DNA of 64,000 bases from the IMG/VR virus record IMGVR_UViG_3300025671_008697; one strand, written 5' to 3'. This DNA comes from a virus (taxonomy: Duplodnaviria; Caudoviricetes). The notes beneath the pieces were generated by a model. The model searched no databases, was not told the origin of the DNA, and saw nothing but the letters and a program-made list of their open reading frames with translations. Positions within the stretch are counted from its first letter, which is position 1; each line of letters begins with the position of its first letter. The translations under genes and the position numbers were made by a program. Positions 1 through 64,000 of this stretch are shown here, piece after piece.

Positions 1-2
1 AT

Positions 3-359
3 CCAGACTTGCGTAAGTGTTTGAATTTGCTACAGGCAAACAGTACAACAGGTAAACTGGTGCAACCACGTGAAGGCGAAGGTGGCACAGATGATTGGAA
101 ACTTAGTGTTACAGAACTGTTCAAAGCACGTCGTATCAAAGAAGGACGCAAACTGTTGTGTGATCAAGCCAGACCAGAAGAAATGGAAGACGTGTTTCGT
201 TGGATGTATGACAACTTAGATTTGTGGAGCCAGACAGACTCGGGACAAGACGAAGCAATTGTAATCATACGTCGAGGATTAGTTAATCACAGTATGGTAG
301 CAGACCCAGAAATTAATCTAAGTGCAACTATTGTAGAGTTAGCAGGTATCGCAGAATGA
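3..359 (+). CDS. Clamp loader (RFC/gp44-like AAA+) C-terminal part, 5'-truncated by window edge
   Basis: Frame is open from base 3 (PDLRKCLNLLQ, sensor-2-like DLRK); C-terminal DPEINLSATIVEL is typical of clamp-loader small subunits. Confidence 0.7.
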   Translation, partial: PDLRKCLNLLQANSTTGKLVQPREGEGGTDDWKLSVTELFKARRIKEGRKLLCDQARPEEMEDVFRWMYDNLDLWSQTDSGQDEAIVIIRRGLVNHSMVADPEINLSATIVELAGIAE

Positions 360-703
360 CAAATCGAGACATCCATTTAATTGCTTACTATCATCAAAAA
401 CCCAAGGATCCTAAACGTACCAAGGAACCCGGTTACATGACCAACGTGGAAAACATTGCCTACGATGAATCCATAAATATTACAAGAGGTATCAAAACAA
501 GGGATCAACTGCAGGCCAGTGTTATTTTAAATTTGAACAAAGAAACTGTAGTTAAAAACAGTTTCAATAGTGGAGCAGACTATGCCAGTTTACTAGCACA
601 CTATCAAGAAGGTTATCCTAAGTATATTAATCCTTTACTAGCAGAATTATACCCAGAGGTAAAAGACAATGGAAATGTACCAACAGAAAAAGAAGAAGCG
701 TGA
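356..703 (+). CDS. Hypothetical protein
   Basis: 115 aa ORF with ATGA overlap to the upstream gene. Confidence 0.6.
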   Translation: MTNRDIHLIAYYHQKPKDPKRTKEPGYMTNVENIAYDESINITRGIKTRDQLQASVILNLNKETVVKNSFNSGADYASLLAHYQEGYPKYINPLLAELYPEVKDNGNVPTEKEEA

Positions 704-902
704 AGTAGACCCCAATGCTCCTCCACGCCCTACTCTGTTGGGACATGAAAAAGAAATGAAAGTATGGCGCAATCAGTTTGAAAAACTGGCCAGTACTAAC
801 ACAGAACAGGCAATTACAATCGCCACCCTTGAAAGAAAACTAAATCGATTACAAAGTCAGGTTGACGCCATGACTAGTTTTATCAACAGAAAGATTAGAT
901 GA
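669..902 (+). CDS. Hypothetical coiled-coil protein
   Basis: 77 aa, heptad-like C-terminus, coupled to the next gene. Confidence 0.55.
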   Translation: MEMYQQKKKKREVDPNAPPRPTLLGHEKEMKVWRNQFEKLASTNTEQAITIATLERKLNRLQSQVDAMTSFINRKIR

Positions 903-1489
903 GAAAAAAAGTTATACTTACAGATTCGGATGGTGTACTAACTGATTGGGAATATGCTTTCGATATTTGGATGCAGGAGCATGGATTCCGGCGCCAAGAA
1001 GGCAGTGAATTTGAGTACAACATTGGCAAACGCTACGGCATTGACTACGAGCAAGGCAAAAAGTTAATAAAACTTTTTAACGAAAGTGCCAGTATAGGAT
1101 TTCTACCCGCACTACGTGACAGTATGTTTTACGTTAAAAGACTACACGAAGAACACGGATACGTGTTTCACTGTATTACCAGTCTAAGTCTAAATGAAAA
1201 CGCACAAGAACTTAGGAAAATGAATCTAAAAAAACTGTTTGGGAAAACAGCGTTTGCTAAATTTATTATCTTAGATACAGGTGCAGACAAAGACGAAGCA
1301 CTAGAACAGTATCGCGACACTGGATGTTTTTGGATAGAAGATAAAATTACTAATGCAGAAGTTGGAGTTAAACTAGGGTTAAAAAGTCTGCTAGTAGAAC
1401 ACGGTCACAATATGCATCACAATAATCCTGCAATACCTAAAATGAAAAACTGGCGGCAAATCTACGAAAGAATTTTAAGTAGTAGTTAA
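899..1489 (+). CDS. HAD-family 5'(3')-deoxyribonucleotidase-like phosphatase
   Basis: HAD motif I LTDSDGVL, motif II ITSL, motif IV WIEDK. Confidence 0.75.
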   Translation: MRKKVILTDSDGVLTDWEYAFDIWMQEHGFRRQEGSEFEYNIGKRYGIDYEQGKKLIKLFNESASIGFLPALRDSMFYVKRLHEEHGYVFHCITSLSLNENAQELRKMNLKKLFGKTAFAKFIILDTGADKDEALEQYRDTGCFWIEDKITNAEVGVKLGLKSLLVEHGHNMHHNNPAIPKMKNWRQIYERILSSS

Positions 1490-1512
1490 TAAGGGAGCCT
1501 GGCTCCCTTATT
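1488..1512. terminator. Bidirectional intrinsic terminator
   Basis: Inverted repeat aataagggagcc-t-ggctcccttatt between convergent genes, followed by a T-run on the + strand. Confidence 0.8.
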
Positions 1513-1514
1513 TT

Positions 1515-2249
1515 TTATATCTCCTGATAAATTTTTAAGACTTCAATAACCGCAGGGTGACGTTGAATATCTCGGCCTTCCAATTCAACACCAGCCACAT
1601 ATTGGCAATCTCTATAACTTTCTACAAGTGATTTGAAGTCTAATAGACCATTGTCAGGGTCACGCCTATCTGCTTGGCGTGTGTCTCCAGTAACTATCAT
1701 CTTACTGGCTTCACCTAAACGTGTCAGCAACATTTTCATTTGATTGGGAGTTGCATTCTGCATTTCGTCTGCAATGATCCAAGCATTCTTAAATGTGCGT
1801 CCACGCATAAATGCTAGTGGAGATATCTCAATGATTTGTTCATCTAGCATTCTGGTAACTTCTCTTTTGTCGTAGTATTCCATAAGAACATCAAACAACG
1901 GTCTGGTCCAAGGCTCCATTTTTTGATTTAGGTCACCTGGTAAAAACCCATGGCGTTCATCGTCTACTCCCACTGCTGGTCTGGTCAGCACTATCTTTGT
2001 TACCCTCCCGTCTTTTAGTGCCTGTATACCCGCAAGCATGGCCAACATAGTTTTACCCGTACCAGCAGGACCTGTGGCAAACACAATTAGTTTGCTGGGA
2101 TCTGTTAGTAGGTTTACGTATGTTTCTTGATTGAGGGTTTTTGGAAGTAAATCGACTCTGCGTCGCTTGTTGTAGTATGTGTTTAATTGTATAATGTTAT
2201 CTGTATCACGGACTTGCTCCTGATACATTCTTTGCTTACGTTTTGACAA
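1515..2249 (-). CDS. phoH: PhoH-family ATPase
   Basis: GPAGTGKT Walker A, LTRPAV, GFLPG, RGRTF, DEMQN; TTG start preceded by AGGAGG. Confidence 0.95.
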   Translation of the reverse strand: MSKRKQRMYQEQVRDTDNIIQLNTYYNKRRRVDLLPKTLNQETYVNLLTDPSKLIVFATGPAGTGKTMLAMLAGIQALKDGRVTKIVLTRPAVGVDDERHGFLPGDLNQKMEPWTRPLFDVLMEYYDKREVTRMLDEQIIEISPLAFMRGRTFKNAWIIADEMQNATPNQMKMLLTRLGEASKMIVTGDTRQADRRDPDNGLLDFKSLVESYRDCQYVAGVELEGRDIQRHPAVIEVLKIYQEI

Positions 2250-2279
2250 TGTGTCCTCCTGATCGTAAACGTAGTTTTC

Positions 2280-2303
2280 GGTGTTAGCAGACCGGCTAAC
2301 ACC
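2280..2303 (-). promoter_or_regulatory. 9-bp hairpin in the phoH 5' leader
   Basis: ggtgttagc-N6-gctaacacc lies between a TAAATA motif and the phoH SD. Confidence 0.5.
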
Positions 2304-2316
2304 CTGTCTACTAGAA

Positions 2317-2322
2317 TATTTA
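2317..2322 (-). promoter_or_regulatory. Late-type promoter TAAATA for phoH
   Basis: Motif in the intergenic region upstream of phoH; resembles the T4 late TATAAATA core. Confidence 0.45.
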
Positions 2323-2387
2323 AATCTGGTTTACAGGAGGAATATTACACTATAATTCTAAAACTTAAGGCATAAGTATTTGGCTGT

Positions 2388-3122
2388 TTAACGCTTAGTG
2401 TAAACAAAATATAGTCTACTGTTAGCATCTTTCTTAAAAGTATCTAGTGTGAGATTGTACTTTTCGGCAAACTCATTCACCGTTTCAAAATCCCAAAGAA
2501 AGATATCTACATAAGGTCCTGTTTTATGGGGAATCCCTGGATTAGCACGTAAGAAAAACTTACCCCCAGATTTCAACAAATTTACACAGTGACTGAAACG
2601 CTGTTCAATTTCATCTTTTGAATTAAAGTTAATGGAGCCCAATGCTATTATAACATCAAAACTTTCTGGTGCTACACGATATTCTAAGATATCTACTTCG
2701 TAGTCTGCACAATTATTATAGGGGTCTATACCTACCAAATTGTTGATTCGTCCTTTAAAAGGATGGTATCCACAACCTACGTCCAACACTTTACTGGGAT
2801 TGAGTTTGTTAACTTCATCTGCTAATTGCCAACCGGTATATTCAAATTCGTTAGTTCTAGGTTTCCATATTTCACTAAAAAATCTTAGCGTATAACGTTC
2901 ACTTAAGTCTGCAACAATATTTTTTACAGTACCATAATAGTCGCTGTCCAAACTGAGTTCAGATTCCATAGCATTTTTAAATTTACGATAACGGGCAGGA
3001 GTCCACGGCAGTTTGTCGACTTCAGTTTCCCCTCCGATAGCGTCATAAATTTTTTGATACTTGGGTAAATTAAACGCACTCTTTAAATTTTTTTCTAAAA
3101 GAGCAAAAATTTTCGTATTCAT
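2388..3122 (-). CDS. Class I SAM-dependent methyltransferase with N-terminal helical extension
   Basis: VLDVGCG motif I, GIDP motif II, SFDVIIALGS, LKSGG. Confidence 0.8.
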   Translation of the reverse strand: MNTKIFALLEKNLKSAFNLPKYQKIYDAIGGETEVDKLPWTPARYRKFKNAMESELSLDSDYYGTVKNIVADLSERYTLRFFSEIWKPRTNEFEYTGWQLADEVNKLNPSKVLDVGCGYHPFKGRINNLVGIDPYNNCADYEVDILEYRVAPESFDVIIALGSINFNSKDEIEQRFSHCVNLLKSGGKFFLRANPGIPHKTGPYVDIFLWDFETVNEFAEKYNLTLDTFKKDANSRLYFVYTKR

Positions 3123-3205
3123 ATAAAATTTTTTACTTTCGACTAAATAAATTTGTCAATCAATAATTTTTTGACTAAGTAACTTTAATTATCAATAAAT
3201 TCTGT

Positions 3206-3847
3206 ATGAAATATATTTTTGTGGCAGGTGCACCAGGATCAAAATGGAGTAGTGTAGTTAAAAACATCTACTATAGTGCCAGCATTGACCGCACAGATTA
3301 TACTGAGGCTCGTACATACCATCACGATGCTTCAGGGACTATGCAGTTAATGCACTTGGGTGCTTATTTTGATCCAGGCATGGAATTTGGTGATTTTTTC
3401 GATAAAATGGACCAGTACAGTCGAGAGGACTTAGAACTAGAGTTTGACCGTCCTTTCTCGGGCAAGGGTGTACGTATTATTAAAAGTCATGTTTTTGCAC
3501 ATCATATCGATTTTATTCAACGTACTTGGCCCGACTGTCCCATTGTACTTGTACACAGGCCCAACGACAGTTGTTTAGGCTGGTGGACGATGTGTGGAGA
3601 ATTTGCAATTACCTATCCAGACTATAGCAGTTATTACAAAAACCTAAAACACATGACAACACAAATACGTGCTCAAAATCAGGATATTATTAAAGCAATG
3701 GAAGACCGGCCGGGATTTTTTTCTTACGATAATAGAACTGCTTGTTTAAACTTGCACATCGAGCAGCCTCCAGAAGAATACAGACAGGATTATTCTCAAG
3801 ACGATATTAAAGTTAAAATTCTATCTTTTACAAAGGAAATAAAATGA
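3206..3847 (+). CDS. Sulfotransferase-like P-loop protein
   Basis: N-terminal FVAGAPGSKWS, IIKSH, IVLVHRP resemble sulfotransferase PAPS-binding motifs. Confidence 0.45.
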   Translation: MKYIFVAGAPGSKWSSVVKNIYYSASIDRTDYTEARTYHHDASGTMQLMHLGAYFDPGMEFGDFFDKMDQYSREDLELEFDRPFSGKGVRIIKSHVFAHHIDFIQRTWPDCPIVLVHRPNDSCLGWWTMCGEFAITYPDYSSYYKNLKHMTTQIRAQNQDIIKAMEDRPGFFSYDNRTACLNLHIEQPPEEYRQDYSQDDIKVKILSFTKEIK

Positions 3848-4899
3848 AGCGACTACTAGCAATGTTAGCATTGGTGATTGGCACACAAGCCCATGCAGAC
3901 TATACTTTAATTGTGCCACAAGGTCCCGGATTGGGTACTGCTGTTTGGGCTGGCATTATAGCACAGAATCTCAGCAAATACACAGACGAACCTGTTGTTG
4001 TAAGACATATTCCCGGAGCACGTGATATTCCTGGATACAATGAATTTCACAACAAACTAAGATTCGACGACAAAACTATTATGGTGGCCCACGGCGGCAA
4101 CGGTGTTAGTTTTTTGTTGGATCGGGTAGACTACGATTACAGACAGTACGATGCCATTGGCATGATGAACTTGGATATTGTGGTAGGAAAACGTGTGGGC
4201 ACAGATCCCAAAAAGGACACATTTAAAGTAGCAGGCGGTTCTGGACTAGAACCCGACGGTATGGCCATGGCCATGATGGTTTGTGGACCACAAAAAGATG
4301 GTAGTATTTCTGCTTATCTTGACTGCTGGAAAAAACGTGTAGTATGGGTCAACGGTGTTAAAGGTGCAGAAAAGCGTTTGGGATTTTTACGTGGCGAACT
4401 AAACATTACTCGTGAAAGTCCTCCTGCTTGGATTAAGTTCTGGACTGACAAGGCTAAAAATAACGAAGTATGGTTTACACATGGCACTTACGACTTAGCC
4501 AATAAACGTCAAGTTGCTGACGCAAACTTTCCAAATACACAGTTCGAAGATGTATATCAGAAATTATGGGGTCAAGCACCTAGTGGTGAATTGTATGAAG
4601 CATATCGTCTGACTCGTAACTGGCGTGATGTTATTCAAAAATCACTATGGGTTAATAAGGGTAATCCCAATACAGAAAAACTTCGTGCGGCACTACGTAA
4701 GATGTTAGCAGATCCCGAAGCAGTTCGTGCCATTGAACAACGTACAGGACGTTATGGTTGGATTGTGGGTGACGATGGTAATGCAGTTATTGGTGAACTC
4801 AGCAAGTTAATCACAGAGCCAGCACTTAAAGGTGCAGTACGTTGGAATCAAGAAGCCTACGGTTTCCCCAGTGTTTACAAACCTGAATTAGTCAAGTGA
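3844..4899 (+). CDS. Tripartite tricarboxylate transporter substrate-binding protein (TctC/Bug-like, divergent)
   Basis: Signal peptide, LIVPQGPG and VVVRHIPGA N-terminal motifs, adjacent to a TctA-like gene. Confidence 0.7.
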   Translation: MKRLLAMLALVIGTQAHADYTLIVPQGPGLGTAVWAGIIAQNLSKYTDEPVVVRHIPGARDIPGYNEFHNKLRFDDKTIMVAHGGNGVSFLLDRVDYDYRQYDAIGMMNLDIVVGKRVGTDPKKDTFKVAGGSGLEPDGMAMAMMVCGPQKDGSISAYLDCWKKRVVWVNGVKGAEKRLGFLRGELNITRESPPAWIKFWTDKAKNNEVWFTHGTYDLANKRQVADANFPNTQFEDVYQKLWGQAPSGELYEAYRLTRNWRDVIQKSLWVNKGNPNTEKLRAALRKMLADPEAVRAIEQRTGRYGWIVGDDGNAVIGELSKLITEPALKGAVRWNQEAYGFPSVYKPELVK

Positions 4900-6338
4900 T
4901 CGCTTACTTACTTTGGATTTTAGCAGGCAGTTTATACGGTCTGCTGATAGGAGTGATACCAATTGCAGGAGTAACTACTGCGTTAATCACTGTGTTTGGT
5001 TTCGCTCCTTATTTCCTTAGTGACCCTTATGCTGGTATCGTGTTTCTTACCAGCATTATTGCTGCCTGCGCGGCTGCGGACAGTTATACCAGCATACTGA
5101 CAGGCATACCCGGGGCGTCAACCACTGCAGCCTGTGTTATAGATGGATACCCTATGACACAACAGGGCCAAGCAGGTCGTGCAATGGGCATTGCTATCTT
5201 CGACAGTACTGTCAACGGTGTGTTATACGGCACACTGGCATTTTTGTTGCTGCCATACTACGGACAAATTATTCTATGGTTTGGCATGCCTGAGTTTGCA
5301 GGCTTTATGTTAATGAGTCTTGCCTGTGTAGGATTTGTTGCCAGCAAAAATCCCTTTAAAAGTTTAATTGCAATTGCACTTGGATTATTCGTTGGTGTTA
5401 TAGGACAGGATCCTGCCACAGGTGCTTACCGTTTTACTTTTGGCTGGGAGTACTTAGGTGCAGGTGTACAAATGATTGCACTGATATCTGGCTTGTTTGG
5501 CATTCCAGAACTACTATGGGGGTTGAAAAATAGACATAAGCGTCCTCCAGTATTTGACCAGTACTGGCATCAATTACGTCAAGGTGTGCGTGACTGTATA
5601 GAATATAGACGTGACATGATGCGTGGTGGTGTAATAGGATTTGTCACAGGCTTACTGCCAGGTGTAGGTGGTGCAATAGGAGACTTTTTAGCCTATGGTT
5701 CCACAGTGGCGCGGCATCCAGATAAAAAGTTTGGTGAAGGCAATCCATTAGGCTTATTAGGATGCGAAGGTGCTAACAGTGCTCAAAAAGTGTCAAGTAT
5801 GTTGCCCACAGTGTTGTTTGGGATACCAGCCGCGCCTTTTGCTGCTATCATGATGGCACTGTGTATCTACTTTGGCATTGAACTGGGTACACCCATGTTA
5901 ATTTACGACACAGACTTTGTACTAAGCCTTGCTGCAGGATTTGTGGGCGGCAGTATTGTAGTAGGCATAGTCAGCGTAGTGTTCATGCGTTACATTGTAA
6001 AAATATTGGAAATACCCTATTGGATATATGCTACTATTATTTTAGCAGTTATTGTGTGGGCAAACTTTCAATACACACAGGGTTGGCAGGACATGGCCAT
6101 GCTGACATTATGTGGTACGTTAGGTATTGCGTGTAAATATTATGATATCAGCAGACCGGCATTGTTAGTAACTTATGTGGTAGCCGAACGTTTAGAAGGT
6201 TACATCTTACAGACCAATCAACTGTACACATGGGACCAATTGGTCACACGACCTTTGTTTGTGTTGACTGTGGCAGTGGCTGCATGGATTGTGTATAGAA
6301 GCATAAGAAATAAAAACCGAGGATTAAATTATGTCTAA
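4896..6338 (+). CDS. tctA: Tripartite tricarboxylate transporter large permease TctA-like
   Basis: About 12 hydrophobic segments; GIPGASTTAA, DGYPM, GLLPGVGG, EGANSA, GIPAAP signatures. Confidence 0.85.
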   Translation: MIAYLLWILAGSLYGLLIGVIPIAGVTTALITVFGFAPYFLSDPYAGIVFLTSIIAACAAADSYTSILTGIPGASTTAACVIDGYPMTQQGQAGRAMGIAIFDSTVNGVLYGTLAFLLLPYYGQIILWFGMPEFAGFMLMSLACVGFVASKNPFKSLIAIALGLFVGVIGQDPATGAYRFTFGWEYLGAGVQMIALISGLFGIPELLWGLKNRHKRPPVFDQYWHQLRQGVRDCIEYRRDMMRGGVIGFVTGLLPGVGGAIGDFLAYGSTVARHPDKKFGEGNPLGLLGCEGANSAQKVSSMLPTVLFGIPAAPFAAIMMALCIYFGIELGTPMLIYDTDFVLSLAAGFVGGSIVVGIVSVVFMRYIVKILEIPYWIYATIILAVIVWANFQYTQGWQDMAMLTLCGTLGIACKYYDISRPALLVTYVVAERLEGYILQTNQLYTWDQLVTRPLFVLTVAVAAWIVYRSIRNKNRGLNYV

Positions 6339-7014
6339 GAGTAATTGGGAAATTACTAAGCAAAGAAGTCAGTATCATTTTAACACTATGATCAATGATC
6401 CAAAATACGATACTGTAGTTAAACTTGGAAGAATCAAACCCACATGGACTGCAGAGTTGGAGCAGGCTATTGCAGATGCATACCCAGTTACTTGGCGTAC
6501 TCGTGGCAGACCCAACGACACACTGGTCAGAGCAAGTGAAGAATACGATCAAGAAGAGTACGACTTAGAATCGTACGGCATGAGCAAAGACTATGTTGTA
6601 ACAGACATGAACTATTCTGTAAGTGCTATATATCAACGTATAGCAGACCAGTTTGCTTTAGACTTACCAATGACGAGAGTGCATGTACAACGCCCCGGAC
6701 AAGTTTGGAACTTGCACTTGGACAAGTTAGAAAAGTGGATGCCTGAAGATCCCGCACAAGTTGTTAGATACTTTGTACAGTTGACTGATTGGCAAATGGG
6801 CCATTTTTGGAACTACGGAAACTATCAGTACGCAGGATGGCGTGCGGGTGATGTTACCACATTTGATTGGTTAAACGTGCCTCACAGCACTGCCAATGCC
6901 GGGCATACGCCCAGAGTTACACTACAAGTTACCGGAGTAAAAACCAAAGAGACTGATTTTTTTCTCGCTAAATTACAGTATAATCATCAAGTTGAAATCA
7001 ATGAACAAAGTTGA
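6331..7014 (+). CDS. 2OG-Fe(II)/cupin-fold oxygenase-like protein
   Basis: WNLHLD (HxD) and distal PHSTANAG..R motifs. Confidence 0.6.
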   Translation: MSKSNWEITKQRSQYHFNTMINDPKYDTVVKLGRIKPTWTAELEQAIADAYPVTWRTRGRPNDTLVRASEEYDQEEYDLESYGMSKDYVVTDMNYSVSAIYQRIADQFALDLPMTRVHVQRPGQVWNLHLDKLEKWMPEDPAQVVRYFVQLTDWQMGHFWNYGNYQYAGWRAGDVTTFDWLNVPHSTANAGHTPRVTLQVTGVKTKETDFFLAKLQYNHQVEINEQS

Positions 7015-7618
7015 ACCGGGGCACAAATATTTTGATTGGGGTTATTCAGATTCTGAACTTTATGCACTGTATTCTCCTATATTAGATAAAATTATGTTTT
7101 TGTGCAATGATTTAGAACATACTATTTCATTGGGTTTACTTATTTCTTCTAAGATGCATTTATTTCCTATTAGAATAGATCAATCACACAACTATTCAAA
7201 AGAATTAATTGACAATTCTTGTTGTTACTACAGAACATTCTCTGACTTAAAAAATATCAAAAAAATAAACTATCCTTACTTTAGAATTTTTGCAAGAGAT
7301 ATTGTAAGTTACAAAAATAAAATTACCGAATCTAAAGAAAAAATAGATGAATCTGTTACCACTATAAGAAATTTTTTATTTTTAAGCAATTGGACCCTTC
7401 ACCAATTTGGCAATGTAGATTTATGCTTAAAATATTCTCAAGAACTTTTGCCAATTTTACCTAATGGAATATTTGAGACATATTACAATCAAAAAAAGAA
7501 ATGCCTGGAACAGATTTATCTCGGTGAAAACTTCGAAGTAGCAAGTGATTTTATAGAAACTCATATTAAAAATAATATAATACAATATGGCCCGAATAAT
7601 ATATTTTCCTTGGAATAA
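6992..7618 (+). CDS. Hypothetical protein (AT-rich)
   Basis: 208 aa ORF, no recognisable motif. Confidence 0.5.
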   Translation: MKSMNKVEPGHKYFDWGYSDSELYALYSPILDKIMFLCNDLEHTISLGLLISSKMHLFPIRIDQSHNYSKELIDNSCCYYRTFSDLKNIKKINYPYFRIFARDIVSYKNKITESKEKIDESVTTIRNFLFLSNWTLHQFGNVDLCLKYSQELLPILPNGIFETYYNQKKKCLEQIYLGENFEVASDFIETHIKNNIIQYGPNNIFSLE

Positions 7619-8711
7619 TTTTAGATTTACTAGTAGTAGTACCAAGTCTAGATATCAAAATTATTTTAATTTTGACTTCGGGTTATGGGGTATTCCGGAC
7701 GGTGTAAGCAAAGCAAGGTATGGAAAAGATTCATCTGAACTTTTAATCCATACCGCTTCAATAATTTCAGATGGACCGTTATTGGGAGAAGAAACAGAAA
7801 ACTTTGAAACAGTTACTGATAAGAGAAGTGTCGATATTTTAGAAACAGTAAACAAAAAAAATAAAAAATTAGCAATTTTTTGGAGTGGAGGAATAGACAG
7901 TTCTGTTATGATTTCTTCAATTTTAAAAAATTGGTCTACTCATGATCAAAAAAACGTAGTTGTTTTTCTAAATGACTACAGTCTTGTAGAAAACCCTATA
8001 TTCTTCCATAAAGTTATTAAGAAAAAGTTGAAGTATCAACTTTTTAATAATTTAAAGTCTTTTCCTAAGTTAAACAATTATATTGTAACAGACGGAGAAC
8101 TAGCAGACAAGCTTTGGATTCCGCAAATGGCTATAAACTATTCGTATATCTATGGAGATAATTCTGCCCAGAATCTGTGGAGCAACGAAAAAGATAATTT
8201 TATCGATTTTCTAACGACTAATTACTTGAAAGATTCTGCAACAAAAATTATAGAAAGAATAGAATATAATATCCAATCTTTAAATTTTGAAAAATTATCT
8301 TTAAAAGACATTTTAGGTTGGATAAACTTTAATTTTTTCTGGCAGCAAATTTATTTGTCTAGATATCAGTTATTGACTGATCCTTCACCCGAATCTTTTA
8401 AAGAATATAAAGAAAATTACATTCCATGGTACTGTAGCAATGATTATCAGAAATGGGCTTGGGCACCATCAACTAGAGCAATGATTAATCAAAGCGGCTT
8501 AAAAAAATACAAGGACACTGCTAAAAAATACATACATGGTATTGTTAAAGATAAAATATTCGAATACAAAACTAAAGTCCCATCAAAATTAAGTTCTACC
8601 AATTTTTATTCCGAAAATATAATTTTTGAAGATGGCTCAGTAATTAAAACAAACAGTGATAATTACGAAGAATTATTTTATCAGCACTTATTAGAAAGAA
8701 AAAATGCATAA
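7587..8711 (+). CDS. PP-loop (SGGxDS) adenine-nucleotide alpha-hydrolase-like protein
   Basis: AIFWSGGIDSS motif; VTDGELADKLW resembles the asparagine synthase-like GxxAD motif. Confidence 0.55.
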   Translation: MARIIYFPWNNFRFTSSSTKSRYQNYFNFDFGLWGIPDGVSKARYGKDSSELLIHTASIISDGPLLGEETENFETVTDKRSVDILETVNKKNKKLAIFWSGGIDSSVMISSILKNWSTHDQKNVVVFLNDYSLVENPIFFHKVIKKKLKYQLFNNLKSFPKLNNYIVTDGELADKLWIPQMAINYSYIYGDNSAQNLWSNEKDNFIDFLTTNYLKDSATKIIERIEYNIQSLNFEKLSLKDILGWINFNFFWQQIYLSRYQLLTDPSPESFKEYKENYIPWYCSNDYQKWAWAPSTRAMINQSGLKKYKDTAKKYIHGIVKDKIFEYKTKVPSKLSSTNFYSENIIFEDGSVIKTNSDNYEELFYQHLLERKNA

Positions 8712-9144
8712 ACCAATTAAAATATTAATCATGGGTTTGCCTGGAAGCGGCAAGACTACCTTAGCAAAGCCTTTTGCAGAATTATTAGGCGCAGTACATT
8801 TAAATGCGGATGCTATCAGAACAGAATATGATGACTGGGATTTTTCGCCCGAAGGTAGAATTAGGCAGGCCATGCGTATGCGTTATCTGGCGGATGGAGT
8901 AGTGAAAGCAGGTAAGATAGCAGTAGCAGATTTTGTATGCCCTACAGAAAAATCTAGACTGGAATTTGGCCCCGACTTTACTGTGTGGATGGATACTATT
9001 AAAGAAGGAAGATTTGAAGACACAAATCGCATGTTTGAGCCTCCAGCAAATTATAATTATCATGTTGCTGAATGGTTTGATGATACGGATGAACAACTCG
9101 TACAAGTTATATCAGAATATATGAAGAGAAACAATAATGTTTGA
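8704..9144 (+). CDS. Adenylylsulfate kinase-like P-loop kinase
   Basis: GLPGSGKT, LNADAIR, DFSPEGRIRQ, ADFVCP. Confidence 0.7.
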   Translation: MHKPIKILIMGLPGSGKTTLAKPFAELLGAVHLNADAIRTEYDDWDFSPEGRIRQAMRMRYLADGVVKAGKIAVADFVCPTEKSRLEFGPDFTVWMDTIKEGRFEDTNRMFEPPANYNYHVAEWFDDTDEQLVQVISEYMKRNNNV

Positions 9145-9547
9145 TTGGAAAAAACCAACTACACAGATGTTAGGTAGGTGGCAACCGTGGCATGATGGCC
9201 ACACTGCCCTATTTAAAAAAGCACTAATGGAAACAGGCCAAGTCTGTATTATGATTCGGGACGTTGGTGGTATAGTAGGCGAAGATGCAGGCGGCGGACG
9301 TACAGTTGCACAAGACGATAATCCATTTGATTTTGAAACTGTTAAAAATAATATTATTGAAGGTTTAGGAAAAGAAGGATTTGTTTACAACAAAGATTAT
9401 ATTATTATGCTTGTTCCTAATATTGTTGATATTAGTTATGGTCGTGGGGTTGGATACACGTTCACCCAACATGATTTGGGTGAGGAAATTCACGCAATTA
9501 GTGCAACACAGATTAGAAAAAAATTAAGAGAAGGAGGCAAAATCTAA
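9137..9547 (+). CDS. HxGH nucleotidyltransferase (cytidyltransferase-like superfamily)
   Basis: GRWQPWHDGH and C-terminal ISATQIR. Confidence 0.75.
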   Translation: MFDWKKPTTQMLGRWQPWHDGHTALFKKALMETGQVCIMIRDVGGIVGEDAGGGRTVAQDDNPFDFETVKNNIIEGLGKEGFVYNKDYIIMLVPNIVDISYGRGVGYTFTQHDLGEEIHAISATQIRKKLREGGKI

Positions 9548-9696
9548 TGTTACTTCCTGACTTATGTGTCAACAGTAAAAAATTTTTTAACTCTGATTAC
9601 TGCGGCATAGATTCTTATAAGGAATGTCAGGATAAAGAGCACTTTAAGAACTTTCTGTACATTGTAAATTGCAACATAATTATCAGGTGGAAATAA
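9547..9696 (+). pseudogene. 49-aa ORF, possibly a truncated gene remnant
   Basis: ATG overlaps the previous TAA; MLLPDLCVNSKKFFNSDYCGIDSYKECQDKEHF... ends 8 nt before a convergent AT-rich gene; below the ORF track length cutoff. Confidence 0.3.
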
Positions 9697-9704
9697 AGTA
9701 AGTC

Positions 9705-10430
9705 TTATGATGTGAGAAGATTTTTTAGGTAATCATTGTGTAATGATAGCCAAAACTTATTATGATCAATGTTGTCTTGTTTTATTTTATAATTTAATGG
9801 TTCAAGTAAAGATTGACCCGAAGTTTTTATAATATCTTGTAATTTTAAAACTAAGTCGGCCGATAAAAAATTTTCTAATTTATAATCTACTTTTTGCTTG
9901 CAATATGTTATAGTGTTATAATTGTTTAAATCTACATCCTCATGGTTAAAACCATGAGCTTTTTTAAAAAACGCAAGTTGTTTTTGTGTGTCCCAATCAG
10001 TATATAATAATATTTGAAAATCATTTTTATGAAATGTATAATCTTCGATGCTGGGATTACAATAAAAAAATAACTTATTATTATAGCAGGATGTTTTTGT
10101 TTCTTCGTTTAAAGGCCATATTTCTGTTTTTTTCCAATTTTCTATATTATTAATATTCCAATGAATTTCATAAATTTTTGGTAGTAATTTATAATACTTT
10201 TGGTAAAAAAATAGGTTATTCAATAAACGCATTTCTTTTAAAATGTCTTCAGTCAATTCTGCATAGTTTTCTGGAAGATTTTTCGGCCAGCCTGATCCCT
10301 TAATAGTTTCGTAGTTTTCTAAGATTAATTTCTTACTTGCGAATTCGCATTTAAATTTAGTTCCTAACAATATATGCCATAAAGCATAAAAACCACCACT
10401 CCCCCCAAAATAATACAAAGCAACATTCAT
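9705..10430 (-). CDS. Hypothetical AT-rich protein, possibly sulfotransferase-like
   Basis: N-terminal YYFGGSGG Gly loop; has its own TAAATA motif 6 nt before ATG. Confidence 0.5.
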   Translation of the reverse strand: MNVALYYFGGSGGFYALWHILLGTKFKCEFASKKLILENYETIKGSGWPKNLPENYAELTEDILKEMRLLNNLFFYQKYYKLLPKIYEIHWNINNIENWKKTEIWPLNEETKTSCYNNKLFFYCNPSIEDYTFHKNDFQILLYTDWDTQKQLAFFKKAHGFNHEDVDLNNYNTITYCKQKVDYKLENFLSADLVLKLQDIIKTSGQSLLEPLNYKIKQDNIDHNKFWLSLHNDYLKNLLTS

Positions 10431-10436
10431 GGCAAA

Positions 10437-10473
10437 TATTTATAGGCATGCCTGTTATTGTATTTGATAAATA
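10437..10473. promoter_or_regulatory. Divergent pair of TAAATA late-type promoters
   Basis: TAAATA on - at 10442-10437 and on + at 10468-10473, each exactly 6 nt from an ATG, neither with an SD. Confidence 0.65.
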
Positions 10474-10479
10474 TCTTGT

Positions 10480-11004
10480 ATGGCCACTAATATTAAATCA
10501 GTACTTGACAACGTCAAGAAAATCTACATGACAGACAGCGTACTTGAAAGTTTGCTGGACTACGAGCGTGTACTTGACGAACTGGATCTGTACACATTTG
10601 CTAACTGGAAAACCGGCGAATTGCTGGCTGGGCCGGACTACGAAAAATACTTTGTAACCTGCAAGTGGATGTTTAGATATCGCGAAATGCCCGATCCAGC
10701 AGGTGCTGAACGTTTACTAAATTATGGCTGTGAAGTAACCTACGAGAAGGATATGTTAGAATATCCAGTTGAAGTCAAAACCCCAGATGACTTTAAGCCA
10801 GGTACAAAAGTTCCTAAACTAGTCAGCACCCCAATTTGGGTAGTTACAATTACCATGCCTAAACGTTTGATGAGCGACATTCAAGCAGGTGCTCTAGAAC
10901 TTGAGAACGAAACACTGGACATGGAAGACGTTGAGGACGCTTACGAAGACGGACTTGACCAAGTACAACAAACAGGAATAAACAATGAGCAACCAGCTAT
11001 TTGA
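10480..11004 (+). CDS. Hypothetical late protein
   Basis: 174 aa with acidic C-terminus; follows a late motif. Confidence 0.7.
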   Translation: MATNIKSVLDNVKKIYMTDSVLESLLDYERVLDELDLYTFANWKTGELLAGPDYEKYFVTCKWMFRYREMPDPAGAERLLNYGCEVTYEKDMLEYPVEVKTPDDFKPGTKVPKLVSTPIWVVTITMPKRLMSDIQAGALELENETLDMEDVEDAYEDGLDQVQQTGINNEQPAI

Positions 11005-11536
11005 AGGTCTTGAAGAAGGCGACTTGGCAAGACTGGTCAGCAATGTCTATAGTATTGATGAGTTTAAAAGCAAGATGGGCGATGATGCTGACATCATTGT
11101 ACTAGGGTTTGTTGTTGATGATAAAAACCCTGCAATGGATTTAATGAACTTTGTTGAACGTGGATACGATTTTGTCTTAGACGCAGATGTAAGTGCAGGT
11201 GAGGCACAAAACGGCGAGTACATGGTATTCGTTGAAATGGAACGCAACGAAGATGCACCTGAACATATTCACCAGTTAATCAGTGATATTACAAACCTAA
11301 CAGACATAGACATGGCGGATTGGGAATTTAAGTATCGCAAAAGCAACACCAAATACGACTGCACAGAAGAAAACATTGCTAGAATTGTTCCCTTAACTGC
11401 ACGTCAATACAGAGCAAAGTTTGGAGCAGATGATGAACTTAATGCCATGCGTGAATCAGCCCGTGTTCCTATGAAGTCATTGGGCGAGCCTGACAAATTT
11501 AAAGAACAAATTCAAATAGCAGCTGGCATCAGATAA
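10985..11536 (+). CDS. Hypothetical late protein
   Basis: 183 aa acidic protein overlapping the upstream gene. Confidence 0.7.
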   Translation: MSNQLFEGLEEGDLARLVSNVYSIDEFKSKMGDDADIIVLGFVVDDKNPAMDLMNFVERGYDFVLDADVSAGEAQNGEYMVFVEMERNEDAPEHIHQLISDITNLTDIDMADWEFKYRKSNTKYDCTEENIARIVPLTARQYRAKFGADDELNAMRESARVPMKSLGEPDKFKEQIQIAAGIR

Positions 11537-11545
11537 CAACATTGC

Positions 11546-11551
11546 TAAATA
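11546..11551 (+). promoter_or_regulatory. TAAATA late-type promoter of the lysis cassette
   Basis: Intergenic motif 6 nt before ATG 11558. Confidence 0.6.
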
Positions 11552-11557
11552 CAGCAA

Positions 11558-11701
11558 ATGTTGAGTAAACTCGAAAAAAACGCATCACAAGTTGTAAAAC
11601 CCACAGCAAAATCAGTGCAAAAGCCATGGTACTTTATCAGCGTGGGCGTAGGTACTCAAGCACAGCCACTGAGAAAAGGAGCACAAAAAAATGGCAACTG
11701 A
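11558..11701 (+). CDS. 47-aa leaderless ORF overlapping the endolysin start
   Basis: MLSKLEKNASQVVKPTAKSVQKPWYFISVGVGTQAQPLRKGAQKNGN; translated by hand, fills the gap before the lysin. Confidence 0.4.
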   Translation: MLSKLEKNASQVVKPTAKSVQKPWYFISVGVGTQAQPLRKGAQKNGN

Positions 11702-12569
11702 ATTTGAATTTGATTTTACAAAAGAACACCTAGCAGAAATTATATCTGCTGACGCAGATGATTGGTATGATGCACTGTGCGAACTGTTACCTAAATATGG
11801 TATTACCACAGAGCGCAGAGTAGCGCACTTTCTTAGCCAGTGTGCTCATGAATCAGCAGGCTTTAAGCGTCTAGAAGAAAATTTAAATTACAGTGCCAAG
11901 GCACTACGTGCAGTATTTGGTCGTTATTTTGGTGAACCACCCAAGCGTGACGCAGACGAATATCATCGTCAACCTGAAATGATTGCCAACTACGTGTACA
12001 TGGACGAGTTCCGCAAGTACAAAATGGGCAACGTTAATGAAGGTGATGGTTGGCTATTCCGTGGCCGAGGACTCAAGCAGTTGACAGGGCGTGAAAACTA
12101 CACACGTTTCGGTGCCAGCGTAGACATGACTGCAGAAGAAGCAGCAGAGTATGTGGCAACTCCTGCGGGTGCTATTGAAAGTGCCTGCTGGTTCTGGGAC
12201 GCAAACAACTTAAACGATATTGCAGACAGTGACGATGTCAAGCGTATGACTAAAAAGATCAACGGTGGTACTATTGGACTTGAAGACCGTCAAAAACGTT
12301 ATGTGCATGCCATGAAAGTGTTAGGCATGAGTGCAGAAGAAATAGCAGCAGATGATGACGACGAAGTAGAGATAGAAGATATCGGTGTACTACGTAAAGG
12401 CTGCAGAGGTGACGGTGTCAAGATGATGCAGGCTGCATTAGGTCTAGATGCTGACGGTGTGTTTGGTCCCGGCACAGAACGTGCATTGAAGCAATGGCAG
12501 ACAGACAACGGTTTAACTGCTGACGGTATTGCAGGTCCTAAGACTTTAGAAAAACTTTTAGAGGACTGA
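11691..12569 (+). CDS. Endolysin: GH19 catalytic domain plus C-terminal peptidoglycan-binding repeats
   Basis: AHFLSQCAHES, EENLNYS, RGRGLKQLTG, INGG; DGVFGPGT and DGIAGPKT PG_binding_1-like repeats; SD AGGAG. Confidence 0.9.
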   Translation: MATEFEFDFTKEHLAEIISADADDWYDALCELLPKYGITTERRVAHFLSQCAHESAGFKRLEENLNYSAKALRAVFGRYFGEPPKRDADEYHRQPEMIANYVYMDEFRKYKMGNVNEGDGWLFRGRGLKQLTGRENYTRFGASVDMTAEEAAEYVATPAGAIESACWFWDANNLNDIADSDDVKRMTKKINGGTIGLEDRQKRYVHAMKVLGMSAEEIAADDDDEVEIEDIGVLRKGCRGDGVKMMQAALGLDADGVFGPGTERALKQWQTDNGLTADGIAGPKTLEKLLED

Positions 12570-12570
12570 C

Positions 12571-12735
12571 ATGTTTACACAATGGATAAAAGATAGAATC
12601 AGTGAACGCACCAGCTGGAATGGTGCAGCACTGATTGTAATGGGATTATTAGCAGTTTTTGCTGCCAACTTGGCAAAGTTAGTTGGTGGCATCGCAGTTC
12701 TATATGGTATCTGGACCATATGGAAAAAAGGTTAA
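12571..12735 (+). CDS. Small two-TM membrane protein, holin candidate
   Basis: MFTQWIKDRISERTSWNGAALIVMGLLAVFAANLAKLVGGIAVLYGIWTIWKKG (54 aa, hand-translated); starts 1 nt after the lysin stop. Confidence 0.55.
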   Translation: MFTQWIKDRISERTSWNGAALIVMGLLAVFAANLAKLVGGIAVLYGIWTIWKKG

Positions 12736-12765
12736 TCGATTAGTTTTAGATTCAAAGGAGAAAAA

Positions 12766-13842
12766 ATGAAAAAACTATTTGTAGCACTAGTGGCTAGCGT
12801 AATCGGCTTGGCTGTTATTCCAACACAGGCCAAAGATCCAATCAAAGCAGCATGGGTATATGTTGGACCTGTAGGAGATGCAGGTTGGACATTTGCACAT
12901 GACCAAGGCCGTAAGGCAGTAGTAGCCAGATTTGGCGATGCTGTACAAACCACGTATGTAGAAAACGTGCCTGAGGGTGCCGACGCTGAGCGTGTGATTC
13001 GTGATCTTGCTCGTCAAGGTAACGATATCATCTTTGCTACATCGTTTGGTTTTATGGACCCAATGCTAAAAGTAGCAAAGGAATTCCCCAAAGTAAAATT
13101 TGAGCATGCCACAGGTTACAAGACTTCAAAAAATATGCGTCTATATGATGCCAGTTTTTATCACGACACCTACATGGCAGGTATTATTGCAGGCACAATG
13201 ACCAAAACAAATACCTTAGGTTTTGTTGGTAGTTTTCCTATTCCAGAAGTATTACGCAATATCAATGCATATACCTTAGGAGCACAATCAGTAAATCCTA
13301 ACGTCAAAGTAAAAGTTGTTTGGGTTAATACTTGGTTTGATCCTCCCAAGGAAACAGATGCCGCCCAGAGTCTAATTAATGCAGGTGCTGACGTACTATT
13401 GCAAAACACAGACAGTACAGCTGTGCTACAGACTGCTGATAAGAACGGCAAGTATGCATTTGGTTGGGACAGTGACATGAGTAAGTTTGCTGGCAAGGCG
13501 CACCTGGGCTCCGCCATTGCCAACTGGGGTCCATACTATATTCAGGCAATTGAAGAACTCAAGGCTGGCACTTGGAAAACCAAGCGTACAGTATGGGGTG
13601 TTAAAGAAGGCTTGAATGACCTTATCAAAATCAGCAAAGAAGTTCCAGCAGACGCTGTTGCCCGTGTAAATAAAGTTAAGGCAGGTATCAAAGCAGGAAC
13701 GTTTGATCCATTTACTGGTCCTGTAGTTGACAATACTGGTAAAACCAGACTTGCCGCAGGCAAAGTAAGCGATCAGGCCTGGCGAGACAGTATTAACTTT
13801 TTCGTCAAGGGTGTAGAAGGCGCTGTACCAGGAAGTAAGTAA
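12766..13842 (+). CDS. BMP-family ABC transporter substrate-binding protein (nucleoside-binding type)
   Basis: Signal peptide, WVYVGPVGDAGWTFAHDQGR, TSFGFMD, WFDPPKE; SD AAGGAG. Confidence 0.9.
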   Translation: MKKLFVALVASVIGLAVIPTQAKDPIKAAWVYVGPVGDAGWTFAHDQGRKAVVARFGDAVQTTYVENVPEGADAERVIRDLARQGNDIIFATSFGFMDPMLKVAKEFPKVKFEHATGYKTSKNMRLYDASFYHDTYMAGIIAGTMTKTNTLGFVGSFPIPEVLRNINAYTLGAQSVNPNVKVKVVWVNTWFDPPKETDAAQSLINAGADVLLQNTDSTAVLQTADKNGKYAFGWDSDMSKFAGKAHLGSAIANWGPYYIQAIEELKAGTWKTKRTVWGVKEGLNDLIKISKEVPADAVARVNKVKAGIKAGTFDPFTGPVVDNTGKTRLAAGKVSDQAWRDSINFFVKGVEGAVPGSK

Positions 13843-13844
13843 GC

Positions 13845-14270
13845 ATGGGTTTCAAGTTAGCCATTGCAATGTTTTTTGTGCTAGCCAGTCTGGCTGGTGT
13901 GGGTTATTGGTATTACAATGACACACAGGAAAGAATTCGCACACTACAACAAAACAATGCTAAACTTGAAACTGCTATACAGATCAACGAAGCCAGCATT
14001 AAAACAATGCAGGCTGATGCTGCTAAAAATGCAGCATTGACAAAACAATTACAGACTGATCTACAACAGGCAGAGCGGTATGGTGATGAGTTACGTAACA
14101 CATTACAAAAACACAACCTTACCGCTCTGGCACAACGTAAACCTGAATTAATCGAAAAGAGAATGCAAGATGCGACTAATAAGTTATGGGCCGATCTTCG
14201 CAGTATTACTGACCCTAACAGGGTGCGGGATACTAAGCAAGCCGGAACCAAAGATAGTAACAGTAACTAA
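13845..14270 (+). CDS. Inner-membrane spanin (Rz-like)
   Basis: N-terminal TM followed by long coiled coil; overlapped by a lipoprotein gene. Confidence 0.75.
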   Translation: MGFKLAIAMFFVLASLAGVGYWYYNDTQERIRTLQQNNAKLETAIQINEASIKTMQADAAKNAALTKQLQTDLQQAERYGDELRNTLQKHNLTALAQRKPELIEKRMQDATNKLWADLRSITDPNRVRDTKQAGTKDSNSN

Positions 14271-14556
14271 CACTGTTAAAACTACAGTACCTATAGTTGC
14301 CAGGCCCAAGGCAGTGAATCTCAACGACGTCAAAATCTACGTTGTCACAAAAGAAAACATAGATCAGTTCGAACAAGACTTTGCAAAGAAAAACGGCAGT
14401 TTAGTTTATATTGCTATCAGCATCAAAGACTATGAAAACCTAAGTCTAAACTTTGCGGAACTTAGACGCTACATAGAACAACAGCAGCAGATTATTGTCT
14501 ACTACGAAGAAGCAGTAAAGCCTGAAGAAAAGACCAAAGAGCCCGAAAATAAATAA
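14170..14556 (+). CDS. Outer-membrane spanin lipoprotein (Rz1-like)
   Basis: Lipobox LTGC, Pro-containing N-terminus, starts inside the i-spanin gene in another frame. Confidence 0.75.
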   Translation: MRLISYGPIFAVLLTLTGCGILSKPEPKIVTVTNTVKTTVPIVARPKAVNLNDVKIYVVTKENIDQFEQDFAKKNGSLVYIAISIKDYENLSLNFAELRRYIEQQQQIIVYYEEAVKPEEKTKEPENK

Positions 14557-14575
14557 TCTATAACAAGGAAAAATC

Positions 14576-14854
14576 ATGTGGGAAATGATACAGAATATGG
14601 CAAGTGATAGACTGTGGATTTACACAGGCATCTTTGGATCATTGTTCGGAGCAGCATTTTTGTTCTGGTTTAAAGATACAAAGATGGCTATATGGGCAGT
14701 AGGCAAGTTCGATAGCACATTAGAATACTTGGCAATCCGGTGGGGTTGGACCTGGTTGCAAAATGATCCTAATGCTTGGCGTGTTAAATACCCAAAAATT
14801 ACAGCAAAAATCGACGACTTAGAAACACGCATTCAAAAGTTAGAACAAAAATAA
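14576..14854 (+). CDS. Small membrane protein
   Basis: One TM (LWIYTGIFGSLFGAAFLFWF); TAAATA at 14550-14555 and SD AAGGA upstream. Confidence 0.65.
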   Translation: MWEMIQNMASDRLWIYTGIFGSLFGAAFLFWFKDTKMAIWAVGKFDSTLEYLAIRWGWTWLQNDPNAWRVKYPKITAKIDDLETRIQKLEQK

Positions 14855-14856
14855 CT

Positions 14857-14885
14857 TTGACTTAACTGCTATACTGTTGTATAAT
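14857..14885 (+). promoter_or_regulatory. Sigma70-type promoter for dnaJ
   Basis: TTGACT-N17-TATAAT, 6 nt before the GTG start. Confidence 0.75.
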
Positions 14886-14891
14886 CAATAA

Positions 14892-15725
14892 GTGGATTAC
14901 TATCAAACGTTGGGTGTTAGCAGAACTGCTAATGCCGACGAACTCAAACGTGCCTATAGAAAATTGGCCAGTCAGCACCACCCCGACAGAGGCGGGGATA
15001 CTGCACGATTTCAGGAAATACAGGCTGCTTACGATACATTAAGTGATCCTCAAAAGCGACAACAATACGATAATCCTCAACCACAACATCAGCATTTTGA
15101 ATTTAATTTTGGTCCAGGAGGTATGGATGAGATATTCAGCAACTTTTTTCGAGGACATCAAAATCCATTTCAACATGCTAGGCAACAACCCAGACGCAAT
15201 AAGGATATAAGAGCAGAAGTCGCTATAGGTTTGCAGGAAACATTAACAGATGCTAAACGTACTTTGAATATAAAAAGTCAAAATGGCGTAGTGCAAACTG
15301 TTGATATAACCATACCTCGAGGAGTCAGTGCTGGTACTACTATTAAGTATCCGGGTCTGGGTGATTATCTTTTTGAAAACTTACCCAGGGGTGATCTGTA
15401 CTTAACAGTTAACATTTATCATAATCCAAATTTCGAAGTTTCAGGTTTAGATTTAGTTACAAATTTGACTATAGACTCGTTTGATGCTATACTAGGAGTA
15501 GATGCACAAATTGTAGGCCTAGATGGCAAAGTTTTTACAGTAAGAACTCCCAAAAGTTGTCAGCACGGAACAAAACTCAAGATACCAGGAGAAGGTCTGT
15601 ATAAATTTCAACAGGATATTAAAGGAAACTTGTATGTGAAAATCCACATTAAAGTACCCTTTAATTTGACAGATGAACAACTAGAACAAATTAGAACAAT
15701 TAAACAACAACTAACTGCACGGTAA
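14892..15725 (+). CDS. dnaJ: DnaJ/CbpA-type co-chaperone (no zinc finger)
   Basis: J-domain DYYQTLGV...HHPD; C-terminal GDLYL and KIPGEG motifs. Confidence 0.9.
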
Positions 15726-15728
15726 ATA
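15723..15728 (+). promoter_or_regulatory. TAAATA late-type promoter overlapping the dnaJ stop
   Basis: 5 nt before the clpA ATG, no SD. Confidence 0.55.
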
Positions 15729-15733
15729 TTTTT

Positions 15734-18028
15734 ATGGTACAATCAAATCCAGACATAGAACGAATTATTGAAATGGCTACCAACATTGCCCAAAGTAAAC
15801 ATCACGAGTATGTAACTCTAGAGCATATACTACAAGGCATGTTGGCTTATGACCAATTCGCAGATTTCTTAGGCAAATTTGGCGTAGATGTTGAAAGTAT
15901 GCAAAAAGATCTAGATGCATACTTAGATCGCCAAGAGTATTTAGTTAGTAAAGTATATGATGTTGTACCAAAGAAAACACACAGTCTCGAGCGTGTGTTC
16001 AATCGTGCATTTACACAGGTTTTATTCAGTGGCAGGCATAACTTGCAAACAATAGATTTGTTTTTAAGTATCATGACAGAAGATAAAAGTTATGCTACTT
16101 ACATAATCAACAAGTATGGTTGCGAGCGTAGCAAACTAGTTAGTTTATGGAACAAAACTTTTCAAGAAAAGCATGGCGGAAAACGCAGTAAAAACCATGC
16201 TGACCAGGTGTTAGCGGAATATTGCGACAACTTAAATGTTCTTGTCAATGAAGGTAAAATTGATCCTGTAATTGGTAGAGAACACGAGATAGACGAAATC
16301 AGCCAAGTTTTAGCCAAACGAAACAAGAGCAATATATTGATGGTAGGTGATCCTGGTGTGGGCAAAACTGCTATTGCCGAAGGACTGGCACATAAAATTG
16401 TTAATCAAGAAGTACCTGCTTACCTTAAAGACTTTACTGTATTCAGTTTAGATATTGGTAGTTTGCTGGCAGGCAGTAAGTATCGTGGTGAGTTTGAAGA
16501 AAAAGTCAAAGAGGTAATGAAAGCATTGACTGTAAAAGGCAACTGTATTTTGTTCATCGATGAAGCACACCAGATGCGTGGCGCAGGCACAGGCAGTAAC
16601 AGTGGTCCCGACTTTGCCAACATGATTAAACCTGCATTAACTAAACGCAATGTCAAAGTTATTGCCTCAACTACATGGGAAGAATACACACAGAGTTTTG
16701 AAAAAGACCGTGCGCTAATGCGCCGCTTTTATCGTATGACTGTGGAAGAGCCCACACCTGAAGTTGCTAAAGAAATCCTAGTAGGATTAAAAGAATACTT
16801 CGAAGAGTTTCACGGCGGCGAGATCAGTGCAGAAGCCATCGAAGCCGCAGTAGATCTCAGTGTGCGCTACCAAACAGACAAACGACTGCCAGACAAAGCC
16901 ATTGATCTAATTGACACTGCGGCAGCAAAACTTAAAATCTATACCACAGGTTTTGTTGTACGCAAAAGTCACATTATTGATGCACTCAGTAAGTTTACTA
17001 AGATTCCAATTGAGCAGTTAGACACAGAAGCCACTAAGAACCTCGAAACACTGGAAGGTGACATTAAAGAAAAACTCTACGGACAGGATCAAGCAGTGGA
17101 CAACGTGCTTGAAAAGATTTATGTTAGCCGTGCAGGTTTGAAAGCAATCAACAAACCTGTAGGCACGTTTTTGTTCTTAGGCCCAACTGGTACAGGTAAA
17201 ACTGAACTGGCAAAACTGCTGGCAGAAAATTTGGGCATGAAACTGTTACGCTATGACATGAGCGAATACCAAGAACGTCACAGTGTGGCCAAACTGATCG
17301 GTGCACCTCCTGGGTATGTTGGCTACGATGATGGCAATCTGGGTGGCGGACTACTAATTAGTGATGTAGAGAAAAATCCCAACAGTGTTATCTTGTTTGA
17401 CGAAGTTGAAAAAGCGCACCCTGACGTCAGTAACGTATTGCTGAGTTTGATGGACGAAGGTGTAGTAACCAGCAGCAACGGCAAAAAAGCAGACTGTAGG
17501 AATACCATTGTTATTATGACCAGTAACTTGGGTGCTGCCGAAAGCGAACGTAATAGTATCGGCTTTGCCAGTTTGTCCAAAACAGGCGAAGATGACGCCG
17601 CAGTTAAAGAATTCTTTAAACCTGAGTTTAGAAATCGTTTAGACGGCATTGTTAAATTTAACAAACTGGCCACAGAAACTGTACGCAAGATTGTGGTCAA
17701 GTTTGTTGAAGAAATGAACGACTTGCTCAGTGACAAACGTATCTACGTCGAACTAAGCACCAGCGCCATTGATCACATTATTGACAAAGGTTACGATGAC
17801 AAGATGGGTGCTCGTCCGCTAAATAGAAAAATTAACGAACTTATCAAAGTTCCTTTGAGTAAACGTATATTGTTTGAAAATTTGCAAAATTGTACTGTAA
17901 ATGTCGAATATTATGATGGGGATTTACAATTTAACATTACCGAAAACACTTACCTGGTATACCCCACAGACAGCACCATAGACGAAAATGGCTATATTAT
18001 CCTGGACAAAATTAAATCCAACTGTTAA
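15734..18028 (+). CDS. clpA: ClpA-like Hsp100 AAA+ unfoldase
   Basis: Clp N-domain, GKIDPVIGR, GDPGVGKT, FIDEAH, LPDKAIDL, GPTGTGKT, LFDEVEKAHP, IGF loop. Confidence 0.9.
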   Translation: MVQSNPDIERIIEMATNIAQSKHHEYVTLEHILQGMLAYDQFADFLGKFGVDVESMQKDLDAYLDRQEYLVSKVYDVVPKKTHSLERVFNRAFTQVLFSGRHNLQTIDLFLSIMTEDKSYATYIINKYGCERSKLVSLWNKTFQEKHGGKRSKNHADQVLAEYCDNLNVLVNEGKIDPVIGREHEIDEISQVLAKRNKSNILMVGDPGVGKTAIAEGLAHKIVNQEVPAYLKDFTVFSLDIGSLLAGSKYRGEFEEKVKEVMKALTVKGNCILFIDEAHQMRGAGTGSNSGPDFANMIKPALTKRNVKVIASTTWEEYTQSFEKDRALMRRFYRMTVEEPTPEVAKEILVGLKEYFEEFHGGEISAEAIEAAVDLSVRYQTDKRLPDKAIDLIDTAAAKLKIYTTGFVVRKSHIIDALSKFTKIPIEQLDTEATKNLETLEGDIKEKLYGQDQAVDNVLEKIYVSRAGLKAINKPVGTFLFLGPTGTGKTELAKLLAENLGMKLLRYDMSEYQERHSVAKLIGAPPGYVGYDDGNLGGGLLISDVEKNPNSVILFDEVEKAHPDVSNVLLSLMDEGVVTSSNGKKADCRNTIVIMTSNLGAAESERNSIGFASLSKTGEDDAAVKEFFKPEFRNRLDGIVKFNKLATETVRKIVVKFVEEMNDLLSDKRIYVELSTSAIDHIIDKGYDDKMGARPLNRKINELIKVPLSKRILFENLQNCTVNVEYYDGDLQFNITENTYLVYPTDSTIDENGYIILDKIKSNC

Positions 18029-18710
18029 GTTAGAAGACACGACCAAAAAGTTCTTTAAACAGTACTTGTATAGAGCACGACTATATCTACCTGGTGGAAG
18101 GCTTACTCAAGGTTATCAAGAAAAGTCAATGAGCGAATTGATAGCATGGCGTAAGCAGATGGCTACAAGATATATTAACTATGGTGGCAGTTGGCTAGCA
18201 AAAAAGAACGGCAGAGTCAATGACATGCGTTTAGAAGATCTAGTCTATTGGCGCACACAGATTAGAGCAGTCAGCGAGTTTCACTTTAGAATAGAAGAAC
18301 CGTGGATGTGCGTTTATAGCAACAGTGAAAGTGACTTGTATAATTTAATCAAACAAAGTCCATCTCAAGGCAGATTGCTTAATATTAGCACACCAAAAAA
18401 CACAGACAGCGTTCGAGCATTAAAGGCAGGCGAGGTACTGGTAAAGTCTGATAATGGGTACAGTTATAGAATACACTTAAAAGAAGGTAAGATGACTGCA
18501 CAGATCGCGGCCGCACTGCTTAGTTTATTAGAATCGCAAGGCGATGAAGTCAAAATGACTAAAAGTTGTGAACAAAACTTACGCAAACGCAATGTATGGT
18601 TTACCAAAACATATTTTTACAGTAAGGACTTGCGAGTGCTTACTATGATCAACTTGATCGACCCAGATATTGTATCGGAATTTTTTAAACTTACAAAAAT
18701 AGACCGATAA
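17988..18710 (+). CDS. Hypothetical protein
   Basis: 240 aa ORF overlapping the clpA end. Confidence 0.6.
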   Translation: MAILSWTKLNPTVKLEDTTKKFFKQYLYRARLYLPGGRLTQGYQEKSMSELIAWRKQMATRYINYGGSWLAKKNGRVNDMRLEDLVYWRTQIRAVSEFHFRIEEPWMCVYSNSESDLYNLIKQSPSQGRLLNISTPKNTDSVRALKAGEVLVKSDNGYSYRIHLKEGKMTAQIAAALLSLLESQGDEVKMTKSCEQNLRKRNVWFTKTYFYSKDLRVLTMINLIDPDIVSEFFKLTKIDR

Positions 18711-18713
18711 ATA
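18708..18713 (+). promoter_or_regulatory. TAAATA late-type promoter
   Basis: gataaatatcttg context identical to 10466-10478; ATG 5 nt downstream. Confidence 0.6.
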
Positions 18714-18734
18714 TCTTGATGGTTAGGAAAACTA

Positions 18735-18899
18735 ATGGCTAAAATCCAAGAAGAAATTATCGCAATTAAAGTTAGCAAACTAGTTAAAGATTCAGAAGAA
18801 GCCGGCAAATTAGTCGGTGCTGAAACAGTGCAGGCACTTGAACAAGTAGCACAAGAACTAGTAGGCGAAGGTGTAATTGTCGAAGTAATCACTGAATAA
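18735..18899 (+). CDS. 54-aa hypothetical protein missed by the ORF track
   Basis: MAKIQEEIIAIKVSKLVKDSEEAGKLVGAETVQALEQVAQELVGEGVIVEVITE; SD AGGA; fills the intergenic gap. Confidence 0.7.
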   Translation: MAKIQEEIIAIKVSKLVKDSEEAGKLVGAETVQALEQVAQELVGEGVIVEVITE

Positions 18900-18920
18900 A
18901 CATTTTTATAAAGGTCTTAA

Positions 18921-19874
18921 ATGAATAAGAAAACTGTAAGCGCGAAGCAGATTACGCCTAAAGCCGCTGGCGCTACCCCAACTCCAATCCCAAAACTAAC
19001 TAAACCTGTTATGCCAGTTCCAGGCAAACCACAAACTGCTGCACAATTTCAACAGCCAGGCCAAGGACAGCAATTTGATTTTACTAAAGTTCATGTACAC
19101 TTTGCTGTGCCCTGCTATGGCGGTGTTGTCAGTGAACCTACAATGACAAGTTTCATTAGATTTACACTTATGGCAAGTCGTGTTGGTTTAAACTGGAGTT
19201 TAGACACTATGGTCAATGAATCATTGGTTACAAGGGCACGTAATAATTTGTGTGCTAAAATGATGACCAACGAAAATGCGACTCATTTTATGTTTATCGA
19301 CGCAGATATTAGATTTGAAGCAGAGGCTATCTTTGGCATGATTGCTGCTGACAAAGATGTAATCGGCGGATTGTATCCTAAAAAATCTTTGCCCATTGAC
19401 TATGTAATTAACTTAAAAAATGGTGGCCGAATTGAGGGCCCTTGCTTCCAAGTTGATACACAAGGCACAGGATTCTTACTGTTTAAGAAACATGTCTATA
19501 AGCAACTAATCGATGCACATCCTGAATGCAAATATGTAGACGATATTGGATTAGGTAAACAGTTTGAACCATGGATGTACAGTATCTTTGATACCGTCAT
19601 TGATGAAAAAGGACACTACTTGAGTGAGGATTGGACATTCTGCCGGCGTTGGCAGGCATTGGGTGGAGATATTTGGGCAGACAGTCGTGTGCTACTCAAC
19701 CACATTGGACACTACGAGTTTAAAGGTGATCTATCAGCACTAGAGCGGAAAGGCCTAAAACGTGTTGACATTAACAGCCCTGAAGGTAAGGCTGCAATGG
19801 AAGCACAACAACGTGCGGCACAAGAAGCACTAGCCAAAGCACAAGAAGCACAGAGTGTCGGACAGCCAGCCTAA
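18921..19874 (+). CDS. GT-A-fold glycosyltransferase-like protein with Pro/Gln-rich N-terminus
   Basis: FAVPCYGG, RARNNL, FMFIDADI (DxD), GTGFLL, SEDWTFC. Confidence 0.7.
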   Translation: MNKKTVSAKQITPKAAGATPTPIPKLTKPVMPVPGKPQTAAQFQQPGQGQQFDFTKVHVHFAVPCYGGVVSEPTMTSFIRFTLMASRVGLNWSLDTMVNESLVTRARNNLCAKMMTNENATHFMFIDADIRFEAEAIFGMIAADKDVIGGLYPKKSLPIDYVINLKNGGRIEGPCFQVDTQGTGFLLFKKHVYKQLIDAHPECKYVDDIGLGKQFEPWMYSIFDTVIDEKGHYLSEDWTFCRRWQALGGDIWADSRVLLNHIGHYEFKGDLSALERKGLKRVDINSPEGKAAMEAQQRAAQEALAKAQEAQSVGQPA

Positions 19875-20301
19875 TTTAGAAACTATAGCATTTAAAATCG
19901 GATTAACCGGTACTTACTGGGACCGGAAACCAAAATGTAGTGTATTACTAAATGGTGAAAATAAATCTAATTTAGTTTGTGATGAAAATTTGCAATATGC
20001 CGAATTTACATGTGATTTGGCTGAAAGGCAAGAACATCTACTAGAAATAAAGTTAGAAAATAAAACTATTACTGACACTATTGTAGAAAACAGCAAAATA
20101 GTCAAAGACATGCTGTTAAACATTAAAAGCATTGAAATTGACGAAATGGAATTAGGCGAAATTAAATGGAATCTCAGCGAGTTTGTGGCAGACGATCCAA
20201 ATAGACCAACACTAAAAAATTGTGTAAACCTGGGCTGGAATGGTAGTTATCGACTAAAATTTACCAGCCCATTTTACCTTTGGCTCCTAGAAAACATGTA
20301 A
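19855..20301 (+). CDS. Hypothetical beta-rich protein
   Basis: 148 aa; resembles 62581..63003 by eye. Confidence 0.6.
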   Translation: MSDSQPNLETIAFKIGLTGTYWDRKPKCSVLLNGENKSNLVCDENLQYAEFTCDLAERQEHLLEIKLENKTITDTIVENSKIVKDMLLNIKSIEIDEMELGEIKWNLSEFVADDPNRPTLKNCVNLGWNGSYRLKFTSPFYLWLLENM

Positions 20302-20304
20302 CGC

Positions 20305-20331
20305 TAAATACTATATTAATCTTAGTATAGT
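20305..20331 (+). promoter_or_regulatory. TAAATA motif plus 9-bp AT-rich inverted repeat abutting the ATG
   Basis: TAAATA 20305-20310; stem 20310-20318 pairs with 20323-20331 (one G-U); no SD. Confidence 0.45.
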
Positions 20332-22683
20332 ATGTATTCGTTTGAACTTTTTGAAGCACCTAAAAATATTGTAGTCTTATATGCAGGGCGTTTCCAGCCC
20401 TTCCACAAAGGACACAGAGCAGTCTACGAATACCTTGTAAAAAAGTTCGGCCGTGATGCTGTCTACATTAGCACCAGCAACAAAACTGACAACGATAAAA
20501 GTCCTTTTACATTCAGCGACAAAGCATATTTTATGCAGATCCAAGGTATTCCTATGGATCGTGTCAGAGAAACAAATCAGCCCTATCAAAATCCCGAATT
20601 AGTAAAAACATTTGATCCTGAAAACACTGCACTGATTGTGGCAGTTAGCGACAAAGACAAGGATCGCTTTGGCAAGATTGGATTTAAGAAAGACGGTAGT
20701 TTAAGTTTCTTCCAGGACATACCCAATGAACTTGGAGACATGGCTCCCATTAGCCAGCACGGTTATGTAATGACTGTGCCCACATTTGATTTCAATGTAT
20801 ATGGTAAACCTATGCGTAGTGCTACAGAAGTACGTGCTATGTATCGAGCAGCCAACGAGCAAGTACGTAAAGAAATAATTAAGGATCTATTTGGCAAGTG
20901 GACAAAGGAAGCCGAACAGATCATGAATGCCAAACTACAAGAAGACATCATGCCAGCAAGTCAGGGCACTATCAGTCCTGTTCATGAAAGTTGGAGCAAA
21001 AAATACAAGAAAAGTATCGATTGCAGCAACCCCAAAGGCTTTAGTCAAAAGGCGCACTGTGCTGGACGCAAAGCAAGACAAGGCGGTAAAAAGACAAAAA
21101 GTCAAAGTGTAAGTGAAAACTTAGAAGGACGCATGATTGATCTTACTAAAAACTTTCCTACTTACACAAGTTTAATCGGTAAAATTACAAAAGAAAATCC
21201 CACTAAAGTTACAATCGAAATCGTACAGGCAGATGGTCCAGGCAACGTAAAAGTTGGTGATGAACTACGCATTGCCACAAACTATATTAAACGACTGCCT
21301 ATTACAGAAAGTCATCATACAGACATTCCCGGCATGCTGGAAAAGTTTTTGCCAATTGCAATGAAAGAATTAGGCATTGCTAAACTACCCAGCATTAAGT
21401 TAACCAAGCACCTAAAGCCACACGGCACACAGGCCAGTTTTGGCATGTACAACCCAGACGATGGCAAAATTTATTTGGCCGTTGCTGATCGTCACCCCGT
21501 AGACATTTTACGAACATTGGCACACGAACTGGTACACTTTAGTCAAGACGGCAAACATGAGTTAGATGCAGACAGTGGTGAAACAGGCAGTGATGAAGAA
21601 AACGAAGCCAACTCAGTTGCCGGCGTCATTATGCGTCAGTTCAACAATGAGTTTCCTGATGCAATTAAGAGCGAACCACTATTAGCAGAAAACTTATTAA
21701 ACAAGGCAACACCAACTCCACAAGAAATTATGCAAAAGCATGGCATGACTGATCAAGAGTTTATGCAGCAACTACGTTTGGGTCGTGCAGTGGAAATGGA
21801 ACACACAAACAATCCAAAGGTAGCAATTGAAATTGCCTTGGACCACATCAATGAACGCCCAGACTACTACACTATGTTAAAAAGTGTAGAACGTCCTATG
21901 GGCGAAAGTAAAAAAAAAGTAGTTAGCGCAAACTACGGCATTGGCAAAACGCCCGGTGCACTAGCACGAGTAGGACCCAAAGGTCAAGTACCCCGTGCTC
22001 GACTACACGTTAACGTTCCTAAGAAGACTGCTATAAAATTAGGTATACCTCACACACATCTTAAAGAAGCGTTCGACGCACCTTACCCAATGACTTGGGA
22101 ACACGGTGACGATAACGAGTCACATGATGCACTGGTTAAACTACCAGACGGTACTAACCTAAGCATTATGTTCAGCAAGGAGTATGCCGAGCCTGACTAC
22201 GTAGAAGAAGAATGGCAAGTAGAGTTTTATCGCAACCACAGTCAAGATGTCACAGGCGAAGGTGATGCACAGCGTATATTTGCCACAGTATTGAGTGCTA
22301 TCCAACAGTTTATTAAATTAGAAGAACCAAAGCGTATAAAATTTAGTGCCGCTAAACAAACAGGCGATATGACGCCAAATGCCAGCAGAACAAGTTTATA
22401 TAACAGACTTGTACAACGTTTTGCCAATAATTTAGGGTATGGCGTAAAAACTACAGACCATTCATTGAATACAGTGTATGAATTAGAAAAATTGCAAGAA
22501 GGCATGGCGGAAAACTTTGCCGACGGTAAGGTAAAAGGCCGAAGTCGCCCAGGGCGTGTAAAAGCAGCAGGCGCAAGTTGTAAAGGATCAGTCACTGACT
22601 TACGTGCTCGAGCAAAAAAGTATAGTGGTGAACGTGGTAAAATGTATCACTGGTGTGCAAACATGAAAGCAGGGAAAAAATAA
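20332..22683 (+). CDS. Modular putative internal head polyprotein: NMNAT-like HxGH domain, basic Cys peptides, HExxH zincin-like domain, other modules
   Basis: MYSFELFEA N-terminus; GRFQPFHKGH and SATEVR; LAHELVH; modules bounded by LQE, VHE, VSE, ITE, LAE, MGE, LKE, LQE. Confidence 0.65.
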   Translation: MYSFELFEAPKNIVVLYAGRFQPFHKGHRAVYEYLVKKFGRDAVYISTSNKTDNDKSPFTFSDKAYFMQIQGIPMDRVRETNQPYQNPELVKTFDPENTALIVAVSDKDKDRFGKIGFKKDGSLSFFQDIPNELGDMAPISQHGYVMTVPTFDFNVYGKPMRSATEVRAMYRAANEQVRKEIIKDLFGKWTKEAEQIMNAKLQEDIMPASQGTISPVHESWSKKYKKSIDCSNPKGFSQKAHCAGRKARQGGKKTKSQSVSENLEGRMIDLTKNFPTYTSLIGKITKENPTKVTIEIVQADGPGNVKVGDELRIATNYIKRLPITESHHTDIPGMLEKFLPIAMKELGIAKLPSIKLTKHLKPHGTQASFGMYNPDDGKIYLAVADRHPVDILRTLAHELVHFSQDGKHELDADSGETGSDEENEANSVAGVIMRQFNNEFPDAIKSEPLLAENLLNKATPTPQEIMQKHGMTDQEFMQQLRLGRAVEMEHTNNPKVAIEIALDHINERPDYYTMLKSVERPMGESKKKVVSANYGIGKTPGALARVGPKGQVPRARLHVNVPKKTAIKLGIPHTHLKEAFDAPYPMTWEHGDDNESHDALVKLPDGTNLSIMFSKEYAEPDYVEEEWQVEFYRNHSQDVTGEGDAQRIFATVLSAIQQFIKLEEPKRIKFSAAKQTGDMTPNASRTSLYNRLVQRFANNLGYGVKTTDHSLNTVYELEKLQEGMAENFADGKVKGRSRPGRVKAAGASCKGSVTDLRARAKKYSGERGKMYHWCANMKAGKK

Positions 22684-22856
22684 TGGCAATAAGTGTATTA
22701 AAAACTTGGTGGGGAGTCACTAAAGGCTTCTTTACGGGCGGCCCAATAGGTGCAGTTATCGGCGGCAATGAAAGTGAGGCCGAGCAAGTAGCTGCCGATG
22801 AAATGCCATCCATTGAAGAATCTATTCGTAAAGACGAAGAAGATAAGGCAAACTAA
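22683..22856 (+). CDS. Small protein with glycine-zipper-like segment
   Basis: ATG overlaps the previous stop; GGPIGAVIGG; acidic tail. Confidence 0.5.
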   Translation: MAISVLKTWWGVTKGFFTGGPIGAVIGGNESEAEQVAADEMPSIEESIRKDEEDKAN

Positions 22857-22895
22857 AAAAGACATAACAGCCAACGAAGAAAAGGTAAATTTGTA

Positions 22896-23510
22896 ATGAA
22901 AAATCTATTATTAATTGTATTAGCATCAATTGCATTGTCAGGTTGTAGCACAACAAAAACTCAAGAGTCAGAACTTACACTGTGCAAAGGCAAGTTTGCC
23001 TTGTGTGCTGCCAGTACCTGTAAACCCACTGGTCGTACAATGACCACCAATAACGGTGTAACTTATCCTGAAATGGCCTGTACCTGTCCTGTGTTGGACG
23101 GCTACAGTATTGCCGATTTAACTGCTGGTGTTATGCAAGGTACTTGTGCAGTAGATGATCCCAGCACACAGGTTTGGAGTCTGTTTGCGCCACGCATATT
23201 TTACCCACAAGAAGCCAGTGACTTTGTACAAACACCCAAGTCTGCTACTAAAGCCACTGTGCAGAGTTGCCCAGGTGAACTGGCACCAGAATCTGTAAAT
23301 TGTTTTGGCATGATGTGTACCTATGACAAAGACCCTGTTAACGGCACACAAACTGCTACCTGCACCTGCCCTAGCAGACAGATTGAAAAAGGCACAGAGT
23401 TCTTAATTGAGGCAGGACAAGGTGACCCCAGTTACTGCGCCCGGCACCCAGTAAGTGCTCCTGATCCATTTGCACAGGGCTATCCCGATGTGTGGTTAAC
23501 GAGGAAGTAA
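22896..23510 (+). CDS. Cysteine-rich lipoprotein
   Basis: Lipobox LSGC; many Cys including two CTCP motifs. Confidence 0.7.
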   Translation: MKNLLLIVLASIALSGCSTTKTQESELTLCKGKFALCAASTCKPTGRTMTTNNGVTYPEMACTCPVLDGYSIADLTAGVMQGTCAVDDPSTQVWSLFAPRIFYPQEASDFVQTPKSATKATVQSCPGELAPESVNCFGMMCTYDKDPVNGTQTATCTCPSRQIEKGTEFLIEAGQGDPSYCARHPVSAPDPFAQGYPDVWLTRK

Positions 23511-23511
23511 T

Positions 23512-23715
23512 GTGAAACTGTACGAACTGTTTGATACTGTATCCGAGCAACTGACCTACAAGGGTTATGCTTGCCGCATCGACTGTTCGGGGCACATTGC
23601 AGGCTACGAGTGGGCACGACAGCACAATATTACAGATCCAGACGCATGTCCATATCGCCCCAGCCATCCCAGTTTTTATGAAGGCTGCAGAAGTTACGCT
23701 GAAGGCAGAACATGA
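23512..23715 (+). CDS. Small putative head-targeted protein
   Basis: GTG start, MKLYELFDTVSE N-terminus; three Cys. Confidence 0.6.
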   Translation: MKLYELFDTVSEQLTYKGYACRIDCSGHIAGYEWARQHNITDPDACPYRPSHPSFYEGCRSYAEGRT

Positions 23716-23990
23716 AGCAAATTGAAATTAAATTAGATGTTTACGGAGCATGGAAAGACGTTGCACCAGCATACAGAATTTATATAGACGATGAGATGAT
23801 ATGTGAGCGTGGTTTTTATGCTATGGAATATGAATTCTGTCAGGAAAAAATATTAGTGGAATTACCTGCAGGAACAAGTCACCTAATTAAATTTGAACCT
23901 CTCCCCACAATTCGAGGAAACACTTTAAGTTATAAAAACCTTAGAATGAATGGAATAATGATAGAACCTGGGTTCACTGTTCCAAACTAA
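23712..23990 (+). CDS. Hypothetical beta-rich protein
   Basis: 92 aa, coupled to the upstream gene. Confidence 0.55.
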   Translation: MKQIEIKLDVYGAWKDVAPAYRIYIDDEMICERGFYAMEYEFCQEKILVELPAGTSHLIKFEPLPTIRGNTLSYKNLRMNGIMIEPGFTVPN

Positions 23991-23993
23991 ATA
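23988..23993 (+). promoter_or_regulatory. TAAATA late-type promoter
   Basis: Overlaps a stop codon; leader contains SD AAGGA before 24015. Confidence 0.55.
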
Positions 23994-24014
23994 TAGCATA
24001 AGGACCTTTTTGAC

Positions 24015-24314
24015 ATGAAAACCCAAGAATTTTTAAAAGAAGACATTGTTACAGATGCCGCAGAAATGCATACCGATCACGAAGTACAAATGGCACGCAG
24101 TCAGTGTTATCATGCTGCCGAAGATGCTATCGCACTACACAAACTACTACGTCATATTTCAGAAGCACAGGGCATTGAAGGCTGGGTCGCTGCAAAAATC
24201 ACACTGGCAGCAGACTACTTGAACAAAGTTCGTGAGTATTTAGAATATGATTTAATGAGCGCACAAGAGCCTGGCGAAGAAATGCCTGTGGCAGAAGATG
24301 AAGACAAGCAATGA
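24015..24314 (+). CDS. Putative internal head protein with T4-like capsid-targeting sequence
   Basis: MKTQEFLKE closely resembles the T4 IPII/IPIII targeting peptide MKTYQEFIAE. Confidence 0.65.
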   Translation: MKTQEFLKEDIVTDAAEMHTDHEVQMARSQCYHAAEDAIALHKLLRHISEAQGIEGWVAAKITLAADYLNKVREYLEYDLMSAQEPGEEMPVAEDEDKQ

Positions 24315-24529
24315 AAATTAGGGATATTATCAGTGAAGAAGCCAGTGCAGGCGCAACCGCAGCAGGCAACATTGCCACTGTGAATAATCCTAACATTGCA
24401 AGACAGAAAATTAAAAGAGATCGTAACGGTATACCCAAAGCACCACAGGCACTAAACCCTAACGGCACTGCAAAAAATGCCTTAGACATAGATGCAAACA
24501 TTACTGGCGGCCCAATGTTTAAGAGATAA
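24311..24529 (+). CDS. Putative internal head peptide
   Basis: MKIRDIISE N-terminus followed by a Glu-free basic remainder. Confidence 0.6.
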   Translation: MKIRDIISEEASAGATAAGNIATVNNPNIARQKIKRDRNGIPKAPQALNPNGTAKNALDIDANITGGPMFKR

Positions 24530-24531
24530 TA

Positions 24532-27075
24532 ATGGATATTAAGAAGTTTTTAGAAACAGTTGACAAGTTCGACTTTGCAGGTGAAAAACAAGGACAACAA
24601 CCTGGCCAACAATGGCAGGGCACAGACAAAGGTCTGCCTGGTACTAAACTTGTGGGCGAAGAACTTGATTCCAATGTTGTTCTTATTCAAGATCCTAAAG
24701 GCCAATACTTAGACAAACTAGATATAAATGTGGCTGCAAAAAAATATAATTTTAATGCCAATGATATAAAACAACAGTTACAGCATCAAGACTTTACTCA
24801 AATTGGAAATATAAGAGTAATAAAGCCAATAGCAGCAGAAAATGTCATTAAAGAATTAGAAGACTATGTAAAAGAAACTTCTACAGAGCGTAAACTTAAA
24901 CGTGACTTTGATAACTTTGACAGTGAAGATTGGGCAGATTGGGACGCCAAAATTAAAAGACTGAAACAACTTGCCAAACAAGGCGAACTGGTTACTGTAT
25001 GGGACAAAGAGAAACGTGTTTATAAAAATGTTCCTAAAAGCGAAATAAAAGAATACCAAAATAGAATGGATCCTGATGCGCAGGTAACTAGCCCTCCCAG
25101 TCCAGATGCTAGTCAAACTGCTATAGATCAGATTAAAGATAAAATTTTTGCACGTGATGTAGAAGGTGAAACTGTTGAAGAACAAACGCCTACAACTACT
25201 CCCCCAGCACCTGGTGCTCAACAATTTAAATTTACACCGGACCAAGAAAAATGGTTAGGTGGTGCTAATCGTCAAGATCCCGATATCCTAAAAAGAATGC
25301 CTGGGCCAAAACCCGGCGTAGATTATTTTAAAGGTCAAGACGATCAAGCAAGAGCAAAAACATTAAACATCGGTAGACAAAACTTAAACACCGTTAAAGG
25401 TGTAGTTGGTGCACAAAAAGATGCTCCTGAAGTGTTTCCTACAAGGCCAGCGGCTGCACCTGCAGTGGCGGTGCCAAAACCACAGGCTGCTGCACCTGCA
25501 CCTACAAGACCTGTAGTAGTAGACGAACCTAGAAAGACTGCGTTAGATCCTAATGCATACAAAAAAGTACCACAACAAACAATAAAAGTAGATGCACCAG
25601 CAGCAACAACTGCTCCAGCAGCTGCAGTACAACAAGCTGATAGGCCAGCAAGAACAACATGGCGGAGTTTGGCAAAACTAAATCCACAAATTAAAAATCC
25701 AGATAGAATATATCCAGGTCAGGAAATTACATTACCCGATGGTTCTAAAGCAGTTGTCGACAAAGGTGATACACTAAGCGGTATTGCACAACGTTATAGA
25801 CAAGGTGGCTATGCAGATAGTACACCAGTAAAAACAGCGCCTGCAACTGCTACTTCCACACCAGTTAAACCTCAGCCTGATCTAAAAGGAACTGAATTAC
25901 CTAAAGTAAGCGGTAAGGCTGCTAGTCAACTACAAAAAGGTAGAGAATACCGTGCTCGCCAGGCAGCAAAACAAGATAACACAAACCTAGGTGGCAATGC
26001 TGCTGACCCAGAAGCACAGGCTTTTGCAAAACCAGATACACCCAAAGCAGAACCAGGTGTAACTGCTACTGCAAATCTAGGTGTATCACAAGGCGGAATA
26101 GCTGCTGCTTTTGGTGATTTAAAGAAACGTGACGATGGCAATTGGTACTTTCCAGGCGGTGTAAAAGTAACTAATCCAAAAACTATTGCTGCGGCAAACA
26201 AGGCTGCGGTGCAAACTAGTACTAGACCAACTGCAATCGCAAGTAACAATGCACGACAAGAACCAACTAGATCAACCGCAAAGAATTTTAAACCAATGCC
26301 TAGTTACATTTTAAATCAGATACCAGGTGTTGAGAGTAACAACAATCCCAAGGCTGTAGGTGCAGCAGGAGAAACTGGTGCATGGCAAACTATAGCCGGC
26401 ACTTTAAAAGACCCAGGTTACGGTGTTGAACCTGCACGAGATAACAGTCCTGAAGAGTTAGCAAGAGTGGGTAAAGATTATGCTAATGCTATGTACAATA
26501 AGTACAGAGATCCTGAAAAAGCATTGGCTGCATATAATGCCGGACCTGGTGCAGTAGATAAAGCAATTCGTGCAGCATCAATGAGACCTGGTTCAGATTG
26601 GAAAGATTTCATTCCAAAATCTACCAGAGAGCAATATTTGACAAAATACAACTTACAGCCGCCGACAAGATTAGCAGCAAAAGGCGGCGCTACTGTTGAA
26701 TCGCTAATGTCAGACTATCGCAAGTTTGTTGCAGAATACGGCAATCAACAGGCGCCTGACCAACAGGCTACTAGCCAAGACAGTGCAGAAAGTGATGCAG
26801 AAGCAGAACTAAAACGTCAGCGCATGGACCGACGTGTCAGTCAAGCAACACTGGCTGGTTTAAGCGCAGTGCTACCTCCAGGCACAAACACCGCAGTGGC
26901 AGCAACTGCATTAAATAAAATTGTTGATCAGAAGCCACTGAGTCCACAGGAAAACCAAGTTATAGGCACACTGATGCCGTTGTTGGCTAGAGCAGCAGAA
27001 GAACCTAGTACTAGTAGCAGTCTAAAAACCGCATTGGGACGTGCAGGTATGTTAACAAAATTAGGAAAGCAGTGA
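24532..27075 (+). CDS. Modular virion protein with permuted LysM and SLT lytic transglycosylase domain
   Basis: WRSLAKLNPQIKNPDRIYPGQEITLP followed by VDKGDTLSGIAQRY; VESNNNP, ALAAYNAGPG; Pro/Ala-rich linkers. Confidence 0.75.
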   Translation: MDIKKFLETVDKFDFAGEKQGQQPGQQWQGTDKGLPGTKLVGEELDSNVVLIQDPKGQYLDKLDINVAAKKYNFNANDIKQQLQHQDFTQIGNIRVIKPIAAENVIKELEDYVKETSTERKLKRDFDNFDSEDWADWDAKIKRLKQLAKQGELVTVWDKEKRVYKNVPKSEIKEYQNRMDPDAQVTSPPSPDASQTAIDQIKDKIFARDVEGETVEEQTPTTTPPAPGAQQFKFTPDQEKWLGGANRQDPDILKRMPGPKPGVDYFKGQDDQARAKTLNIGRQNLNTVKGVVGAQKDAPEVFPTRPAAAPAVAVPKPQAAAPAPTRPVVVDEPRKTALDPNAYKKVPQQTIKVDAPAATTAPAAAVQQADRPARTTWRSLAKLNPQIKNPDRIYPGQEITLPDGSKAVVDKGDTLSGIAQRYRQGGYADSTPVKTAPATATSTPVKPQPDLKGTELPKVSGKAASQLQKGREYRARQAAKQDNTNLGGNAADPEAQAFAKPDTPKAEPGVTATANLGVSQGGIAAAFGDLKKRDDGNWYFPGGVKVTNPKTIAAANKAAVQTSTRPTAIASNNARQEPTRSTAKNFKPMPSYILNQIPGVESNNNPKAVGAAGETGAWQTIAGTLKDPGYGVEPARDNSPEELARVGKDYANAMYNKYRDPEKALAAYNAGPGAVDKAIRAASMRPGSDWKDFIPKSTREQYLTKYNLQPPTRLAAKGGATVESLMSDYRKFVAEYGNQQAPDQQATSQDSAESDAEAELKRQRMDRRVSQATLAGLSAVLPPGTNTAVAATALNKIVDQKPLSPQENQVIGTLMPLLARAAEEPSTSSSLKTALGRAGMLTKLGKQ

Positions 27076-27076
27076 T

Positions 27077-29410
27077 ATGTTAACCGGAGATCTATTTCAA
27101 CCGCTAACAGAAAAAAAGAAAAAGCCCAAGCCCACCAAGCCAGAGAAATGGGCCTATGCTAAATCTGAAGCAAAGAAAAAGTTTGATGTATATCCCAGTG
27201 CCTACGCTAATGCATGGGCTGCTAAAAAGTACAAAGAACTGGGTGGCGGTTGGCGCATGGGCGAAGACATCGACGAAGCAGATCAACAAAGTGATGCACC
27301 CAGCAAAACCTACGGCAATCAAAAACTAGTTAACATAATGCGTAAGGCTGCTGAAGTTCCTGGCACTGGCCTATCCAATGACCAACGTATGTTTGTGGCC
27401 ATGTACGATGAACTAGAAGATGCAGTAGAAAAAATTGGTGATGTAGAAAAACAAAATCAAGAACTACGCCAACAAGTTGCCAAACAGGCACAACCTGCGG
27501 CTAAAGCAGCAGCGCCAGCAAAAGAACCTACAGCAGCACAGGTCAAAGCACAGCCCGCAGCAGAACCTGCAGTACAACAAGTTGTGCAAAATATTACACA
27601 AGTTCTACAACGTGCAGAGCAGAGTGCTGAAACACCAGAACAACAAAAAGAACTGGCTGCTGCCAAAGAAAGAATTGCAGACTTAGAAGACAAAATGAGT
27701 CAACTCAGCAATGCTGACGTAAAAGAGATTGAACGTACATTTGTTGAGATTGAAAAAGGCGGCATCAAAATGGGTGACGTCAAACGTTTGTTGCGTGTAG
27801 TAGACAAGCGTATTGACCAAAGCGCAAAAGAAAAACAAGCGGCAGAAAAACCAATTACAGTAGATCAACCAGAACCAGAAAAACCAATTACAGTAGATCA
27901 ACCTAAGCCAGGAGAAATTTCCACAAACACAATAATAGATTTTATGAAGAAAACCGATGACACACTCGATGATATTAAAGCAACTGATCAGGAACAAAAT
28001 AAAGTTATAAAAGTGGTTCCCGACAACACAGACAAATTAAATGCAATTATTGCTTCTTCCCCAACATTACGAGCAAAGTATCCAGATGTCCAACCACAAC
28101 CTATACAACCATCACCAGACAACAAAGTAGTTCAATTTCGCCCACGCACCGCACAACCTCCTGCACAACCTCCTGCACAACCTCCTGCACAACCTCCTAA
28201 ACAACGCATAGCCGTAGTTCCAAACCCAAATGATGAACTACTAACAGGAACAAACAATGAAAGTATCAATGAACAACAACAAGAAACATTTGATTTTAGA
28301 TTGCCTGCAGCAAGAGTTATTGGCGTATTAGATGATTTCTTTGCAACAAAATGGGATGGTGCTTTTAAGTATTTTGAAAAAACTTTCCATGACGAAGATA
28401 ACGAAGAAGAGGAAGATCCATGGGGAGAAGGTCTTACTCAACTGGACAATGCATTTTTAGTTCCTGCAACCATTGTTAGAAAACTTGGTACATTAACAAA
28501 CGCTTTTATTGACTTAGAAGACTATCACACCCAAATTTATAATCATCCAGAATACAATGCTATGTTTGGTCATGTTATGTTTCCTGCATTTAAAGGAAAA
28601 ATTTACAACAAACCTGTTAAAGCAAGTGAAACTAAAATGGGCTTCGATGATGATTTACAATTTTTTGAATACTATTTTAATGCACTTACAAATGCTGTTA
28701 AAACAAAAATTCATCCCTTCATGAAACAAGTAAAAGAGTTTGTCGAAACTCAATACGCTGAAAATAAAGATGACAATCATGCTATGATGCAGTATTTTGT
28801 ACGGAATGTATGGAATCCGTACATGAATGAAATTAATAAACTACATGCAGCAAGAGAAAAATTAAAGCCTGTTGTTTTTAACATGAGGCAAATCTTAAGA
28901 ACAAAACCTCAAGGTGAACTATTTGAGCGCAAGAAGAAAAAGAAAAAGTCCAAGAGCAAGAAAGCATTCGGTGGTTACTACTTCCCAGGCTATCACTACT
29001 ATGGACAGGGCACTGCCGAGATCAGCGACGGCGGTGGTGACGGTGGTGGCGAAAGCATGTTTGAAGTTGTCACAAAGAATCGTTCACCAGAAGAAACAGG
29101 TTCATTAGACAGTTACTACGGTCGTCGCAGACAGCCACACAAAGTTGTAGATGGCAAACGTGTCGAACTCACAGACCGAGAAGAAATCCAGCAATATTTG
29201 GATGCCTACGAAAACCAAACAGACCGCAAGGACTACGGTGATTTAGATGAAACACGTTTGTATTTCCGCACTGTGGCCACACTGGCAGAAAGTCTTGAAC
29301 AGGACTTTGGCATGCAACAAGACGACAAAGGTTGGTATCTAACAGCACGCAGCGGACGTCAACGTATCCTAGACGCAGAGCGTGCATTTGGTGAACCAAG
29401 GATCCTCTAA
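27077..29410 (+). CDS. Modular putative internal head polyprotein with basic peptides, coiled coil and Pro-rich repeats
   Basis: MLTGDLFQPLTE then KKKKPKP; LFE then RKKKKKKSKSKK; AQPP repeats. Confidence 0.6.
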   Translation: MLTGDLFQPLTEKKKKPKPTKPEKWAYAKSEAKKKFDVYPSAYANAWAAKKYKELGGGWRMGEDIDEADQQSDAPSKTYGNQKLVNIMRKAAEVPGTGLSNDQRMFVAMYDELEDAVEKIGDVEKQNQELRQQVAKQAQPAAKAAAPAKEPTAAQVKAQPAAEPAVQQVVQNITQVLQRAEQSAETPEQQKELAAAKERIADLEDKMSQLSNADVKEIERTFVEIEKGGIKMGDVKRLLRVVDKRIDQSAKEKQAAEKPITVDQPEPEKPITVDQPKPGEISTNTIIDFMKKTDDTLDDIKATDQEQNKVIKVVPDNTDKLNAIIASSPTLRAKYPDVQPQPIQPSPDNKVVQFRPRTAQPPAQPPAQPPAQPPKQRIAVVPNPNDELLTGTNNESINEQQQETFDFRLPAARVIGVLDDFFATKWDGAFKYFEKTFHDEDNEEEEDPWGEGLTQLDNAFLVPATIVRKLGTLTNAFIDLEDYHTQIYNHPEYNAMFGHVMFPAFKGKIYNKPVKASETKMGFDDDLQFFEYYFNALTNAVKTKIHPFMKQVKEFVETQYAENKDDNHAMMQYFVRNVWNPYMNEINKLHAAREKLKPVVFNMRQILRTKPQGELFERKKKKKKSKSKKAFGGYYFPGYHYYGQGTAEISDGGGDGGGESMFEVVTKNRSPEETGSLDSYYGRRRQPHKVVDGKRVELTDREEIQQYLDAYENQTDRKDYGDLDETRLYFRTVATLAESLEQDFGMQQDDKGWYLTARSGRQRILDAERAFGEPRIL
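27844..27903 (+). repeat. 27-bp direct repeat, two copies, 33-bp period (EKPITVDQP)
   Basis: agaaaaaccaattacagtagatcaacc at 27844 and 27877. Confidence 0.9.
28151..28198 (+). repeat. Perfect 12-bp tandem repeat x4 (AQPP)
   Basis: gcacaacctcct repeated four times. Confidence 0.95.
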
Positions 29411-30036
29411 TGCGTAGAGATCCAACAGAACTGTTCAAACCTGAAGACAGCGAACTTCGCAGAATTAAGAACAAGTACGTTCCTGAGTGGAGCATGTTGG
29501 ATTATACTGTGCTAGAATGTGCATGGGAGTTTGTAGACGCACAGACTGCGATGCGTTTTGCCTATGAAATGTACAGACTGGGCGAAGACATGGATCACAA
29601 CGCTGTGGTTAAAATAGATCATAACAGTGTTGAAGTACAGATTAGAACCGGCGACGTTGACGGATTAACTATATTAGATTTTGAATTTGCACTTAAAGCA
29701 ACTGCTGTTGCAGAACAGTTAAAGGGCGACAGACTCAGCAAAGTCAAAAACGAACTGGGCGAAGCCTATCAGGGTGGACTACGCAAGTGGTTTAAAGAAA
29801 AATGGGTCAACATTGCCAAGAAGAAAAAAGGCGGCGGCTACGAAGAATGCGGCAGCAGTGGTGACAAAAAAGGCTATGCCAAATGCGTACCAGCTGCAAA
29901 AGCTGCTGGTATGTCATCTAGTGAAAAGAAAAGTGCAGTACAACGTAAACGTAGCGCACAACGTAAAGCAGGCAGACCCGGCAAGAAAAGTGGCGCTAAA
30001 GGCAAGGCTCCAATAAGGGTAAGTACAAAGAAATGA
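29410..30036 (+). CDS. Pterin-4a-carbinolamine dehydratase-like domain fused to a basic Cys-containing module
   Basis: AMRFAYEMYRLGEDMDHNAVVKIDHNSVEVQIRTGDVDGLTILDFEFA resembles PCD; after LGE comes GGLRKWFKEKWV...KCVP. Confidence 0.5.
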   Translation: MRRDPTELFKPEDSELRRIKNKYVPEWSMLDYTVLECAWEFVDAQTAMRFAYEMYRLGEDMDHNAVVKIDHNSVEVQIRTGDVDGLTILDFEFALKATAVAEQLKGDRLSKVKNELGEAYQGGLRKWFKEKWVNIAKKKKGGGYEECGSSGDKKGYAKCVPAAKAAGMSSSEKKSAVQRKRSAQRKAGRPGKKSGAKGKAPIRVSTKK

Positions 30037-31469
30037 AAATCGTTGAACTAAAATGCTGGCCTGGCTATGAGCGTGTACCTGGAACCAAAGCAGGTGCTGT
30101 AGGTAGTTGCCGCAAAACGAGTTCTAAAAACGAAGATGCTGCTAACCCAGCCAATCTTGGCCTAACTATATTTGACATAGACGACACACTAATGCATACT
30201 ACTGCAAAGATACGTGTTGTCAAAGACGGCAAAACCGTACGTGAATTAACCAATCAGGAGTTTAATAACTACAAACTAGAACCAGGCGAACAGTTTGACT
30301 TTGGTGAGTTTCGTAGTGCAGAAAAGTTTGCCAAGGAAAGTGAACCCATACGCCCTATGATTGCTAAACTAAAAGCAATCATGAAAAACGCAGGAAACAG
30401 CAAAGTTATAATGCTGACTGCAAGAGCAGACTTTGATGACAGAGATACTTTCCTAGACACTTTCCGCAAGTACGGTATAGACATTGACAACATCCATGTG
30501 CACCGCGCAGGCAATATTCCAGGACCAGAAACTCCAGCGCTGAAAAAAGCAGTTTGGGTACGCAGATATTTAGACACTGGCATGTACAACAGAGTCAGAC
30601 TGTACGATGATTCAATGAGCAATCTGCGTGCATTCAAAGATTTAAAAGATGAATATCCTGCAGTAGACTTTAAGGCCTATTACGTAGGTCCCAGCGGCAG
30701 TAGCACTGTTGTAGAAGTAGACCTTAAAGGCAAGTTAGCAACAGGTGCTGTGGCAGGCGCACTGGCTGTGGGTCAGGGTGGCGCACTTGTTAACAAACTC
30801 ACAGACCCCGACAGTCCTCGCTATCAGGTTCCTAAAGATGCAGCCACATACCAAATGAAGGAACCACCACGTGAACTGCCCAAGTCACTGCCTGCTGCAC
30901 AGCCTAAACAACAGACTGCACCTCAGGTCCGAGCAGAACCAAAGGCAGTTAATTTGACTGGCAGTCCTTACGAAACACTGATGCGTAAAGTAGCACAAGC
31001 CAGTGGCATACAGGGCACAGAACTGGCAGCGTTTATGGCACAGATGGCGCACGAAAGTATGGACTTTACTCGCATGTACGAAAAGGGTATCAAACGTTAC
31101 TTTAATCGCTATGATCCCAGATACAATCCAGGCACTGCTAAAATATTAGGCAACACTCGTGCAGGCGATGGCTACAAGTACAGAGGCAGAGGTTTTATAC
31201 AGTTAACTGGGCGTGACAACTATACCCGTGCAGGCAGAGACCTAGGTATTGACTTAGCGAACAAACCAGACTTAGCAGCTGATCCTAAAATAGCAGCACA
31301 AATTGCAGTATGGTTTTGGAAAAACAGAGTGCAACCAAAGGTAGATGACTTCAGCAACGTAAATGATGTAACACGCAGTATCAATCCCAACATGCGTGGT
31401 CTGAAAGATCGTGCAGAAAACTTCAAACAGTATCAGGTTGCTATGGCAGACACTGGAGCAGATTCATGA
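30033..31469 (+). CDS. Modular protein: basic Cys peptide, HAD phosphatase and GH19 lysozyme-like domain
   Basis: MKIVE; KCWPGYERV; IFDIDDTL, MLTAR, LYDDS; AQMAHES, YRGRGFIQLTGRDNY. Confidence 0.75.
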   Translation: MKIVELKCWPGYERVPGTKAGAVGSCRKTSSKNEDAANPANLGLTIFDIDDTLMHTTAKIRVVKDGKTVRELTNQEFNNYKLEPGEQFDFGEFRSAEKFAKESEPIRPMIAKLKAIMKNAGNSKVIMLTARADFDDRDTFLDTFRKYGIDIDNIHVHRAGNIPGPETPALKKAVWVRRYLDTGMYNRVRLYDDSMSNLRAFKDLKDEYPAVDFKAYYVGPSGSSTVVEVDLKGKLATGAVAGALAVGQGGALVNKLTDPDSPRYQVPKDAATYQMKEPPRELPKSLPAAQPKQQTAPQVRAEPKAVNLTGSPYETLMRKVAQASGIQGTELAAFMAQMAHESMDFTRMYEKGIKRYFNRYDPRYNPGTAKILGNTRAGDGYKYRGRGFIQLTGRDNYTRAGRDLGIDLANKPDLAADPKIAAQIAVWFWKNRVQPKVDDFSNVNDVTRSINPNMRGLKDRAENFKQYQVAMADTGADS

Positions 31470-31945
31470 GATTATTTCAGTTTGAAGCAGAACTGCCACC
31501 AGAAGCAATTGAAAAACTTCAACAGTATAAACAGCAACGTCAGCCAACTTATGCAGAACTTAGACGTAAGGCTCTGCAGGTTGAAGAGTTAGCAGGCATG
31601 GCCAAAAAGATTGAAGACCTGCGTGCCAGAGTAGAACGTGTATACGGTGATTTACCTCCAGGCATGCAGGCAGATTTGGAACTAGCAGATTTATATCCTG
31701 TGCCAGAAACAGATCAGGACTATGTTGATCTGAAACAAAGATTTGTAAAAGACATAGCACTACTACAAAATTATGTACAGAGCAAACGCAGTCTCTACAA
31801 AAGAGAAAGCGTGAACTACAATGGCGCTTTTTGGTTATCACAGGTACAGGGCAGCGATAGTCCTGTTAGCCCAGTTGGTGCAGTTCCAAAAGCACAACGC
31901 ATAAATACTAAAAAGGCGCCAATTAATGTTAAGAAATCTGATTAG
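31466..31945 (+). CDS. Putative head-targeted hypothetical protein
   Basis: MRLFQFE N-terminus; helical. Confidence 0.55.
   Translation: MRLFQFEAELPPEAIEKLQQYKQQRQPTYAELRRKALQVEELAGMAKKIEDLRARVERVYGDLPPGMQADLELADLYPVPETDQDYVDLKQRFVKDIALLQNYVQSKRSLYKRESVNYNGAFWLSQVQGSDSPVSPVGAVPKAQRINTKKAPINVKKSD
31902..31907 (+). promoter_or_regulatory. TAAATA late-type promoter inside the end of the upstream CDS
   Basis: 18 nt before ATG 31926, with AAGG SD between. Confidence 0.45.
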
Positions 31946-32357
31946 ACTGGTAGAAGCAGCAGAGCGTAACTGCCCTGTGGCAACCTACGACATTGACGTC
32001 AACCTTAAAAATCGACAGACAGCAATTGACAGTTATCATTACGGTCCTGCTAATCCAGCAGCGCCAGGAAAATATTGGAAAGATAGTGCCAAGCAGTGGA
32101 AGATAGACGAAAAAACTGCAAAGACAATGCTGTGTGCTAACTGTGGTGCATTTGATGTCAGCGACAGTATGCGTGACTGCATTGCCAATGGTATTAAGGG
32201 TGACGAAAAGGCTGTAGATGCAAACGCCAGTATTAACTTAGCAGACTTAGGATACTGTAACTTCTTGCATTTTAAATGCGCCGGGGATAGAAGTTGCACT
32301 GCTTGGATAGCAAATGGCCCCATAACAGAAAAAGACAAAGGCAAGAAGGCAGACTAG
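31926..32357 (+). CDS. Putative head-targeted Cys-containing protein
   Basis: MLRNLIRLVE N-terminus; CANCGAF and GYCNFLHFKCAGDRSC suggest metal binding. Confidence 0.6.
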   Translation: MLRNLIRLVEAAERNCPVATYDIDVNLKNRQTAIDSYHYGPANPAAPGKYWKDSAKQWKIDEKTAKTMLCANCGAFDVSDSMRDCIANGIKGDEKAVDANASINLADLGYCNFLHFKCAGDRSCTAWIANGPITEKDKGKKAD

Positions 32358-32358
32358 C

Positions 32359-32793
32359 ATGGAAGATTTAATCAAAGCAATGAAAATTGCATTTAGCACA
32401 GAGTTTAGTTTTTATTTAAAAGCACACAATTTTCATTGGAACGTAGAAGGTCCAGATTTTCAAGAGTATCACAAACTGTTTGAAACTATTTACGAAGAAG
32501 TCTACGAAAGCATTGATCCATTTGCTGAAAACATTCGCAAACTGGGCAGTTACACTCCTGGTAGTTACACACGCCTTAGTATGCTAACACAGATCGACGA
32601 CGAAACTGGCGTACCACCAGTAATGGGTATGGTAGAAGAACTGTTAAGTGACAGTGATAAGTCCGTCAAAGTATTCAAGATGGTTTACGACCTAGCAGAA
32701 CGTGAAGGTGAACACGGTTTGAGTAACTTCCTTGCTGAACGTATGGATGCACATCGTAAACACAGTTGGATGTTAAGAGCAAGTCTCAAGTAA
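32359..32793 (+). CDS. dps: Dps/ferritin-like DNA protection protein
   Basis: KAHNFHWNVEGPDFQEYHKLFETIYEE ferroxidase signature; HRKHSWML. Confidence 0.9.
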   Translation: MEDLIKAMKIAFSTEFSFYLKAHNFHWNVEGPDFQEYHKLFETIYEEVYESIDPFAENIRKLGSYTPGSYTRLSMLTQIDDETGVPPVMGMVEELLSDSDKSVKVFKMVYDLAEREGEHGLSNFLAERMDAHRKHSWMLRASLK

Positions 32794-32795
32794 GA

Positions 32796-33377
32796 ATGCA
32801 AACAAAAGACTTTTATGAAGCCAGTCCCAGTACACTAGGCGGGAGTTTTACACCTGACTTAGTAACAAGCAAATTATGGCTAGCACGTAAGGTGCGTGCT
32901 TTAATGACTAAAACTCGTGTCGAAAAATACAAAACAGTATATGTACTGGGCAGTTGGTTTGGTAATATGGCTATATTTTTGCAGCAAAAAGGTGTTGAAT
33001 TTGATCGAATAGTGTTAGTAGACATTAACAAAGATTGGATGCAAATTAGCAAAGAACTATTAGAACCAATTACAGACAAACTAGATACCATAATTCAGGA
33101 CGCAAACAAAATTACCTATTCTGACCAGCAGCCAATATTAGTAATTAATACCAGTTGTAATGAAATGGCAAATGAGGGTTGGTTAGACCGTATTCCTGCG
33201 GGATCAACGGTTGCTCTGCAGGCTAGAAATAATGTACAATCAGTGGACGTAGTAACAGACACCGTAGAAGAATTTAATAATCAATTTCCGTTGAGTGATG
33301 TGTTTTACTTGGGCGAGCGTAAACTACGAGATCCGGAAGTTAGTTATCAAAGGTTTATGAAAATAGGAATCAAATAA
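32796..33377 (+). CDS. SAM-dependent methyltransferase-like protein
   Basis: VYVLGSWFG motif I variant, [15 protein letters not shown]; start moved to ATG 32796 (MQTKDFYE). Confidence 0.6.
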
Positions 33378-34585
33378 TGAAAAAACGCAATTACTCACAG
33401 GAAACTGTAGACAAACTCAGAGGCAGTGTACACATTGACCATACCCTGGCTAGACTGGGTGCAAATAAACTACGCCACTTGTTAGCCACAGAACCATATA
33501 TTAACACACTAGGTGCTTACAATGGGCAACAGGCAGTACAACATGCCAAGGCAGGACTTAAAGCAATTTACCTGTCAGGCTGGCAAGTAGCGGCAGCAAA
33601 TAATACTGCACTGCAAACTTATCCGGATCAAAGTCTATATCCAGTAAACTCAGTGCCCAATGTGGTAAAAGGTATCAACAATGCTTTCCGTCGTGCGGAT
33701 CAAATTGAACACGTAGAAGGCAACGTGACCACAGACTACTTCCTGCCCATTGTAGCAGATGCAGAAGCAGGGTTTGGCGGTGCACTTAATGTCTATGAAC
33801 TTATGATGGCCATGATTGAAGCAGGCGCTGCCGGCGTACACTTTGAAGACCAACTAAGTTCAGAAAAGAAATGCGGACATTTAGGTGGCAAAGTACTAAT
33901 TCCCACAGGACAGGCAATTCGTAATCTTAATGCTGCACGGCTGGCAGCAGACGTAGCAGGTGTTAGCACAGTTATTATGGCACGCACAGATGCAGAAGCT
34001 GCGACACTGATTACCAGCAATCACGACCCACTAGACAAGGATTTTATTATTGATGAGCGCACTGAAGAAGGTTTTTACAAATTTAAAAATGGTATCGATG
34101 CTTGTATTAGCAGAGGTCTTGCTTATGCCCCTTACGCTGATCTCTTATGGTTCGAAACTAGCACACCTGACGTGGCACAGGCTAAGAAATTTGCCGATGC
34201 CATACATGCCGAGTATCCTGACCAGTTGCTTGCTTATAACTGTAGCCCTAGTTTCAATTGGCGTAAGTTCCTAAGCGAAGACGAATGCGAAACTTTCCAA
34301 CGTGAAATTGCTGAACTAGGATTCAAGTTTCAGTTTATTACACTGGCAGGATTCCACAGTGTTAACCTTGCTACATTTGAACTTGCTGAAGCATATAAAC
34401 AACGTGGGATGGCAGGCTATGCAGAAATGCAACAACGTGAGTTTGCGGCAGTAGACAGAGGCTTTACCACTGTAAAACATCAACGCGAAGTTGGCGTTAG
34501 TTATTTTGACGTTATCAGTGAAGCAGTTGGTGCTACCAGTACCGTTGCTAACAAATCTTCAACAGAAGCAGATCAATTTCATTAA
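33377..34585 (+). CDS. aceA: Isocitrate lyase (short type)
   Basis: [25 protein letters not shown], catalytic [27 protein letters not shown]. Confidence 0.95.
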
Positions 34586-34588
34586 GTA
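34583..34588 (+). promoter_or_regulatory. TAAGTA late-type promoter variant
   Basis: Overlaps the aceA stop, 6 nt before the boxB ATG, no SD. Confidence 0.5.
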
Positions 34589-34594
34589 TTTACA

Positions 34595-36010
34595 ATGACA
34601 ATAAATTACTCAGAGCGTATACCTAACAATGTTAATTTAAGTGAAGACAGAGCACTACAACGTGCTCTTGAAGGATGGCAACCAAACTTTTTAAACTGGT
34701 GGCAGGACATGGGACCAGAAGGCAGTACCAACTATGACGTATATCTGCGTACTGCTGTCAGTGTAGATGCACAGGGATGGGCACAATTTGACCATGTTAA
34801 GATGCCAGACTATCGTTGGGGTATTTTCCTAAACCCTGCTAAAGAAGGTCGCAAGATTCATTTTGGTGATCATAAAGGTGAAGCGGCCTGGGACAGTGTG
34901 CCAGGTGAATACCGTGCAAACCTAAGACGTATTATTGTGACACAGGGCGACACAGAACCTGCGTCAGTGGAGCAACAACGGCACTTGGGTTTGACTGCTC
35001 CCAGTTTGTATGACCTACGTAACTTATTTCAGATCAACGTAGAAGAAGGCCGTCACCTGTGGGCCATGGTATATTTGTTACACAAATACTTTGGGCGTGA
35101 TGGTAGAGAAGAAGCAGAAGACTTACTGGCACGTAACAGTGGTAGCGCAGACAATCCACGTATCTTGGAAGCATTTAACGAAAAGACTCCAGACTGGCTC
35201 AGTTTCTTTATGTTTACTTACTTTACAGACAGGGACGGCAAGTTTCAGTTAAAAGCATTGAGTGAAAGTGCATTTGATCCCTTAGCACGTACTACACAAT
35301 TCATGCTTACAGAAGAAGCACATCATATGTTTGTAGGCGAGAGCGGCGTAGCAAGGATCCTACAACGCACTGCACAAGTTATGAAAGAACTTGGCACAGA
35401 TGATCCGCAACGTTTACGTAGTGCTGGTGTAATTGATTTGCCAACAATCCAACGTTACTTAAACTTCCACTTCAGTAAGACTGTGGACTTATTTGGTGCA
35501 GACGAAAGCAGTAATGCTGCTACATTCTACTCAACAGGACTAAAAGGACGTTATGATGAAGAAAAGCACGATGACGACCATGTACTAAAAGACAGTGAGT
35601 ACAGCGTTTTAAGTGCAGACTTAACAGAGCGCAGTGTACCCATGCTGAATGCACTTAATGAAGTGCTACGTGATGACTACATCAAAGACAGTGCCAGTGG
35701 CGTTGGACGTTGGAATCGTATTTTAAACAAGGCAGGCATCGACTTTGAACTTACAGTTCCACATAAAGCATTTAATCGTAACATCGGACCACTAGCAGGC
35801 TTAACAATTAGTCCCGAAGGGCGTGTTGTATCACAGGAACAATGGCAGCAAAGTCAGAGCCAGTGGTTACCCACACCAGAAGATCGTGCATTTGTACAAA
35901 GTCTAATGGGCCGTGTTACTGAACAAGGACAGTATGCCAACTACATTGCACCACCTTCTGTGGGTATCAACAAACAACCAATGGATTTTGATTACGTAAG
36001 GTTTAATTAA
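34595..36010 (+). CDS. boxB: Benzoyl-CoA 2,3-epoxidase oxygenase subunit BoxB
   Basis: IPNNVNLSEDRALQRALE, YLRTAVSVD, KMPDYRWGIF; di-iron ligand motifs GDTEPAS, EEGRH, FTDRDG, TEEAHH; full length 471 aa. Confidence 0.9.
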   Translation: MTINYSERIPNNVNLSEDRALQRALEGWQPNFLNWWQDMGPEGSTNYDVYLRTAVSVDAQGWAQFDHVKMPDYRWGIFLNPAKEGRKIHFGDHKGEAAWDSVPGEYRANLRRIIVTQGDTEPASVEQQRHLGLTAPSLYDLRNLFQINVEEGRHLWAMVYLLHKYFGRDGREEAEDLLARNSGSADNPRILEAFNEKTPDWLSFFMFTYFTDRDGKFQLKALSESAFDPLARTTQFMLTEEAHHMFVGESGVARILQRTAQVMKELGTDDPQRLRSAGVIDLPTIQRYLNFHFSKTVDLFGADESSNAATFYSTGLKGRYDEEKHDDDHVLKDSEYSVLSADLTERSVPMLNALNEVLRDDYIKDSASGVGRWNRILNKAGIDFELTVPHKAFNRNIGPLAGLTISPEGRVVSQEQWQQSQSQWLPTPEDRAFVQSLMGRVTEQGQYANYIAPPSVGINKQPMDFDYVRFN

Positions 36011-36660
36011 TGTTAGAAACAATCTGTGATACAATGAATCATGCATATCAGCGCGGCTGGATTACCAGTCGTGACGGTAATGTCAGCATTAGGCATCACG
36101 ACAGAGATCATTTTTACATTACACCCAGTGGAGTACGCAAGCAAACACTACAGCCTGATCAATTTAAAAAAATTGAAATACTTAAACAACCAGTAGAAAA
36201 CAGGCCATTACCTTTTGAATACAATTGGCGTGAATTAGAGTATACTGACATCAGCCGTAACTTACGGCCAAGCGGAGAAATTCCTTTACACTTTGGTTTG
36301 CAGCGTGAAATACACAGCGACGAAGTAAGAGTGGTCATGCACTTTCATCCCACTTACACCGTGGCTGCTATGCATGCCGGAATTGAACTACAAGATTTGG
36401 TCAAAGACTTTCCTGAACTAAGTAGATATACATCGGTTGCTCCTAATGTACCGGATGTGCCGCCGATCAGTCAACAGTTGGCAGACTATACAATTGATAG
36501 ACTTGATGTTTGTCCAATAACTGGTTTGGTAAAGTATGATATTATTGGTATTAAAGGACACGGCGTAGTAGCAGTAGATACTACGCCCTGGAGATGTTTT
36601 GAACACATTGAACGTTTAGAACATATCTGTCAAATAGTTTTAGCAAGTGGACGACATTAA
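36010..36660 (+). CDS. Class II aldolase/adducin-family protein
   Basis: DGNVS, YITPSGV, MHFHPTY, GHGVV. Confidence 0.85.
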   Translation: MLETICDTMNHAYQRGWITSRDGNVSIRHHDRDHFYITPSGVRKQTLQPDQFKKIEILKQPVENRPLPFEYNWRELEYTDISRNLRPSGEIPLHFGLQREIHSDEVRVVMHFHPTYTVAAMHAGIELQDLVKDFPELSRYTSVAPNVPDVPPISQQLADYTIDRLDVCPITGLVKYDIIGIKGHGVVAVDTTPWRCFEHIERLEHICQIVLASGRH

Positions 36661-36663
36661 AGT

Positions 36664-37293
36664 ATGTTAGTCATCTTGGGTGACAGTTTCTGCTCTGAAA
36701 AGGAGGGCTGGCCTTCTATGCTAGCCAATATGCTTAATACAGATTTTGTTTGTCACGGAACACCTGCTGCTAGTTGGTGGATTACCTATAAAGATTGTCA
36801 AAGATTAGAAAATAAGTTGTCAAATGCAAAAATAATTATATTTTGCCACACACATCCTGCTAGAATATTAACTGAAAATTTAAATATTCTTCAATGCGAT
36901 TATAGAGCAAAATCAAAAAATGAAGAGCAAGCCGCCGGTAGTTTATATATGAAATATATTCATAATCACGAAGTTCATGATTGGTCGATGTCTGCTTGGT
37001 TTAAGGAATTAAATGAACGGTACAAGCAAGCCACAGTTTTGCACCTATTTGCTTTTGACGATTCAATGAGTCTAGGAAAATATCTCACCAATGGAATTAA
37101 AGCAAAGACATCGCTTACTGAATTAAGTTTATTAGAGTTTTCATCAGATGACATCAATTTGCTGTCAGGCGATAGTAGAGCAAATCATTTTAGCCAATAC
37201 AATAACAAAATATTAGCTAAACAAATTTATAATGGATTAATCAATGGTATAGATTTTGATTTTGACAAAAGTGAATTTAATTTCGGAACTTAA
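36664..37293 (+). CDS. SGNH/GDSL-like hydrolase-fold protein (AT-rich)
   Basis: N-terminal LGDSF and late RANH. Confidence 0.45.
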   Translation: MLVILGDSFCSEKEGWPSMLANMLNTDFVCHGTPAASWWITYKDCQRLENKLSNAKIIIFCHTHPARILTENLNILQCDYRAKSKNEEQAAGSLYMKYIHNHEVHDWSMSAWFKELNERYKQATVLHLFAFDDSMSLGKYLTNGIKAKTSLTELSLLEFSSDDINLLSGDSRANHFSQYNNKILAKQIYNGLINGIDFDFDKSEFNFGT

Positions 37294-37304
37294 ATGGAAT
37301 AAAA

Positions 37305-38453
37305 ATGGCAATTGATAATAAAATTTTAGAAATATTAGGTAGAGAAGAATACAGGCAAGGCAACACCATAGAACTTATAGCAAGTGAAAACTTTGCCAGT
37401 GAAGTAGTGCGTAATCTCTGTGCTAGTGTGTTTACCAACAAGTATGCAGAAGGTATTCCTGGCAGACGTTTTTATAATGGTTGCGAACACGCAGATGAAA
37501 TTGAACGTCTGGCAATTGAATACGCTACAACACTGTTTGGGTGTCAATTTGCCAATGTTCAACCACATAGCGGTGCTAACGCCAACCTTGCAGTATTCAA
37601 AGCATTACTTAAACCTGGAGATGTTATCTTAGGTATGGATCTGAGTAATGGTGGACATCTGAGTCATGGAAGTCATGTTAACCTAAGTGGTGCTTGGTTC
37701 AGAGCTGCCAAATATACATTAGGACAAGATGGCCTAATAGACTATATAGAAGTAGATAAATTGGCTCAAGAACTAAAACCTAAATTGATCATTGCAGGTG
37801 CTAGTAATTATAGCCAAGTTATCGATTGGGCAAGGTTTAGGCAAATTGCCGACAAAGTAGGTGCAAAACTATTATGTGACATAGCACACTACAGTGGATT
37901 GATTGCCGGCGGACAATACCCCAATCCTTTCCCACATGCTCATATCGCTACTAGCACTACACACAAAACATTACGCGGTCCAAGAGGTGGAATAATTCTA
38001 TGGAACGACAACGATTTATCGGCAAAAATTAACAACGCAGTTTTTCCTGGCACACAAGGCGGACCTTTGATGCATATTATTGCTGCCAAGGCACAGTGTT
38101 TTCACGAGGCATTGCAAAAAGATTTCAGAGAATACAGCCGGCAAGTTATCTTAAATGCAAAAGCAATGGTAGAAGTATTCAAAGAAAATGATGTAGATAT
38201 AGTTAGTAATGGTACTGAATGTCACATGTTTACTTTAGACTTAGGCAAAGAATCTTATAGTGGAAGACAACTTGCAGATAGACTAGAGGAAAAAGGAATT
38301 ACTGTGAATAAAAATGCAGTACCAGGAGATACCAGAAGTTTTGTTGAAACTAGTGGAATCAGAATTGGCACTGCTGCTGAAACTACTAGAGGACACAACG
38401 AAGAATGGTTTAGAGAACTTGCTCAGAATATTGTTAATATTTTGAGAACTTAA
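37305..38453 (+). CDS. glyA: Serine hydroxymethyltransferase
   Basis: LIASENF, NKYAEG, NVQPHSG, GGHLSHG, PLP-lysine TTHKTLRGPRGG, SGIRIGT. Confidence 0.95.
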   Translation: MAIDNKILEILGREEYRQGNTIELIASENFASEVVRNLCASVFTNKYAEGIPGRRFYNGCEHADEIERLAIEYATTLFGCQFANVQPHSGANANLAVFKALLKPGDVILGMDLSNGGHLSHGSHVNLSGAWFRAAKYTLGQDGLIDYIEVDKLAQELKPKLIIAGASNYSQVIDWARFRQIADKVGAKLLCDIAHYSGLIAGGQYPNPFPHAHIATSTTHKTLRGPRGGIILWNDNDLSAKINNAVFPGTQGGPLMHIIAAKAQCFHEALQKDFREYSRQVILNAKAMVEVFKENDVDIVSNGTECHMFTLDLGKESYSGRQLADRLEEKGITVNKNAVPGDTRSFVETSGIRIGTAAETTRGHNEEWFRELAQNIVNILRT

Positions 38454-38535
38454 CACCTTAGGACCGCTAAGTTAAGGTGTAGGCGGCTGCTGCCTGTGGG
38501 AATCGATTCGCTACCGTGTACCATAAAGTGAGCAC
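38453..38535 (+). ncRNA. Candidate structured RNA element (family not assigned)
   Basis: GC-rich intergenic stretch with stems acacctta/taaggtgt, aggcgg/ctgcct, ttcgct/agtgag and alternative pairings; ends at a TAAATA motif. Confidence 0.45.
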
Positions 38536-38541
38536 TAAATA
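38536..38541 (+). promoter_or_regulatory. TAAATA late-type promoter
   Basis: 18 nt before ATG 38560. Confidence 0.5.
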
Positions 38542-38559
38542 TTTTGTCTTTCAATTATT

Positions 38560-39030
38560 ATGATATTAATTAAACACCAAACACTTAACGAAGTAAAAAC
38601 CGTCACCAAACCTTGGGGATGTGAACGCTGGATACAGGCCGGAGATGACAATCATACTTACGTGCTTAAAGAAATTGAACTAAACACCGGGTTTAGAACC
38701 AGTATACAAGTTCATAGGCAAAAAGCAGAAACTAATTTTATCTTAGAAGGTCGTGGAGAACTTTGGTATTATCCAGAATGGTTTGACTGCGAGCGCTACG
38801 AACAAGGAAAATATACCCAAAGCGAACTTGATTATATTTTAGCAAATTTAGAGTGCATCGAATATGGGCCAGGAAGCACAATGACAATAGAACCGGGCAC
38901 GATACACAGAATGGTTGCTGTTACAGATTTGCGTTTTGTAGAATCCAGCACCTGTCACTTAGACGATGTTATTAGATTACAAGATGACAGCAATCGCAGT
39001 CACGGTAAAATAGATTCAGAACACCAATAA
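38560..39030 (+). CDS. Cupin (mannose-6-phosphate isomerase type II C-terminal-like)
   Basis: KPWGCE, SIQVHRQKAET, PGTIHR. Confidence 0.7.
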   Translation: MILIKHQTLNEVKTVTKPWGCERWIQAGDDNHTYVLKEIELNTGFRTSIQVHRQKAETNFILEGRGELWYYPEWFDCERYEQGKYTQSELDYILANLECIEYGPGSTMTIEPGTIHRMVAVTDLRFVESSTCHLDDVIRLQDDSNRSHGKIDSEHQ

Positions 39031-40574
39031 TGCTAACAGTTTTAATTCTCGCTGCAGGCTACGGTAGACGTATGGGACACTTTAGCCGCATGGTCAATAA
39101 AGGCCTTATTCCCTACGACAACAAACCTTTAATCAGTCATATCATCGAACGATTTGATCAGGACACAAAATTTGTAATTGCCTGTGGGCACATGGGACAG
39201 CAAGTCAAAGACTATGTCAGTGCAGTGCATACAGACAAACAGATTATTTACGTAGATATAGACGACTACGCTGAAGGTTCAACGGGCCCGGCTACTACAA
39301 TACAAAAATGTAGTCCACATTTGACTGCGCCATTTATGTGGCTTAGTTGCGACACTGTTTTTGATTTTGATTATAAATCTAAAATGGATCACAACTGGAT
39401 TGGTGTATATCCTGTTGATAGTGCCATAGCCAAAGACTACTGTTGGATTCAAAGAGACGGCGACACCATTACAGATATCTACAACAAACAACCCAGCACT
39501 ACCGCAGTCGACGCTTTTATCGGCTTGATGTACTGCAAGGATACTACATACTTAGACAACTTAAAAGCCAAAGGTGCACGTGAAGCCTACCAGGGATTTG
39601 ATGATAATTTAGAATTACATGCACACACAGTGAGAGACTGGAAAGACTTTGGCACATACGATAAGTGGGTTGAACTAAGTAGAGGACTTAAGGAAGTTAG
39701 TTTTCCTAAACCTGATGAAATCTTTTATCAAGACAATAATAAAATTGTCAAGTTTACCACCGATAGTACACTAACAGATAAAAAAGCCAACAGAGCACTA
39801 CTGAATCCCAACTGCATGCCCAAGGGTATACGCAGAAGCGGACAGTTTTTAGTTTATGATTATGTGGAAGGCGACATAGTTTACAATAAACTTACTCCTG
39901 CTTTGTTTGCCCAGTTACTGGACTGGAGTGAACAAAACCTATGGCGCCGTAAATGGTTCCCTGATACAGATCAAATCTGTAGGGACTTTTATCAAGAAAA
40001 AACACTAAACCGGCTAAATCAATTTAGAGTAAAATACAAGGATTGGAGTGATCCTACTAGTGTAAACAACGTTCCCACACTAAGCATAAATGATTACTTA
40101 AACAAAATAGATTGGGAATGGTTGTGCAAAGAAAATGAATGGGCATTTATTCACGGTGATTTTCAATTTGAAAACATCATAGCACACGATCAAGGGTTTA
40201 CCTGCATAGACTGGCGTACAGACTTCGGTGGCAGCAGCTACGGAGACTTATACTATGACCTAGCCAAAATGTTGGGTGGTATTATGCTGAATTATCAAAG
40301 TGTCAAGAAAGGTGATTTAGTTTATGAGGAACAGGCAGAACTGGCAACGCTAAATTACTGCGGCCTTGATGATGCATTAGATTATAGACAACAACTGCGA
40401 GCATGGGTAGAACAGCATAATTTAAATTGGGATAAAGTGGAACTACTTGTTCCTATTATCTACCTAAACATGAGCCCTTTGCATGATGCACCTTTTGACA
40501 AATATCTTTTTGCACTAGCACAATTACGTTTTGCTGAATACTTCAATGAATCTAGAACAAGCAATAGCCAATAA
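39030..40574 (+). CDS. NTP-transferase fused to choline/aminoglycoside-kinase-like domain
   Basis: LILAAGYGRRM, NKGLIP; C-terminal HGDFQFENI, CIDWR, DLAK. Confidence 0.8.
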   Translation: MLTVLILAAGYGRRMGHFSRMVNKGLIPYDNKPLISHIIERFDQDTKFVIACGHMGQQVKDYVSAVHTDKQIIYVDIDDYAEGSTGPATTIQKCSPHLTAPFMWLSCDTVFDFDYKSKMDHNWIGVYPVDSAIAKDYCWIQRDGDTITDIYNKQPSTTAVDAFIGLMYCKDTTYLDNLKAKGAREAYQGFDDNLELHAHTVRDWKDFGTYDKWVELSRGLKEVSFPKPDEIFYQDNNKIVKFTTDSTLTDKKANRALLNPNCMPKGIRRSGQFLVYDYVEGDIVYNKLTPALFAQLLDWSEQNLWRRKWFPDTDQICRDFYQEKTLNRLNQFRVKYKDWSDPTSVNNVPTLSINDYLNKIDWEWLCKENEWAFIHGDFQFENIIAHDQGFTCIDWRTDFGGSSYGDLYYDLAKMLGGIMLNYQSVKKGDLVYEEQAELATLNYCGLDDALDYRQQLRAWVEQHNLNWDKVELLVPIIYLNMSPLHDAPFDKYLFALAQLRFAEYFNESRTSNSQ

Positions 40575-41292
40575 AAAACGTGAAAAACTATTTGTTAGTT
40601 TAGCACTTCGACCTGGACGCACTGGTACTAGATTTTACACACGACTATTCCTGCATCATGAAATAGACGCAGAGTATGTGGCCTGCGAATGTACAGACAT
40701 TAAGAAAGATATAGAGTTAGCCAAACAACACTGTGCAGGTATTAGTATAACTATGCCATATAAAACACAGGTGTCAGAATTTGTAGATTTTTGGCACGGT
40801 TCAAAAGGAATTACAAATACTTTACATTTACAGTTAGGTATTGTAACTGCCTACAACTGTGATGAATCTGCACTTAGAACCTGTGTTAACTTTCCAAAAT
40901 CTGACATGAGTATTAATTTATTAGGTATGGGTGCAATGAGCCAAAACTTTAGGAATATTGCACCTAAAGGCAGTATAATTAGACAGTTCGACAGAGCAAA
41001 TTGGATGTATAGAGTACAACCCTGTGACATGTTAGTGAATGCGACCAGTATTGGGATGAATCCGGAAGAGTCGCCTGTAGCAGACGTACACAATGCACAC
41101 GCAGTAATAGACGTGGTGCAAGGGCCCACTAGATTAAAAAAGATTGCAAGGGCAGCAGGTGTACCATTGGTTACAGGAGAACAACTATACATTGAACAGT
41201 TCAAGCAGCAATTCAAAGTTTATACAGGAATTGCGCCAGATAACAAAGTTTTAGAGCAAGTGGCAGAAGAAGTATTTGATTATGATTACTAG
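40546..41292 (+). CDS. Shikimate dehydrogenase-like oxidoreductase (compact)
   Basis: SITMPYK, ITNT, YNCD, LGMGAMS, VNATSIGM; ATG at 40546 preferred over TTG 40531. Confidence 0.7.
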   Translation: MNLEQAIANKKREKLFVSLALRPGRTGTRFYTRLFLHHEIDAEYVACECTDIKKDIELAKQHCAGISITMPYKTQVSEFVDFWHGSKGITNTLHLQLGIVTAYNCDESALRTCVNFPKSDMSINLLGMGAMSQNFRNIAPKGSIIRQFDRANWMYRVQPCDMLVNATSIGMNPEESPVADVHNAHAVIDVVQGPTRLKKIARAAGVPLVTGEQLYIEQFKQQFKVYTGIAPDNKVLEQVAEEVFDYDY

Positions 41293-41752
41293 ATTTATTA
41301 GTGACGTAGATGGCTGTTTGAATGACGGAGTCATTTATTGGTCAGAACAAGGTAAACCATTCAAAGCATTTGGTAATTATGACCACGATGGTGTTAAAAT
41401 GTTTCGCAAACACAATATTCCCATTACTTTTATTACTGCGGACAAAGCAGGTTGGAATATTATGTACAGTCGCGTAGTTGAACATATGAAATGCGACTTA
41501 GTGTTAGTACCGGAAGCCAGTAGATACGAATTTGTTGAAAATTATGGATTTGATAACATAGCATACATGGGCGATGGATTTTATGATGCTCCTATTATAA
41601 AGGCCGCACGTTATGGAATAGCGCCAGCACAGGGCAGAATAGAAGCACGGAATGCTGCCCACTATGTAACACCTAGTCGAGGCGGTGAAGGCGCTTACTT
41701 TGATGCCTGTTTATGGTTATTGGATCAGATGGGAATAGACTATGCAATTTAA
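41276..41752 (+). CDS. KdsC/YrbI-like HAD phosphatase
   Basis: SDVDGCLNDG, AYMGDGFYD, GGEGA. Confidence 0.8.
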   Translation: MIMITRFISDVDGCLNDGVIYWSEQGKPFKAFGNYDHDGVKMFRKHNIPITFITADKAGWNIMYSRVVEHMKCDLVLVPEASRYEFVENYGFDNIAYMGDGFYDAPIIKAARYGIAPAQGRIEARNAAHYVTPSRGGEGAYFDACLWLLDQMGIDYAI

Positions 41753-42719
41753 ATTAGGCTTTGGTCCTATGAGTGTGATCGTTAACAGGGCACTGGCAGA
41801 ATACGCTAGTATGAAACAGCGTCCTCTAATGATAATTGCCAGTAGGAATCAAGTAGATGCCGACAGTGGCTATGTAATGCAGACACGGGCGCTGGCTGAT
41901 CAAATGGAGCCATTGCGTAGTGACTATTTAATGCTGTGCAGAGATCATTGTGGACCCTACTTTTTAGACAGTGAACGTGAACTGTCAATTAAAGACGCAG
42001 TAAACGCTACAAAGAAAACAATTCAAGCAGACATAGAAGCAGGATTTGATTTGATTCACATCGATACCAGCAGATGTGAAGATCCTTATCCGGTAGCAGA
42101 CGAATTATTCAACTTTTGTTTGGAACTAAACCCCAATATTAAATTTGAATTTGGCACAGAAGAAAATGTTGGAGTAAGGGCTGGGGTTAAGAAATACAAA
42201 GACGATGTTAGATTTGCCAGTCAATACCCAAACATGGAGTTTGTGGTGGCACAGACCGGCAGTTTGACCATGGAGGATAGACAGATAGGCAGTTTTGAAC
42301 CTGGTTTGGTTAAAAAGTTGGTTGCATTTGCTGAACAGAGTAATGTAAAATTAAAAGAGCACAATGCCGATTACTTAACTGCCGAACAGATCCAAATGCG
42401 TCGAAACGCAGGAGTACACGCTTGTAACATTGCTCCACAGTTAGGTGTTATACAAACACAGGTAACACTGTCATTGGCTAAAGAACATAATGTTAACACA
42501 CATGAATTTGAACGTACAGTATTGGAAAGTAATAAATGGCAAAAATGGATGATCGGTGATAACACAGAAACAAAAATACTGGTAGCAGGACATTATTGTT
42601 TTGGTTCAAACAGTTATGAAAGACTTTTTGAACAAACACAAAAACACTGCGACTTAGAAGCAGAAATCACGTTAGCAATTTATAATTGCTTAGACACTTA
42701 CTATGAGAACTTATTATGA
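41742..42719 (+). CDS. GatZ/KbaZ-like tagatose-phosphate aldolase/epimerase-family protein
   Basis: IIASRNQVD, LCRDHCGP, LIHID, FEFGTEE, KEHNADY, NIAPQL. Confidence 0.65.
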   Translation: MQFKLGFGPMSVIVNRALAEYASMKQRPLMIIASRNQVDADSGYVMQTRALADQMEPLRSDYLMLCRDHCGPYFLDSERELSIKDAVNATKKTIQADIEAGFDLIHIDTSRCEDPYPVADELFNFCLELNPNIKFEFGTEENVGVRAGVKKYKDDVRFASQYPNMEFVVAQTGSLTMEDRQIGSFEPGLVKKLVAFAEQSNVKLKEHNADYLTAEQIQMRRNAGVHACNIAPQLGVIQTQVTLSLAKEHNVNTHEFERTVLESNKWQKWMIGDNTETKILVAGHYCFGSNSYERLFEQTQKHCDLEAEITLAIYNCLDTYYENLL

Positions 42720-43810
42720 TTGTATGGTTTAATTGCAAAATTAGTGACATTAGGCTTACGCCACAACCTAGATATCATTTACGTACAGACGATAGACTAG
42801 ATGTAGCCAAATATAGTTTAGCCAGTTTCCGCCCGTTAGATGAAGTGACTTCTAAATGGATCTTTAACTTTGAACTGGCAGATGGTTGTGCTGGTAAAGA
42901 AAAGGAATTTGAAGATTGGATCCGAGAAAACTTTCCTGCAGATAAAACAGTTATAAACTGGTATCGGTGCAATCACTATGAGCAATGGCAGGAAATGGCA
43001 GATTTAGTTAATGCTGAGGACGATGAGTTAATTTTTCCAGCTGGGAACGAAGATCATATCTTTATGGATACTGATATCGAACTGTTCAAAGAAGGATTAG
43101 AACTTGTTAAAAATGATTCGGACCCAAATGCAGTTTTTTTTACAAGTCATTATCCAGAACTTGCAAGATGTAGTTTTTATTTTAACCCAGAAGGCATAAC
43201 TGAAAATAAACATTTTACATGGTACGTTTTAGGTAGCAATGATGCACTGCGTGTTATGAAAAAAGGCCTTTTTAATGAATACGTACAAAAAATTAAGAAT
43301 AATAAAAACATTTTTTACAGGACTGAAGATTGGAATCAACTCAGTTTGCCTGTTTGTAAAATATATTGTCCAACCAAAGAACAATTTAGGCACTATGATG
43401 GATACGCTCATGTTCGTATAGGTGCAGATATAGCTCCACCATTGGAAATTCCTGCAGGATTTTTTGATAAATCTATGACAATTAAATACGGTTTTGATCA
43501 GCGTGAAGAAGGCGCAGTAAACATTAACCCACAAATGGAAAGTTTCTTTGCAGAAGATGGCGCCGGCACAGACTATAAATTTAGTTTAGAGGATATTCCG
43601 TTATTTTGGAAAGAACACATTAAAGAGATTCAAATTAATCCAGACTCTGATTCAGAACAACTTATAGAAGCAAGAGATGCTCAATTACTTAAAATGAGTA
43701 GATGTGAAGCACATTGGGACTTTATGGGGATTGTTTTTGATAACAATAATTATCCACCAGCAGAAAGAGTAAACTGTTGGACCAAATCAATTGATTTCAC
43801 AGACGAATAA
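42716..43810 (+). CDS. Hypothetical protein
   Basis: 364 aa ORF coupled to the sugar cluster. Confidence 0.6.
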   Translation: MIVWFNCKISDIRLTPQPRYHLRTDDRLDVAKYSLASFRPLDEVTSKWIFNFELADGCAGKEKEFEDWIRENFPADKTVINWYRCNHYEQWQEMADLVNAEDDELIFPAGNEDHIFMDTDIELFKEGLELVKNDSDPNAVFFTSHYPELARCSFYFNPEGITENKHFTWYVLGSNDALRVMKKGLFNEYVQKIKNNKNIFYRTEDWNQLSLPVCKIYCPTKEQFRHYDGYAHVRIGADIAPPLEIPAGFFDKSMTIKYGFDQREEGAVNINPQMESFFAEDGAGTDYKFSLEDIPLFWKEHIKEIQINPDSDSEQLIEARDAQLLKMSRCEAHWDFMGIVFDNNNYPPAERVNCWTKSIDFTDE

Positions 43811-43819
43811 CAGTATAAT
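43791..43819 (+). promoter_or_regulatory. Sigma70-type promoter for the polymerase operon
   Basis: TTGATT-N17-TATAAT, then SD AAGGAG. Confidence 0.7.
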
Positions 43820-43836
43820 ACAGTCAAGGAGAACAC

Positions 43837-44103
43837 ATGTCAGACTACACCCGTACATTTAACGCAGAAGCCAAAATCAAACTTACACAACTAATCAACG
43901 AAGGCATGACTGTCATGCAAGAAATTGAAGATCTCAACGCAGGTTTGAATGATACTATCAAGGCAATCGCAGAAGAATTAGAAATTAAACCTGCAACACT
44001 TAAAAAAGCAGTAAAGATTGCACATAAATCTAAATTGGGTGAAACCAATCGCGACCACGACGAACTAAACACTATTTTGGAAACTGTAGGCAAAACACTT
44101 TGA
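43837..44103 (+). CDS. Small dsDNA-binding protein (T4 DsbA-like)
   Basis: 88 aa helical, IKAIAEELEIKPATLKKAVKIAHK pattern; upstream of the DNA polymerase. Confidence 0.55.
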   Translation: MSDYTRTFNAEAKIKLTQLINEGMTVMQEIEDLNAGLNDTIKAIAEELEIKPATLKKAVKIAHKSKLGETNRDHDELNTILETVGKTL

Positions 44104-44405
44104 CCAAAGCATTTGGTGCTTGGTGGTCAGGCACGCAACAGTTTATCGCAAAGGATTGGAGTAGCCATCCTTTTCGTTTCTGTTTAGAGATGACTGCGTG
44201 GGCAATCAGTATAGGCTGTGCTATAACTTACGCTTATACTGTACCTAATATTCCATTTATACCTTTGTACTGTGCATTTATCACAGGCTGCGTTATAGGT
44301 GCATGGTGTGCTTATACTCGAGGTAGTTTTGGACTTTTTGGAAATTACACCCTGCTCGCAATCATTGACATGACCGGGCTAATTAAGTTATTATTAATGA
44401 AGTAA
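44100..44405 (+). CDS. Small multi-TM membrane protein
   Basis: Three hydrophobic segments; TTG start overlaps the previous stop. Confidence 0.55.
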   Translation: MTKAFGAWWSGTQQFIAKDWSSHPFRFCLEMTAWAISIGCAITYAYTVPNIPFIPLYCAFITGCVIGAWCAYTRGSFGLFGNYTLLAIIDMTGLIKLLLMK

Positions 44406-44406
44406 G

Positions 44407-47079
44407 ATGTCATACGTAGACGCATTATTTGATAAACAACGTGACAGGATTCACGTAGTAGAACGTGTTAACGGCGAACGCCGCTATCAAGAGTTTGCGG
44501 CTGATTATACGTTTTACTATGACGATCCCAAGGGCAAGTATCGTACTATCTATGGCACGCCTGTAAGCAAGTTTACAACACGCAACGGCAAAGAGTTTCA
44601 AAAAGAAATGCGTATCCAAGGCAGCAAGCGTCTTTGGGAAAGCGACTTCAAGCCAGTGTTTAGATGCTTGGCCACAAACTTTCTTGGCGCAGAACCCCCA
44701 AAACTACAGACAGCATTTTTCGATATTGAGGTAGACTTTGATCCCGAACGTGGATTCAGTAAACCCGAGGATCCATTCAACGCTATCACTGCTATCAGTG
44801 TGTACTTGGATTGGATGGACAAGTTAGTTACACTGGCTATTCCGCCCAAGTCGATGAGTTGGGAAACCGCAGAAGAAATTTGTAATAGGCATAGTGACTG
44901 TTTCTTGTTTGACAGAGAAGAAGACTTATTAAACACATTCTTAGACTTAGTTGATGATGCTGACATCCTGTCAGGTTGGAACAGTGAAGGCTTCGACATT
45001 CCTTATACCGTGGGACGCATTACTCGTGTGCTCAGCAAAGACGATACACGCAGACTTTGTTTGTGGGGACAGTTTCCCAAACAACGTGAATTTGAACGCT
45101 TTGGTGCCACAAACATTACGTTTGACTTAATCGGCCGTGTACATATGGACTATATGCAACTGTATCGCAAGTATACCTATGAAGAACGCCATAGTTACAG
45201 TTTGGATGCCATCGGCGAATATGAACTAGAAGAACGTAAAACTGCCTATGAAGGCACACTGGATCAGTTGTACAATAAAGACTTTGACACATTTATTGAA
45301 TACAACAGACAGGATACTCGACTGTTAGCAAAACTGGACAAGAAACTCCGCTTTCTAGACTTGGCTAACACCATTGCACATGACAACACAGTATTGTTGC
45401 AGACCACAATGGGCGCAGTAGCAACCACGGAGCAGGCAATTATCAATGAAGCACACAGCCAAGGACTGGTCGTACCTAACAGAAAGAACAGAGATGAGGG
45501 GGAAGAAACAACAGCGGCAGGTGCCTATGTTGCTTATCCCAAAACAGGCATCCACGAATACATCGGAGCCATTGACATCAACTCGCTCTATCCCTCGGCT
45601 ATTAGAGCGCTCAACATGGGACCAGAAACCATCGTCGGACAGATCCGACCCGTAATGACTAAAAAGTTTATTCAAGACAAAATGACTGGAGGTACTAGTT
45701 TTGCTGGTGCTTGGGAAGGTCTGTTTGGCAGTCTTGAATATGAAGCAGTCATGAAAGGTGATCCCACAGTTGAACTTACAATTGATTGGGAACAGGATGG
45801 TACCAGTGATGTTGTCAGTGCCGCAGACGTTTGGCGCTTAATCTTTGACAGCAACAAGCCCTGGGTACTCAGTGCCAATGGCACTATCTTTACAATTGAA
45901 CGCAAAGGTATTGTGCCTGGCTTGCTGGAACGTTGGTATGCTGAACGTAAACAGATGCAGGCCAAACTTAAAGACTGTATTGCAGAAGGTAACGAAGCAG
46001 ACATTGAGTACTGGGACAAGCGACAGTTAGTTAAAAAGATTAACTTGAACAGTTTGTATGGTGCTATTTTGAATCCGGGTTGTAGGTTTTTCGACCACAG
46101 GATCGGACAGAGTACCACACTGTGTGGCAGGGTAATTGCCAAGCACATGGATGCATTTGTCAATGAAGCAATCACTGGCGAGTACGACCACGTAGGCAAA
46201 AGTGTTATCTATGGCGACACTGACTCTGTGTATTTCAGTGCTTGGCCAATAGTAAAAGAAGATGTTGAAGCAGGACGTATGCAGTGGAACAAAGACATTG
46301 CTATCCAAGTCTACGACAACATTGCTGACCAAGTAAATGAAAGTTTCCCAGCATTTATGGAACGTGCCTTTCACTGTCCAAGAGAGAACGGCAGCATTAT
46401 CCGAGGCGGTAGAGAGATTGTGGCTAGTAAAGGTTTGTTTATTAAAAAGAAACGCTATGCCGCACTAATCTATGACAAAGAAGGCAAACGCAAAGATATC
46501 AAAGGCAACCCTGGTGAAGTAAAAGCCATGGGCCTGGACTTGAAGCGTTCGGATACTCCTAAGGTTGTACAAGACTTCTTAAGTGAAATCTTATTAAAGG
46601 TGTTAACAGGCAGCGGCAAAGAAGATATTATCGAACGTGTGCGTGAATTCAAGTATGAGTTTCAAGAACGTCCTCCATGGGAAAAAGGTACGCCCAAGCG
46701 TGTTAACAACCTGACCAAGTATACCGCAGAAGAAAAAAGATTAGGTAAAGCCAACATGCCCGGACACGTTCGTGCCGCAATGAACTGGAACAACTTATGT
46801 CGTATGCACAGTGACAAGTTTAGTATCCAAATTGTTGACGGTATGAAAGTGATTGTGTGCAAACTCAAAGATAATCCACTTAAATACACCAGTGTTGCTT
46901 ATCCCACAGACGAAACACATATCCCGCAATGGTTTAAAGACTTGCCGTTTGACGACAGCACAATGGAGTCCACTATTGTAGACCAAAAAGTAGAAAACTT
47001 GTTGGGTGTGTTGGAATGGCAAATTGCTGAAAACACAGATATCAATACTACATTTGATACATTGTTTAGTTTCGAATAA
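44407..47079 (+). CDS. Family B DNA polymerase with 3'-5' exonuclease
   Basis: FDIEVD, GWNSEGFDIPY, YNRQD, DINSLYPS, KINLNSLYG, YGDTDS, KKRY. Confidence 0.97.
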   Translation: MSYVDALFDKQRDRIHVVERVNGERRYQEFAADYTFYYDDPKGKYRTIYGTPVSKFTTRNGKEFQKEMRIQGSKRLWESDFKPVFRCLATNFLGAEPPKLQTAFFDIEVDFDPERGFSKPEDPFNAITAISVYLDWMDKLVTLAIPPKSMSWETAEEICNRHSDCFLFDREEDLLNTFLDLVDDADILSGWNSEGFDIPYTVGRITRVLSKDDTRRLCLWGQFPKQREFERFGATNITFDLIGRVHMDYMQLYRKYTYEERHSYSLDAIGEYELEERKTAYEGTLDQLYNKDFDTFIEYNRQDTRLLAKLDKKLRFLDLANTIAHDNTVLLQTTMGAVATTEQAIINEAHSQGLVVPNRKNRDEGEETTAAGAYVAYPKTGIHEYIGAIDINSLYPSAIRALNMGPETIVGQIRPVMTKKFIQDKMTGGTSFAGAWEGLFGSLEYEAVMKGDPTVELTIDWEQDGTSDVVSAADVWRLIFDSNKPWVLSANGTIFTIERKGIVPGLLERWYAERKQMQAKLKDCIAEGNEADIEYWDKRQLVKKINLNSLYGAILNPGCRFFDHRIGQSTTLCGRVIAKHMDAFVNEAITGEYDHVGKSVIYGDTDSVYFSAWPIVKEDVEAGRMQWNKDIAIQVYDNIADQVNESFPAFMERAFHCPRENGSIIRGGREIVASKGLFIKKKRYAALIYDKEGKRKDIKGNPGEVKAMGLDLKRSDTPKVVQDFLSEILLKVLTGSGKEDIIERVREFKYEFQERPPWEKGTPKRVNNLTKYTAEEKRLGKANMPGHVRAAMNWNNLCRMHSDKFSIQIVDGMKVIVCKLKDNPLKYTSVAYPTDETHIPQWFKDLPFDDSTMESTIVDQKVENLLGVLEWQIAENTDINTTFDTLFSFE

Positions 47080-47083
47080 AATC

Positions 47084-47089
47084 TAAATA
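47084..47089 (+). promoter_or_regulatory. TAAATA late-type promoter
   Basis: 4 nt before ATG 47094, no SD. Confidence 0.5.
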
Positions 47090-47093
47090 AGAG

Positions 47094-48224
47094 ATGAAGT
47101 TGTCTGAGTTAGTTGATTTAAAATTGCGGATGGAAGAATATTTTAACAACAAACTAACTACGACTCTAAATAACTTAATAAATGAATTTAAATTGTGGGA
47201 AGGTGTAGCACTAACTCACAACAGATTGATAGAATTACAAAACGAAATTAAAGAAATTGACCATTTAACATCTTTAAAATTTGAAAATTTTTTAAAAGAT
47301 ATAGAAGAAGAAATTGAAAATAAATCAAATGTCATGCTAACATTAGGGTATGAATTAGAAGGAAAAAAAGTTTTAGGTCCATCCCAAAGTGTTCACGAAG
47401 ACAAACAATTTCGATCTATAAATGTGTCAGATAAATTTAAAGAACAACTAGGTAGTAAAATTAGAACTAAAACAGACTGGAGATATCCTTGTTTAGAGAT
47501 TGGGCCTGGCGAAGGCACTTGGACAGATAACTTAGTGGGTTGCGATCCATTATATTTGGTAGACATACATCCAGAATATTTAGAAGCAACAAAATTAAAA
47601 TATACCCGCCAATTTAGTAGAAGGATAAGATCATATTTAATCGGTAGTCGTAATGGACAGACAAGGGAAAAAATAAACGAATATAATTTATCAGCTTTAC
47701 CCAAAAATCAAATTGGATTTATTTTTAGTTGGGCGGTATTTGATTTTCTATTCATAAACGAAATAGAAATTTATCTAAAAAGTTGTTTCGAAGTATTAAA
47801 GCCAGGTGGCAAAATGATTTTTAGTTTCAATGACTGTGATAAAGTTATAGGAGCACAGTTTGCTGAAAAAGGCGAACGATCGTGGGTAACTAAGAAAGCG
47901 CTCAACAAATTATTTTCAGAAATTGGATTCGGTTTAACCGAGTTTTACTGTGATGAAATTGAAAAACATAGTTGGGTAGAAATAGAAAAACCAGGAAGTA
48001 TGGTTTCAATGAAAATTGGTCAGCCTAAGGTATCAATTCATAAAAGACAAGGATTTGAAAATCTTGACACAGGTCCCACAAAAGTATATAATAAGCAACA
48101 AGTAGCAAGATTAAAACAGTTAGCAATACAACTTGGAGTCGATACAGCAGAAAATATTATGTCTGGGATGTATGAACCTCATGTATTAGAGAAAAAAATA
48201 AACATTTTAAGGATGAACAAATGA
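47094..48224 (+). CDS. Coiled-coil plus class I SAM-dependent methyltransferase
   Basis: CLEIGPGEG, YLVDIH, FSWAVFDF, LKPGGK. Confidence 0.75.
   Translation: MKLSELVDLKLRMEEYFNNKLTTTLNNLINEFKLWEGVALTHNRLIELQNEIKEIDHLTSLKFENFLKDIEEEIENKSNVMLTLGYELEGKKVLGPSQSVHEDKQFRSINVSDKFKEQLGSKIRTKTDWRYPCLEIGPGEGTWTDNLVGCDPLYLVDIHPEYLEATKLKYTRQFSRRIRSYLIGSRNGQTREKINEYNLSALPKNQIGFIFSWAVFDFLFINEIEIYLKSCFEVLKPGGKMIFSFNDCDKVIGAQFAEKGERSWVTKKALNKLFSEIGFGLTEFYCDEIEKHSWVEIEKPGSMVSMKIGQPKVSIHKRQGFENLDTGPTKVYNKQQVARLKQLAIQLGVDTAENIMSGMYEPHVLEKKINILRMNK
48064..48092 (+). promoter_or_regulatory. Perfect sigma70 consensus promoter embedded in the methyltransferase CDS
   Basis: TTGACA-N17-TATAAT, about 130 nt upstream of the clamp gene. 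Confidence 0.8.
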
Positions 48225-48952
48225 AAGATCACTTACAAGATATAGTACAACACACACATGGTTTAGGTGTAATTGACCTAGTAAAAATTGTAGGCAGCGA
48301 CAGTGAAACGGCATTAGAAGCACTAGCAGAAGACCGCAGTGTTATCGTTCAAGCCAAATTCAAAGGAGTAGTTGCAGACTTTATTGGCACGTTTGGTATG
48401 CCTAACTTGGGCAAACTAAACACTATTCTTAATATTCCAGAATATCGAGAAGACGCCAGCATTGCAGTCGCACGTCAAGACCGCAATGGTGAAAGTGTTC
48501 CAGTAGGTGTACACTTTGAAAACAAAGCAGGAGACTTTAAAAACGACTATCGTTTTATGGCTAGTGAAATCATTTCTGATAAACTTAAAACTGTTAAGTT
48601 TAAAGGTGTAAAGTGGAATGTAGACATTGTGCCCAGCGTGGCCAGTATTCAGCGTCTCAAGTTTCAGGCACAGGCCAACAGTGAAGAAACTACGTTTACT
48701 GCTCGTACAGAAGGCACGGACTTGAAGTTTTTCTTTGGTGACCATAGCAGTCACGCAGGTAACTTTGTGTTCCAAACTGATGTCAGCGGTACACTCAGTA
48801 AATCGTGGGCATGGCCTGTAGCAGTTGTAATCAGCATTTTAAACTTGCCCGGTGATAAGACATTTAAAATCAGTGATGAAGGTGCCGCAATGATTACAGT
48901 AGACAGTGGCATTGCCGAATATAACTATATTCTGCCAGCACAGACAAAATAA
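48221..48952 (+). CDS. Probable DNA sliding clamp (gp45-like)
   Basis: 243 aa with repeated alpha/beta pattern; follows the polymerase; clamp loader also present in the window. Confidence 0.55.
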   Translation: MKDHLQDIVQHTHGLGVIDLVKIVGSDSETALEALAEDRSVIVQAKFKGVVADFIGTFGMPNLGKLNTILNIPEYREDASIAVARQDRNGESVPVGVHFENKAGDFKNDYRFMASEIISDKLKTVKFKGVKWNVDIVPSVASIQRLKFQAQANSEETTFTARTEGTDLKFFFGDHSSHAGNFVFQTDVSGTLSKSWAWPVAVVISILNLPGDKTFKISDEGAAMITVDSGIAEYNYILPAQTK

Positions 48953-49140
48953 TGAATTATGATACCTTAGTCACGCTGAAAGTTTTACAACAAGAAATCA
49001 GTGTGCTCAAGAATAAGATTATGCCAGAAGATAGTGGACACATTTATACTGCTATCAGCGTGATTAAGGATCGTATAAAAGAATTAGAATGTGAACTAAC
49101 ACCAGAAGAACAAACTTGGTACGCACTAAATGCCAACTAA
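48952..49140 (+). CDS. Hypothetical small protein
   Basis: 62 aa, overlaps both neighbours. Confidence 0.5.
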   Translation: MNYDTLVTLKVLQQEISVLKNKIMPEDSGHIYTAISVIKDRIKELECELTPEEQTWYALNAN

Positions 49141-50689
49141 AGACGATTTAACACAAAAACAAAAAGACTACGCAGTATTCTTACCTGCGCTCAGTAGTTT
49201 TTACAGCAGAGATGTTAGCAAACAACAGTTAGACCCTAACTACATTGATCCAGCACGAGTACCCCAAGACTTTGAAAATGGAGTAGAAGGCTTAAACTGG
49301 ATGAACAAAAATGAAGGCTACTTTACCTATCATTGGAGTTTGTATTCAGCAGGACACGCAGACTTGAACTTGAACAAGATTGGTGGGCGTGATGACATGG
49401 TGCGTAATCGAAATCGTAAAAACGCATTTGTGTTGGGCGATAGCGGTGGCTTTCAGATTGGTAAAGGTGTCTGGGAAGGCAACTGGAAAGATCCTAACTG
49501 CCCACAGGCTGCTAAAAAACGTAAGCAAGTATTAGAGTGGATGGATGCTTACATGGATCGTGGCATGATCCTTGATATTCCTGCTTGGGTCGCTCGTAGT
49601 CCTGCAGGGCAACAGGCAACAGGCATTACCACATATGCAGAAGCAGTGGCGGGCACTAGCATCAACAACGAGTACTTTATGCAGAACCGCAATGGTAACT
49701 GTAAGTTCTTAAACGTACTGCAAGGCGAAACACACGCCGAAGCAGATGACTGGTACGAGCAAATGAAACATTACTGTGATCCCAAACAACACGCACAGCC
49801 GTTTGAAGGTTGGGCAATGGGTGGGCAGAATATGTGTGATGTACACCTTGCACTACGCCGTATTGTTGCGTTAAGGTTCGATGGATTATTGGAACCGGGA
49901 CTGCACGATTGGATGCACTTTCTTGGCACAAGCAAATTAGAGTGGGCAACTCTACTTACAGACATTCAACGTGCAGTCCGAAAGTACCATAACGAAAACT
50001 TTACAATCAGTTTTGACTGTGCCAGTCCTTTCCTTGCCAGCGCCAACGGACAGATTTATTATGATGTTACCATAGAGGACCGCAGTAAGTGGAGTTACTT
50101 GATGCAACCCAGCATCGACGACAAAAAGTATGCAAAAGATTTTCGTCCTTTACGTGACACTATACTACAGGACGGGATATTTGAATCATTCTTGGAAAGT
50201 CCCATCAGTGAACGTCTCAAAGCCAAAGACGTTTGTATCTATGCGCCAGGCGACTTGAACAAACTGGGCAAAGAAGGACGTACAAGTTGGGACAGTTTCA
50301 GTTACACACTACAAATGGGACACAACGTATGGACTCACTTGTATGCTGTACAGGAAGCCAATCGTCAATATGACGCAGGCCTGTATCCCGAAATGTTAGT
50401 AGCAACTACCAGCAACAAAAAGGCTTTCAGGACTTATGACAGAAACTTCTTCCGTGACATTGTGGATGATATCTTTGCTACCAGTGACAGAAGCCGTGCT
50501 GAAGAACTGATTGAACACTACAACCGTTATTGGTTAAGCATTATCGGCACACGTGGTGCAGTTGGTAAGAAAACTGTAAACAGTAAAACACAGTTCTTTA
50601 ACTTGTTTGAAACCGAAGAAGTGGAAGAACATCACAGAGATGACAGTGACTTGGATGAATCTAAACTCGAAGCACTGGAACAAGAATGA
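49130..50689 (+). CDS. tRNA-guanine transglycosylase-fold protein (DpdA-like base-exchange enzyme)
   Basis: GDSGGFQIG, MILDIP, LQG, GWAMGG, HFLGTS, SFDCASP match TGT-fold motifs; folE and queD-like genes nearby. Confidence 0.75.
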   Translation: MPTKDDLTQKQKDYAVFLPALSSFYSRDVSKQQLDPNYIDPARVPQDFENGVEGLNWMNKNEGYFTYHWSLYSAGHADLNLNKIGGRDDMVRNRNRKNAFVLGDSGGFQIGKGVWEGNWKDPNCPQAAKKRKQVLEWMDAYMDRGMILDIPAWVARSPAGQQATGITTYAEAVAGTSINNEYFMQNRNGNCKFLNVLQGETHAEADDWYEQMKHYCDPKQHAQPFEGWAMGGQNMCDVHLALRRIVALRFDGLLEPGLHDWMHFLGTSKLEWATLLTDIQRAVRKYHNENFTISFDCASPFLASANGQIYYDVTIEDRSKWSYLMQPSIDDKKYAKDFRPLRDTILQDGIFESFLESPISERLKAKDVCIYAPGDLNKLGKEGRTSWDSFSYTLQMGHNVWTHLYAVQEANRQYDAGLYPEMLVATTSNKKAFRTYDRNFFRDIVDDIFATSDRSRAEELIEHYNRYWLSIIGTRGAVGKKTVNSKTQFFNLFETEEVEEHHRDDSDLDESKLEALEQE

Positions 50690-51381
50690 TTTTTGAAAAA
50701 AACGACACGCAAACAAAGCAACGTGACCCTAATAGGTCACCAGTTATGCATGCAGAAATTGCACATCTGTTTCCTGTACCTTTGTACGTTAAAGAAAATG
50801 CTGTGGATTCTGCATTAACTGAATGTTTACAAAATCCAGACAATCGAGAACCTCATTTAATGATAGACAATTGGGGGCATGTCAGCAAAGACAACTATTA
50901 TCTAAATCAAGAAAAGTGTCAGGCATTAAAATCCGCTCTCACTGCTTATGTAAATGACATGGCGAATAATGTGTTAGGGTTTGCTGGAGAGTTTGTAATT
51001 ACACAAAGTTGGATTAGTACCAAAAAGCCTTATCAAAGTCATCAACTTCATACACATCCTAACAGTATTATTAGCGGTGTATTTTATTATGACAATCCAG
51101 AAGACGCTAGCCAAATTAGTTTTGTGAAGCCAAACTTTACTAGTTCTATATATAGTTTGAAACCGATTCGTAATGATGAGAACAATGTTTTCACTGCAGA
51201 TGAAATGCATATTAACGTAAAGAATACTATGCTGCTTTTATTTCCTAGCTATTTACAGCACACTGTTTCGATGAACGAAAGCCAAGTAAATAGATATAGC
51301 CTAGCATTTAATACTATGCCCAGGTATCAGTTAGGATTACAGAACGACTTAACACAACTTAAAATGCCAAACTTTGAATAA
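50686..51381 (+). CDS. 2OG-Fe(II) oxygenase-like protein
   Basis: LFPVPLY, HTHPNSIISGVFY, LFPSYLQHTV, RYSLAFN. Confidence 0.75.
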   Translation: MIFEKNDTQTKQRDPNRSPVMHAEIAHLFPVPLYVKENAVDSALTECLQNPDNREPHLMIDNWGHVSKDNYYLNQEKCQALKSALTAYVNDMANNVLGFAGEFVITQSWISTKKPYQSHQLHTHPNSIISGVFYYDNPEDASQISFVKPNFTSSIYSLKPIRNDENNVFTADEMHINVKNTMLLLFPSYLQHTVSMNESQVNRYSLAFNTMPRYQLGLQNDLTQLKMPNFE

Positions 51382-51391
51382 GGAGACGACT

Positions 51392-51595
51392 ATGTATGAA
51401 ACCCGTATTAAACACCTTGAAGAAATGCACCGAGTATTAGATAGTAAAATTGAGGCGTTAGAAAAAACAGGTATATATGAAGATCATGCTCTTGCAAATA
51501 TGAAAAAGCAAAAACTTCAAATTAAAGATGAACTAAGACGGCTCACCAGATTGCAATGGGAACATAATCACGAAACTGTAAACTTCGACGACTAA
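51392..51595 (+). CDS. DUF465/YdcH-like coiled-coil protein
   Basis: HRVLDSKI...MKKQKLQIKDEL; SD AAGGAG supports ATG 51392. Confidence 0.65.
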   Translation: MYETRIKHLEEMHRVLDSKIEALEKTGIYEDHALANMKKQKLQIKDELRRLTRLQWEHNHETVNFDD

Positions 51596-51597
51596 TT

Positions 51598-52077
51598 ATG
51601 GCACAACTATACAGAATCACACCCTTGGAAAAGAAAAGCATCGAATTTGTAATCGAATGTTATCAAAAATTAGAAGATGGAGATACCAGAGGTTTTACAG
51701 CAACATTTCTCTACCGTTGGGGACAGGGGTTTAGAGAACTAGACAATCCTGTAAGTAAGTGGGAAGCAACCAGTGACGATGGTGTAAGTTGTGATCCCAC
51801 AATCGGTTGGGGAGCAGAACTAGATGACGGCATCAGTACATGGGTTGATTTCGACGGCGATTGGACTGATGCAGAACGAGAAGAAATTGAAGCCTACTGT
51901 GAAGGCGAACTAGAGGATGATGAAGGACGCTGTTGCGAAGCATGGTTGTTTGATGGAGATCACGAATACGAAATCGAAATGGACGAAATTGTAATTCATG
52001 GTCCCGTTAAAATTGACTTAGTAGACGAAGACAACTATAATACTGTAATCGAAGAAAACGTAGAACCTCAAGAATGA
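51598..52077 (+). CDS. Hypothetical acidic protein
   Basis: 159 aa, strongly D/E-rich. Confidence 0.6.
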   Translation: MAQLYRITPLEKKSIEFVIECYQKLEDGDTRGFTATFLYRWGQGFRELDNPVSKWEATSDDGVSCDPTIGWGAELDDGISTWVDFDGDWTDAEREEIEAYCEGELEDDEGRCCEAWLFDGDHEYEIEMDEIVIHGPVKIDLVDEDNYNTVIEENVEPQE

Positions 52078-52970
52078 AAAGTTTAGTTATTGGCATGGGT
52101 ATAGGCCAACTATACCTTGCTGTATTGAAAAACATTGGCTCAGAAGTAATCACCGTAGACACAAACGAAAATGCCGGAGCACATTTTGCCAGCGTGGACA
52201 GTGCATTAGAACGGCATCCATTTTTTGATACTGTACATATCTGCACTCCAAACTTTACACACTATGATTTGGCAGCAAAGGTAGCACCCTACACAAAAAT
52301 TGTTTTTGTGGAAAAACCCGGTGTTGCTACCGCAGAACAATGGCTGTCATTGCTAACTACATTTCCTAAAACACGTTTCATGATGGTTAAAAACAATCAG
52401 TGGCGTGATGAGTTTGTGGACTACAAAAAGATTGCTGAAAGTGCGGACACTATCTTGTTTAAATGGATTAACCGGAACCGCGTACCCAAACCAGGTAGTT
52501 GGTTTACTGATAAGAAACTGGCATATGGTGGAGTTAGCAGAGACTTGTTACCTCACTTGCTAAGTTATTACACAGGATTCTTTTCGGACTTTGCCAAATC
52601 TGTACCTAAAGTAAAACTTGTAAAGCAACGTTGGACTATCGATGACTTGGCAGATAGTGACTATGGTGAAGTTGATCCTAATGGTCATTATAATGTAGAC
52701 GATAGGGTGGAATTGGAAATGAAGCATAACGGCAAACTGTTGTTCTTTATTGCAGATTGGCGCAGCAATGATAAAGATGACATCGGACTAACATTTATTG
52801 CAGAAGGCGGCGCAAGATTTGAATTTGAACTAGGTCTCTGTCCAGAAAGTGCATACGAAATAATGATTCGTAGTGCCGTAGATAATCTAAATAACAGTGA
52901 CTTCTGGCAACAACATATTAAACAGGATCTTTGGATTCACGAAGCAATAAGCAATGTCACAGCAAGTTAA
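52074..52970 (+). CDS. Gfo/Idh/MocA-family NAD(P)-dependent oxidoreductase
   Basis: VIGMGIG, HICTPNFTH, VFVEKP, GGVSRDLLPH. Confidence 0.85.
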   Translation: MKSLVIGMGIGQLYLAVLKNIGSEVITVDTNENAGAHFASVDSALERHPFFDTVHICTPNFTHYDLAAKVAPYTKIVFVEKPGVATAEQWLSLLTTFPKTRFMMVKNNQWRDEFVDYKKIAESADTILFKWINRNRVPKPGSWFTDKKLAYGGVSRDLLPHLLSYYTGFFSDFAKSVPKVKLVKQRWTIDDLADSDYGEVDPNGHYNVDDRVELEMKHNGKLLFFIADWRSNDKDDIGLTFIAEGGARFEFELGLCPESAYEIMIRSAVDNLNNSDFWQQHIKQDLWIHEAISNVTAS

Positions 52971-53871
52971 AGTATTATCCACCGTAGGTCAAGGTGAGTT
53001 TGTAGAAACAGACTACACCTTACCTGAATTACAACCCGATGAAATTTTAGTCAAAGCCATAATGACCGGCGTGTGTCGCAGTGACATTGACATGATGCAG
53101 GGCACGTTTGGACCACTGCCATTAGACATGCAGGGACATGAAGGATTGGGAATTGTTGCTGCCAAAGGCACGCAAGTACATGACGTTATAGTAGGCGACT
53201 ATGTGGCTACCAGAGGTGAACCTGCTTATGCTGATTTCTATCGCAGTAGATCCAATGAATATGTGTGGGTGCCAGAAGCACTACCTAAATATATTTTAGA
53301 ACCAGTGGCCTGTGGAATCAATGTCATACATCAACCTTTGCGTGAAATTGCAGAACGCAGTGGACCAGGACGAAGGTTATTGTTGTTAGGCAGTGGATTT
53401 TTGGCTTGGGTGGCCTACCACACCATCCTACTTAATCATTTGGAATTTGACGTAGATGTTGTGGGTACTAGCAATCGTGCGCTTTGGCAAGATACACTCA
53501 AATCGTATCCGCAGGACTGCGAATACGATGTTGTCATTGATTTGAGTGGTCGATATGATGTGTTTACTGGCGTATACAACGCCAAAGAAAGTTTGTTGGT
53601 AGTGGGTGTACAAAATACTGTAACCACAGACTTTGGTAGTTTACTTTGGAAAGCCTGCACTATCATGTTTCCCAGTCCGAGAACAGATGGTTTCTATAGT
53701 GCAATGAAATCTGCCGAATATTGGATAACCAATGGCGATATTGTAGTTGACAGTTTTTGGACAAAAGGTTATAATAGATACACAGAATGGCAACAGGCAT
53801 TTCTAGATGGAGCAAATCGTCCCGACGGTTACAGTCGAGGATACATTTATTGGGGTAAAAATGACAATTGA
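52954..53871 (+). CDS. Zinc-binding (MDR) sugar/alcohol dehydrogenase-like protein
   Basis: GVCRSD, GHEGLG, GDYV, LEPVACG, LLGSGFL. Confidence 0.85.
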   Translation: MSQQVKVLSTVGQGEFVETDYTLPELQPDEILVKAIMTGVCRSDIDMMQGTFGPLPLDMQGHEGLGIVAAKGTQVHDVIVGDYVATRGEPAYADFYRSRSNEYVWVPEALPKYILEPVACGINVIHQPLREIAERSGPGRRLLLLGSGFLAWVAYHTILLNHLEFDVDVVGTSNRALWQDTLKSYPQDCEYDVVIDLSGRYDVFTGVYNAKESLLVVGVQNTVTTDFGSLLWKACTIMFPSPRTDGFYSAMKSAEYWITNGDIVVDSFWTKGYNRYTEWQQAFLDGANRPDGYSRGYIYWGKNDN

Positions 53872-54379
53872 TACAAGCGGTCGAAAACAAGTAGACTACT
53901 TTGTTGGTGTAGAAGTAGAAAATACTATCATGAAAGGTGAGCGTACACTGTTTGTAGTGGGCGTAAAACCTGTTGACGAAATTGTCGAGATCGCAGAACG
54001 TGAAGGCGTAAGACATTTATACTTTGGTACCAGCCAAAGTTTTCATCCTGCCAATCCTTATGAATGGGCACAGTGGGATGATATGATTAAGCCATTGTTG
54101 GTTAAAAACTATTGGGTCACACTGGACTTTGGTGTTGAGTATGCTCCAGAGATTCACGAAGAATCTTGGAATGAGTACAACACATTCATTCCTATGATCT
54201 CAGTTAAACTGCCTTACATTAAGCAGTATAACTATCACGCAACACTTAAGATTGATGACAACACTTGGGGTGACACTAACCCTGGTGTTTGGTGTCATCC
54301 TCTTAATGAATTACTTAAACGACGTGTCTACACAGACTGGAAAGACTATGTAGGCGACGAACCTATAGGTGCAAAATGA
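53861..54379 (+). CDS. Hypothetical protein
   Basis: ATG 53861 overlaps the dehydrogenase stop, with GGGG SD. Confidence 0.6.
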   Translation: MTIDTSGRKQVDYFVGVEVENTIMKGERTLFVVGVKPVDEIVEIAEREGVRHLYFGTSQSFHPANPYEWAQWDDMIKPLLVKNYWVTLDFGVEYAPEIHEESWNEYNTFIPMISVKLPYIKQYNYHATLKIDDNTWGDTNPGVWCHPLNELLKRRVYTDWKDYVGDEPIGAK

Positions 54380-54819
54380 ATCAAGAACAAAGAGAACAAG
54401 TTAATCGTATCATGGAACGAGCAGACCGTAAAGTCTGGGTAACGTTTCGCAAAGAAGGCATCCATCGCTACCCAGCGGCGGCAACAGATCCTGCATTAGC
54501 AACTGGAAACGAGTATGATGTTAGTTTTCTTGGCGTGCCACATCGACACATTTTCCACTTTCGTGTCTGGATCGACGTACTACACAATGATAGAGACATT
54601 GAATTCATACAGTTTAAACGCTGGTTGGAAAATCTCTACCGCGATGGTACTTTAGCATTAGACTACAAGAGTTGCGAAATGATGAGCGATGACTTGTACG
54701 TACAAATTAGCAGTCGTTATCCGGATCGTGCAGTATGGATTGAAGTATCAGAAGATGGCGAGAATGGCGCACTGATCCGTTATGAAACCACTCACCCTAA
54801 CTTATCTGTCAAAATTTGA
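54376..54819 (+). CDS. QueD-like T-fold protein (DpdL-like candidate)
   Basis: EGIHRYP, FLGVPHRHIFHF, HNDRDIEF, SCEMM, VSEDGENGA. Confidence 0.65.
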   Translation: MNQEQREQVNRIMERADRKVWVTFRKEGIHRYPAAATDPALATGNEYDVSFLGVPHRHIFHFRVWIDVLHNDRDIEFIQFKRWLENLYRDGTLALDYKSCEMMSDDLYVQISSRYPDRAVWIEVSEDGENGALIRYETTHPNLSVKI

Positions 54820-55685
54820 TTAATATATTTTTTGCTCCAGGCACATTTGGTAGTACCATGGAATACATGCTCAGAAACTTTACTAAAGATTTTGAAAATG
54901 TAAAAGGTAATATTATGCTAGATGGTTCAATGCATTCATTTAAAAAAGAATGGCATGTTGCATCCTTGGATAAGACTGAGACTTATTCAGAAGAAATAGA
55001 AATTTCAACAGTGACCTATCCGTGGTATGGGAAATCATTAGACGAAATTTTTAATGTATGGCCTGGTGATCTAAAAAAATCAAAAAATGTTTGTATAAAA
55101 GTAAAAGACCTAGAGGCTGGAGAACTAAATTTATTATTCTTTTTTTATAAAATTGCGAAAAGTATTCTATCAGACTATTTTGCCGCCGACAAACATTTTG
55201 CACGATGGAACTCAAACTATACCAATCATAAAGATATGCAAAAATGGGAGAAGCGAGAATGGTATAGTTTATTTTATATAGGCTTGCTCAATGACTGGTT
55301 AAATGTAGAAAAACCGATAAATCAAATTGGTAATTTCTTACTAATTAATAATATAGATATTCTTAATAATTTAGACATTGAGTTTACAAAAATTGTCGAT
55401 CATTGCGGCTTAACTGAAGATAAATCTATAGAGTATTTTGAATTTGTCACAAAATGGACTAAGGCACAACAATATATTTTAGAAGAATTTAAATTAATAG
55501 ATAAAGTGGTATTATCTACAATAAATGGCTTAGATTTTGATTGGTCTCAAGATAGACTTTGTTTTACTTCAGAGTGTATAATACAAAAAAGATTACGCGA
55601 TAATGGGTATGAAATAAAGTGCTACAATCTAAATGATTTTCCAACCAATAGTGAACAACTATATAACTTACTTGAAAAACAATAG
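54816..55685 (+). CDS. Hypothetical AT-rich protein, possibly sulfotransferase-like
   Basis: N-terminal FFAPGTFGST Gly loop. Confidence 0.5.
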   Translation: MINIFFAPGTFGSTMEYMLRNFTKDFENVKGNIMLDGSMHSFKKEWHVASLDKTETYSEEIEISTVTYPWYGKSLDEIFNVWPGDLKKSKNVCIKVKDLEAGELNLLFFFYKIAKSILSDYFAADKHFARWNSNYTNHKDMQKWEKREWYSLFYIGLLNDWLNVEKPINQIGNFLLINNIDILNNLDIEFTKIVDHCGLTEDKSIEYFEFVTKWTKAQQYILEEFKLIDKVVLSTINGLDFDWSQDRLCFTSECIIQKRLRDNGYEIKCYNLNDFPTNSEQLYNLLEKQ

Positions 55686-55694
55686 GAGAAAGTA

Positions 55695-55886
55695 ATGGCA
55701 GCAAAATGGCTTGAAAAATATCTTACTATGAAGCCAGAAGTCACAAAAATCTTTGATGACTTAGAACAGTATCGTGATTACTGCAAATTTAACTTTGTCA
55801 AGTTCGACGAGCGGGACTTGTACAAGAGTGATGCATATCGCAAATTTGATCGACAGCGTAATCGTCGAGAACGACAAAATGGCTAA
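55695..55886 (+). CDS. Hypothetical small protein
   Basis: SD AGGAG; 63 aa. Confidence 0.6.
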   Translation: MAAKWLEKYLTMKPEVTKIFDDLEQYRDYCKFNFVKFDERDLYKSDAYRKFDRQRNRRERQNG

Positions 55887-56952
55887 CGTATTTTTAGTTG
55901 ACTTAGAATCGGTTGAAACACGTTACACTGGTCAATGGCAGTCACATATCCCAGAACTGTTAAAGAAAGCAGGTCATAATGTTCAAGTTTTATCTGGTCC
56001 TACGGACATTCCTAGTGCCACTACTCCTGGCGCCTTTCTTAATTTTGGTGGGACTAATATCTATAAGTCTAGTCAAGTCGAAGCAATGGGTAGACTATTT
56101 TGCAGTGGGGGAGTTGGGCGTGGTGACCATTTTCTTTTTACTGACGCTTGGCATCCAGGCATTATTAACCTAAAGTACATGAGTGAACTACTGGATATTC
56201 CAGTAAAGATTCACGCACTTTGGCACGCCGGTAGTTATGATCCAGCAGACTTTCTTGGAAGACTGATTGGTGATGCTCCTTGGGTACGCTATGCTGAAAA
56301 AAGTTTCTTTGAAGCCATAGACTACAACTATTTTGCCACAGACTTTCATATCAACATGTTTGCTGGTAACTTGTTAAATGCAAATCTTGGCACAATGTAC
56401 AAGTATCAGGAGTCCAAAAAAGTAATTCGCACAGGTTGGCCCATGGAGTATATGGACCAGACACTGTCTCCATACAAAGGTATGACTAAGCGTGACTTAA
56501 TTGTGTTTCCGCATCGTATCGCTCCAGAGAAACAGGTCGCCATATTCCGTGACTTAAAAGAACAACTACCTGAATATGAGTTTGTAGTCTGCCAAGATCA
56601 GGAACTTACCAAGAATGAATATCACAATATTTTAGGCGAAGCCAAAATTGTGTTCAGTGCCAGTTTGCAGGAAACCTTAGGTATAGGTGCATATGAAGGC
56701 GCTATTGTAGATGCTATTCCCATGGTGCCTGACAGGCTCAGTTACAGTGAAATGTATTATGAGGGATTCAAATATCCCACAGAGTGGACAGAAAATTTTA
56801 GCAAGTACATGATCTACAAAGACCATTTGGTTAATCATATTCGTGCCACTATGGAACACTATGAACGGCGTTTGCCAGAACTTAAAAATCAGACACAGGA
56901 CCTGACTGACAACTTCTTCAGTGCAGGATCATTATTAAAAAATATAAACTAA
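55879..56952 (+). CDS. GT-B-fold glycosyltransferase
   Basis: ATG 55879 (MANVFLVD); FPHRIAPEKQ, SASLQETLGIGAYEG, VPDRLSYSEM. Confidence 0.75.
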   Translation: MANVFLVDLESVETRYTGQWQSHIPELLKKAGHNVQVLSGPTDIPSATTPGAFLNFGGTNIYKSSQVEAMGRLFCSGGVGRGDHFLFTDAWHPGIINLKYMSELLDIPVKIHALWHAGSYDPADFLGRLIGDAPWVRYAEKSFFEAIDYNYFATDFHINMFAGNLLNANLGTMYKYQESKKVIRTGWPMEYMDQTLSPYKGMTKRDLIVFPHRIAPEKQVAIFRDLKEQLPEYEFVVCQDQELTKNEYHNILGEAKIVFSASLQETLGIGAYEGAIVDAIPMVPDRLSYSEMYYEGFKYPTEWTENFSKYMIYKDHLVNHIRATMEHYERRLPELKNQTQDLTDNFFSAGSLLKNIN

Positions 56953-57546
56953 ATGTCTTTTGATACCGTTTTCGAATTTGAAAAAAGAATAGCAGAATAT
57001 TTTGGATCTCCTTACGTTATCAGTACGGACTCCTGCACCCACGCTATTGAATTATGTTTGAGATACGAGAATCCCGAAACAGTATCTATTCCTCAGCACA
57101 CTTATATTAGCATACCGTTCACTTTAATTAAATGCGGTATTGATTTTTCTTGGCAGGAAAATTATTGGCAGGATTATTATAATATTTCAAATACTAATAT
57201 TATTGACGGTGCCGTTTATTGGAAAATTCAAGGTTATATTCCTGGAAGTTTATTATGTTTAAGTTTTCAGCACAAAAAACAACTTTCTTTGGGAAGAGGC
57301 GGCGCTATTTTATTAGATAATAAAGAAAAATATGAATCACTAAGCCGCATGCGATATGATGGAAGAGATCTAAGTCGTCCTTGGGCAGAACAAGATTTTA
57401 CAGAAATAGGATATCACTATTATATGACGCCAGAAACTGCTCAACTTGGAATAGAAAAATTAAAGGATATTAATCCAAGCCAATCAAAAACTTGGTCGTG
57501 GCAGGATTATCCAGATTTAACTAAATTGACAGTTTTCAAAAAATGA
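56953..57546 (+). CDS. Miniature DegT/DnrJ/EryC1-type PLP aminotransferase-like protein 1
   Basis: FEKRIAEYFG, CTHAIEL, IIDGA, SFQHKKQLSLGRGG, GYHYYM; only 197 aa. Confidence 0.7.
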   Translation: MSFDTVFEFEKRIAEYFGSPYVISTDSCTHAIELCLRYENPETVSIPQHTYISIPFTLIKCGIDFSWQENYWQDYYNISNTNIIDGAVYWKIQGYIPGSLLCLSFQHKKQLSLGRGGAILLDNKEKYESLSRMRYDGRDLSRPWAEQDFTEIGYHYYMTPETAQLGIEKLKDINPSQSKTWSWQDYPDLTKLTVFKK

Positions 57547-58133
57547 CTTTCAACTCCATTTTAAAGTTTGAACAGGAGTTAGCCGAATTCACAGGCGCTC
57601 CTTACGCAGTCATGACTGACTGCTGTACTCATGCCATTGAACTTTGTTTTAGGCTAAATCGTCCCGATGTACTCAAGTTTACTGCTTACACTTATCTTAG
57701 CATTCCAATGTTGATGCACAAATTGGCTATACAGTATGAATATATGGACGAGCAGTGGACCAGCGAATACAGATTTTATGGATCAAATGTTTGGGACTGT
57801 GCTCGACGACTTGAAAAAGACATGTATAGACCCGAGCGCATCCAGTGTTTGAGTTTTGGTTGGGACAAGCCTTTACAAATAGGCCGTGGTGGTGCTATAC
57901 TATTAGACGACAAAAACAGTTATCAAAGGCTAATCGAAATGAGATACGATGGTAGAGACTTAACACAAGTGCCGTGGCAGGAGCAACGTGTGTTTAGAGT
58001 TGGTTATCATTATCGTCCCACAATTGAAGAAGCCGAGGCTGCATCCCAAGAACTTAAAAAAATTAAAATTACAACCCCCAAACCTAAATACAAACAGTAT
58101 CCGGACTTAAGAACTATAGAGATTGTAAAATGA
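57543..58133 (+). CDS. Miniature DegT-type aminotransferase-like protein 2
   Basis: FEQELAEFTG, CTHAIEL, VWDCA, SFGWDKPLQIGRGG, GYHY; 196 aa. Confidence 0.7.
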   Translation: MTFNSILKFEQELAEFTGAPYAVMTDCCTHAIELCFRLNRPDVLKFTAYTYLSIPMLMHKLAIQYEYMDEQWTSEYRFYGSNVWDCARRLEKDMYRPERIQCLSFGWDKPLQIGRGGAILLDDKNSYQRLIEMRYDGRDLTQVPWQEQRVFRVGYHYRPTIEEAEAASQELKKIKITTPKPKYKQYPDLRTIEIVK

Positions 58134-58921
58134 ATAAGAATATATTAATTTCTGGATGTTCTTGGGCAACTGGTTGTGGTCTACCTGAAGAGAAAAACAA
58201 TCCACGAAATTGGCCTACCCAACTAGTAAATGCAATTTGGCCTGGCGCAGATATGAACAATATTGCACAGAATGGAAATAATAACGACACAATATTCTTT
58301 ATGACGGCAGAAGAACTACTAAAAAACAGATATGATTGTGTTATTGTAGAATGGTCAGAAACTGCACGATTAAATTACAATATAGGATTAGAATTATATC
58401 ACACTTTGTCCAGGTGTGAATCTGACCATGACATAAATTTAGTAAATCACGAAACAGTCAAAGCAGACTGGTTGTATAAAAATATTAAACAAAATATAGT
58501 TAAAATTTCAAATGAGCATTGGTTTATTTTAAACATGGTAAGATATTTAAATATTTTAATACAATTACAAAAACCATATGGTGAGATATTTTTTGTAAAC
58601 GGTGGCGGGTGCTGGCCGGATGGCTATTTTAATAGGTGCGATTCCTGGACCGATGCCGACTCATACACAAAAAATGACATCCTACAAATGGATTTTAGAG
58701 ATGACGAAGAAATAGCACAACTCTATAGAAAAGTACATGATGACTATGAAAATGCAGGCGGAATCAATGAATACCGTTGGCTTAATCTATATAACTCATT
58801 GCATACGTCAAAAATAGATATAGCGTCTGACACCGATTTACATCCAGGAATATTATCACAAGATAAATTTGCTACAGAATTCATTTTAAAAATTAAAAAT
58901 ATTGGCAAACAAAATGTTTAA
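58130..58921 (+). CDS. SGNH-like hydrolase-fold protein
   Basis: ISGCSWATG, NIAQNGNNN, DLHPG. Confidence 0.55.
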   Translation: MNKNILISGCSWATGCGLPEEKNNPRNWPTQLVNAIWPGADMNNIAQNGNNNDTIFFMTAEELLKNRYDCVIVEWSETARLNYNIGLELYHTLSRCESDHDINLVNHETVKADWLYKNIKQNIVKISNEHWFILNMVRYLNILIQLQKPYGEIFFVNGGGCWPDGYFNRCDSWTDADSYTKNDILQMDFRDDEEIAQLYRKVHDDYENAGGINEYRWLNLYNSLHTSKIDIASDTDLHPGILSQDKFATEFILKIKNIGKQNV

Positions 58922-59462
58922 AAAAATTCAACTGTCAGATTTTAACTTTGATATCTTTTTGAATGCAGACTACACTCAACATACAGGAAGTTGTATAAAC
59001 CACCAGGTGCATGAATTAACTGATATACACACAAAGTATGGTGGATTTCCTACCTCTTATTGTTTAGAAAATACTATGATTCATCAACTTTGGTGGACCA
59101 AGGAACAAATAGATTTTGAAGATTTAGGAAATAAATTAGGTATAGACGTTGTCACGGTATCTAGTATTTTGCAACCTCCAGGGTGTGTAGTGCCTTTGCA
59201 TCGTGATACTTTTTATCAAATAAACAAAAAATATCCGGAACGTCAAGACCATAAAGTACGTGCAAATATTTTTTTAGAAAATTATAAAGTAGGTCATTTT
59301 GTACAGTATCTAGATGAAAATCAAAAAATTTATACAGTTGATAATTGGGATCGAGGGGATGGTTATATATGGGATAGTGAAATTTTACATTTAAGTTGTA
59401 ATGCAGGTATGCAAGACAAGTACACACTTCAGGTTTCAGGATTTTTAAAACAAGATAATTGA
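58914..59462 (+). CDS. 2OG-Fe(II)/cupin-fold oxygenase-like protein
   Basis: VVPLHRD, RANIFLE, LHLSCNAG..KYTLQ. Confidence 0.6.
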   Translation: MFKKIQLSDFNFDIFLNADYTQHTGSCINHQVHELTDIHTKYGGFPTSYCLENTMIHQLWWTKEQIDFEDLGNKLGIDVVTVSSILQPPGCVVPLHRDTFYQINKKYPERQDHKVRANIFLENYKVGHFVQYLDENQKIYTVDNWDRGDGYIWDSEILHLSCNAGMQDKYTLQVSGFLKQDN

Positions 59463-59471
59463 GATTACAAA

Positions 59472-60179
59472 ATGACAGAAAAAACACTAGCACAGGCCTT
59501 ACGTGAAAGAATGCGATCAGACAACAAACGTTTCTTTGCAGGAGATAACATCAGCGATTACGTAACAGACTCTGATCGTGAACAGTTGATCGAAGAAGCA
59601 ACAACTGCATTTGAATCTGTATTAGATGTATTGCTGATTGACAGGGAAAATGATCCCAACAGTCATGACACTGCTCGCAGACTGGCAAAAATGTACTTTA
59701 ATGAAATTATGGCAGGACGTTATGAGCCCAAGCCAGATGCTACTGCATTTCCCAACGAATCCAATCATGAACTGGATGAACCCTATGATGGTATGTTGGT
59801 TGTACGCAGTGAACTAAAAAGTATGTGCAGTCACCATCACCAGCCAGTTAGTGGTGTTGCTTACATCGGCATTTTGGCTGCTAACAAATTGATTGGTTTG
59901 AGCAAGTATACACGTATTGCACAATGGTGTGCTCGACGTGGTACACTACAAGAAGAACTTGCTATGACCATTGCCAGAGAAATTATGTGTGCCACAGACA
60001 GCAAAGATGTTGGTGTTTACATTCAGGCTACACATGGATGTTGTGAAAACAGAGGCATTATGGCACATAGCAGTCTTACACAGACCACAGTGCTCAAAGG
60101 TGCCTTTAAACAAGATCCAGGTACTAAGAAAGAGTTTATGGACAATATTAAACTACAACAGGAGTTTGCGCCGCGATGA
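59472..60179 (+). CDS. folE: GTP cyclohydrolase I
   Basis: TARRLAKM, SMCSHHHQP, GLSKYTRI, LQEE, HGCCENRG. Confidence 0.95.
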   Translation: MTEKTLAQALRERMRSDNKRFFAGDNISDYVTDSDREQLIEEATTAFESVLDVLLIDRENDPNSHDTARRLAKMYFNEIMAGRYEPKPDATAFPNESNHELDEPYDGMLVVRSELKSMCSHHHQPVSGVAYIGILAANKLIGLSKYTRIAQWCARRGTLQEELAMTIAREIMCATDSKDVGVYIQATHGCCENRGIMAHSSLTQTTVLKGAFKQDPGTKKEFMDNIKLQQEFAPR

Positions 60180-60595
60180 TACTTAAATTACTGGAACGTT
60201 TAGGTCGTCGACGCATTGTAATGGATCGTGTCAACGATGAACCCTACTTAGAACGTTACTATCTTTTCTTAAAGGATAGGCAGCGTTTTCCTTTTAATGT
60301 ATTCCTACATAAGTTTCTTAAGTCAGACCCAGATGATTTACACGATCATCCCTGGCCCTATGCTACGCTGATCCTAAAAGGTGGTTATTGGGAAACTACT
60401 CCAGAAGGACGTTTTTGGAGAAGTCCAGGACACTTTAGAATCTGTAAGGCCAACAGTCTACATAGAATCGAACTTGACCCCGAGGTTGAATGTTGGACTG
60501 TGTTTATGCCAGGCCCTAAACAGCGTGAATGGGGTTTTATCAAAAACGGTACTTGGACACAATGGGAACAATACTTAGCAGGTAGAGCAAAATGA
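60176..60595 (+). CDS. Cupin-fold protein
   Basis: LHDHPW, GGYWE, LHRIEL, REWGF. Confidence 0.65.
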   Translation: MILKLLERLGRRRIVMDRVNDEPYLERYYLFLKDRQRFPFNVFLHKFLKSDPDDLHDHPWPYATLILKGGYWETTPEGRFWRSPGHFRICKANSLHRIELDPEVECWTVFMPGPKQREWGFIKNGTWTQWEQYLAGRAK

Positions 60596-61098
60596 AACAA
60601 GAAATTATCAAACACCGAGAATTCAAAAGCATGGTGCAAAGCATCGGGCGCAAACTAACCAAGGTCACTAGTACATGGCAACCAGACTACATTGTGGGTA
60701 TTACTCGTGGTGGCCTGTATCCTGCACTGTTGCTCAGTCATTATTTAGACACGCCAATGCATGCACTTGGTGTAAGTCTACGTGACGAAAAAGAAAATGG
60801 TTGCGAAAGTAATCTATGGATGGCAGAAGATGCTTTCGCTGGCAAAAATATTCTTGTTGTAGATGACATCAATGACACTGGTGCTACCTTTAATTGGATA
60901 GTCGAAGATTGGCAGGCTGGATGCTTGCCCTATGACGAACGTTGGGCCATGGTATGGAACAACAACGTGCGTTTCTGTGCTATAGTAAATAATGCTGCCA
61001 GTGAGTTTCAATACAAAGTAGACTATACTGCTATGCCTATAGACAAAAGCAAAAACGACTGTTGGATTGTTTTCCCGTGGGAGAATCAGGGCGAATAA
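60592..61098 (+). CDS. Type I phosphoribosyltransferase (purine PRTase-like)
   Basis: GITRGG, PRPP-binding ILVVDDINDTGAT, WIVFPWE. Confidence 0.9.
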   Translation: MKQEIIKHREFKSMVQSIGRKLTKVTSTWQPDYIVGITRGGLYPALLLSHYLDTPMHALGVSLRDEKENGCESNLWMAEDAFAGKNILVVDDINDTGATFNWIVEDWQAGCLPYDERWAMVWNNNVRFCAIVNNAASEFQYKVDYTAMPIDKSKNDCWIVFPWENQGE

Positions 61099-61130
61099 TT
61101 AAAAAAGCAGGAGATAATTTACTTTAGATA

Positions 61131-62594
61131 ATGCATTTACAGTATTTAGATAATAAAAATAAAACACAAATAGACTTTGTTTTAGTTACAGTACCATGGA
61201 CTGACAGTTCTATGCCTTTAATGGCGCCAGCTGCTCTTAAACCTGTTATTGAGCAGGAAGGCTTATCTTGTTTAGCAATAGATTTGAATGCTGAAATCTT
61301 TGATTACACTAAGACTGCAAGTAATAAAGATAGTCTTATTCAATTTTTCTTTAATGGATACACAGATTCTGAAGCAGCAGCAACAGAACTAGAAGAGTTA
61401 TTTGTAGAAATTGCAAATAGAATTTTATCATATAGACCTAAGTATGTAGGATTGAGTATCTTTAGTTACGTTTGCCAACATAGTGCAAAATGGATTGCAT
61501 ATTTTCTAAAGAAAATGGATCCTGACTTAATTGTGTTAGTTGGTGGTGCAGGTTGTTTGAATACATTCACCGGACCATCAGAATTTGTAGACGAACTTAA
61601 AAATCTAAATCTAATAGATTATCATATCAGAGGTGATGCAGAGCATTCGTTGGCAGAATTTCTTAGGAAGAATAAAACATTCCATGGTATAAATTCGCTA
61701 ACTTGGAGTGAAATGAGCAATGATGAAATACGTTCATTGCCGATTCCCGACTACGATGATTATATTTTTGATTTTTACACACAAAAAACTATTCCTTTAG
61801 TCGGAAGTAGAGGATGTGTCAGACGATGTACCTTTTGTGATTATATTGCTAATTGGCATAAATTTACCTGGAGAGATGCTGACTCTATTTTCTCTGAGAT
61901 GCTGTTTCAAAATAAAAAATATAAGGTTAACAAATTTAAATTTCAAGACAGTCTAACTAACGGCAGCATTTCTGAATTTAGAAAATTAACCAAACTATTA
62001 GCAACACATAACAAAGATAATCCAAACAATGAATTTCGTTGGTCTGGTTATTATATATTTAGAGATGTAAACAACACCAGCGATTCAGATTGGGAATTGA
62101 TTTATAAAAGTGGCGCGGAAGTTCTTATGGTAGGCATTGAGAATCTTAATCAACATATTCGTTATGATATAGGAAAAAAATTTAACAATGAATCTATAAT
62201 ATATCATTTAGAAAAAGCACAACAATATAAGATCAAAATTTCCATGCTTAACATTGTAGGATACGTAACAGAAACAAGGTCTGATATAGAATATATTAAA
62301 CAATGGTTACGAGATAATACCAGATTTAAAGATAATATAGTTATACAGTGGGGCGGTACTTTAGGTATTTTTCCTAACACTTATTTGGAAAAAAATAAAG
62401 ATAGACTAGGAATAAGTATGATAGGAAATGGTCCTCCGCTCTGGATTAACAAGCAAACCGGTAGTACACCCTCAATGAGGGCGTCTTGGGCAAAAGAATT
62501 AAATGATTTTAGCAAAAGATTAGGGTACTCAGTTCATAATAATATTGATAATCATTACCTATTAGAAATGCTTATGCAAAATGAACAAGTATAA
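61131..62594 (+). CDS. Cobalamin-binding radical SAM protein
   Basis: N-terminal B12-binding-like domain (YVGLSIFS, VGGAG), SRGCVRRCTFC (CxxxCxxC), GIEN. Confidence 0.85.
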   Translation: MHLQYLDNKNKTQIDFVLVTVPWTDSSMPLMAPAALKPVIEQEGLSCLAIDLNAEIFDYTKTASNKDSLIQFFFNGYTDSEAAATELEELFVEIANRILSYRPKYVGLSIFSYVCQHSAKWIAYFLKKMDPDLIVLVGGAGCLNTFTGPSEFVDELKNLNLIDYHIRGDAEHSLAEFLRKNKTFHGINSLTWSEMSNDEIRSLPIPDYDDYIFDFYTQKTIPLVGSRGCVRRCTFCDYIANWHKFTWRDADSIFSEMLFQNKKYKVNKFKFQDSLTNGSISEFRKLTKLLATHNKDNPNNEFRWSGYYIFRDVNNTSDSDWELIYKSGAEVLMVGIENLNQHIRYDIGKKFNNESIIYHLEKAQQYKIKISMLNIVGYVTETRSDIEYIKQWLRDNTRFKDNIVIQWGGTLGIFPNTYLEKNKDRLGISMIGNGPPLWINKQTGSTPSMRASWAKELNDFSKRLGYSVHNNIDNHYLLEMLMQNEQV

Positions 62595-63003
62595 TGTAAA
62601 ACTAAAACTAGAATTTGGTAGTATCAATGGAAAATTTATGAATGTAGAATATCAAATTAATTCTAGTAGGGTAAAAAAAGTTTTAGTTAGTGAAAATGAA
62701 GGATTACTCGATGATGAAATTTCTTTGCCTGGAAAGGTACGTTTATTTTTTTCCAATAAAGACAATGCTACAGATACTATAGTTAACGAAAGTAATGAAA
62801 TAGTTGCTGATTTATACGTAAAAATATTAGGAATAACACTAGATAATTTTGATATTCCTCAAGTCTATATACAAAAAAACCTAAAGTTAGTTACAGAAAA
62901 AAATAATCAAATTAACACTAACTATATTGGCTTTAATGGAACTATGGAAATACCATTCGATCAAAATTCGGTATTTAAACAAATCAATTGGTTCAAAAAA
63001 TGA
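62581..63003 (+). CDS. Hypothetical beta-rich protein
   Basis: 140 aa; resembles 19855..20301 by eye. Confidence 0.55.
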   Translation: MNKYNVKLKLEFGSINGKFMNVEYQINSSRVKKVLVSENEGLLDDEISLPGKVRLFFSNKDNATDTIVNESNEIVADLYVKILGITLDNFDIPQVYIQKNLKLVTEKNNQINTNYIGFNGTMEIPFDQNSVFKQINWFKK

Positions 63004-63008
63004 GCAAA

Positions 63009-63014
63009 TAAATA
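63009..63014 (+). promoter_or_regulatory. TAAATA late-type promoter
   Basis: 6 nt before an ATG that opens the queD leader. Confidence 0.55.
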
Positions 63015-63020
63015 TTCTAT

Positions 63021-63088
63021 ATGCGGCCTTTTTGGAATCATCCCGCTATACAAATTCTGCTTCCTATGCTATAATTTTTACATAGGGA
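63021..63088 (+). promoter_or_regulatory. Candidate preQ1-I-like pseudoknot plus SD-sequestering hairpin in the queD leader
   Basis: P1 GCGG/CCGC, P2 GGAAU/AUUCU, A-rich L3 UAUACAA; anti-SD UUCCUAUG pairs with CAUAGGGA. Confidence 0.45.
63047..63075 (+). promoter_or_regulatory. Sigma70-type extended -10 promoter inside the queD leader
   Basis: TATACA-N17-TATAAT with TG at 63067-63068. Confidence 0.5.
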
Positions 63089-63093
63089 ACAAC

Positions 63094-63618
63094 ATGGCAA
63101 AATTTTATTCTACAAAAACTTACGGCAACGACAGAGGACTAAGTTGTTGCTTTAGGCAATGGCGTGCCACGCACAGTCATTGCAGTACACTACACGGTTA
63201 TGCAATCGGTATCAAATTGGTATTCGAATGTGACACACTGGATGACAAAAACTGGTGCATGGACTTTGGCGGACTCAAAGAGTTCAAGGCCTGGGCAGAC
63301 TATATGTTTGACCATACCTTAGTAGTTGCTCGAGATGATCCTCATCTAGCGTTTTTTAAACAGATGTCCAACATGGGTCTGCCATTAGACAGCGGCAGCG
63401 GCCAAGTACAGACTGTGAAACCGCATGAACGCGAAGCTGTTTGCGATTTGCGGATTGTAGAAGGTGTTGGCTGCGAAATGTTTGCAAAAATGTGCTACGA
63501 TAAAATGGCCGAACTGATTGCCAGTGGCACCATGCGTTATCCAATCAATCCCACTGTGCGTATCAAAAGCGCAGAAGTATTTGAACACGCAGGCAACAGT
63601 GCTATCTACGAAGGGTAA
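63094..63618 (+). CDS. queD: 6-carboxytetrahydropterin synthase (QueD/PTPS)
   Basis: CSTLHGY (CxxxHG), DFGGLKE, FDHTL, VFEHAGNSA. Confidence 0.85.
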   Translation: MAKFYSTKTYGNDRGLSCCFRQWRATHSHCSTLHGYAIGIKLVFECDTLDDKNWCMDFGGLKEFKAWADYMFDHTLVVARDDPHLAFFKQMSNMGLPLDSGSGQVQTVKPHEREAVCDLRIVEGVGCEMFAKMCYDKMAELIASGTMRYPINPTVRIKSAEVFEHAGNSAIYEG

Positions 63619-63623
63619 CTACT

Positions 63624-63956
63624 GTGACTAAACTTAAAATTTACGACATAGGTGGTGAAACAATCAAAGACAATGAAACTTATGTTTTAAAAGACAATAA
63701 AACTCTAAATAACTTAGTAATAAGTTCAACCGAACTACACGGCTTACAGAGCACCAGAGGACATCGCCACGAGGGACAGGAAGAAGTTTATTATTTTGTA
63801 AGTGGCACGGGAGAAATGGAGTTAGATAATGAAAAATTTCCAGTGCAGGGTGGCGATGTTGTGTTAATAAAGGATGGTGTGTTTCATAGAGTACACAATA
63901 CCAGTAACACAAAACTTTATTTTGTCTGTGTTTTTGATGGAAAAAGGAATCATTAA
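63624..63956 (+). CDS. Cupin-2 protein
   Basis: GHRHEGQEEVYYF, GVFHRVHN. Confidence 0.75.
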   Translation: MTKLKIYDIGGETIKDNETYVLKDNKTLNNLVISSTELHGLQSTRGHRHEGQEEVYYFVSGTGEMELDNEKFPVQGGDVVLIKDGVFHRVHNTSNTKLYFVCVFDGKRNH

Positions 63957-63958
63957 TA

Positions 63959-64000
63959 ATGAAAAAATTACTATTAGCAATGTTGTTTGTGCCTGTCGTT
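63959..64000 (+). CDS. Start of a secreted protein, 3'-truncated by window edge
   Basis: MKKLLLAMLFVPVV signal-peptide-like start. Confidence 0.5.
   Translation, partial: MKKLLLAMLFVPVV

Follow-up and report, generated by a model that had tools for sequence, protein, structure and literature searches.

A Modular Open Reading Frame of a T4-Superfamily Jumbo Phage as a Candidate Capsid-Targeted Polyprotein with Predicted Prohead Protease Joints

Results

The open reading frame at positions 20332–22683 lies on the plus strand of a 64,000-nucleotide stretch of viral DNA (IMGVR_UViG_3300025671_008697; Caudoviricetes), hereafter called the window, starts with ATG and encodes 783 amino acids. We judge it to be real, and its product is identical to a protein in the public record (P0002). 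The protein is an eight-module mosaic, with modules defined by independent homology and arranged in the order NMNAT-like transferase, basic Cys peptide, small domain, minimal zincin, DUF5661, basic peptide, GNAT-like DUF6934 and second basic Cys peptide. The features of the ORF and of its upstream sequence are as follows.

20304..20310, plus strand: CTAAATA, 28 nt ahead of the ATG; weak candidate for a T4-type late promoter core
20332..20355, plus strand: leader MYSFELFE (aa 1–8), candidate capsid-targeting propeptide with hydrophobic-x-Glu at its end
20356..20943, plus strand: module A (aa 9–204), NMNAT-like nucleotidyltransferase; HKGH 24–27, SATEVR 163–168; LQE end
20944..20988, plus strand: A–B linker (aa 205–219); VHE end, a second, redundant site ahead of module B
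20989..21117, plus strand: module B (aa 220–262), basic Cys peptide SWSKKYKKSIDCSNPKGFSQKAHCAGRK..; net charge +10; VSE end
21118..21309, plus strand: module C (aa 263–326), small domain, no assigned family; ITE end
21310..21690, plus strand: module D (aa 327–453), minimal zincin metallopeptidase by fold and invariant residues; LAE end
21691..21906, plus strand: module E (aa 454–525), helical DUF5661 (..AVEMEH..ALDH..); PF18905, E 7.8e-12; MGE end
21907..22068, plus strand: module X (aa 526–579), basic peptide ..VSANYGIGK..; net charge +11, no Cys; LKE end
22069..22500, plus strand: module F (aa 580–723), DUF6934 with GNAT-like fold by AF2 model and Foldseek; LQE end
22501..22512, plus strand: joint GMAE (aa 724–727), second site of the F–G linker
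22513..22680, plus strand: module G (aa 728–783), basic Cys peptide NFADGKVKGRSRPGRVK..MYHWCANMKAGKK; net charge +13, predicted helical

The initial annotation had divided this chain at hydrophobic-x-Glu tripeptides, and every one of those it listed is present on the plus strand, with matching nucleotide positions, namely LFE (aa 6–8), LQE (aa 202–204, nt 20943), VHE (aa 217–219, nt 20988), VSE (aa 260–262), ITE (aa 324–326, nt 21309), LAE (aa 451–453, nt 21690), MGE (aa 523–525, nt 21906), LKE (aa 577–579, nt 22068), LQE (aa 721–723, nt 22500) and MAE (aa 725–727); as Glu sites they hold up. Upstream of the start codon, the CTAAATA motif, which also precedes ORF 24015, is not enriched in the window (20 matches versus 14.1 ± 3.9 in shuffles), and a late promoter is accordingly a lead only, set aside as evidence. 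The late-promoter search returned TATAAATA once, on the opposite strand. At the nucleotide level, neither the ORF nor the 24 kb surrounding it matched any cultured phage; matches exist at the protein level only, module by module.

The protein begins MYSFELFE↓A (↓ marks a joint here and below), a short T4 capsid-targeting-like leader ending in hydrophobic-x-Glu, with a putative targeting role. At eight residues it differs from the commoner MRAxEFIxE type and resembles the capsid-targeting sequence of T4 IPIII (PMC9026906). Within the lineage it is conserved on the transferase module, as MYAHELFE, MYAFELFE and others; in another lineage the transferase module begins directly with M-KQVIIMPGGFHPFH, without a leader. 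Module A, earlier called an HxGH transferase, indeed matches PF01467 (E 3.9e-6, passing the family cut-off). Its NMNAT-family matches are weak, at 20–34 bits against cut-offs of 127–449 for the NCBIfam NMNAT equivalog models, and NMNATs are its best PDB relatives by sequence (E 1e-3). Module C has only 10 local homologs, where it is placed after ..ITE↓S or ..VNE↓S.

Two regions of the protein, rather than the whole chain, were folded separately with AF2. The model of module D (pLDDT 86.4, pTM 0.83) bears out the proposal of an HExxH zincin-like domain: it folds as a minimal zincin, with Foldseek matches to minigluzincins (abylysin, selecase), Wss1/SprT and IrrE, and H398, E399, H402 and E423 are invariant alignment columns, while its Pfam matches are weak only (DUF6647, DUF6782, M76 and Tox-MPTase3). 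Such an embedded zincin could contribute to the processing of its own chain. The module initially described by an EMEH..DH pattern is DUF5661 (module E), and the domain left there without a name is DUF6934 with a GNAT-like fold (module F). The AF2 model of the latter (residues 579–720) has a pLDDT of ~84–92 and its Foldseek matches are nearly all GNAT acetyltransferases (probability 1.0, E ~1e-3, TM 0.3–0.45); the Pfam DUF6934 match falls below the cut-off.

The two basic Cys peptides recognized at the outset, modules B and G, carry net charges of +10 and +13, respectively. Module B is 81% identical to peptides of T4-like cyanophages, and module G occurs in Cys-containing and Cys-free variants in which both Cys change together; some 40–60-residue basic peptides carry such a covarying Cys pair. 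A third basic peptide, module X (residues 526–579, +11, no Cys), had not been singled out; elsewhere it follows ..LAE↓AVTVNYGISK and ..LNE↓SQVTVNYGIG. Along the chain, the basic pieces of +10, +11 and +13 alternate with acidic pieces of −9 and −10. Searches with the small peptides in Pfam, NCBIfam and PDB sequences returned nothing meaningful, and an "OAR motif" match on peptide G was set aside as a chance match to a basic stretch.

The count of [LIVM]xE sites in the ORF is by itself only mildly above chance (18 versus 11.4 ± 2.9 in shuffles, z ~2.3). Their placement is more striking: the 73 residues that lie between modules hold ten of the 18 (odds ratio 14, p 6.5e-7), in a test that is partly circular because the module limits came from homology breakpoints. 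The strong evidence comes from comparison: in BLAST alignments with ~120 mosaic relatives, breakpoints concentrate at VHE↓S, LAE↓N, LKE↓A and MAE↓N, and at the A–B linker alignments end at residue 218 (18 cases) or start at 217 or 219 (19 cases). Modules B, F and G together supplied 243 non-redundant internal starts. Glu occupies P1 in 100% of them and P2 varies; P3 is one of L/I/V/M/F in 90.5%, a frequency that drops to 26.6% when the remaining Glu residues in these proteins are taken (Fisher p 3e-94). The result was replicated in an independent set, obtained by searching 1.84 billion proteins exhaustively: across 266 starts in 144 representatives, P3 is hydrophobic in 89% versus 22.7% (p 5e-110). 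The residue at P3 is mostly Val, where the T4 motif is given as L/I, and is Ala in 4 of the 243 and 3 of the 266 joints.

Taken by module, [VLI]-x-E precedes module B in 56 contexts and hydrophobic-x-E precedes module G in 119 non-redundant contexts, while module F begins E-[AS]-[FL]-D behind [VIL]-x in 83 contexts. The constraint at P3 and P1, with P2 free, holds regardless of the upstream sequence for these three and also for the PSAYAN module of ORF 27077, and the first 6–8 residues of B, F and G are nearly invariant (ENFADGK, EKWSxKYK, EAFDxPY). After module D, PL-x-hydrophobic-x-E appears only where a further module follows; C-terminal copies of D end ..KPLDL. In the models, the Glu sites sit in low-confidence segments flanking well-folded domains: residues 322–327, at the C–D joint, are disordered in the model of neighboring module D, and residues 724–738 have a pLDDT below 50. 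In 24 aligned F–G pairs, E727 is invariant and the linker variable in length.

Module boundaries in homologs were compared with the Glu sites as a refutation test set beforehand; the proposal withstood it and is thereby supported, the two coinciding in close and distant relatives. Close relatives of 82–86% identity differ from the ORF by complete modules, inserted or exchanged precisely at MGE↓, LAE/VVE↓ and MAE/VAE↓. Two of these, P0003 and P0005, are 82–83% identical, with insertions and swaps exactly at MGE↓, VVE↓, LEE↓ and VAE↓: P0003 carries an extra module inserted exactly between MGE↓ and module X, and in P0005 a different module, between VVE↓ and LEE↓, replaces module E. The expectation that relatives would carry the same modules in different orders, joined at Glu sites, was likewise confirmed, distant mosaics presenting at least 39 different orders of the eight modules with P1 always Glu; in the near relative G006 the order is A-D-B-G. 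Relatives combine the modules with deaminase, GNAT, NTase, SLT, lysozyme, GH19, Nudix, ParB and SOD domains. A profile of just two of the ORF modules retrieved 6,649 protein clusters, in which transferases and peptidases are combined with such domains, and shuffled versions of the polyprotein number thousands. Within the window, the same design had been ascribed to four other ORFs; it stands for ORFs 27077 (first module), 29410 and 30033, and for ORF 24532 in the leader only.

N-terminal copies of the same modules follow an M[RK]xxE[FI][IV]xE leader (15 and 41 cases in the two sets), a type in agreement with both the capsid-targeting sequence of T4 and the L/I-X-E motif of gp21 (PMC9026906). 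Cultured T4-like phages carry single modules as ORFs behind such a T4-type capsid-targeting leader, namely the Synechococcus phages Bellamy (gp122), S-SM2 (gp108) and B23 (gp332) and the Vibrio phage nt-1 (ORF252). Module B stands alone in Bellamy gp122, which reads MKSFKQFQE↓SWSNKYKK.., and module D is found as cargo behind a leader in B23 gp332. Among the wider set of relatives, stand-alone copies of module G come after the leaders MRAWEFITE↓ or MKVREIISE↓.

By its polymerase, the window falls among T4-superfamily jumbo phages. The Glu-specific protease to which release of the pieces had been attributed is encoded, as a gp21-family member, by the nearest large relative, G006 (338 kb, 97% complete, polymerase 82% identical to that of the window), in the form of a Peptidase_S77 (gp21-type, 92.5 bits) adjoining scaffold-like and gp23-type capsid genes. 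The gp23-type capsid protein of G006 contains ..HLAE↓NATAG.., and the counterpart of our ORF in this genome does not adjoin the head genes. Peptidase_S77 is also present in relatives G004, G005 and G012, the protease being known only from relatives of the window's phage. Genome G003 (343 kb, rated 99% complete) carries the same leaders and joints and gave no Peptidase_S77 or Gp23 match, even at an E of 10; either the head genes of this phage have diverged beyond detection or its motif is served by a different protease.

Discussion

The reading we favor, and consider probable, is that ORF 20332–22683 encodes a capsid-targeted polyprotein of a T4-superfamily jumbo phage that is cut by the prohead protease. 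From the observed architecture, joint motif and cassette swaps we infer loading, cleavage, retention and injection of the polyprotein as follows. The ORF would be expressed late, and its short N-terminal leader, MYSFELFE, would recruit the whole chain to the prohead scaffolding core, as in T4 internal proteins. Once activated, a gp21-type prohead protease would cut after the Glu of hydrophobic-x-Glu at some ten exposed linker sites, freeing eight separate products: the NMNAT-like transferase, the minimal zincin, the GNAT-like domain, DUF5661, the small domain and three basic peptides. The basic peptides (+10 to +13) would most likely remain with the packaged DNA, and the enzymes are likely head-carried and may enter the host along with it. 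One gene would probably deliver, in this manner, a kit of separate proteins into the capsid.

Among the alternatives, the one that survives best, unlikely as we hold it to be, is that of an uncut multidomain "polyvalent" effector, packaged or cytoplasmic, in which hydrophobic-x-Glu is a structural cap or linker feature. Large multidomain phage proteins delivered uncut are known, for instance the N4 virion RNA polymerase (PMC5512222), cleavage of the present polyprotein is predicted from its sequence, and the first helix of module F, which DSSP assigns from model residue 15, could include the invariant Glu. Such a feature sits poorly, however, with a P3/P1 constraint and free P2 shared by at least four unrelated modules (B, F, G and PSAYAN), with a motif that appears after module D only when something comes next, with the same tripeptide closing the N-terminal leaders of stand-alone modules, and with joints that are disordered and variable in length.

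We regard it as quite improbable that the boundaries are recombination hot spots, arising by homologous exchange in conserved first codons and playing no role in proteolysis. The near-invariant first residues of modules B, F and G would favor exchange there, and mosaicism is as extreme as 39 orders of eight modules imply, but recombination leaves unexplained why a hydrophobic P3 is selected in unrelated upstream sequence with P2 free, why leaders end in the same tripeptide, and why the motif follows module D, since the downstream partners of D differ. Recombination and cleavage can, moreover, coexist.

Very improbable, in our estimate, is a chain cut by its embedded zincin without involvement of the prohead protease. 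In its favor, the minimal zincin of module D is intact, its H-E-x-x-H and a downstream Glu being invariant, and domains of this kind have been proposed to carry out autoprocessing in phage P1 DdrB and in polyvalent proteins (PMC5512222). Module D is present, however, in only 63 of the 192 joint-bearing proteins of the local set and 2 of the 144 of the independent set, and because most joint-bearing relatives are without module D, we reject autoprocessing by this domain as a general mechanism. Leader-bearing stand-alone modules are also found without a zincin, the joint motif is that of gp21, and module D is itself leader-borne cargo in B23.

Least credible of all is that the prohead protease cuts as proposed and the pieces are core- or scaffold-like filler and DNA counter-ions rather than injected effectors, acidic pieces exiting the head and basic peptides neutralizing packaged DNA: the alternation of charges, the exit of most T4 core fragments after cleavage (PMC9026906) and the standing of the basic peptides as the most widely conserved modules speak for it, whereas intact transferase and zincin catalytic motifs and folded enzyme-like domains argue for more than filling, and it is in any case a sub-variant of the main explanation with which it has the first steps in common.

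With a capsid-targeted, protease-cut polyprotein as the preferred reading, three known systems bear comparison. The capsid-targeting sequence of T4 internal proteins and their processing by gp21 were reportedly described by Mullaney and Black in 1996. IPI, IPII, IPIII and Alt of T4 carry this sequence and are processed by gp21, and it has been suggested to let T4-like phages load varied proteins (PMC9026906). Our ORF and its relatives have in common with these a short M-K/R-x-x-E-F-I-x-E-type leader, a hydrophobic-x-Glu motif for cutting after Glu (cutting here being predicted), a gp21-family protease in the clade and unrelated cargo under one address label, which here is putative. They differ in that T4 encodes each cargo in a gene of its own, bearing a single propeptide (two in Alt), whereas here up to eight modules share a chain with a site at every joint, and in the predominance of Val over the Leu/Ile of T4 at P3.

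The polyvalent proteins of phages and conjugative elements (Iyer, Burroughs, Anand, de Souza and Aravind, 2017; PMC5512222) likewise string together numerous unrelated effector-like domains within a single, extremely mosaic polypeptide, among them zincin, GNAT, nucleotidyltransferase, lysozyme, ParB and deaminase domains (here counting relatives), and are predicted to be delivered alongside DNA; with its eight modules, the ORF falls within the 2–15 unrelated effector-type domains by which they are recognized. Their anchors are MuF, portal or ArdC-type domains and their processing is ascribed to an MPTase zincin, and a regular prohead-protease-type joint motif and T4-type leaders are not described for them (PMC5512222). 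Neither a MuF nor a portal domain was found in ORF 20332–22683.

In phiKZ-like phages, the inner-body or ejection proteins exemplified by the substrates phiKZ gp175 and SPN3US gp245 (PMC5694885, PMC7411985, PMC10052503) offer a third parallel. Many head proteins are cut after Glu by a diverged gp21 homologue, there are several cuts per protein with redundant sites in propeptide regions, and the pieces remain with the DNA or are ejected; for our ORF, the cuts, their multiplicity and the fate of the pieces are predictions. The phiKZ-like proteins form paralogous families, in contrast to the chains of shuffled unrelated enzyme modules here, and their motif is S/A-X-E with a small P3, which at our joints (Ala) is seen in less than 2%. 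A phiKZ-type motif was ruled out on P3 composition, V/L/I/M/F occupying ~90% of joints.

The arrangement is, as we interpret it, a variation on T4 internal-protein processing, in which the chain of many modules with predicted cuts at its joints appears new. Searches of the literature on DUF5872, DUF5661, DUF6934 and a polyprotein or capsid-targeting sequence in T4-like phages or cyanophages revealed no paper describing such a system, and a virion proteome for any carrier of these modules was not found in the searchable literature.

Conclusions

Beyond the single ORF we put forward, with doubt somewhat outweighing confidence, a joint proposal: that T4-superfamily phages of oceans and lakes may run an open "plug-in" capsid cargo system, in which any small domain gaining a hydrophobic-x-Glu joint could enter a leader-tagged polyprotein, be loaded in fixed proportion with its neighbors and then be freed by the maturation protease, and that the ubiquitous 40–60-residue basic peptides may be new protamine-like DNA counter-ions or DNA-bound head effectors. 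Cultured cyanophages and vibriophages with the same modules allow the prediction to be tested directly.

The capsid-targeting sequence of T4 at present loads foreign proteins singly. If our reading is true, natural, pre-tested joints and leaders would be at hand for loading several foreign proteins together into T4-type capsids. If the cuts are real, leaders and hydrophobic-x-Glu joints would make the head cargo of uncultured T4-type phages readable from sequence, and a large share of the "dark matter" of aquatic phages would turn into candidates for first-minute effectors and for peptides that pack DNA. Polyprotein processing is a hallmark of RNA viruses and retroviruses; were the plug-in reading true, it would also be a widespread strategy of dsDNA phages, covering thousands of protein families now annotated as hypothetical.

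Results and Discussion

The open reading frame (ORF) at 20332–22683 (+) has an ATG start and encodes 783 residues; two publicly recorded contigs encode an identical protein (P0002). The initial annotation had divided it into unrelated modules at hydrophobic-x-Glu tripeptides, every one of which was found at its assigned position. The modules are as follows, in residues of the plus-strand product.

9–204: module A, NMNAT-like
220–262: module B, basic Cys peptide
263–326: module C, small domain
327–453: module D, minimal zincin by predicted fold
454–525: module E, DUF5661
526–579: module X, basic peptide
580–723: module F, DUF6934/GNAT-like
728–783: module G, basic Cys peptide

[LIVM]xE sites number 18, against 11.4 ± 2.9 in shuffles; the excess is modest, so the site list alone is insufficient for a polyprotein claim. 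Ten of the 18 fall within the 73 linker residues, a placement test that is partly circular since module limits were drawn from homology breakpoints. The charges of the predicted products alternate (in order +4, +10, +1, −9, −3, +11, −10 and +13).

Pfam recognizes a cytidylyltransferase-like domain (16–103), DUF5661 (464–520) and, weakly, DUF6934 (638–701), and PHROGs return a weak metalloprotease match and two unknown families across 572–715. By tblastn, no full-length relative was found among 50,697 phage records, and every piece of the ORF matches a different set of cultured phages: the basic Cys peptide (residues 213–249) T4-like cyanophages, with identity up to 81%, the HExxH piece Synechococcus phages B3 and B23, residues 562–714 KVP40-type vibriophages, and DUF5661 Caulobacter phage Cr30. 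More than 1,500 mosaic relatives occur in a large protein collection, on contigs up to 366 kb, with deaminase, GNAT, Pol-beta NTase, SLT, GH19, Nudix, ParB, SOD and amidoligase domains as partners, and the eight modules of this ORF, taken alone, occur in 39 different orders in the local set. On sequence evidence, then, the ORF is a mosaic of modules that move independently. Module E is also present in a far smaller phage and another protein context, namely within a protein annotated as DUF2213 domain-containing in Vibrio phage vB_VpaM_VPs20 (OP056089.1, 54 kb).

AlphaFold2 (AF2) modeling of residues 566–783 with 24 F–G pairs predicts a confident alpha/beta domain over 579–720, with low confidence at 566–577 and 724–738, the segments with LKE and LQE/MAE, and a helical peptide G. 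Foldseek groups the predicted module F with GNAT acyltransferases, with weak E-values and consistent matches. For residues 322–458 (pLDDT 86, pTM 0.83) the disordered ends of the model contain ITE and LAE; the predicted fold of module D resembles minimal zincins (abylysin, selecase), Wss1/SprT and IrrE, and H398, E399, H402 and E423 are invariant. Module A carries HKGH and SATEVR, and NMNATs are nearest by sequence, all under family cut-offs. Peptide G (window 22513–22680 and aligned relatives) occurs in a two-Cys form (..GASCxGSV..MYHWCANMK..) or a Cys-free form (..GVNTKASV..MAHWLANMK..); the two Cys come and go together, a pattern suggestive of a disulfide or of one metal site for both.

In BLAST comparisons with 120 relatives, alignment ends and starts cluster at 217–219 (VHE↓S, the arrow marking the predicted cut after Glu), 450–458 (LAE↓N), 577–579 (LKE↓A) and 721–729 (LQE/MAE↓N), so that module boundaries coincide with the Glu sites. 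Cassette changes among close relatives also fall on Glu sites, and relatives with modules reordered at such sites, which the initial annotation had proposed to look for, do exist. P0003 (83% identical) is collinear with the ORF as far as ..RPMGE, followed by an extra module of some 62 residues ending ..KKLEE↓ and then the ..ANYGIGK module, and it has about 250 additional residues between ..EGVAE↓ and ..ELSE↓NFADGK. In P0005 (82% identical) the same extra module replaces DUF5661, between ..PLVVE↓ and ..KKLEE↓, and an 868-aa protein of the related phage contig G006 has the order A-(deaminase)-D-B-...-G.

Iterated profiles of the eight modules were then searched against the relatives and all ORFs of 165 fetched loci. 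The first Glu of modules B (E-[KAS]-W-S-x-K-Y-K), F (E-A-F-D-x-P-Y) and G (E-N-F-A-D-G-K) is invariant regardless of the upstream sequence, and P1 is Glu at all 243 nonredundant internal starts of these modules. P3 is L/I/V/M/F at 90.5% of the 243, a share that falls to 26.6% among the 6,332 remaining Glu residues of these proteins (Fisher p 3e-94); P2 is unconstrained (A, D, N, T, S, E, K) and P5 tends to E or Q. An exhaustive F–G alignment profile search of 1.84 billion representative proteins gave 6,649 proteins at E ≤ 1e-3, and the motif test repeated on 144 new best hits replicated the result (266 starts, 89% vs 22.7%, p 5e-110). Module D is followed by ..KPL-x-hydrophobic-x-E where another module comes next, whereas C-terminal D stops at ..KPLDL.

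In proteins whose first module is B, F or G, M[RK]xxE[FI][IV]xE stands ahead of it (15 cases in the first set, 41 in the second), as in MRAWEFITE↓NFADG, MRAHEFIAE↓AFDQ and MRASEFVSE↓KWSE. At the sequence level this leader closely resembles the 10-residue capsid-targeting sequence of T4 internal proteins and ends in the motif of gp21, the T4 prohead protease. gp21 cleaves C-terminal to the Glu following L/I-X-E, the first 10 residues of IPIII are enough for head incorporation, and the capsid-targeting sequence may have evolved as a means of loading varied proteins (PMC9026906). Single leader-tagged modules also occur in cultured T4-like phages.

Bellamy gp122: MKSFKQFQE↓SWSNKYKKSIDCSNPKGFSQKAHCAGRKK.., 51 aa, adjoining a tail-fibre gene
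S-SM2 gp108: ..EEFRE↓SWSNKYKK..
B23 gp332: MNYKQFLRE↓.., then the HExxH module
Vibrio phage nt-1 ORF252: ..VNLTE↓AFDKP.., in a block bordered by annotated prohead protease inhibitor genes

The nt-1 block (NC_021529.2, 149196–154627), in which ORF252, a module F homologue, is accompanied by inhibitor genes ORF249 and ORF256 and a nearby gene beginning MIEFLTE↓, may be a cargo island with protease regulators. Downstream of the Cys-peptide ORF, S-SM2 gp109 and Bellamy gp123 consist of small basic modules in series (..CKAGQYFCYTDKVCKPIPKG.., ..GLRDWFGKSKSKDGKKGWVQV..C..PKCVSSAKRASMSKSE.., the latter DUF5872-like), and cultured T4-like cyanophages may therefore likewise have such polyproteins.

The window polymerase is of T4-type family B, closest to those of Sinorhizobium phage Phosso (51%), Agrobacterium phage Atu_ph07 (46%) and Rak2/121Q-type jumbo phages (42%). 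In G006, the nearest long IMG/VR relative (338.5 kb, 97% complete, with 82% polymerase identity), a Peptidase_S77 (gp21) homologue was found at 92.5 bits, and the genes around it follow the T4 order: acidic protein, protease, coiled-coil scaffold and gp23-type capsid protein (329 bits). The N-terminal region of this capsid protein reads ..HLAE↓NATAGATSAGN.. and aligns with the N-terminal region of mature T4 gp23. The protease is also found in three further carriers of the modules. As a caveat, the same modules have MRAQEFIV-type leaders and joints of hydrophobic-x-E in a second long contig, G003 (IMGVR_UViG_3300032268_000986; 343 kb, 99% completeness rating), yet Peptidase_S77 and Gp23 gave no match there, even at an E of 10.

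The design had also been ascribed to four other ORFs of the window. Three of them show it, ORF 27077 in its first module; ORF 24532 (LysM and SLT) has a leader-like start only.

ORF 27077: start MLTGDLFQPLTE↓KKKKPKPTKPEKW.., basic module ..VYPSAYANAWAAKKY..
ORF 29410: leader, pterin-4a-carbinolamine dehydratase-like domain, ..ELGE↓, DUF5872 basic module
ORF 30033 (30033–31469): MKIVE↓, Cys peptide, ..KNE↓, HAD-like domain, GH19

The basic module of ORF 27077 recurs in about 90 other proteins, with hydrophobic-x-E ahead in 97% of 63 nonredundant contexts, and the DUF5872 module of ORF 29410 lies behind MRASEFITE↓ in other proteins. GH19 (chitinase/endolysin-type) domains occur twice in the window, as the last module of leader-tagged ORF 30033 and in an endolysin-like protein of 292 aa that also has a binding domain at its C terminus (11691–12569), a pairing that suggests a lytic copy and a virion-borne copy. 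At 14892–18028, immediately upstream of the cargo block, an ORF that is J-domain-like by eye directly precedes a full-length ClpB-type double AAA+ chaperone (764 aa, PHROG 4871, E 4e-244); these would be a candidate phage-encoded DnaJ-like/ClpB pair. Between the cargo block and the replication genes, a 382-aa protein (37305–38453) matches PHROG 9968 'methyltransferase' nearly end to end (E 7e-157).

The polyprotein interpretation of the initial annotation is supported by all the computational tests made here, and the ORF probably encodes a leader-tagged cargo polyprotein that would be loaded into the head, cut by the prohead protease and delivered. The pieces may act as injected effectors or remain within the head. 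Modules may well be shuffled by recombination at their conserved starts, but this does not account for P3 selection in unrelated upstream sequence. An uncut polyvalent protein is possible, but leaves unexplained both the N-terminal leaders and a P3/P1 constraint common to unrelated modules. The embedded zincin cannot be the general processing enzyme, since the domain is present in just 63 of 192 joint-bearing proteins in one set and 2 of 144 in the other.

Conclusions

The capsid-targeting sequence, gp21 and the L/I-X-E motif are established T4 components. Head proteins of phiKZ-type phages are cut after Glu at several sites, but P3 is small there (PMC9026906, PMC5694885, PMC7411985, PMC10052503). 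Iyer et al. (2017) described injected 'polyvalent' proteins of multiple domains, with other anchors, and proposed zincin autoprocessing (PMC5512222). In the full-text literature searched, leader-tagged polyproteins with the prohead-protease motif at their joints are not described. The proposed cargo polyprotein is therefore best regarded as a variation on known processing.

Follow-up and report, generated by a model that had tools for sequence, protein, structure and literature searches.

Sequence analysis identifies an intact gene for BoxB, the oxygenase component of benzoyl-CoA 2,3-epoxidase, in the genome of a huge phage. The history that we favour, at a probability of about 0.6, is that the phage acquired boxB from a member of the Burkholderiales and retains it as a single-subunit auxiliary metabolic gene that would rely on the BoxA and BoxC of its host. 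BoxB starts the aerobic breakdown of benzoate-type aromatic carbon, and benzoyl-CoA is a hub of aromatic degradation that serves lignin- and humic-derived acids, phenylalanine products and pollutants. The known phage auxiliary metabolic genes act in photosynthesis and in sulfur, nitrogen, methane and central carbon metabolism. As the original prediction had supposed, no phage BoxB appears to have been characterised: we found no published report of a phage BoxB or phage benzoyl-CoA ring epoxidase, and tblastn returned no boxB match in 50,697 GenBank phage records. The gene is best read as a new single-subunit phage auxiliary metabolic gene.

An intact boxB gene in a huge phage genome

The window (the whole stretch of DNA that was analysed, 64 kb) contains three co-directional open reading frames encoding isocitrate lyase (ICL), BoxB and a class II aldolase, exactly where the original prediction had placed them (Table 1). 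The claim that boxB is full length and carries the di-iron ligand motifs was likewise borne out. Residues 3-470 of the protein cover positions 1-471 of the 471-position TIGR03225 profile, with a score far above the cut-off of 499.1 bits, and residues 3-471 align end to end with residues 2-473 of BoxB from Aromatoleum (Azoarcus) evansii (PDB 3PER; 780 bits). None of the six di-iron ligands is missing (E121, E151, H154, D212, E241 and H244), and the second-shell, benzoyl-positioning residues Q117, T120, S124, F194, F204, F207 and T211 are likewise in place. In A. evansii numbering the ligands are Glu120, Glu150, His153, Asp211, Glu240 and His243, and the substrate shell consists of Gln116, Thr119, Ser123, Phe193, Phe203(206) and Thr210 (PMC5489048). 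On these matches, the gene is an intact phage-encoded BoxB that shares its length, ligands and substrate shell with the A. evansii enzyme (PDB 3PER, 3PF7, 3PM5 and 3Q1G), and differs from it in being carried by a phage, in having no adjacent boxA or boxC, and in having Tyr rather than Trp at position 450.

Table 1. Positions of boxB, its neighbours and a phage marker gene in the 64-kb window.
Feature	Coordinates	Strand	Details
Packed co-directional gene block including the auxiliary metabolic gene cluster	24532..38453	+	~14 kb; gaps -28 to +11 nt
Ferritin/Dps-like protein	32359..32793	+	144 aa; PF00210 on identical gene in eight other assemblies
Isocitrate lyase (ICL)	33377..34585	+	402 aa; NF011645 680 bits (cut-off 562)
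boxB, oxygenase component of benzoyl-CoA 2,3-epoxidase	34595..36010	+	471 aa; TIGR03225 874.9 bits
Class II aldolase/adducin-family protein	36010..36660	+	216 aa; PF00596 95.7 bits
SGNH/GDSL-like (DUF6071-type) viral protein	36664..37293	+	209 aa; GDS motif; variable insert
Serine hydroxymethyltransferase (SHMT)	37305..38453	+	382 aa; PF00464 472.9 bits; NF000586 547.5 bits (cut-off 335)
Family B DNA polymerase (PolB), phage backbone marker	44407..47079	+	phrog_262 661.7 bits

Of 205 alignment columns with at least 98% invariance across 289 cellular BoxB sequences, 204 are unchanged in the window clade. At position 450, where the window protein has Tyr, every one of the 289 cellular proteins has Trp; by our own count on the 3PER alignment this is Trp452 of A. 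evansii BoxB. The Tyr450 codon is TAC, two changes away from TGG, so AT pressure has no explanatory power for the replacement. An AlphaFold2 model of the window BoxB, made from a 20-row alignment, had a mean pLDDT of 54, too low to place residue 450.

Judged by its gene content, the window is part of an uncultivated huge phage with T4-like replication genes. Phage genes lie on both sides of the cluster (PolB, a virion lytic protein, a GH19 lysin and DnaJ/ClpB), the best tblastn matches of PolB are to the jumbo phages Phosso (50.7%) and Atu_ph07 (46.3%), and the same boxB occurs on a contig at least 210 kb long.

Origin and long residence of boxB in the phage

At first glance, the 79-85% amino-acid identity of the protein to cellular BoxB could suggest contamination, and the original prediction itself had named chimeric assembly as a way in which it could fail. 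The possibility that boxB owes its presence here to chimeric assembly or to contamination with cellular DNA, or that it is a recent arrival under neutral drift and without function, is nevertheless vanishingly small. The ICL-BoxB-aldolase-SHMT synteny, together with its phage flanks, is identical on contigs from at least eight samples (ENA and JGI), so that the same junctions recur in assemblies from eight samples, and the gene order is preserved in two diverged variants, as ICL-BoxB-aldolase in one (L106) and as BoxB-aldolase-SHMT in the other (L105). These two variants stand at dS 0.4-0.7 and both have an intact boxB. GC3 of the window boxB is phage-like, at 0.354 against a mean of 0.326 ± 0.060 for the open reading frames of the window and a median of 0.85 for Burkholderiales boxB. 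With phage genes flanking the cluster on both sides, artefact or passenger status is effectively refuted. Across phage boxB variants, dN/dS is 0.029-0.037 at dS 0.44-0.74; phage boxB is under strong purifying selection and has long been resident in the phage.

Phylogenetic comparison with cellular BoxB, a check proposed along with the original prediction, places the phage gene inside Burkholderiales BoxB. The phage clade is sister to a cellular lineage represented by P0011/P0241 (assemblies GCA_038125065.1 and GCA_038145215.1; SH-aLRT 100), and the two together are nested within Burkholderiales BoxB (SH-aLRT 100). P0011/P0241 are the closest relatives, at 85% identity, and are of moderate GC content (locus GC 48%, boxB GC3 0.45). 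Their boxB is part of a classical catabolic cluster, boxR-boxC-boxB-boxA, accompanied by genes for a CoA ligase and beta-oxidation, and retains Trp at position 450, whereas the phage copy is without such a cluster and has Tyr450. Among 401 sampled Burkholderiales genomes searched at the DNA level, 96 had a boxB match, none above ~70% nucleotide identity.

Genes around boxB

The original prediction joined ICL, BoxB and the aldolase into one module that would feed carbon from aromatic compounds, by way of the glyoxylate shunt, into the assimilation of acetyl-CoA. The trio does lie side by side on one strand and is almost certainly transcribed together, the gene order recurs in whole or in part in the two variants, and acetyl-CoA is a product of the box pathway. 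The occurrence of these genes elsewhere argues against such coupling, since ICL and the aldolase are widespread in phages without BoxB. ICLs 88-91% identical to that of the window are flanked by nrdA and nrdB in other huge phages and stand there without BoxB; aldolases 56-76% identical are found in 70 IMG/VR viral loci, of which none has BoxB, two have ICL nearby and three have SHMT; and, of two relatives, one (L140) has no gene between ICL and the aldolase and the other (L167) has one for a DAO-family FAD oxidoreductase there. Other phages with boxB, described below, have neither ICL nor the aldolase, nor SHMT, adjoining the gene in the loci examined. Pfam lists covering ~2.7-63 kb of the window contain no malate synthase, and overlapping starts and stops, as at the boxB-aldolase junction (1 nt), are the rule across the window and not specific to the trio. 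Nor does the box pathway require the glyoxylate shunt, since its products include succinyl-CoA in addition to acetyl-CoA. We therefore regard a dedicated aromatic-to-glyoxylate module as quite improbable. The best explanation is that each of ICL, the aldolase and SHMT is an accessory gene in its own right, shared widely among phages, and that the three have gathered in one variable region, where they would be co-expressed with boxB without mechanistic coupling to it.

The ICL is the short phage-type form, shorter by ~25 residues at the N-terminus than the E. coli-type model; it matches positions 27-428 of the 430 in NF011645 and has the catalytic motif KKCGH at residues 164-168. The aldolase scores under all NCBIfam equivalog cut-offs, has candidate metal-binding motifs MHFH and KGHG that we spotted by eye, and belongs to Atlas clusters that are 93-100% viral. 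The SGNH/GDSL-like protein has no Pfam match; its N-terminal GDS motif was likewise spotted by eye, and its nearest Atlas clusters are viral, some of them annotated DUF6071/Lipase_GDSL. Its gene is absent from variant L105, where SHMT directly follows the aldolase. The ferritin/Dps-like gene lies two genes upstream of ICL. Phage ICL has been reported in 98 huge-phage genomes (bioRxiv 10.1101/2025.02.27.640493), and aceBA in a 179-kb marine viral genome (PMC5332604). The window ICL resembles those reported in being phage-encoded, has its close relatives on huge-phage contigs, and differs in adjoining BoxB, with no malate synthase, where the relatives examined sit between nrdA and nrdB.

We also failed to find support for the earlier proposal that boxB is expressed from a late leaderless-type motif. 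The spacer between the ICL stop codon and the boxB ATG is only 9 nt long (GTATTTACA), TATTTACAATG with at most one mismatch occurs 3 times against 3.46 expected, and the spacer is not conserved, reading GGATTAAAA in variant L105. Since boxB lies within a 14-kb run of minimal intergenic gaps, read-through transcription is likelier than a promoter of its own. The block that contains it, which also encodes an SLT/LysM virion protein, a Pterin_4a protein, the GH19 lysin, ferritin, ICL, the aldolase and SHMT, is preceded by a gap of 1021 nt and followed by one of 106 nt, and we infer that it is a single transcription unit. Matches to sigma-70-like promoters and terminators in 23.4-39.2 kb were not enriched, with counts equal to the shuffled expectation. 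The + strand has the sequence CTAAATA at 23987 and at 38535 and nowhere between these positions; as a late promoter candidate it was rejected, its 20 matches against 14.1 expected not being significant. Six CTAAATA copies fall in intergenic gaps preceding gene blocks.

A second phage clade with boxB

BoxB is also found in a second group of phages. This short clade comprises 19 clusters of 435-437 aa (P0121-P0139; IMG/VR loci L002, L003 and L111-L114), encoded in T4-like contexts with gp55, gp46/47, PolB, UvsX-like, gp41-like, PDF, DnaJ and ClpB genes, on contigs some of which come from Tara Oceans samples. A single phage BoxB clade was rejected by the AU test (p = 1e-4), which indicates that the short clade acquired boxB separately from the window clade. 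The two clades have in common a solo boxB in a phage genome, invariance of the six di-iron ligands, and Trp450 to Tyr, which is seen in 17 of the 19 short-clade clusters as a change parallel to that in the window clade. They differ in that the short-clade proteins are only 57-59% identical to the window BoxB, have lost 33 residues in deletions of 18 and 15, read EEANH for EEAHH (H243N), and belong to T4-like phages without ICL, aldolase or SHMT as neighbours. In L002 and L003, boxB is directly followed by a gene for a small protein that is 57% identical to the product of window positions 14576-14854; we considered this protein as a redox partner and rejected it, as it is a single-pass membrane protein with no Cys/metal motifs.

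Proposed host partners and function of phage BoxB

The absence of BoxA and BoxC from the window, noted in the original prediction, held up on closer search. With boxA and boxC, tblastn gave no match below E = 3 in the 64 kb analysed (of a genome of at least 210 kb), the gene lists of the window contain no Fer4/FNR-type or BoxC-type crotonase Pfam matches, and profile-derived scans of IMG/VR found neither gene; for this phage, the absence of boxA and boxC holds for the window and its flanks. By comparison, boxC adjoins boxB in 72 of 81 cellular loci and boxA in 75. Reliance on host partners, also foreseen, is the natural reading, given that the closest cellular lineage carries boxC-boxB-boxA. 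BoxB is the monomeric, abundant component of the system, and BoxA is needed only in minor or trace amounts (PMC4498308); hence, a phage that carries boxB alone fits the biology of the enzyme. It has also been reported that BoxB undergoes product inhibition when BoxC is missing and that the two proteins co-purify (PMC4498308), so extra BoxB without extra BoxC might bring little gain.

We propose that phage BoxB is most likely still a di-iron oxygenase, and that it would epoxidise benzoyl-CoA. During infection, the host reductase BoxA would supply it with electrons, and the product, 2,3-epoxybenzoyl-CoA, would be handed to host BoxC. With host expression shut down, benzoate-type aromatic carbon would thereby continue to reach acetyl-CoA, succinyl-CoA and formate at the same or a higher rate, to the presumed benefit of the phage.

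A different possibility is that the phage enzyme has been repurposed to work outside the BoxA-BoxB-BoxC chain, with another electron donor, on another aryl-CoA, or mainly in O2 consumption or epoxide deoxygenation, a deoxygenase activity having been proposed for BoxB (PMC5489048). Such a change of role could explain why boxB has no box partners in two phage clades of independent origin, why both show the parallel replacement of a Trp found in all 289 cellular BoxB, for which AT pressure offers no explanation, and why the short clade has two deletions and H243N. We nevertheless consider it unlikely, since the metal ligands and benzoyl-positioning residues are intact, the window clade retains all but one of the invariant columns, dN/dS of 0.03 gives no sign of relaxation, and a high specificity of BoxB for benzoyl-CoA has been reported (PMC4498308). 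Even so, the Trp450 to Tyr change, the loss of 33 residues in the short clade and EEANH could reflect altered partner use or function. One speculative extension, to which we give little credence, is that solo BoxB is a recurrent phage-adapted enzyme, acquired twice, given the same Trp to Tyr change and, in a marine lineage, trimmed of two surface segments, so that docking or electron exchange with its partners would be retuned. A retuned phage BoxB might take its electrons from a general reductant of the host, or no longer need BoxC. In that case, phages would be driving the activation of benzoate-type rings in those hosts, or under those conditions, in which the cell's own system sets the limit.

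Implications

Acquisition from Burkholderiales and use with host BoxA and BoxC, the reading that we prefer, would place boxB beside psbA of cyanophages and pmoC of large freshwater phages, which are single-subunit auxiliary metabolic genes. As in those cases, the phage would carry one catalytic or limiting subunit while the host supplies the rest; the difference is in reaction class, which for BoxB is the epoxidation of an aromatic ring in a CoA thioester. We know of no structure of a complex between BoxB and a partner, and the parallel Trp-to-Tyr change is a concrete handle on a BoxB surface that may be important for partners. Since a second, unrelated marine phage group also carries boxB, phages probably keep the BoxB step running in infected cells. 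Marker-gene surveys that count boxB may include viral copies. The presence of boxB under strong selection in a huge phage and in T4-like phages suggests that infection can sustain or reshape the turnover of aromatic carbon in natural waters.

A full-length BoxB encoded in a huge-phage genome

Three co-directional open reading frames, encoding isocitrate lyase (ICL), BoxB (the oxygenase component of benzoyl-CoA 2,3-epoxidase) and an aldolase-family protein, make up the finding (Table). The catalytic KKCGH of the ICL corresponds to residues 164-168. The window BoxB and the A. evansii enzyme of known structure (3PER plus three more entries) match from end to end (780 bits, E = 1e-233). The di-iron ligands of the latter are Glu120, Glu150, His153, Asp211, Glu240 and His243 (PMC5489048). 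In the alignment, all six have equivalents in the window protein (E121, E151, H154, D212, E241 and H244), and the benzoyl-orienting residues are likewise kept. Since the match spans the whole length and includes 6/6 ligands, the original prediction was correct in describing boxB as full length with all ligand motifs.

Table. Coordinates and assignments of genes and loci (L-numbers denote viral loci; SHMT, serine hydroxymethyltransferase)
Feature	Sequence	Coordinates	Length	Assignment or remark
ICL	window	33377-34585	402 aa	NF011645, 680 bits (cut-off 562); PF00463, E = 5e-103
BoxB	window	34595-36010	471 aa	TIGR03225, 874.9 bits (cut-off 499.1), whole model covered
Codon of BoxB residue 450	window	35942-35944		TAC
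Class II aldolase/adducin-family protein	window	36010-36660		PF00596, 95.7 bits; under all NCBIfam equivalog cut-offs
SGNH/DUF6071-like viral protein	window	36664-37293	209 aa	Between aldolase and SHMT
SHMT	window			Downstream of the 209-aa gene
Pterin-4a-carbinolamine dehydratase domain protein	window	29410-30036	208 aa	In the gene block that holds the metabolic cluster
Ferritin/Dps-like protein	window	32359-32793		Same gene block; 56% identical homologue near aldolase in L179
Single-pass membrane protein, C-terminal coiled coil	window	14576-14854	92-97 aa	57% identity to the L002 protein
Single-pass membrane protein, C-terminal coiled coil	L002	5837-6127	92-97 aa	
DnaJ and ClpB-type ATPase pair	window	14892-18028		Identity to L094: ClpB 55%, DnaJ 38%
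DnaJ and ClpB-type ATPase pair	L094	5529-8637		About 850 bp downstream of boxB
Short-clade context	L002			PolB, RecA/UvsX-like and DnaB/gp41-like proteins
Short-clade context	L111			gp55-type late sigma factor, gp46/gp47-type nuclease, peptide deformylase
Two consecutive copies of kinase-like and gp46/SbcC-like genes	L111	2103-7940		Tandem duplication or assembly artefact
ICL between ribonucleotide reductase genes	L107	5490-11656		NifU, Fe-S assembly and glutaredoxin genes nearby
ICL between ribonucleotide reductase genes	L109	5670-10505		NifU, Fe-S assembly and glutaredoxin genes nearby
ICL, DAO-family FAD oxidoreductase, aldolase	L167	3521-6633		Fatty-acid-desaturase-like di-iron protein downstream
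ICL, aldolase	L140	4545-6633		Fatty-acid-desaturase-like di-iron protein downstream

The family B DNA polymerase of the window is closest to those of the jumbo phages Phosso (51%) and Atu_ph07 (46%). Genes for an SLT/LysM virion-type lytic protein and a GH19 lysin lie in the block that precedes the cluster, and other parts of the window contain genes for DnaJ and a ClpB-type ATPase as well as a deazaguanine-type locus. An identical BoxB protein is recorded in contigs as long as 210 kb (ENA ERZ27275xxx series, JGI 3300034418). We inspected contigs from eight samples (one ENA series and two JGI metagenomes) for synteny and found the same order in each: lytic protein, Pterin_4a protein, GH19, ferritin, ICL, BoxB, aldolase, SHMT and, further on, PolB. 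The ICL-to-SHMT stretch (5,077 bases) shows 0-4 mismatches in these contigs. BoxB and the aldolase are kept together in two diverged variants, L106 (ICL-BoxB-aldolase) and L105 (BoxB-aldolase-SHMT). The GC3 of boxB (0.354) lies within the range of the window ORFs (0.326 +/- 0.060) and well below the Burkholderiales median for boxB (0.85). Given the eight-sample synteny, the two variants and the phage-like GC3, a chimeric assembly can in practice be dismissed. The 209-aa gene is missing from L105, indicating a recent insertion or deletion inside the cluster.

Origin and constraint of the phage gene

A search of 5.8 billion proteins identified the proteins P0011/P0241 as the nearest non-phage relatives of the window BoxB, at 85% identity; typical Burkholderiales BoxB proteins are 77-80% identical to it. 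In a maximum-likelihood tree of 77 BoxB sequences, the clade that holds the window BoxB (the window clade; five sequences) is sister to P0011/P0241, and the two together are nested inside Burkholderiales (SH-aLRT 100 for each). The loci of P0011/P0241 are classical clusters, with a regulator, boxC, boxB, boxA, a CoA ligase and beta-oxidation genes. Given this nesting and the classical clusters of the cellular relatives, boxB moved from cell to phage. Between phage boxB variants, dN/dS is 0.029-0.037 at dS 0.44-0.74, and of the 205 columns with at least 98% invariance across 289 cellular BoxB sequences, just one differs in the window clade; boxB is thus under strong functional constraint within phage genomes.

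A second phage lineage carries boxB

By searching IMG/VR for BoxB, we found a 59%-identical homologue on viral contigs. A search using this homologue yielded 19 clusters of 435-437-aa proteins (the short clade), and a profile scan identified six IMG/VR loci encoding them, in contexts that are unmistakably T4-like (Table). DnaJ and ClpB are present on short-clade contigs, a Tara Oceans sample being among their sources. In the 77-sequence tree, the short-clade proteins form a single group on a long stem, which branches outside the alpha- and betaproteobacterial BoxB sequences sampled. Grouping it with the window clade was rejected by an AU test (delta lnL 98, p = 1e-4), the group having been named after the tree was seen. 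Short-clade proteins keep 6/6 di-iron ligands, lack two segments of 18 and 15 residues (about residues 333-350 and 407-421 in window numbering), and have EEANH in place of EEAHH. Neither boxA, boxC, ICL nor aldolase lies beside boxB in short-clade loci. The single-pass membrane protein, the gene for which is immediately 3' of boxB in short-clade phages, is common to the window and short-clade phages; the DnaJ/ClpB-type pair is common to the window phage and one short-clade phage (L094).

At the column of window BoxB residue 450, which by our own count on the alignment corresponds to Trp452 of A. evansii, Trp is present in 289/289 cellular BoxB sequences. Each of the nine window-clade sequences has Tyr here instead, as do 17 of the 19 short-clade clusters (P0123-P0139); the two basal short-clade clusters retain Trp. 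From this distribution, the same replacement took place twice in phages. AT pressure does not account for it, since the codon is two changes from TGG. The eleven other invariant Trp columns are unchanged, save two inside a short-clade deletion. The AF2 model of the window BoxB was poor.

BoxB without BoxA and BoxC

The original prediction stated that BoxA and BoxC are not in the window, and this holds: with the proteins of the sister lineage as queries, we detected no match in the window (best E = 3.5). No ferredoxin/FNR-type reductase appears in Pfam lists spanning about 2.7-63 kb of the window, and alignment-derived scans of IMG/VR, with sensitivity limited by patterns taken from Burkholderiales sequences, detected no BoxA or BoxC relatives. 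At cellular boxB loci, boxC is adjacent in 72 of 81 cases and boxA in 75 of 81.

According to a review (PMC4498308), BoxB is monomeric; BoxA is much scarcer than BoxB, and small amounts of it suffice; and BoxC co-purifies with BoxB and relieves its product inhibition. The monomeric state and the minor need for BoxA fit a scheme in which the phage would furnish only the bulk catalytic component, BoxB. Caution is warranted because extra BoxB would need enough host BoxC, given the product inhibition that BoxC relieves. We judge the pair of options offered originally, a phage BoxB that works with host partners or has a modified role, to be the right one.

ICL, BoxB and the aldolase in a probable variable slot

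The three genes had been proposed to form a module linking aromatic carbon to the glyoxylate shunt. That proposal is wrong or at least unsupported: ICL and aldolase both occur elsewhere without BoxB, and a dedicated ICL-BoxB-aldolase unit finds no support in the comparative evidence. Proteins 88-91% identical to the window ICL occur in other huge phages (contigs of 335 kb and 147 kb), where their genes lie, without BoxB, between those for the large and small ribonucleotide reductase subunits. Among 70 IMG/VR relatives of the window aldolase (56-76% identity), 60 have no window neighbour gene within their flanks; ICL is upstream in two, SHMT adjacent in three and BoxB present in none. Of the two loci with ICL, L140 has no gene between it and the aldolase, and L167 has a DAO-family FAD oxidoreductase there, an arrangement that suggests a variable oxidoreductase slot. 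From these distributions, the region resembles a variable slot for accessory genes, where boxB would have been inserted in one lineage. If the recurrent neighbours (ICL, DAO-type oxidase, SHMT) have any theme, we infer that it would be glyoxylate/glycine metabolism, not aromatic carbon. The start/stop overlap of boxB and the aldolase gene is uninformative, since most neighbouring genes throughout the window overlap by 1-4 nt.

Nor did we find support for a late leaderless-type motif driving boxB. The ICL-boxB spacer is nine bases long, its sequence shows no enrichment across the window (three matches, 3.46 expected), and it differs in L105. The gene-level observation of the original prediction is confirmed, at the coordinates in the table, and its motif is not. 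Since boxB lies within a 14-kb gene run without real gaps, it would most simply be transcribed by read-through from upstream. Separately, CTAAATA, which resembles the T4-type late promoter core, occurs on the + strand in intergenic gaps before gene blocks (window 3143, 11545, 20304, 23987, 38535 and 47083); overall it is not significantly enriched (20 occurrences, 14.1 expected).

Implications

Phage ICL is already known, from 98 huge-phage genomes (bioRxiv 10.1101/2025.02.27.640493) and a viral aceBA operon (PMC5332604), as are single-subunit phage auxiliary metabolic genes as a kind. GenBank phage records contain no BoxB, and our literature searches found no report of BoxB in a phage. We rate the window gene as a probable single-subunit phage auxiliary metabolic gene. 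What is new is the reaction, to which phages had not been linked before; its gene is carried by two phage lineages, and the parallel Trp-to-Tyr substitution merits structural and biochemical attention.

Follow-up and report, generated by a model that had tools for sequence, protein, structure and literature searches.

A DpdL-type deazaguanine locus with a conserved glycosyltransferase in an uncultured jumbo phage

Genomic context of the locus

What might a phage be making with an enzyme set larger than any deazaguanine pathway described so far requires? The question arises from a 64,000-nt stretch of viral DNA (the window), for which a preliminary description had proposed a phage 7-deazaguanine locus in which a TGT-fold transglycosylase is accompanied by FolE, QueD, and many tailoring enzymes. 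Our analysis bears out both the locus and its surplus of enzymes, but the tailoring enzymes do not form a single conserved pathway, as just a subset accompanies the module across 33 related contigs. From the evidence of fold, motif, homology, and linkage set out below, we give slightly better than even chances to a DpdL-type modification of DNA with deazaguanine, to which a sugar, possibly an amino sugar, is then added.

The DNA comes from a T4-related jumbo phage that has not been cultured. For related contigs of 72-158 kb, estimated completeness is 21-45%, and the full genome is therefore probably ~350 kb. No tRNA genes were found in the 64,000-nt window. The locus lies in a block of 24 co-directional genes on the plus strand (48221-63956), to which the genes described below belong, with 14 overlapping junctions and intergenic gaps of at most 38 nt, the sole exception being 90 nt upstream of queD. 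Recurrence was counted across 33 related viral contigs, each extending 7 kb or more beyond the transglycosylase gene on its downstream side. We also fetched a wider set of 80 related loci, in which the two closest relatives, L018 and L019, encode transglycosylases with 98% and 88% identity, respectively, to that of the phage studied here.

A divergent transglycosylase next to replication genes

Central to the locus is a 519-aa protein (49130-50689) that we assign to the DpdA-like guanine transglycosylases, as a divergent branch nearest to DpdA2. As it has no sequence-level match in Pfam (PF01702 included), PHROGs, NCBIfam, or PDB, this assignment is built on fold, profile alignment, and motifs. 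The best 50 PDB matches of its AF2 model (pLDDT 87.7) were all tRNA-guanine transglycosylases (top E 3.6e-7), and alignment with E. coli TGT using hhalign (84%, E 7.5e-6) paired the motifs GDSGGFQ, MILD, LNVLQG, GWAMGG, and SFDCASP, in agreement with the TGT fold proposed earlier. In the profile alignment D104, D149, and D296 fall on the three TGT aspartates, and D104, S105, G107, and D296 are invariant across 43 homologs. The TGT zinc motif is absent from the sequence. Every related locus encodes a TGT-fold enzyme that keeps the catalytic aspartates.

Classification against the DpdA subfamilies, a check that the preliminary description had suggested, gave DpdA2 proteins as the nearest named relatives. 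In having a TGT fold that Pfam does not recognize as TGT, the 519-aa protein resembles DpdA2 from the Vibrio phages nt-1 and VH7D and the DpdA proteins of phages ACP17 and BUDD. A BFVD search with its model hit the nt-1 protein (E 3.5e-10), its profile aligns with the ACP17 and BUDD proteins (hhalign 96%), and these two in turn match VH7D/KVP40-group proteins by BLAST. Unlike the members of this group, however, it is ~100 residues longer, with an additional helical C-terminal part, and it has no BLAST-level similarity to them (pairwise E 0.019 to ACP17; no tblastn match in schizo-T4 vibriophages). In nt-1 and VH7D, QueC is used and preQ0-type bases are inserted (Hutinet et al. 2019, PMC6884629).

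Immediately before the transglycosylase gene, and directly downstream of polB and a methyltransferase gene, lies a gene for a 243-aa protein (48221-48952) of phrog_12062 (function unknown). Its previously described position stands, while the clamp label attached to it is weaker: the protein has 31% identity to a Phosso protein named sliding clamp beta by its depositor, and a PDB sequence search gave no match. We consider it a probable sliding clamp. In all related contigs, as well as in PA5oct and Vibrio phage 2.275.O, this clamp-like gene lies upstream of the transglycosylase gene. In PA5oct and 2.275.O the transglycosylase homologs adjoin polB and Que genes, and in all relatives polB/clamp and RNase H flank the transglycosylase gene.

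Predicted route to the base

GTP cyclohydrolase I (FolE; 59472-60179; PF01227, E 9e-39) is encoded in 32 of the 33 related contigs. The 174-aa QueD (63094-63618) is of the 6-carboxytetrahydropterin synthase type (PF01242, 50.7 bits; phrog_2389 “QueD-like”, E 1e-33) and shares 37% and 33% identity with the QueDs of phages phiST and ACP17, as well as the CxxxHGY motif. FolE and a canonical QueD, here of the phiST type, had both been recognized beforehand. A second gene described as QueD-like (54376-54819; 147 aa) does encode a T-fold QueD paralog, alignable with QueDs and with known DpdLs, but the label can be refined to DpdL, as its segment FLGVPHRHIF is an exact fit to LxxxHRHxF, defined as the DpdL motif in a study of phiST (Cui, Hutinet et al., NAR 2023, PMC10516641). 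It is encoded in all 33 related contigs and has 57% identity to ACP17 DpdL, 56% to a PA5oct protein, and 36% to phiST gp040. DpdL is a QueD paralog proposed to decarboxylate 7-carboxy-7-deazaguanine (CDG), an activity that has never been demonstrated, heterologous tests having been unsuccessful (PMC10516641).

QueE and QueC had been reported to lie outside the window, and neither is inside it. A search of the flanks, as had been recommended, located QueE ~1.1 kb beyond the window end on contigs identical to the window (L007:11623-12522); it has 43% identity to ACP17 QueE, and its best NCBIfam matches are all QueE models. We did not find QueC in the window, the following 10 kb, or five related contigs. 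With DpdL present this leaves no gap, because QueC is not required on the DpdL route to 2'-deoxy-7-deazaguanosine (dDG), and the expected base is thus 7-deazaguanine rather than preQ0, ADG, or G+. FolE, QueD, and QueE would convert GTP to CDG, and DpdL, by analogy with the proposal for Cellulophaga phage phiST, would strip its carboxyl group. We infer that the 519-aa transglycosylase, as part of the replication module after polB, would then swap guanine in phage DNA for this deazaguanine base.

One of the closest described systems is that of phiST, which encodes FolE, QueD, QueE, DpdL, and DpdA3 and has full dDG replacement (PMC10516641). Both loci have FolE, QueD with CxxxHGY, QueE, DpdL with LxxxHRHxF, and a transglycosylase of the TGT superfamily, both are without QueC, and both adjoin replication genes. 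They differ in the transglycosylase, as DpdA3 has 259 aa versus 519 aa here and matches weakly (hhalign 62%), and phiST lacks the glycosyltransferase, the protein “p190” (described below), the phosphoribosyltransferase, and the sugar-tailoring genes.

A glycosyltransferase linked to dpdL

The gene at 55831-56952 encodes a 373-aa GT4-type (GT-B) glycosyltransferase and is found in all 33 related contigs. Searched alone, the window's own protein falls below Pfam significance; across its family, the EX7E motif (ETLGIGAYE) is invariant and 14 of 20 members match PF00534 (best E 6.8e-12), which upholds the earlier GT-B assignment. Its atlas neighbors are Glycos_transf_1 proteins, and it has 41% identity to a PA5oct protein, 37% to one of ACP17, and 50% to one of Phosso. 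Among 50,697 phage records, all strong homologs lie within 3 kb of a dpdL. They belong to the cultured phages Phosso, the PA5oct group, ACP17, BUDD/X1, and BCSR5, where the linkage holds across six lineages whose gene orders are otherwise rearranged. Two small conserved proteins accompany the module: a 63-aa protein (55695-55886; 30/33 contigs) always immediately upstream of the glycosyltransferase, and the 172-aa p190 of unknown function (53861-54379, alternative start 53807; 32/33 contigs), whose homologs lie immediately upstream of dpdA in ACP17 and at another place in PA5oct. The AF2 model of p190 (pLDDT 80) gave no match in PDB and one unnamed cluster only in AFDB.

The same core is present in the Pseudomonas jumbo phage PA5oct, with a clamp-like protein, transglycosylase (35% identity), glycosyltransferase (41%), DpdL (56%), and QueE, followed by RNase H, although the dehydrogenase pair and DegT genes described below are absent at that locus. 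PA5oct DNA resists enzymes that cut G-containing sites; the END nuclease preprint that reports this gives no chemical identity for the modification and leaves the transglycosylase, DpdL, and the glycosyltransferase unnamed (PMC12191111).

The GT4-type enzyme, integral to the module, would add a sugar to the deazaguanine base, either once the base is in DNA or while it is still free, prior to insertion. The alpha- and beta-glucosyltransferases of T4 act on 5-hydroxymethylcytosine in DNA. They resemble the present case in that a phage GT-B enzyme is coupled to a base-modification pathway, here expected to act after the base is in DNA, but the sugar would be placed on a purine that lacks a hydroxymethyl handle, and the enzyme is in the Glycos_transf_1 (GT4-like) family. 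A point against the sugar step is that 7-deazaguanine has no hydroxyl group to take a sugar; N2, O6, and a ring carbon are candidate acceptor atoms. No description of glycosylated deazaguanine in DNA was found in the literature searched.

Candidate sugar-tailoring genes

Two sugar-type dehydrogenases and two mini aminotransferases, as reported in the preliminary description, were recovered by family searches. The dehydrogenases are a GFO/IDH/MocA sugar oxidoreductase (52074-52970; 298 aa; PF01408, E 3e-9), whose best solved relative is DgpA (7.8e-8), an oxidoreductase in complex with a C-glycoside, and a medium-chain, Zn-type dehydrogenase (MDR; 52954-53871; 305 aa; PF08240, E 9e-11). Their genes are always paired and lie between dpdA and p190 in 14 of the 33 contigs. 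The aminotransferases are mini DegT-type PLP enzymes, a (56953-57546; 197 aa; PF01041, 62.9 bits) and b (57543-58133; 196 aa; PF01041, 43.1 bits), both of which keep the Schiff-base lysine; the motif is SFQHKK in a, which aligns with SFQALK of aminotransferase 4zwv, and SFGWDK in b. An ortholog of b is immediately downstream of the glycosyltransferase in 20/33 contigs, while a is a second copy with ~45% identity to the single copy of relatives. Together, the dehydrogenases and mini-DegTs may oxidize and transaminate the sugar to yield an amino sugar. They are absent from many relatives, PA5oct, and ACP17, and could also be unrelated sugar genes inserted at a variable spot.

This variability bears on a less probable but still credible explanation, namely that, like phiST, the phage makes plain dDG. 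Its glycosyltransferase, dehydrogenases, and aminotransferases would then serve another substrate (for example a modified DNA pyrimidine, a protein of the virion, or a sugar of the host envelope) and would be in the module through shared expression timing or history only. phiST reaches full dDG replacement with DpdA3, DpdL, FolE, QueD, and QueE and no glycosyltransferase, which counts against the sugar step; dDG has no obvious acceptor group, and sugar-nucleotide genes form their own operon upstream of polB. What plain dDG does not account for is the presence of the glycosyltransferase in every related contig and its restriction, in cultured phages, to the neighborhood of dpdL across six rearranged lineages. 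Such strict linkage is hard to explain unless the two enzymes share a pathway.

A purine phosphoribosyltransferase beside FolE

The locus also encodes a purine-type phosphoribosyltransferase (PRTase; 60592-61098; 168 aa; PF00156, E 5e-12), whose best NCBIfam model is xanthine PRTase (8e-12, below the model cutoff). It lies beside FolE in 22/33 contigs and also in the more distant locus L014. For a base exchanged within DNA, this enzyme would most simply recycle the guanine that is freed. Its position next to FolE would also fit a route before replication, which we regard as doubtful. In such a scheme the PRTase couples the deazapurine to PRPP, the phage polymerase incorporates the nucleotide after its reduction and phosphorylation (alternatively, a free nucleoside is the product), and the glycosyltransferase decorates the free base or nucleoside. 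In the biosynthesis of tubercidin and toyocamycin a PRTase joins a deazapurine base to PRPP, and in huimycin- and dapiramicin-type natural products the free base or nucleoside is glycosylated. A weak PRTase homolog occurs in the PA5oct cluster, and the nucleotide pool would be an easy way to full G replacement as in phiST. However, the TGT-fold enzyme and its catalytic aspartates are conserved throughout, a third of relatives have no PRTase, and salvage of freed guanine fits a xanthine/guanine PRTase equally well. Moreover, the phage deazaguanine systems studied are all thought to be post-replicative, acting via DpdA (PMC10516641).

Rare genes in the block

The remaining enzymes previously listed (cupins and a B12 radical SAM enzyme, along with the PRTase) are present, and of two oxygenases one is a clear 2OG-Fe(II) oxygenase (50686-51381; 231 aa; PF13759, E 4e-23), the other being a cupin that PHROGs labels cysteine-dioxygenase-like. 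This 139-aa cupin (60176-60595; phrog_4786 “cysteine dioxygenase”, E 2e-41) occurs in 11/33 contigs, a 110-aa cupin (63624-63956; PF07883, E 5e-15) in three, and a DUF465 small protein (51392-51595; PF04325, E 6e-11) in seven. Among the 80 related loci, the 2OG-Fe(II) oxygenase is found in L018 and L019 only, and the B12-binding radical SAM enzyme (61131-62594; 487 aa; PF04055, 42.7 bits; CVRRCTFC at residue 229) in a single locus at a different position; for the latter PF02310 is below cutoff, and its best NCBIfam matches are class B methyltransferases, all far below cutoffs. The 140-aa protein encoded downstream of it (62581-63003) is absent from all related loci and has no family match; it is not QueD-like, and T-fold motifs are absent from its sequence. 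Family searches likewise gave no match for a 159-aa protein (51598-52077; 1/33 contigs) and a 182-aa protein (58914-59462; 3/33), nor did the libraries searched for a 263-aa protein (58130-58921; 1/33). A 275-aa protein (54858-55685), encoded in L018 and L019 only, had no match in Pfam or PDB searches; its atlas feature neighbors with PF00685 (score 0.93, with a low shared-feature count) offer a lead, and only a lead, toward a sulfotransferase-like protein. As the 2OG oxygenase, the radical SAM enzyme, and the 140-, 159-, 275-, 263-, and 182-aa ORFs recur in zero to three contigs, they are most simply explained as passengers, and probably are.

Target and significance of the modification

That the locus does not act on DNA is very improbable. 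In its favor, pterin synthesis (toward tetrahydrobiopterin or folate precursors) likewise begins with FolE and a PTPS-family protein, a pterin-4a-carbinolamine dehydratase domain is encoded at 29410-30036, and the TGT fold is primarily a tRNA enzyme fold, but this PTPS-family protein falls in a group with the phiST and ACP17 QueDs, QueE and DpdL are present, the window is without a tRNA gene, and a tRNA target is unlikely given the replication-module context in all relatives and the restriction-resistant PA5oct DNA (PMC12191111). If a glycosylated deazaguanine is indeed the product, the DNA of this phage may carry a sugar-bearing purine that is so far without description in the literature searched.

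Genomic setting of the deazaguanine locus

The locus occupies a compact block of 24 genes (48221-63956), all on the + strand, in which 14 junctions overlap and the gaps are 38 nt or shorter, save for one of 90 nt (63004-63093) 5' of queD. Upstream lie a family B DNA polymerase gene (polB; 44407-47079) and then a class I methyltransferase gene, and past the window end, contigs identical to it continue with two small genes, a QueE-like radical SAM gene, further small genes, and a 5'-3' exonuclease/RNase H gene. With polB upstream and the exonuclease/RNase H downstream, the locus sits within the replication module. The related viral contigs span 72-158 kb at an estimated completeness of 21-45%, which suggests a genome of about 350 kb. 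The 243-aa protein is a putative clamp, named from the depositor's label on a protein 31% identical to it. The SAM-dependent methyltransferase (47094-48224) lies between polB and this clamp-like gene, a position kept in most of the 80 related IMG/VR loci that we compared and missing from one subclade, and it could be a member of the modification module. Comparison of the whole block with cultured phages by megablast gave no match, and promoter and terminator scans returned no sites above those in shuffled sequence. A search of 44000-64000 against Rfam at E values up to 1 was also empty, so a preQ1-type riboswitch upstream of queD finds no support from known models.

The window is phage DNA with many metabolic genes, and its host-like set is unusually rich. 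It includes a full-length TctA tricarboxylate transporter subunit (4896-6338; PF01970, E 4e-94), with a second TctA and a TctC-like binding protein beyond the window end in identical contigs (17208-19800 of contig L007), as well as DnaJ, a ClpB-type disaggregase, isocitrate lyase, a BoxB/PaaA-like di-iron protein, a class II aldolase, and serine hydroxymethyltransferase (14892-18028 and 33377-38453). There is also a Bmp/PnrA-like ABC substrate-binding protein (12766-13842; PF02608, E 7e-55), from a family that binds purine nucleosides, which could bear on the purine supply to the deazaguanine pathway. A pterin-4a-carbinolamine dehydratase domain in a 208-aa protein (29410-30036; PF01329, E 2.5e-12) raises the question of whether the output of FolE and the PTPS enzymes partly feeds pterin chemistry.

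A long, divergent transglycosylase

The 519-aa protein encoded at 49130-50689 (+) had no match in Pfam (including PF01702), PHROGs, NCBIfam, a phmmer search of the PDB, or a PDB search with the family profile, and fold and profile-profile comparison were the sole methods that assigned it. An AlphaFold2 model built with 43 diverse homologs had a pLDDT of 87.7 and a pTM of 0.88, and the best 50 Foldseek matches in the PDB were all tRNA-guanine transglycosylase (TGT), with E values from 3.6e-7 to 3.4e-6 and TM scores by target of about 0.5. Comparison of the family with E. coli TGT by hhalign gave 84% probability (E 7.5e-6, 180 columns), pairing GDSGGFQ with TDSGGFQ, the Asp of MILD with that of MIFD, LNVLQG with FGIIQG, GWAMGG with GYAVGG, and SFDCASP with MFDCVMP. 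Residues D104, S105, G107, and D296 are invariant in the 43 homologs and D149 is present in at least 90% of them; we take D104, D149, and D296 to be the TGT aspartates that bind the base or form the covalent intermediate (D102, D156, and D280 in Z. mobilis). The TGT fold proposed in the preliminary description is thus borne out by the model, by its PDB matches, and by the three retained aspartates. No CxCxxC, as in the TGT zinc motif CxCxxC...H, occurs anywhere in the protein. The putative substrate of the enzyme is DNA, as suggested by its context, namely the replication module, the nearby Que genes, and the restriction-resistant DNA of the related Pseudomonas phage PA5oct. The family is large: we found at least 7,992 members after clustering at 90%, the majority of which are 65-86% identical, and clustering at 50% identity gave 978 clusters.

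The preliminary description had called for placing this protein among the DpdA subfamilies. In a fold search against viral models, the protein of Vibrio phage nt-1 was by far a better match (E 3.5e-10) than that of phiST (E 5e-3); with the family profile, the probability was 96% for the transglycosylases from Acidovorax phage ACP17 and from Xanthomonas phage BUDD, and 62% for phiST DpdA3. The ACP17 and BUDD enzymes are in turn related by BLAST to the VH7D group; for ACP17 the BLAST relatives are the proteins of VH7D, KVP40, phi-ST2, and their kin, which form the DpdA2 of the literature (PMC6884629, PMC10516641). It is because of the nt-1 fold match and this profile chain through ACP17 that we label the protein DpdA2-like. 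BLAST itself found no link between the 519-aa protein and the DpdA2 of nt-1 or VH7D, or that of ACP17, and the protein is best described as a probable long, divergent DpdA2-like branch. The window thereby adds a placement of this family beside DpdA2.

A probable DpdL-type route to the deazaguanine base

The supply genes that had been read from the sequence proved largely sound. The FolE match in the block is clear, and the canonical QueD (63094-63618) matches PF01242 at 50.7 bits (cutoff 22.4), with 37% identity to the QueD of phiST and 33% to that of ACP17. Its motif is CxxxHGY, as in both of those proteins, rather than CxxxHGH, and its top NCBIfam match is the QueD model, at a score under that model's cutoff. 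The second QueD-like protein of the preliminary description is a real QueD paralog, the 147-aa product of 54376-54819, in which FLGVPHRHIF fits LxxxHRHxF exactly and replaces the CxxxHGH of QueD. This signature defines DpdL, a QueD paralog and proposed decarboxylase of 7-carboxy-7-deazaguanine (CDG) (PMC10516641). By tblastn the protein is 57% identical to its ACP17 counterpart (E 4e-40) and 36% identical to phiST gp040 (E 4e-9), and it shares 56% identity with a protein encoded near the PA5oct transglycosylase. Another candidate for the second QueD, the 140-aa ORF at 62581-63003, was rejected, as it has no T-fold motif and no family match.

The suggested search of the flanks for queE and queC gave a divided answer. 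QueE is encoded outside the window (L007:11623-12522), with the radical SAM motif CxxxCxxC present as CNLDCSFC, 43% identity to ACP17 QueE, and QueE models as its best five NCBIfam matches (top E 7e-20, all under their cutoffs). Searches for QueC across the window, the 10 kb that follow it, and five related contigs came up empty, all of these sequences being partial genomes. This fits the DpdL route, which ends at CDG: the gene set expected with DpdL is DpdA, FolE, QueD, and QueE without QueC, and these four genes are what we found. By its proposed activity, DpdL would remove the carboxyl group from CDG with no need for QueC. Published heterologous expression of DpdL with DpdA alone failed (PMC10516641), which may reflect the lack of the partners FolE, QueD, QueE, p190, and the glycosyltransferase. 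We consider it very probable that the core of the locus is a DpdL-type system for deazaguanine DNA modification, a kind already known.

Fixed core, recurrent extras, and probable passengers

The genes of the block confirm the earlier observation of an extended deazaguanine locus. Its long list of tailoring enzymes had been read as pointing to a possible new hypermodified base, and we mapped every gene of the block onto the 80 related loci (transglycosylase identity 63-98%), counting recurrence among the 33 of them that extend 7 kb or more downstream. DpdL and the glycosyltransferase occur in all 33, the 172-aa conserved protein p190 (53861-54379) and FolE in 32 each, and a 63-aa ORF in 30. Less constant are a PRTase (22/33), a mini-DegT aminotransferase that always lies immediately 3' of the glycosyltransferase (20/33), the GFO and MDR dehydrogenases (52074-53871), which always occur together between the transglycosylase and p190 (14/33), and a 139-aa cupin (11/33). 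A 182-aa ORF was present in three of the 33 loci, and a 159-aa ORF and a 263-aa ORF in a single locus each, while the 2OG oxygenase, the 275-aa ORF, the B12 radical SAM enzyme, and the 140-aa ORF were in none. The oxygenase and the 275-aa ORF turned up only in L018 and L019, the two nearest relatives, whose downstream sequence is shorter than 7 kb; a radical SAM homolog occurs in one of the 80 loci (L031), elsewhere in the gene order; and the 140-aa ORF is absent from all 80. In a distant locus (L014, 47% identity) the genes run in the order DpdL, transglycosylase, glycosyltransferase, FolE, PRTase, and a QueE-like gene.

These counts sort the list into three groups: a core that is fixed, a sugar-tailoring set that recurs, and probable passengers specific to the window. 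The original interpretation is supported in part, and the oxygenase, the radical SAM enzyme, and the rare ORFs are unlikely to take part in the modification. The window represents the fullest version of the module, in which recurring extras can be told apart from passengers.

Predicted glycosylation and sugar tailoring

The glycosyltransferase (373 aa, 55831-56952) is 41% identical to the product of a PA5oct gene next to the transglycosylase, 37% identical to an ACP17 homolog, and 50% identical to a protein of Sinorhizobium phage Phosso annotated as a glycosyltransferase. All 20 family members that we aligned keep the two Glu residues of the EX7E motif (ETLGIGAYE), together with the Arg and Lys of HRIAPEKQ, a basic residue being expected for the donor phosphate. 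A match to PF00534 (Glycos_transf_1) was found in 14 of the 20 (best E 6.8e-12), and the window's own copy did not reach E 0.1; its Atlas language-model neighbours are PF00534 families, and a PDB profile search with the family gave just two matches, both to glycosyltransferases and neither of them significant (E 0.46). Among 50,697 phage records, all strong homologs were in DpdL phages and within 3 kb of dpdL: Phosso, eleven PA5oct-type records, ACP17, BUDD, X1, and BCSR5. As gene order differs among these lineages, the linkage is not mere inheritance of one block. That the deazaguanine is glycosylated further is a well-founded prediction, with a chance that we put at even or somewhat below. 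Within the incomplete journal coverage of our literature search, we found no paper on glycosylated deazaguanine in DNA or on a glycosyltransferase in these clusters.

The recurrent set suggests how such a sugar might be tailored. Among proteins of solved structure, the closest to the GFO enzyme are DgpA proteins (E 7.8e-8), which oxidise the 3-hydroxyl of a sugar already joined to an aglycone. The two DegT proteins match PF01041 at 62.9 and 43.1 bits, and their SFQHKK and SFGWDK motifs align with the Schiff-base (PLP) lysine motif of solved enzymes. At 197 and 196 aa (about 203 aa in relatives, where one form is conserved), they are short of the full two-domain length of about 360-390 aa and are a conserved mini form of half the usual length, predicted to act as sugar aminotransferases. 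The standard route to 3-amino sugars uses a GFO-type 3-dehydrogenase and after it a DegT aminotransferase, as in kanosamine synthesis and WbpB/WbpE. An operon with a nucleotidyltransferase-kinase fusion lies directly upstream of polB and may supply an activated sugar; the GFO/MDR pair and the mini-DegTs would oxidise and transaminate the attached or activated sugar to yield an amino sugar. We infer these roles from family membership and gene position.

Other proteins of the block resisted assignment. The structure model of p190 is confident, and it had no match or recognisable fold in the PDB and a sole match elsewhere, one unnamed AFDB cluster. Weak partial similarity to a QueE-like barrel (E 0.03-0.15) is not evidence for that identity, and identity with the Phosso "glycosylase" was ruled out on comparison. 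The 275-aa ORF (54858-55685) resembles a sulfotransferase in Atlas language-model features, with no motif or PDB support, and we did not retain that assignment. An APS-kinase-like P-loop kinase is encoded elsewhere in the window (8704-9144; PF01583, E 1.5e-8), and in the distant locus L014 a comparable gene (7337-7777) comes after the QueE-like one. Together with the sulfotransferase-like ORF, this gene hints at sulfation, a weak lead.

Cultured relatives

By tblastn, the cultured phages with members of the 519-aa family were only the PA5oct group of Pseudomonas jumbo phages, Vibrio phage 2.275.O, and Phosso (30-35% identity). In PA5oct, polB and a homolog of the 243-aa protein precede the transglycosylase gene, and genes for proteins of 353 aa and 125 aa, QueE, and RNase H come next. 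Several enzymes with G in their sites fail to cut the DNA of this phage, from which the authors inferred a modified G (PMC12191111). A 2019 survey recorded Vibrio phage 2.275.O as having Que genes without DpdA (PMC6884629); in this phage, the transglycosylase homolog adjoins a QueF-like gene, QueC, an amidotransferase, and FolE.

Vibrio phage 2.275.O also carries a gene of the Vut_1/YhhQ family, YhhQ being a queuosine-precursor transporter family. Another such gene directly follows QueD and a short-chain dehydrogenase in a 357-kb contig (L012:20737-21381) whose transglycosylase is 78% identical to that of the window. In BUDD, a 164-aa protein annotated as "PAPS reductase family" (5377-5871) is encoded between FolE and a run of glycosyltransferase, DpdA, DpdL, and QueE genes. 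This protein could represent a short ATP pyrophosphatase of the QueC type, and the rule that DpdL phages have no QueC would then be less simple.

Implications for phage DNA modification

Taken as a whole, the reading is that jumbo phages replace guanine in their DNA with a sugar-bearing 7-deazaguanine, that the group doing so is widespread, and that the sugar in the window's phage is an amino sugar; we offer this tentatively, as somewhat more likely to fail than to hold. The group in question is the lineage with thousands of metagenomic homologs together with PA5oct, ACP17, BUDD, and Phosso. To our knowledge, all known glycosylated DNA bases are pyrimidines, such as glucosyl-hmC and base J, and with a sugar on deazaguanine, natural DNA of any kind would have its first glycosylated purine. 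Eight deazaguanine bases have been described in DNA, and they bear small groups only (PMC10516641); a sugar-bearing deazapurine would constitute a new class of DNA hypermodification. As a deazapurine has no hydroxyl handle, attachment of a sugar would imply new acceptor chemistry, and with it the enzymology of a glycosyltransferase that works on a purine without a hydroxyl group. Because the core is common to cultured phages, the prediction is open to test there now. If true, it would matter for defences based on restriction, CRISPR, or glycosylases, as well as for the sequencing of environmental phage DNA, and the size of the transglycosylase family implies that the trait would be common in nature.
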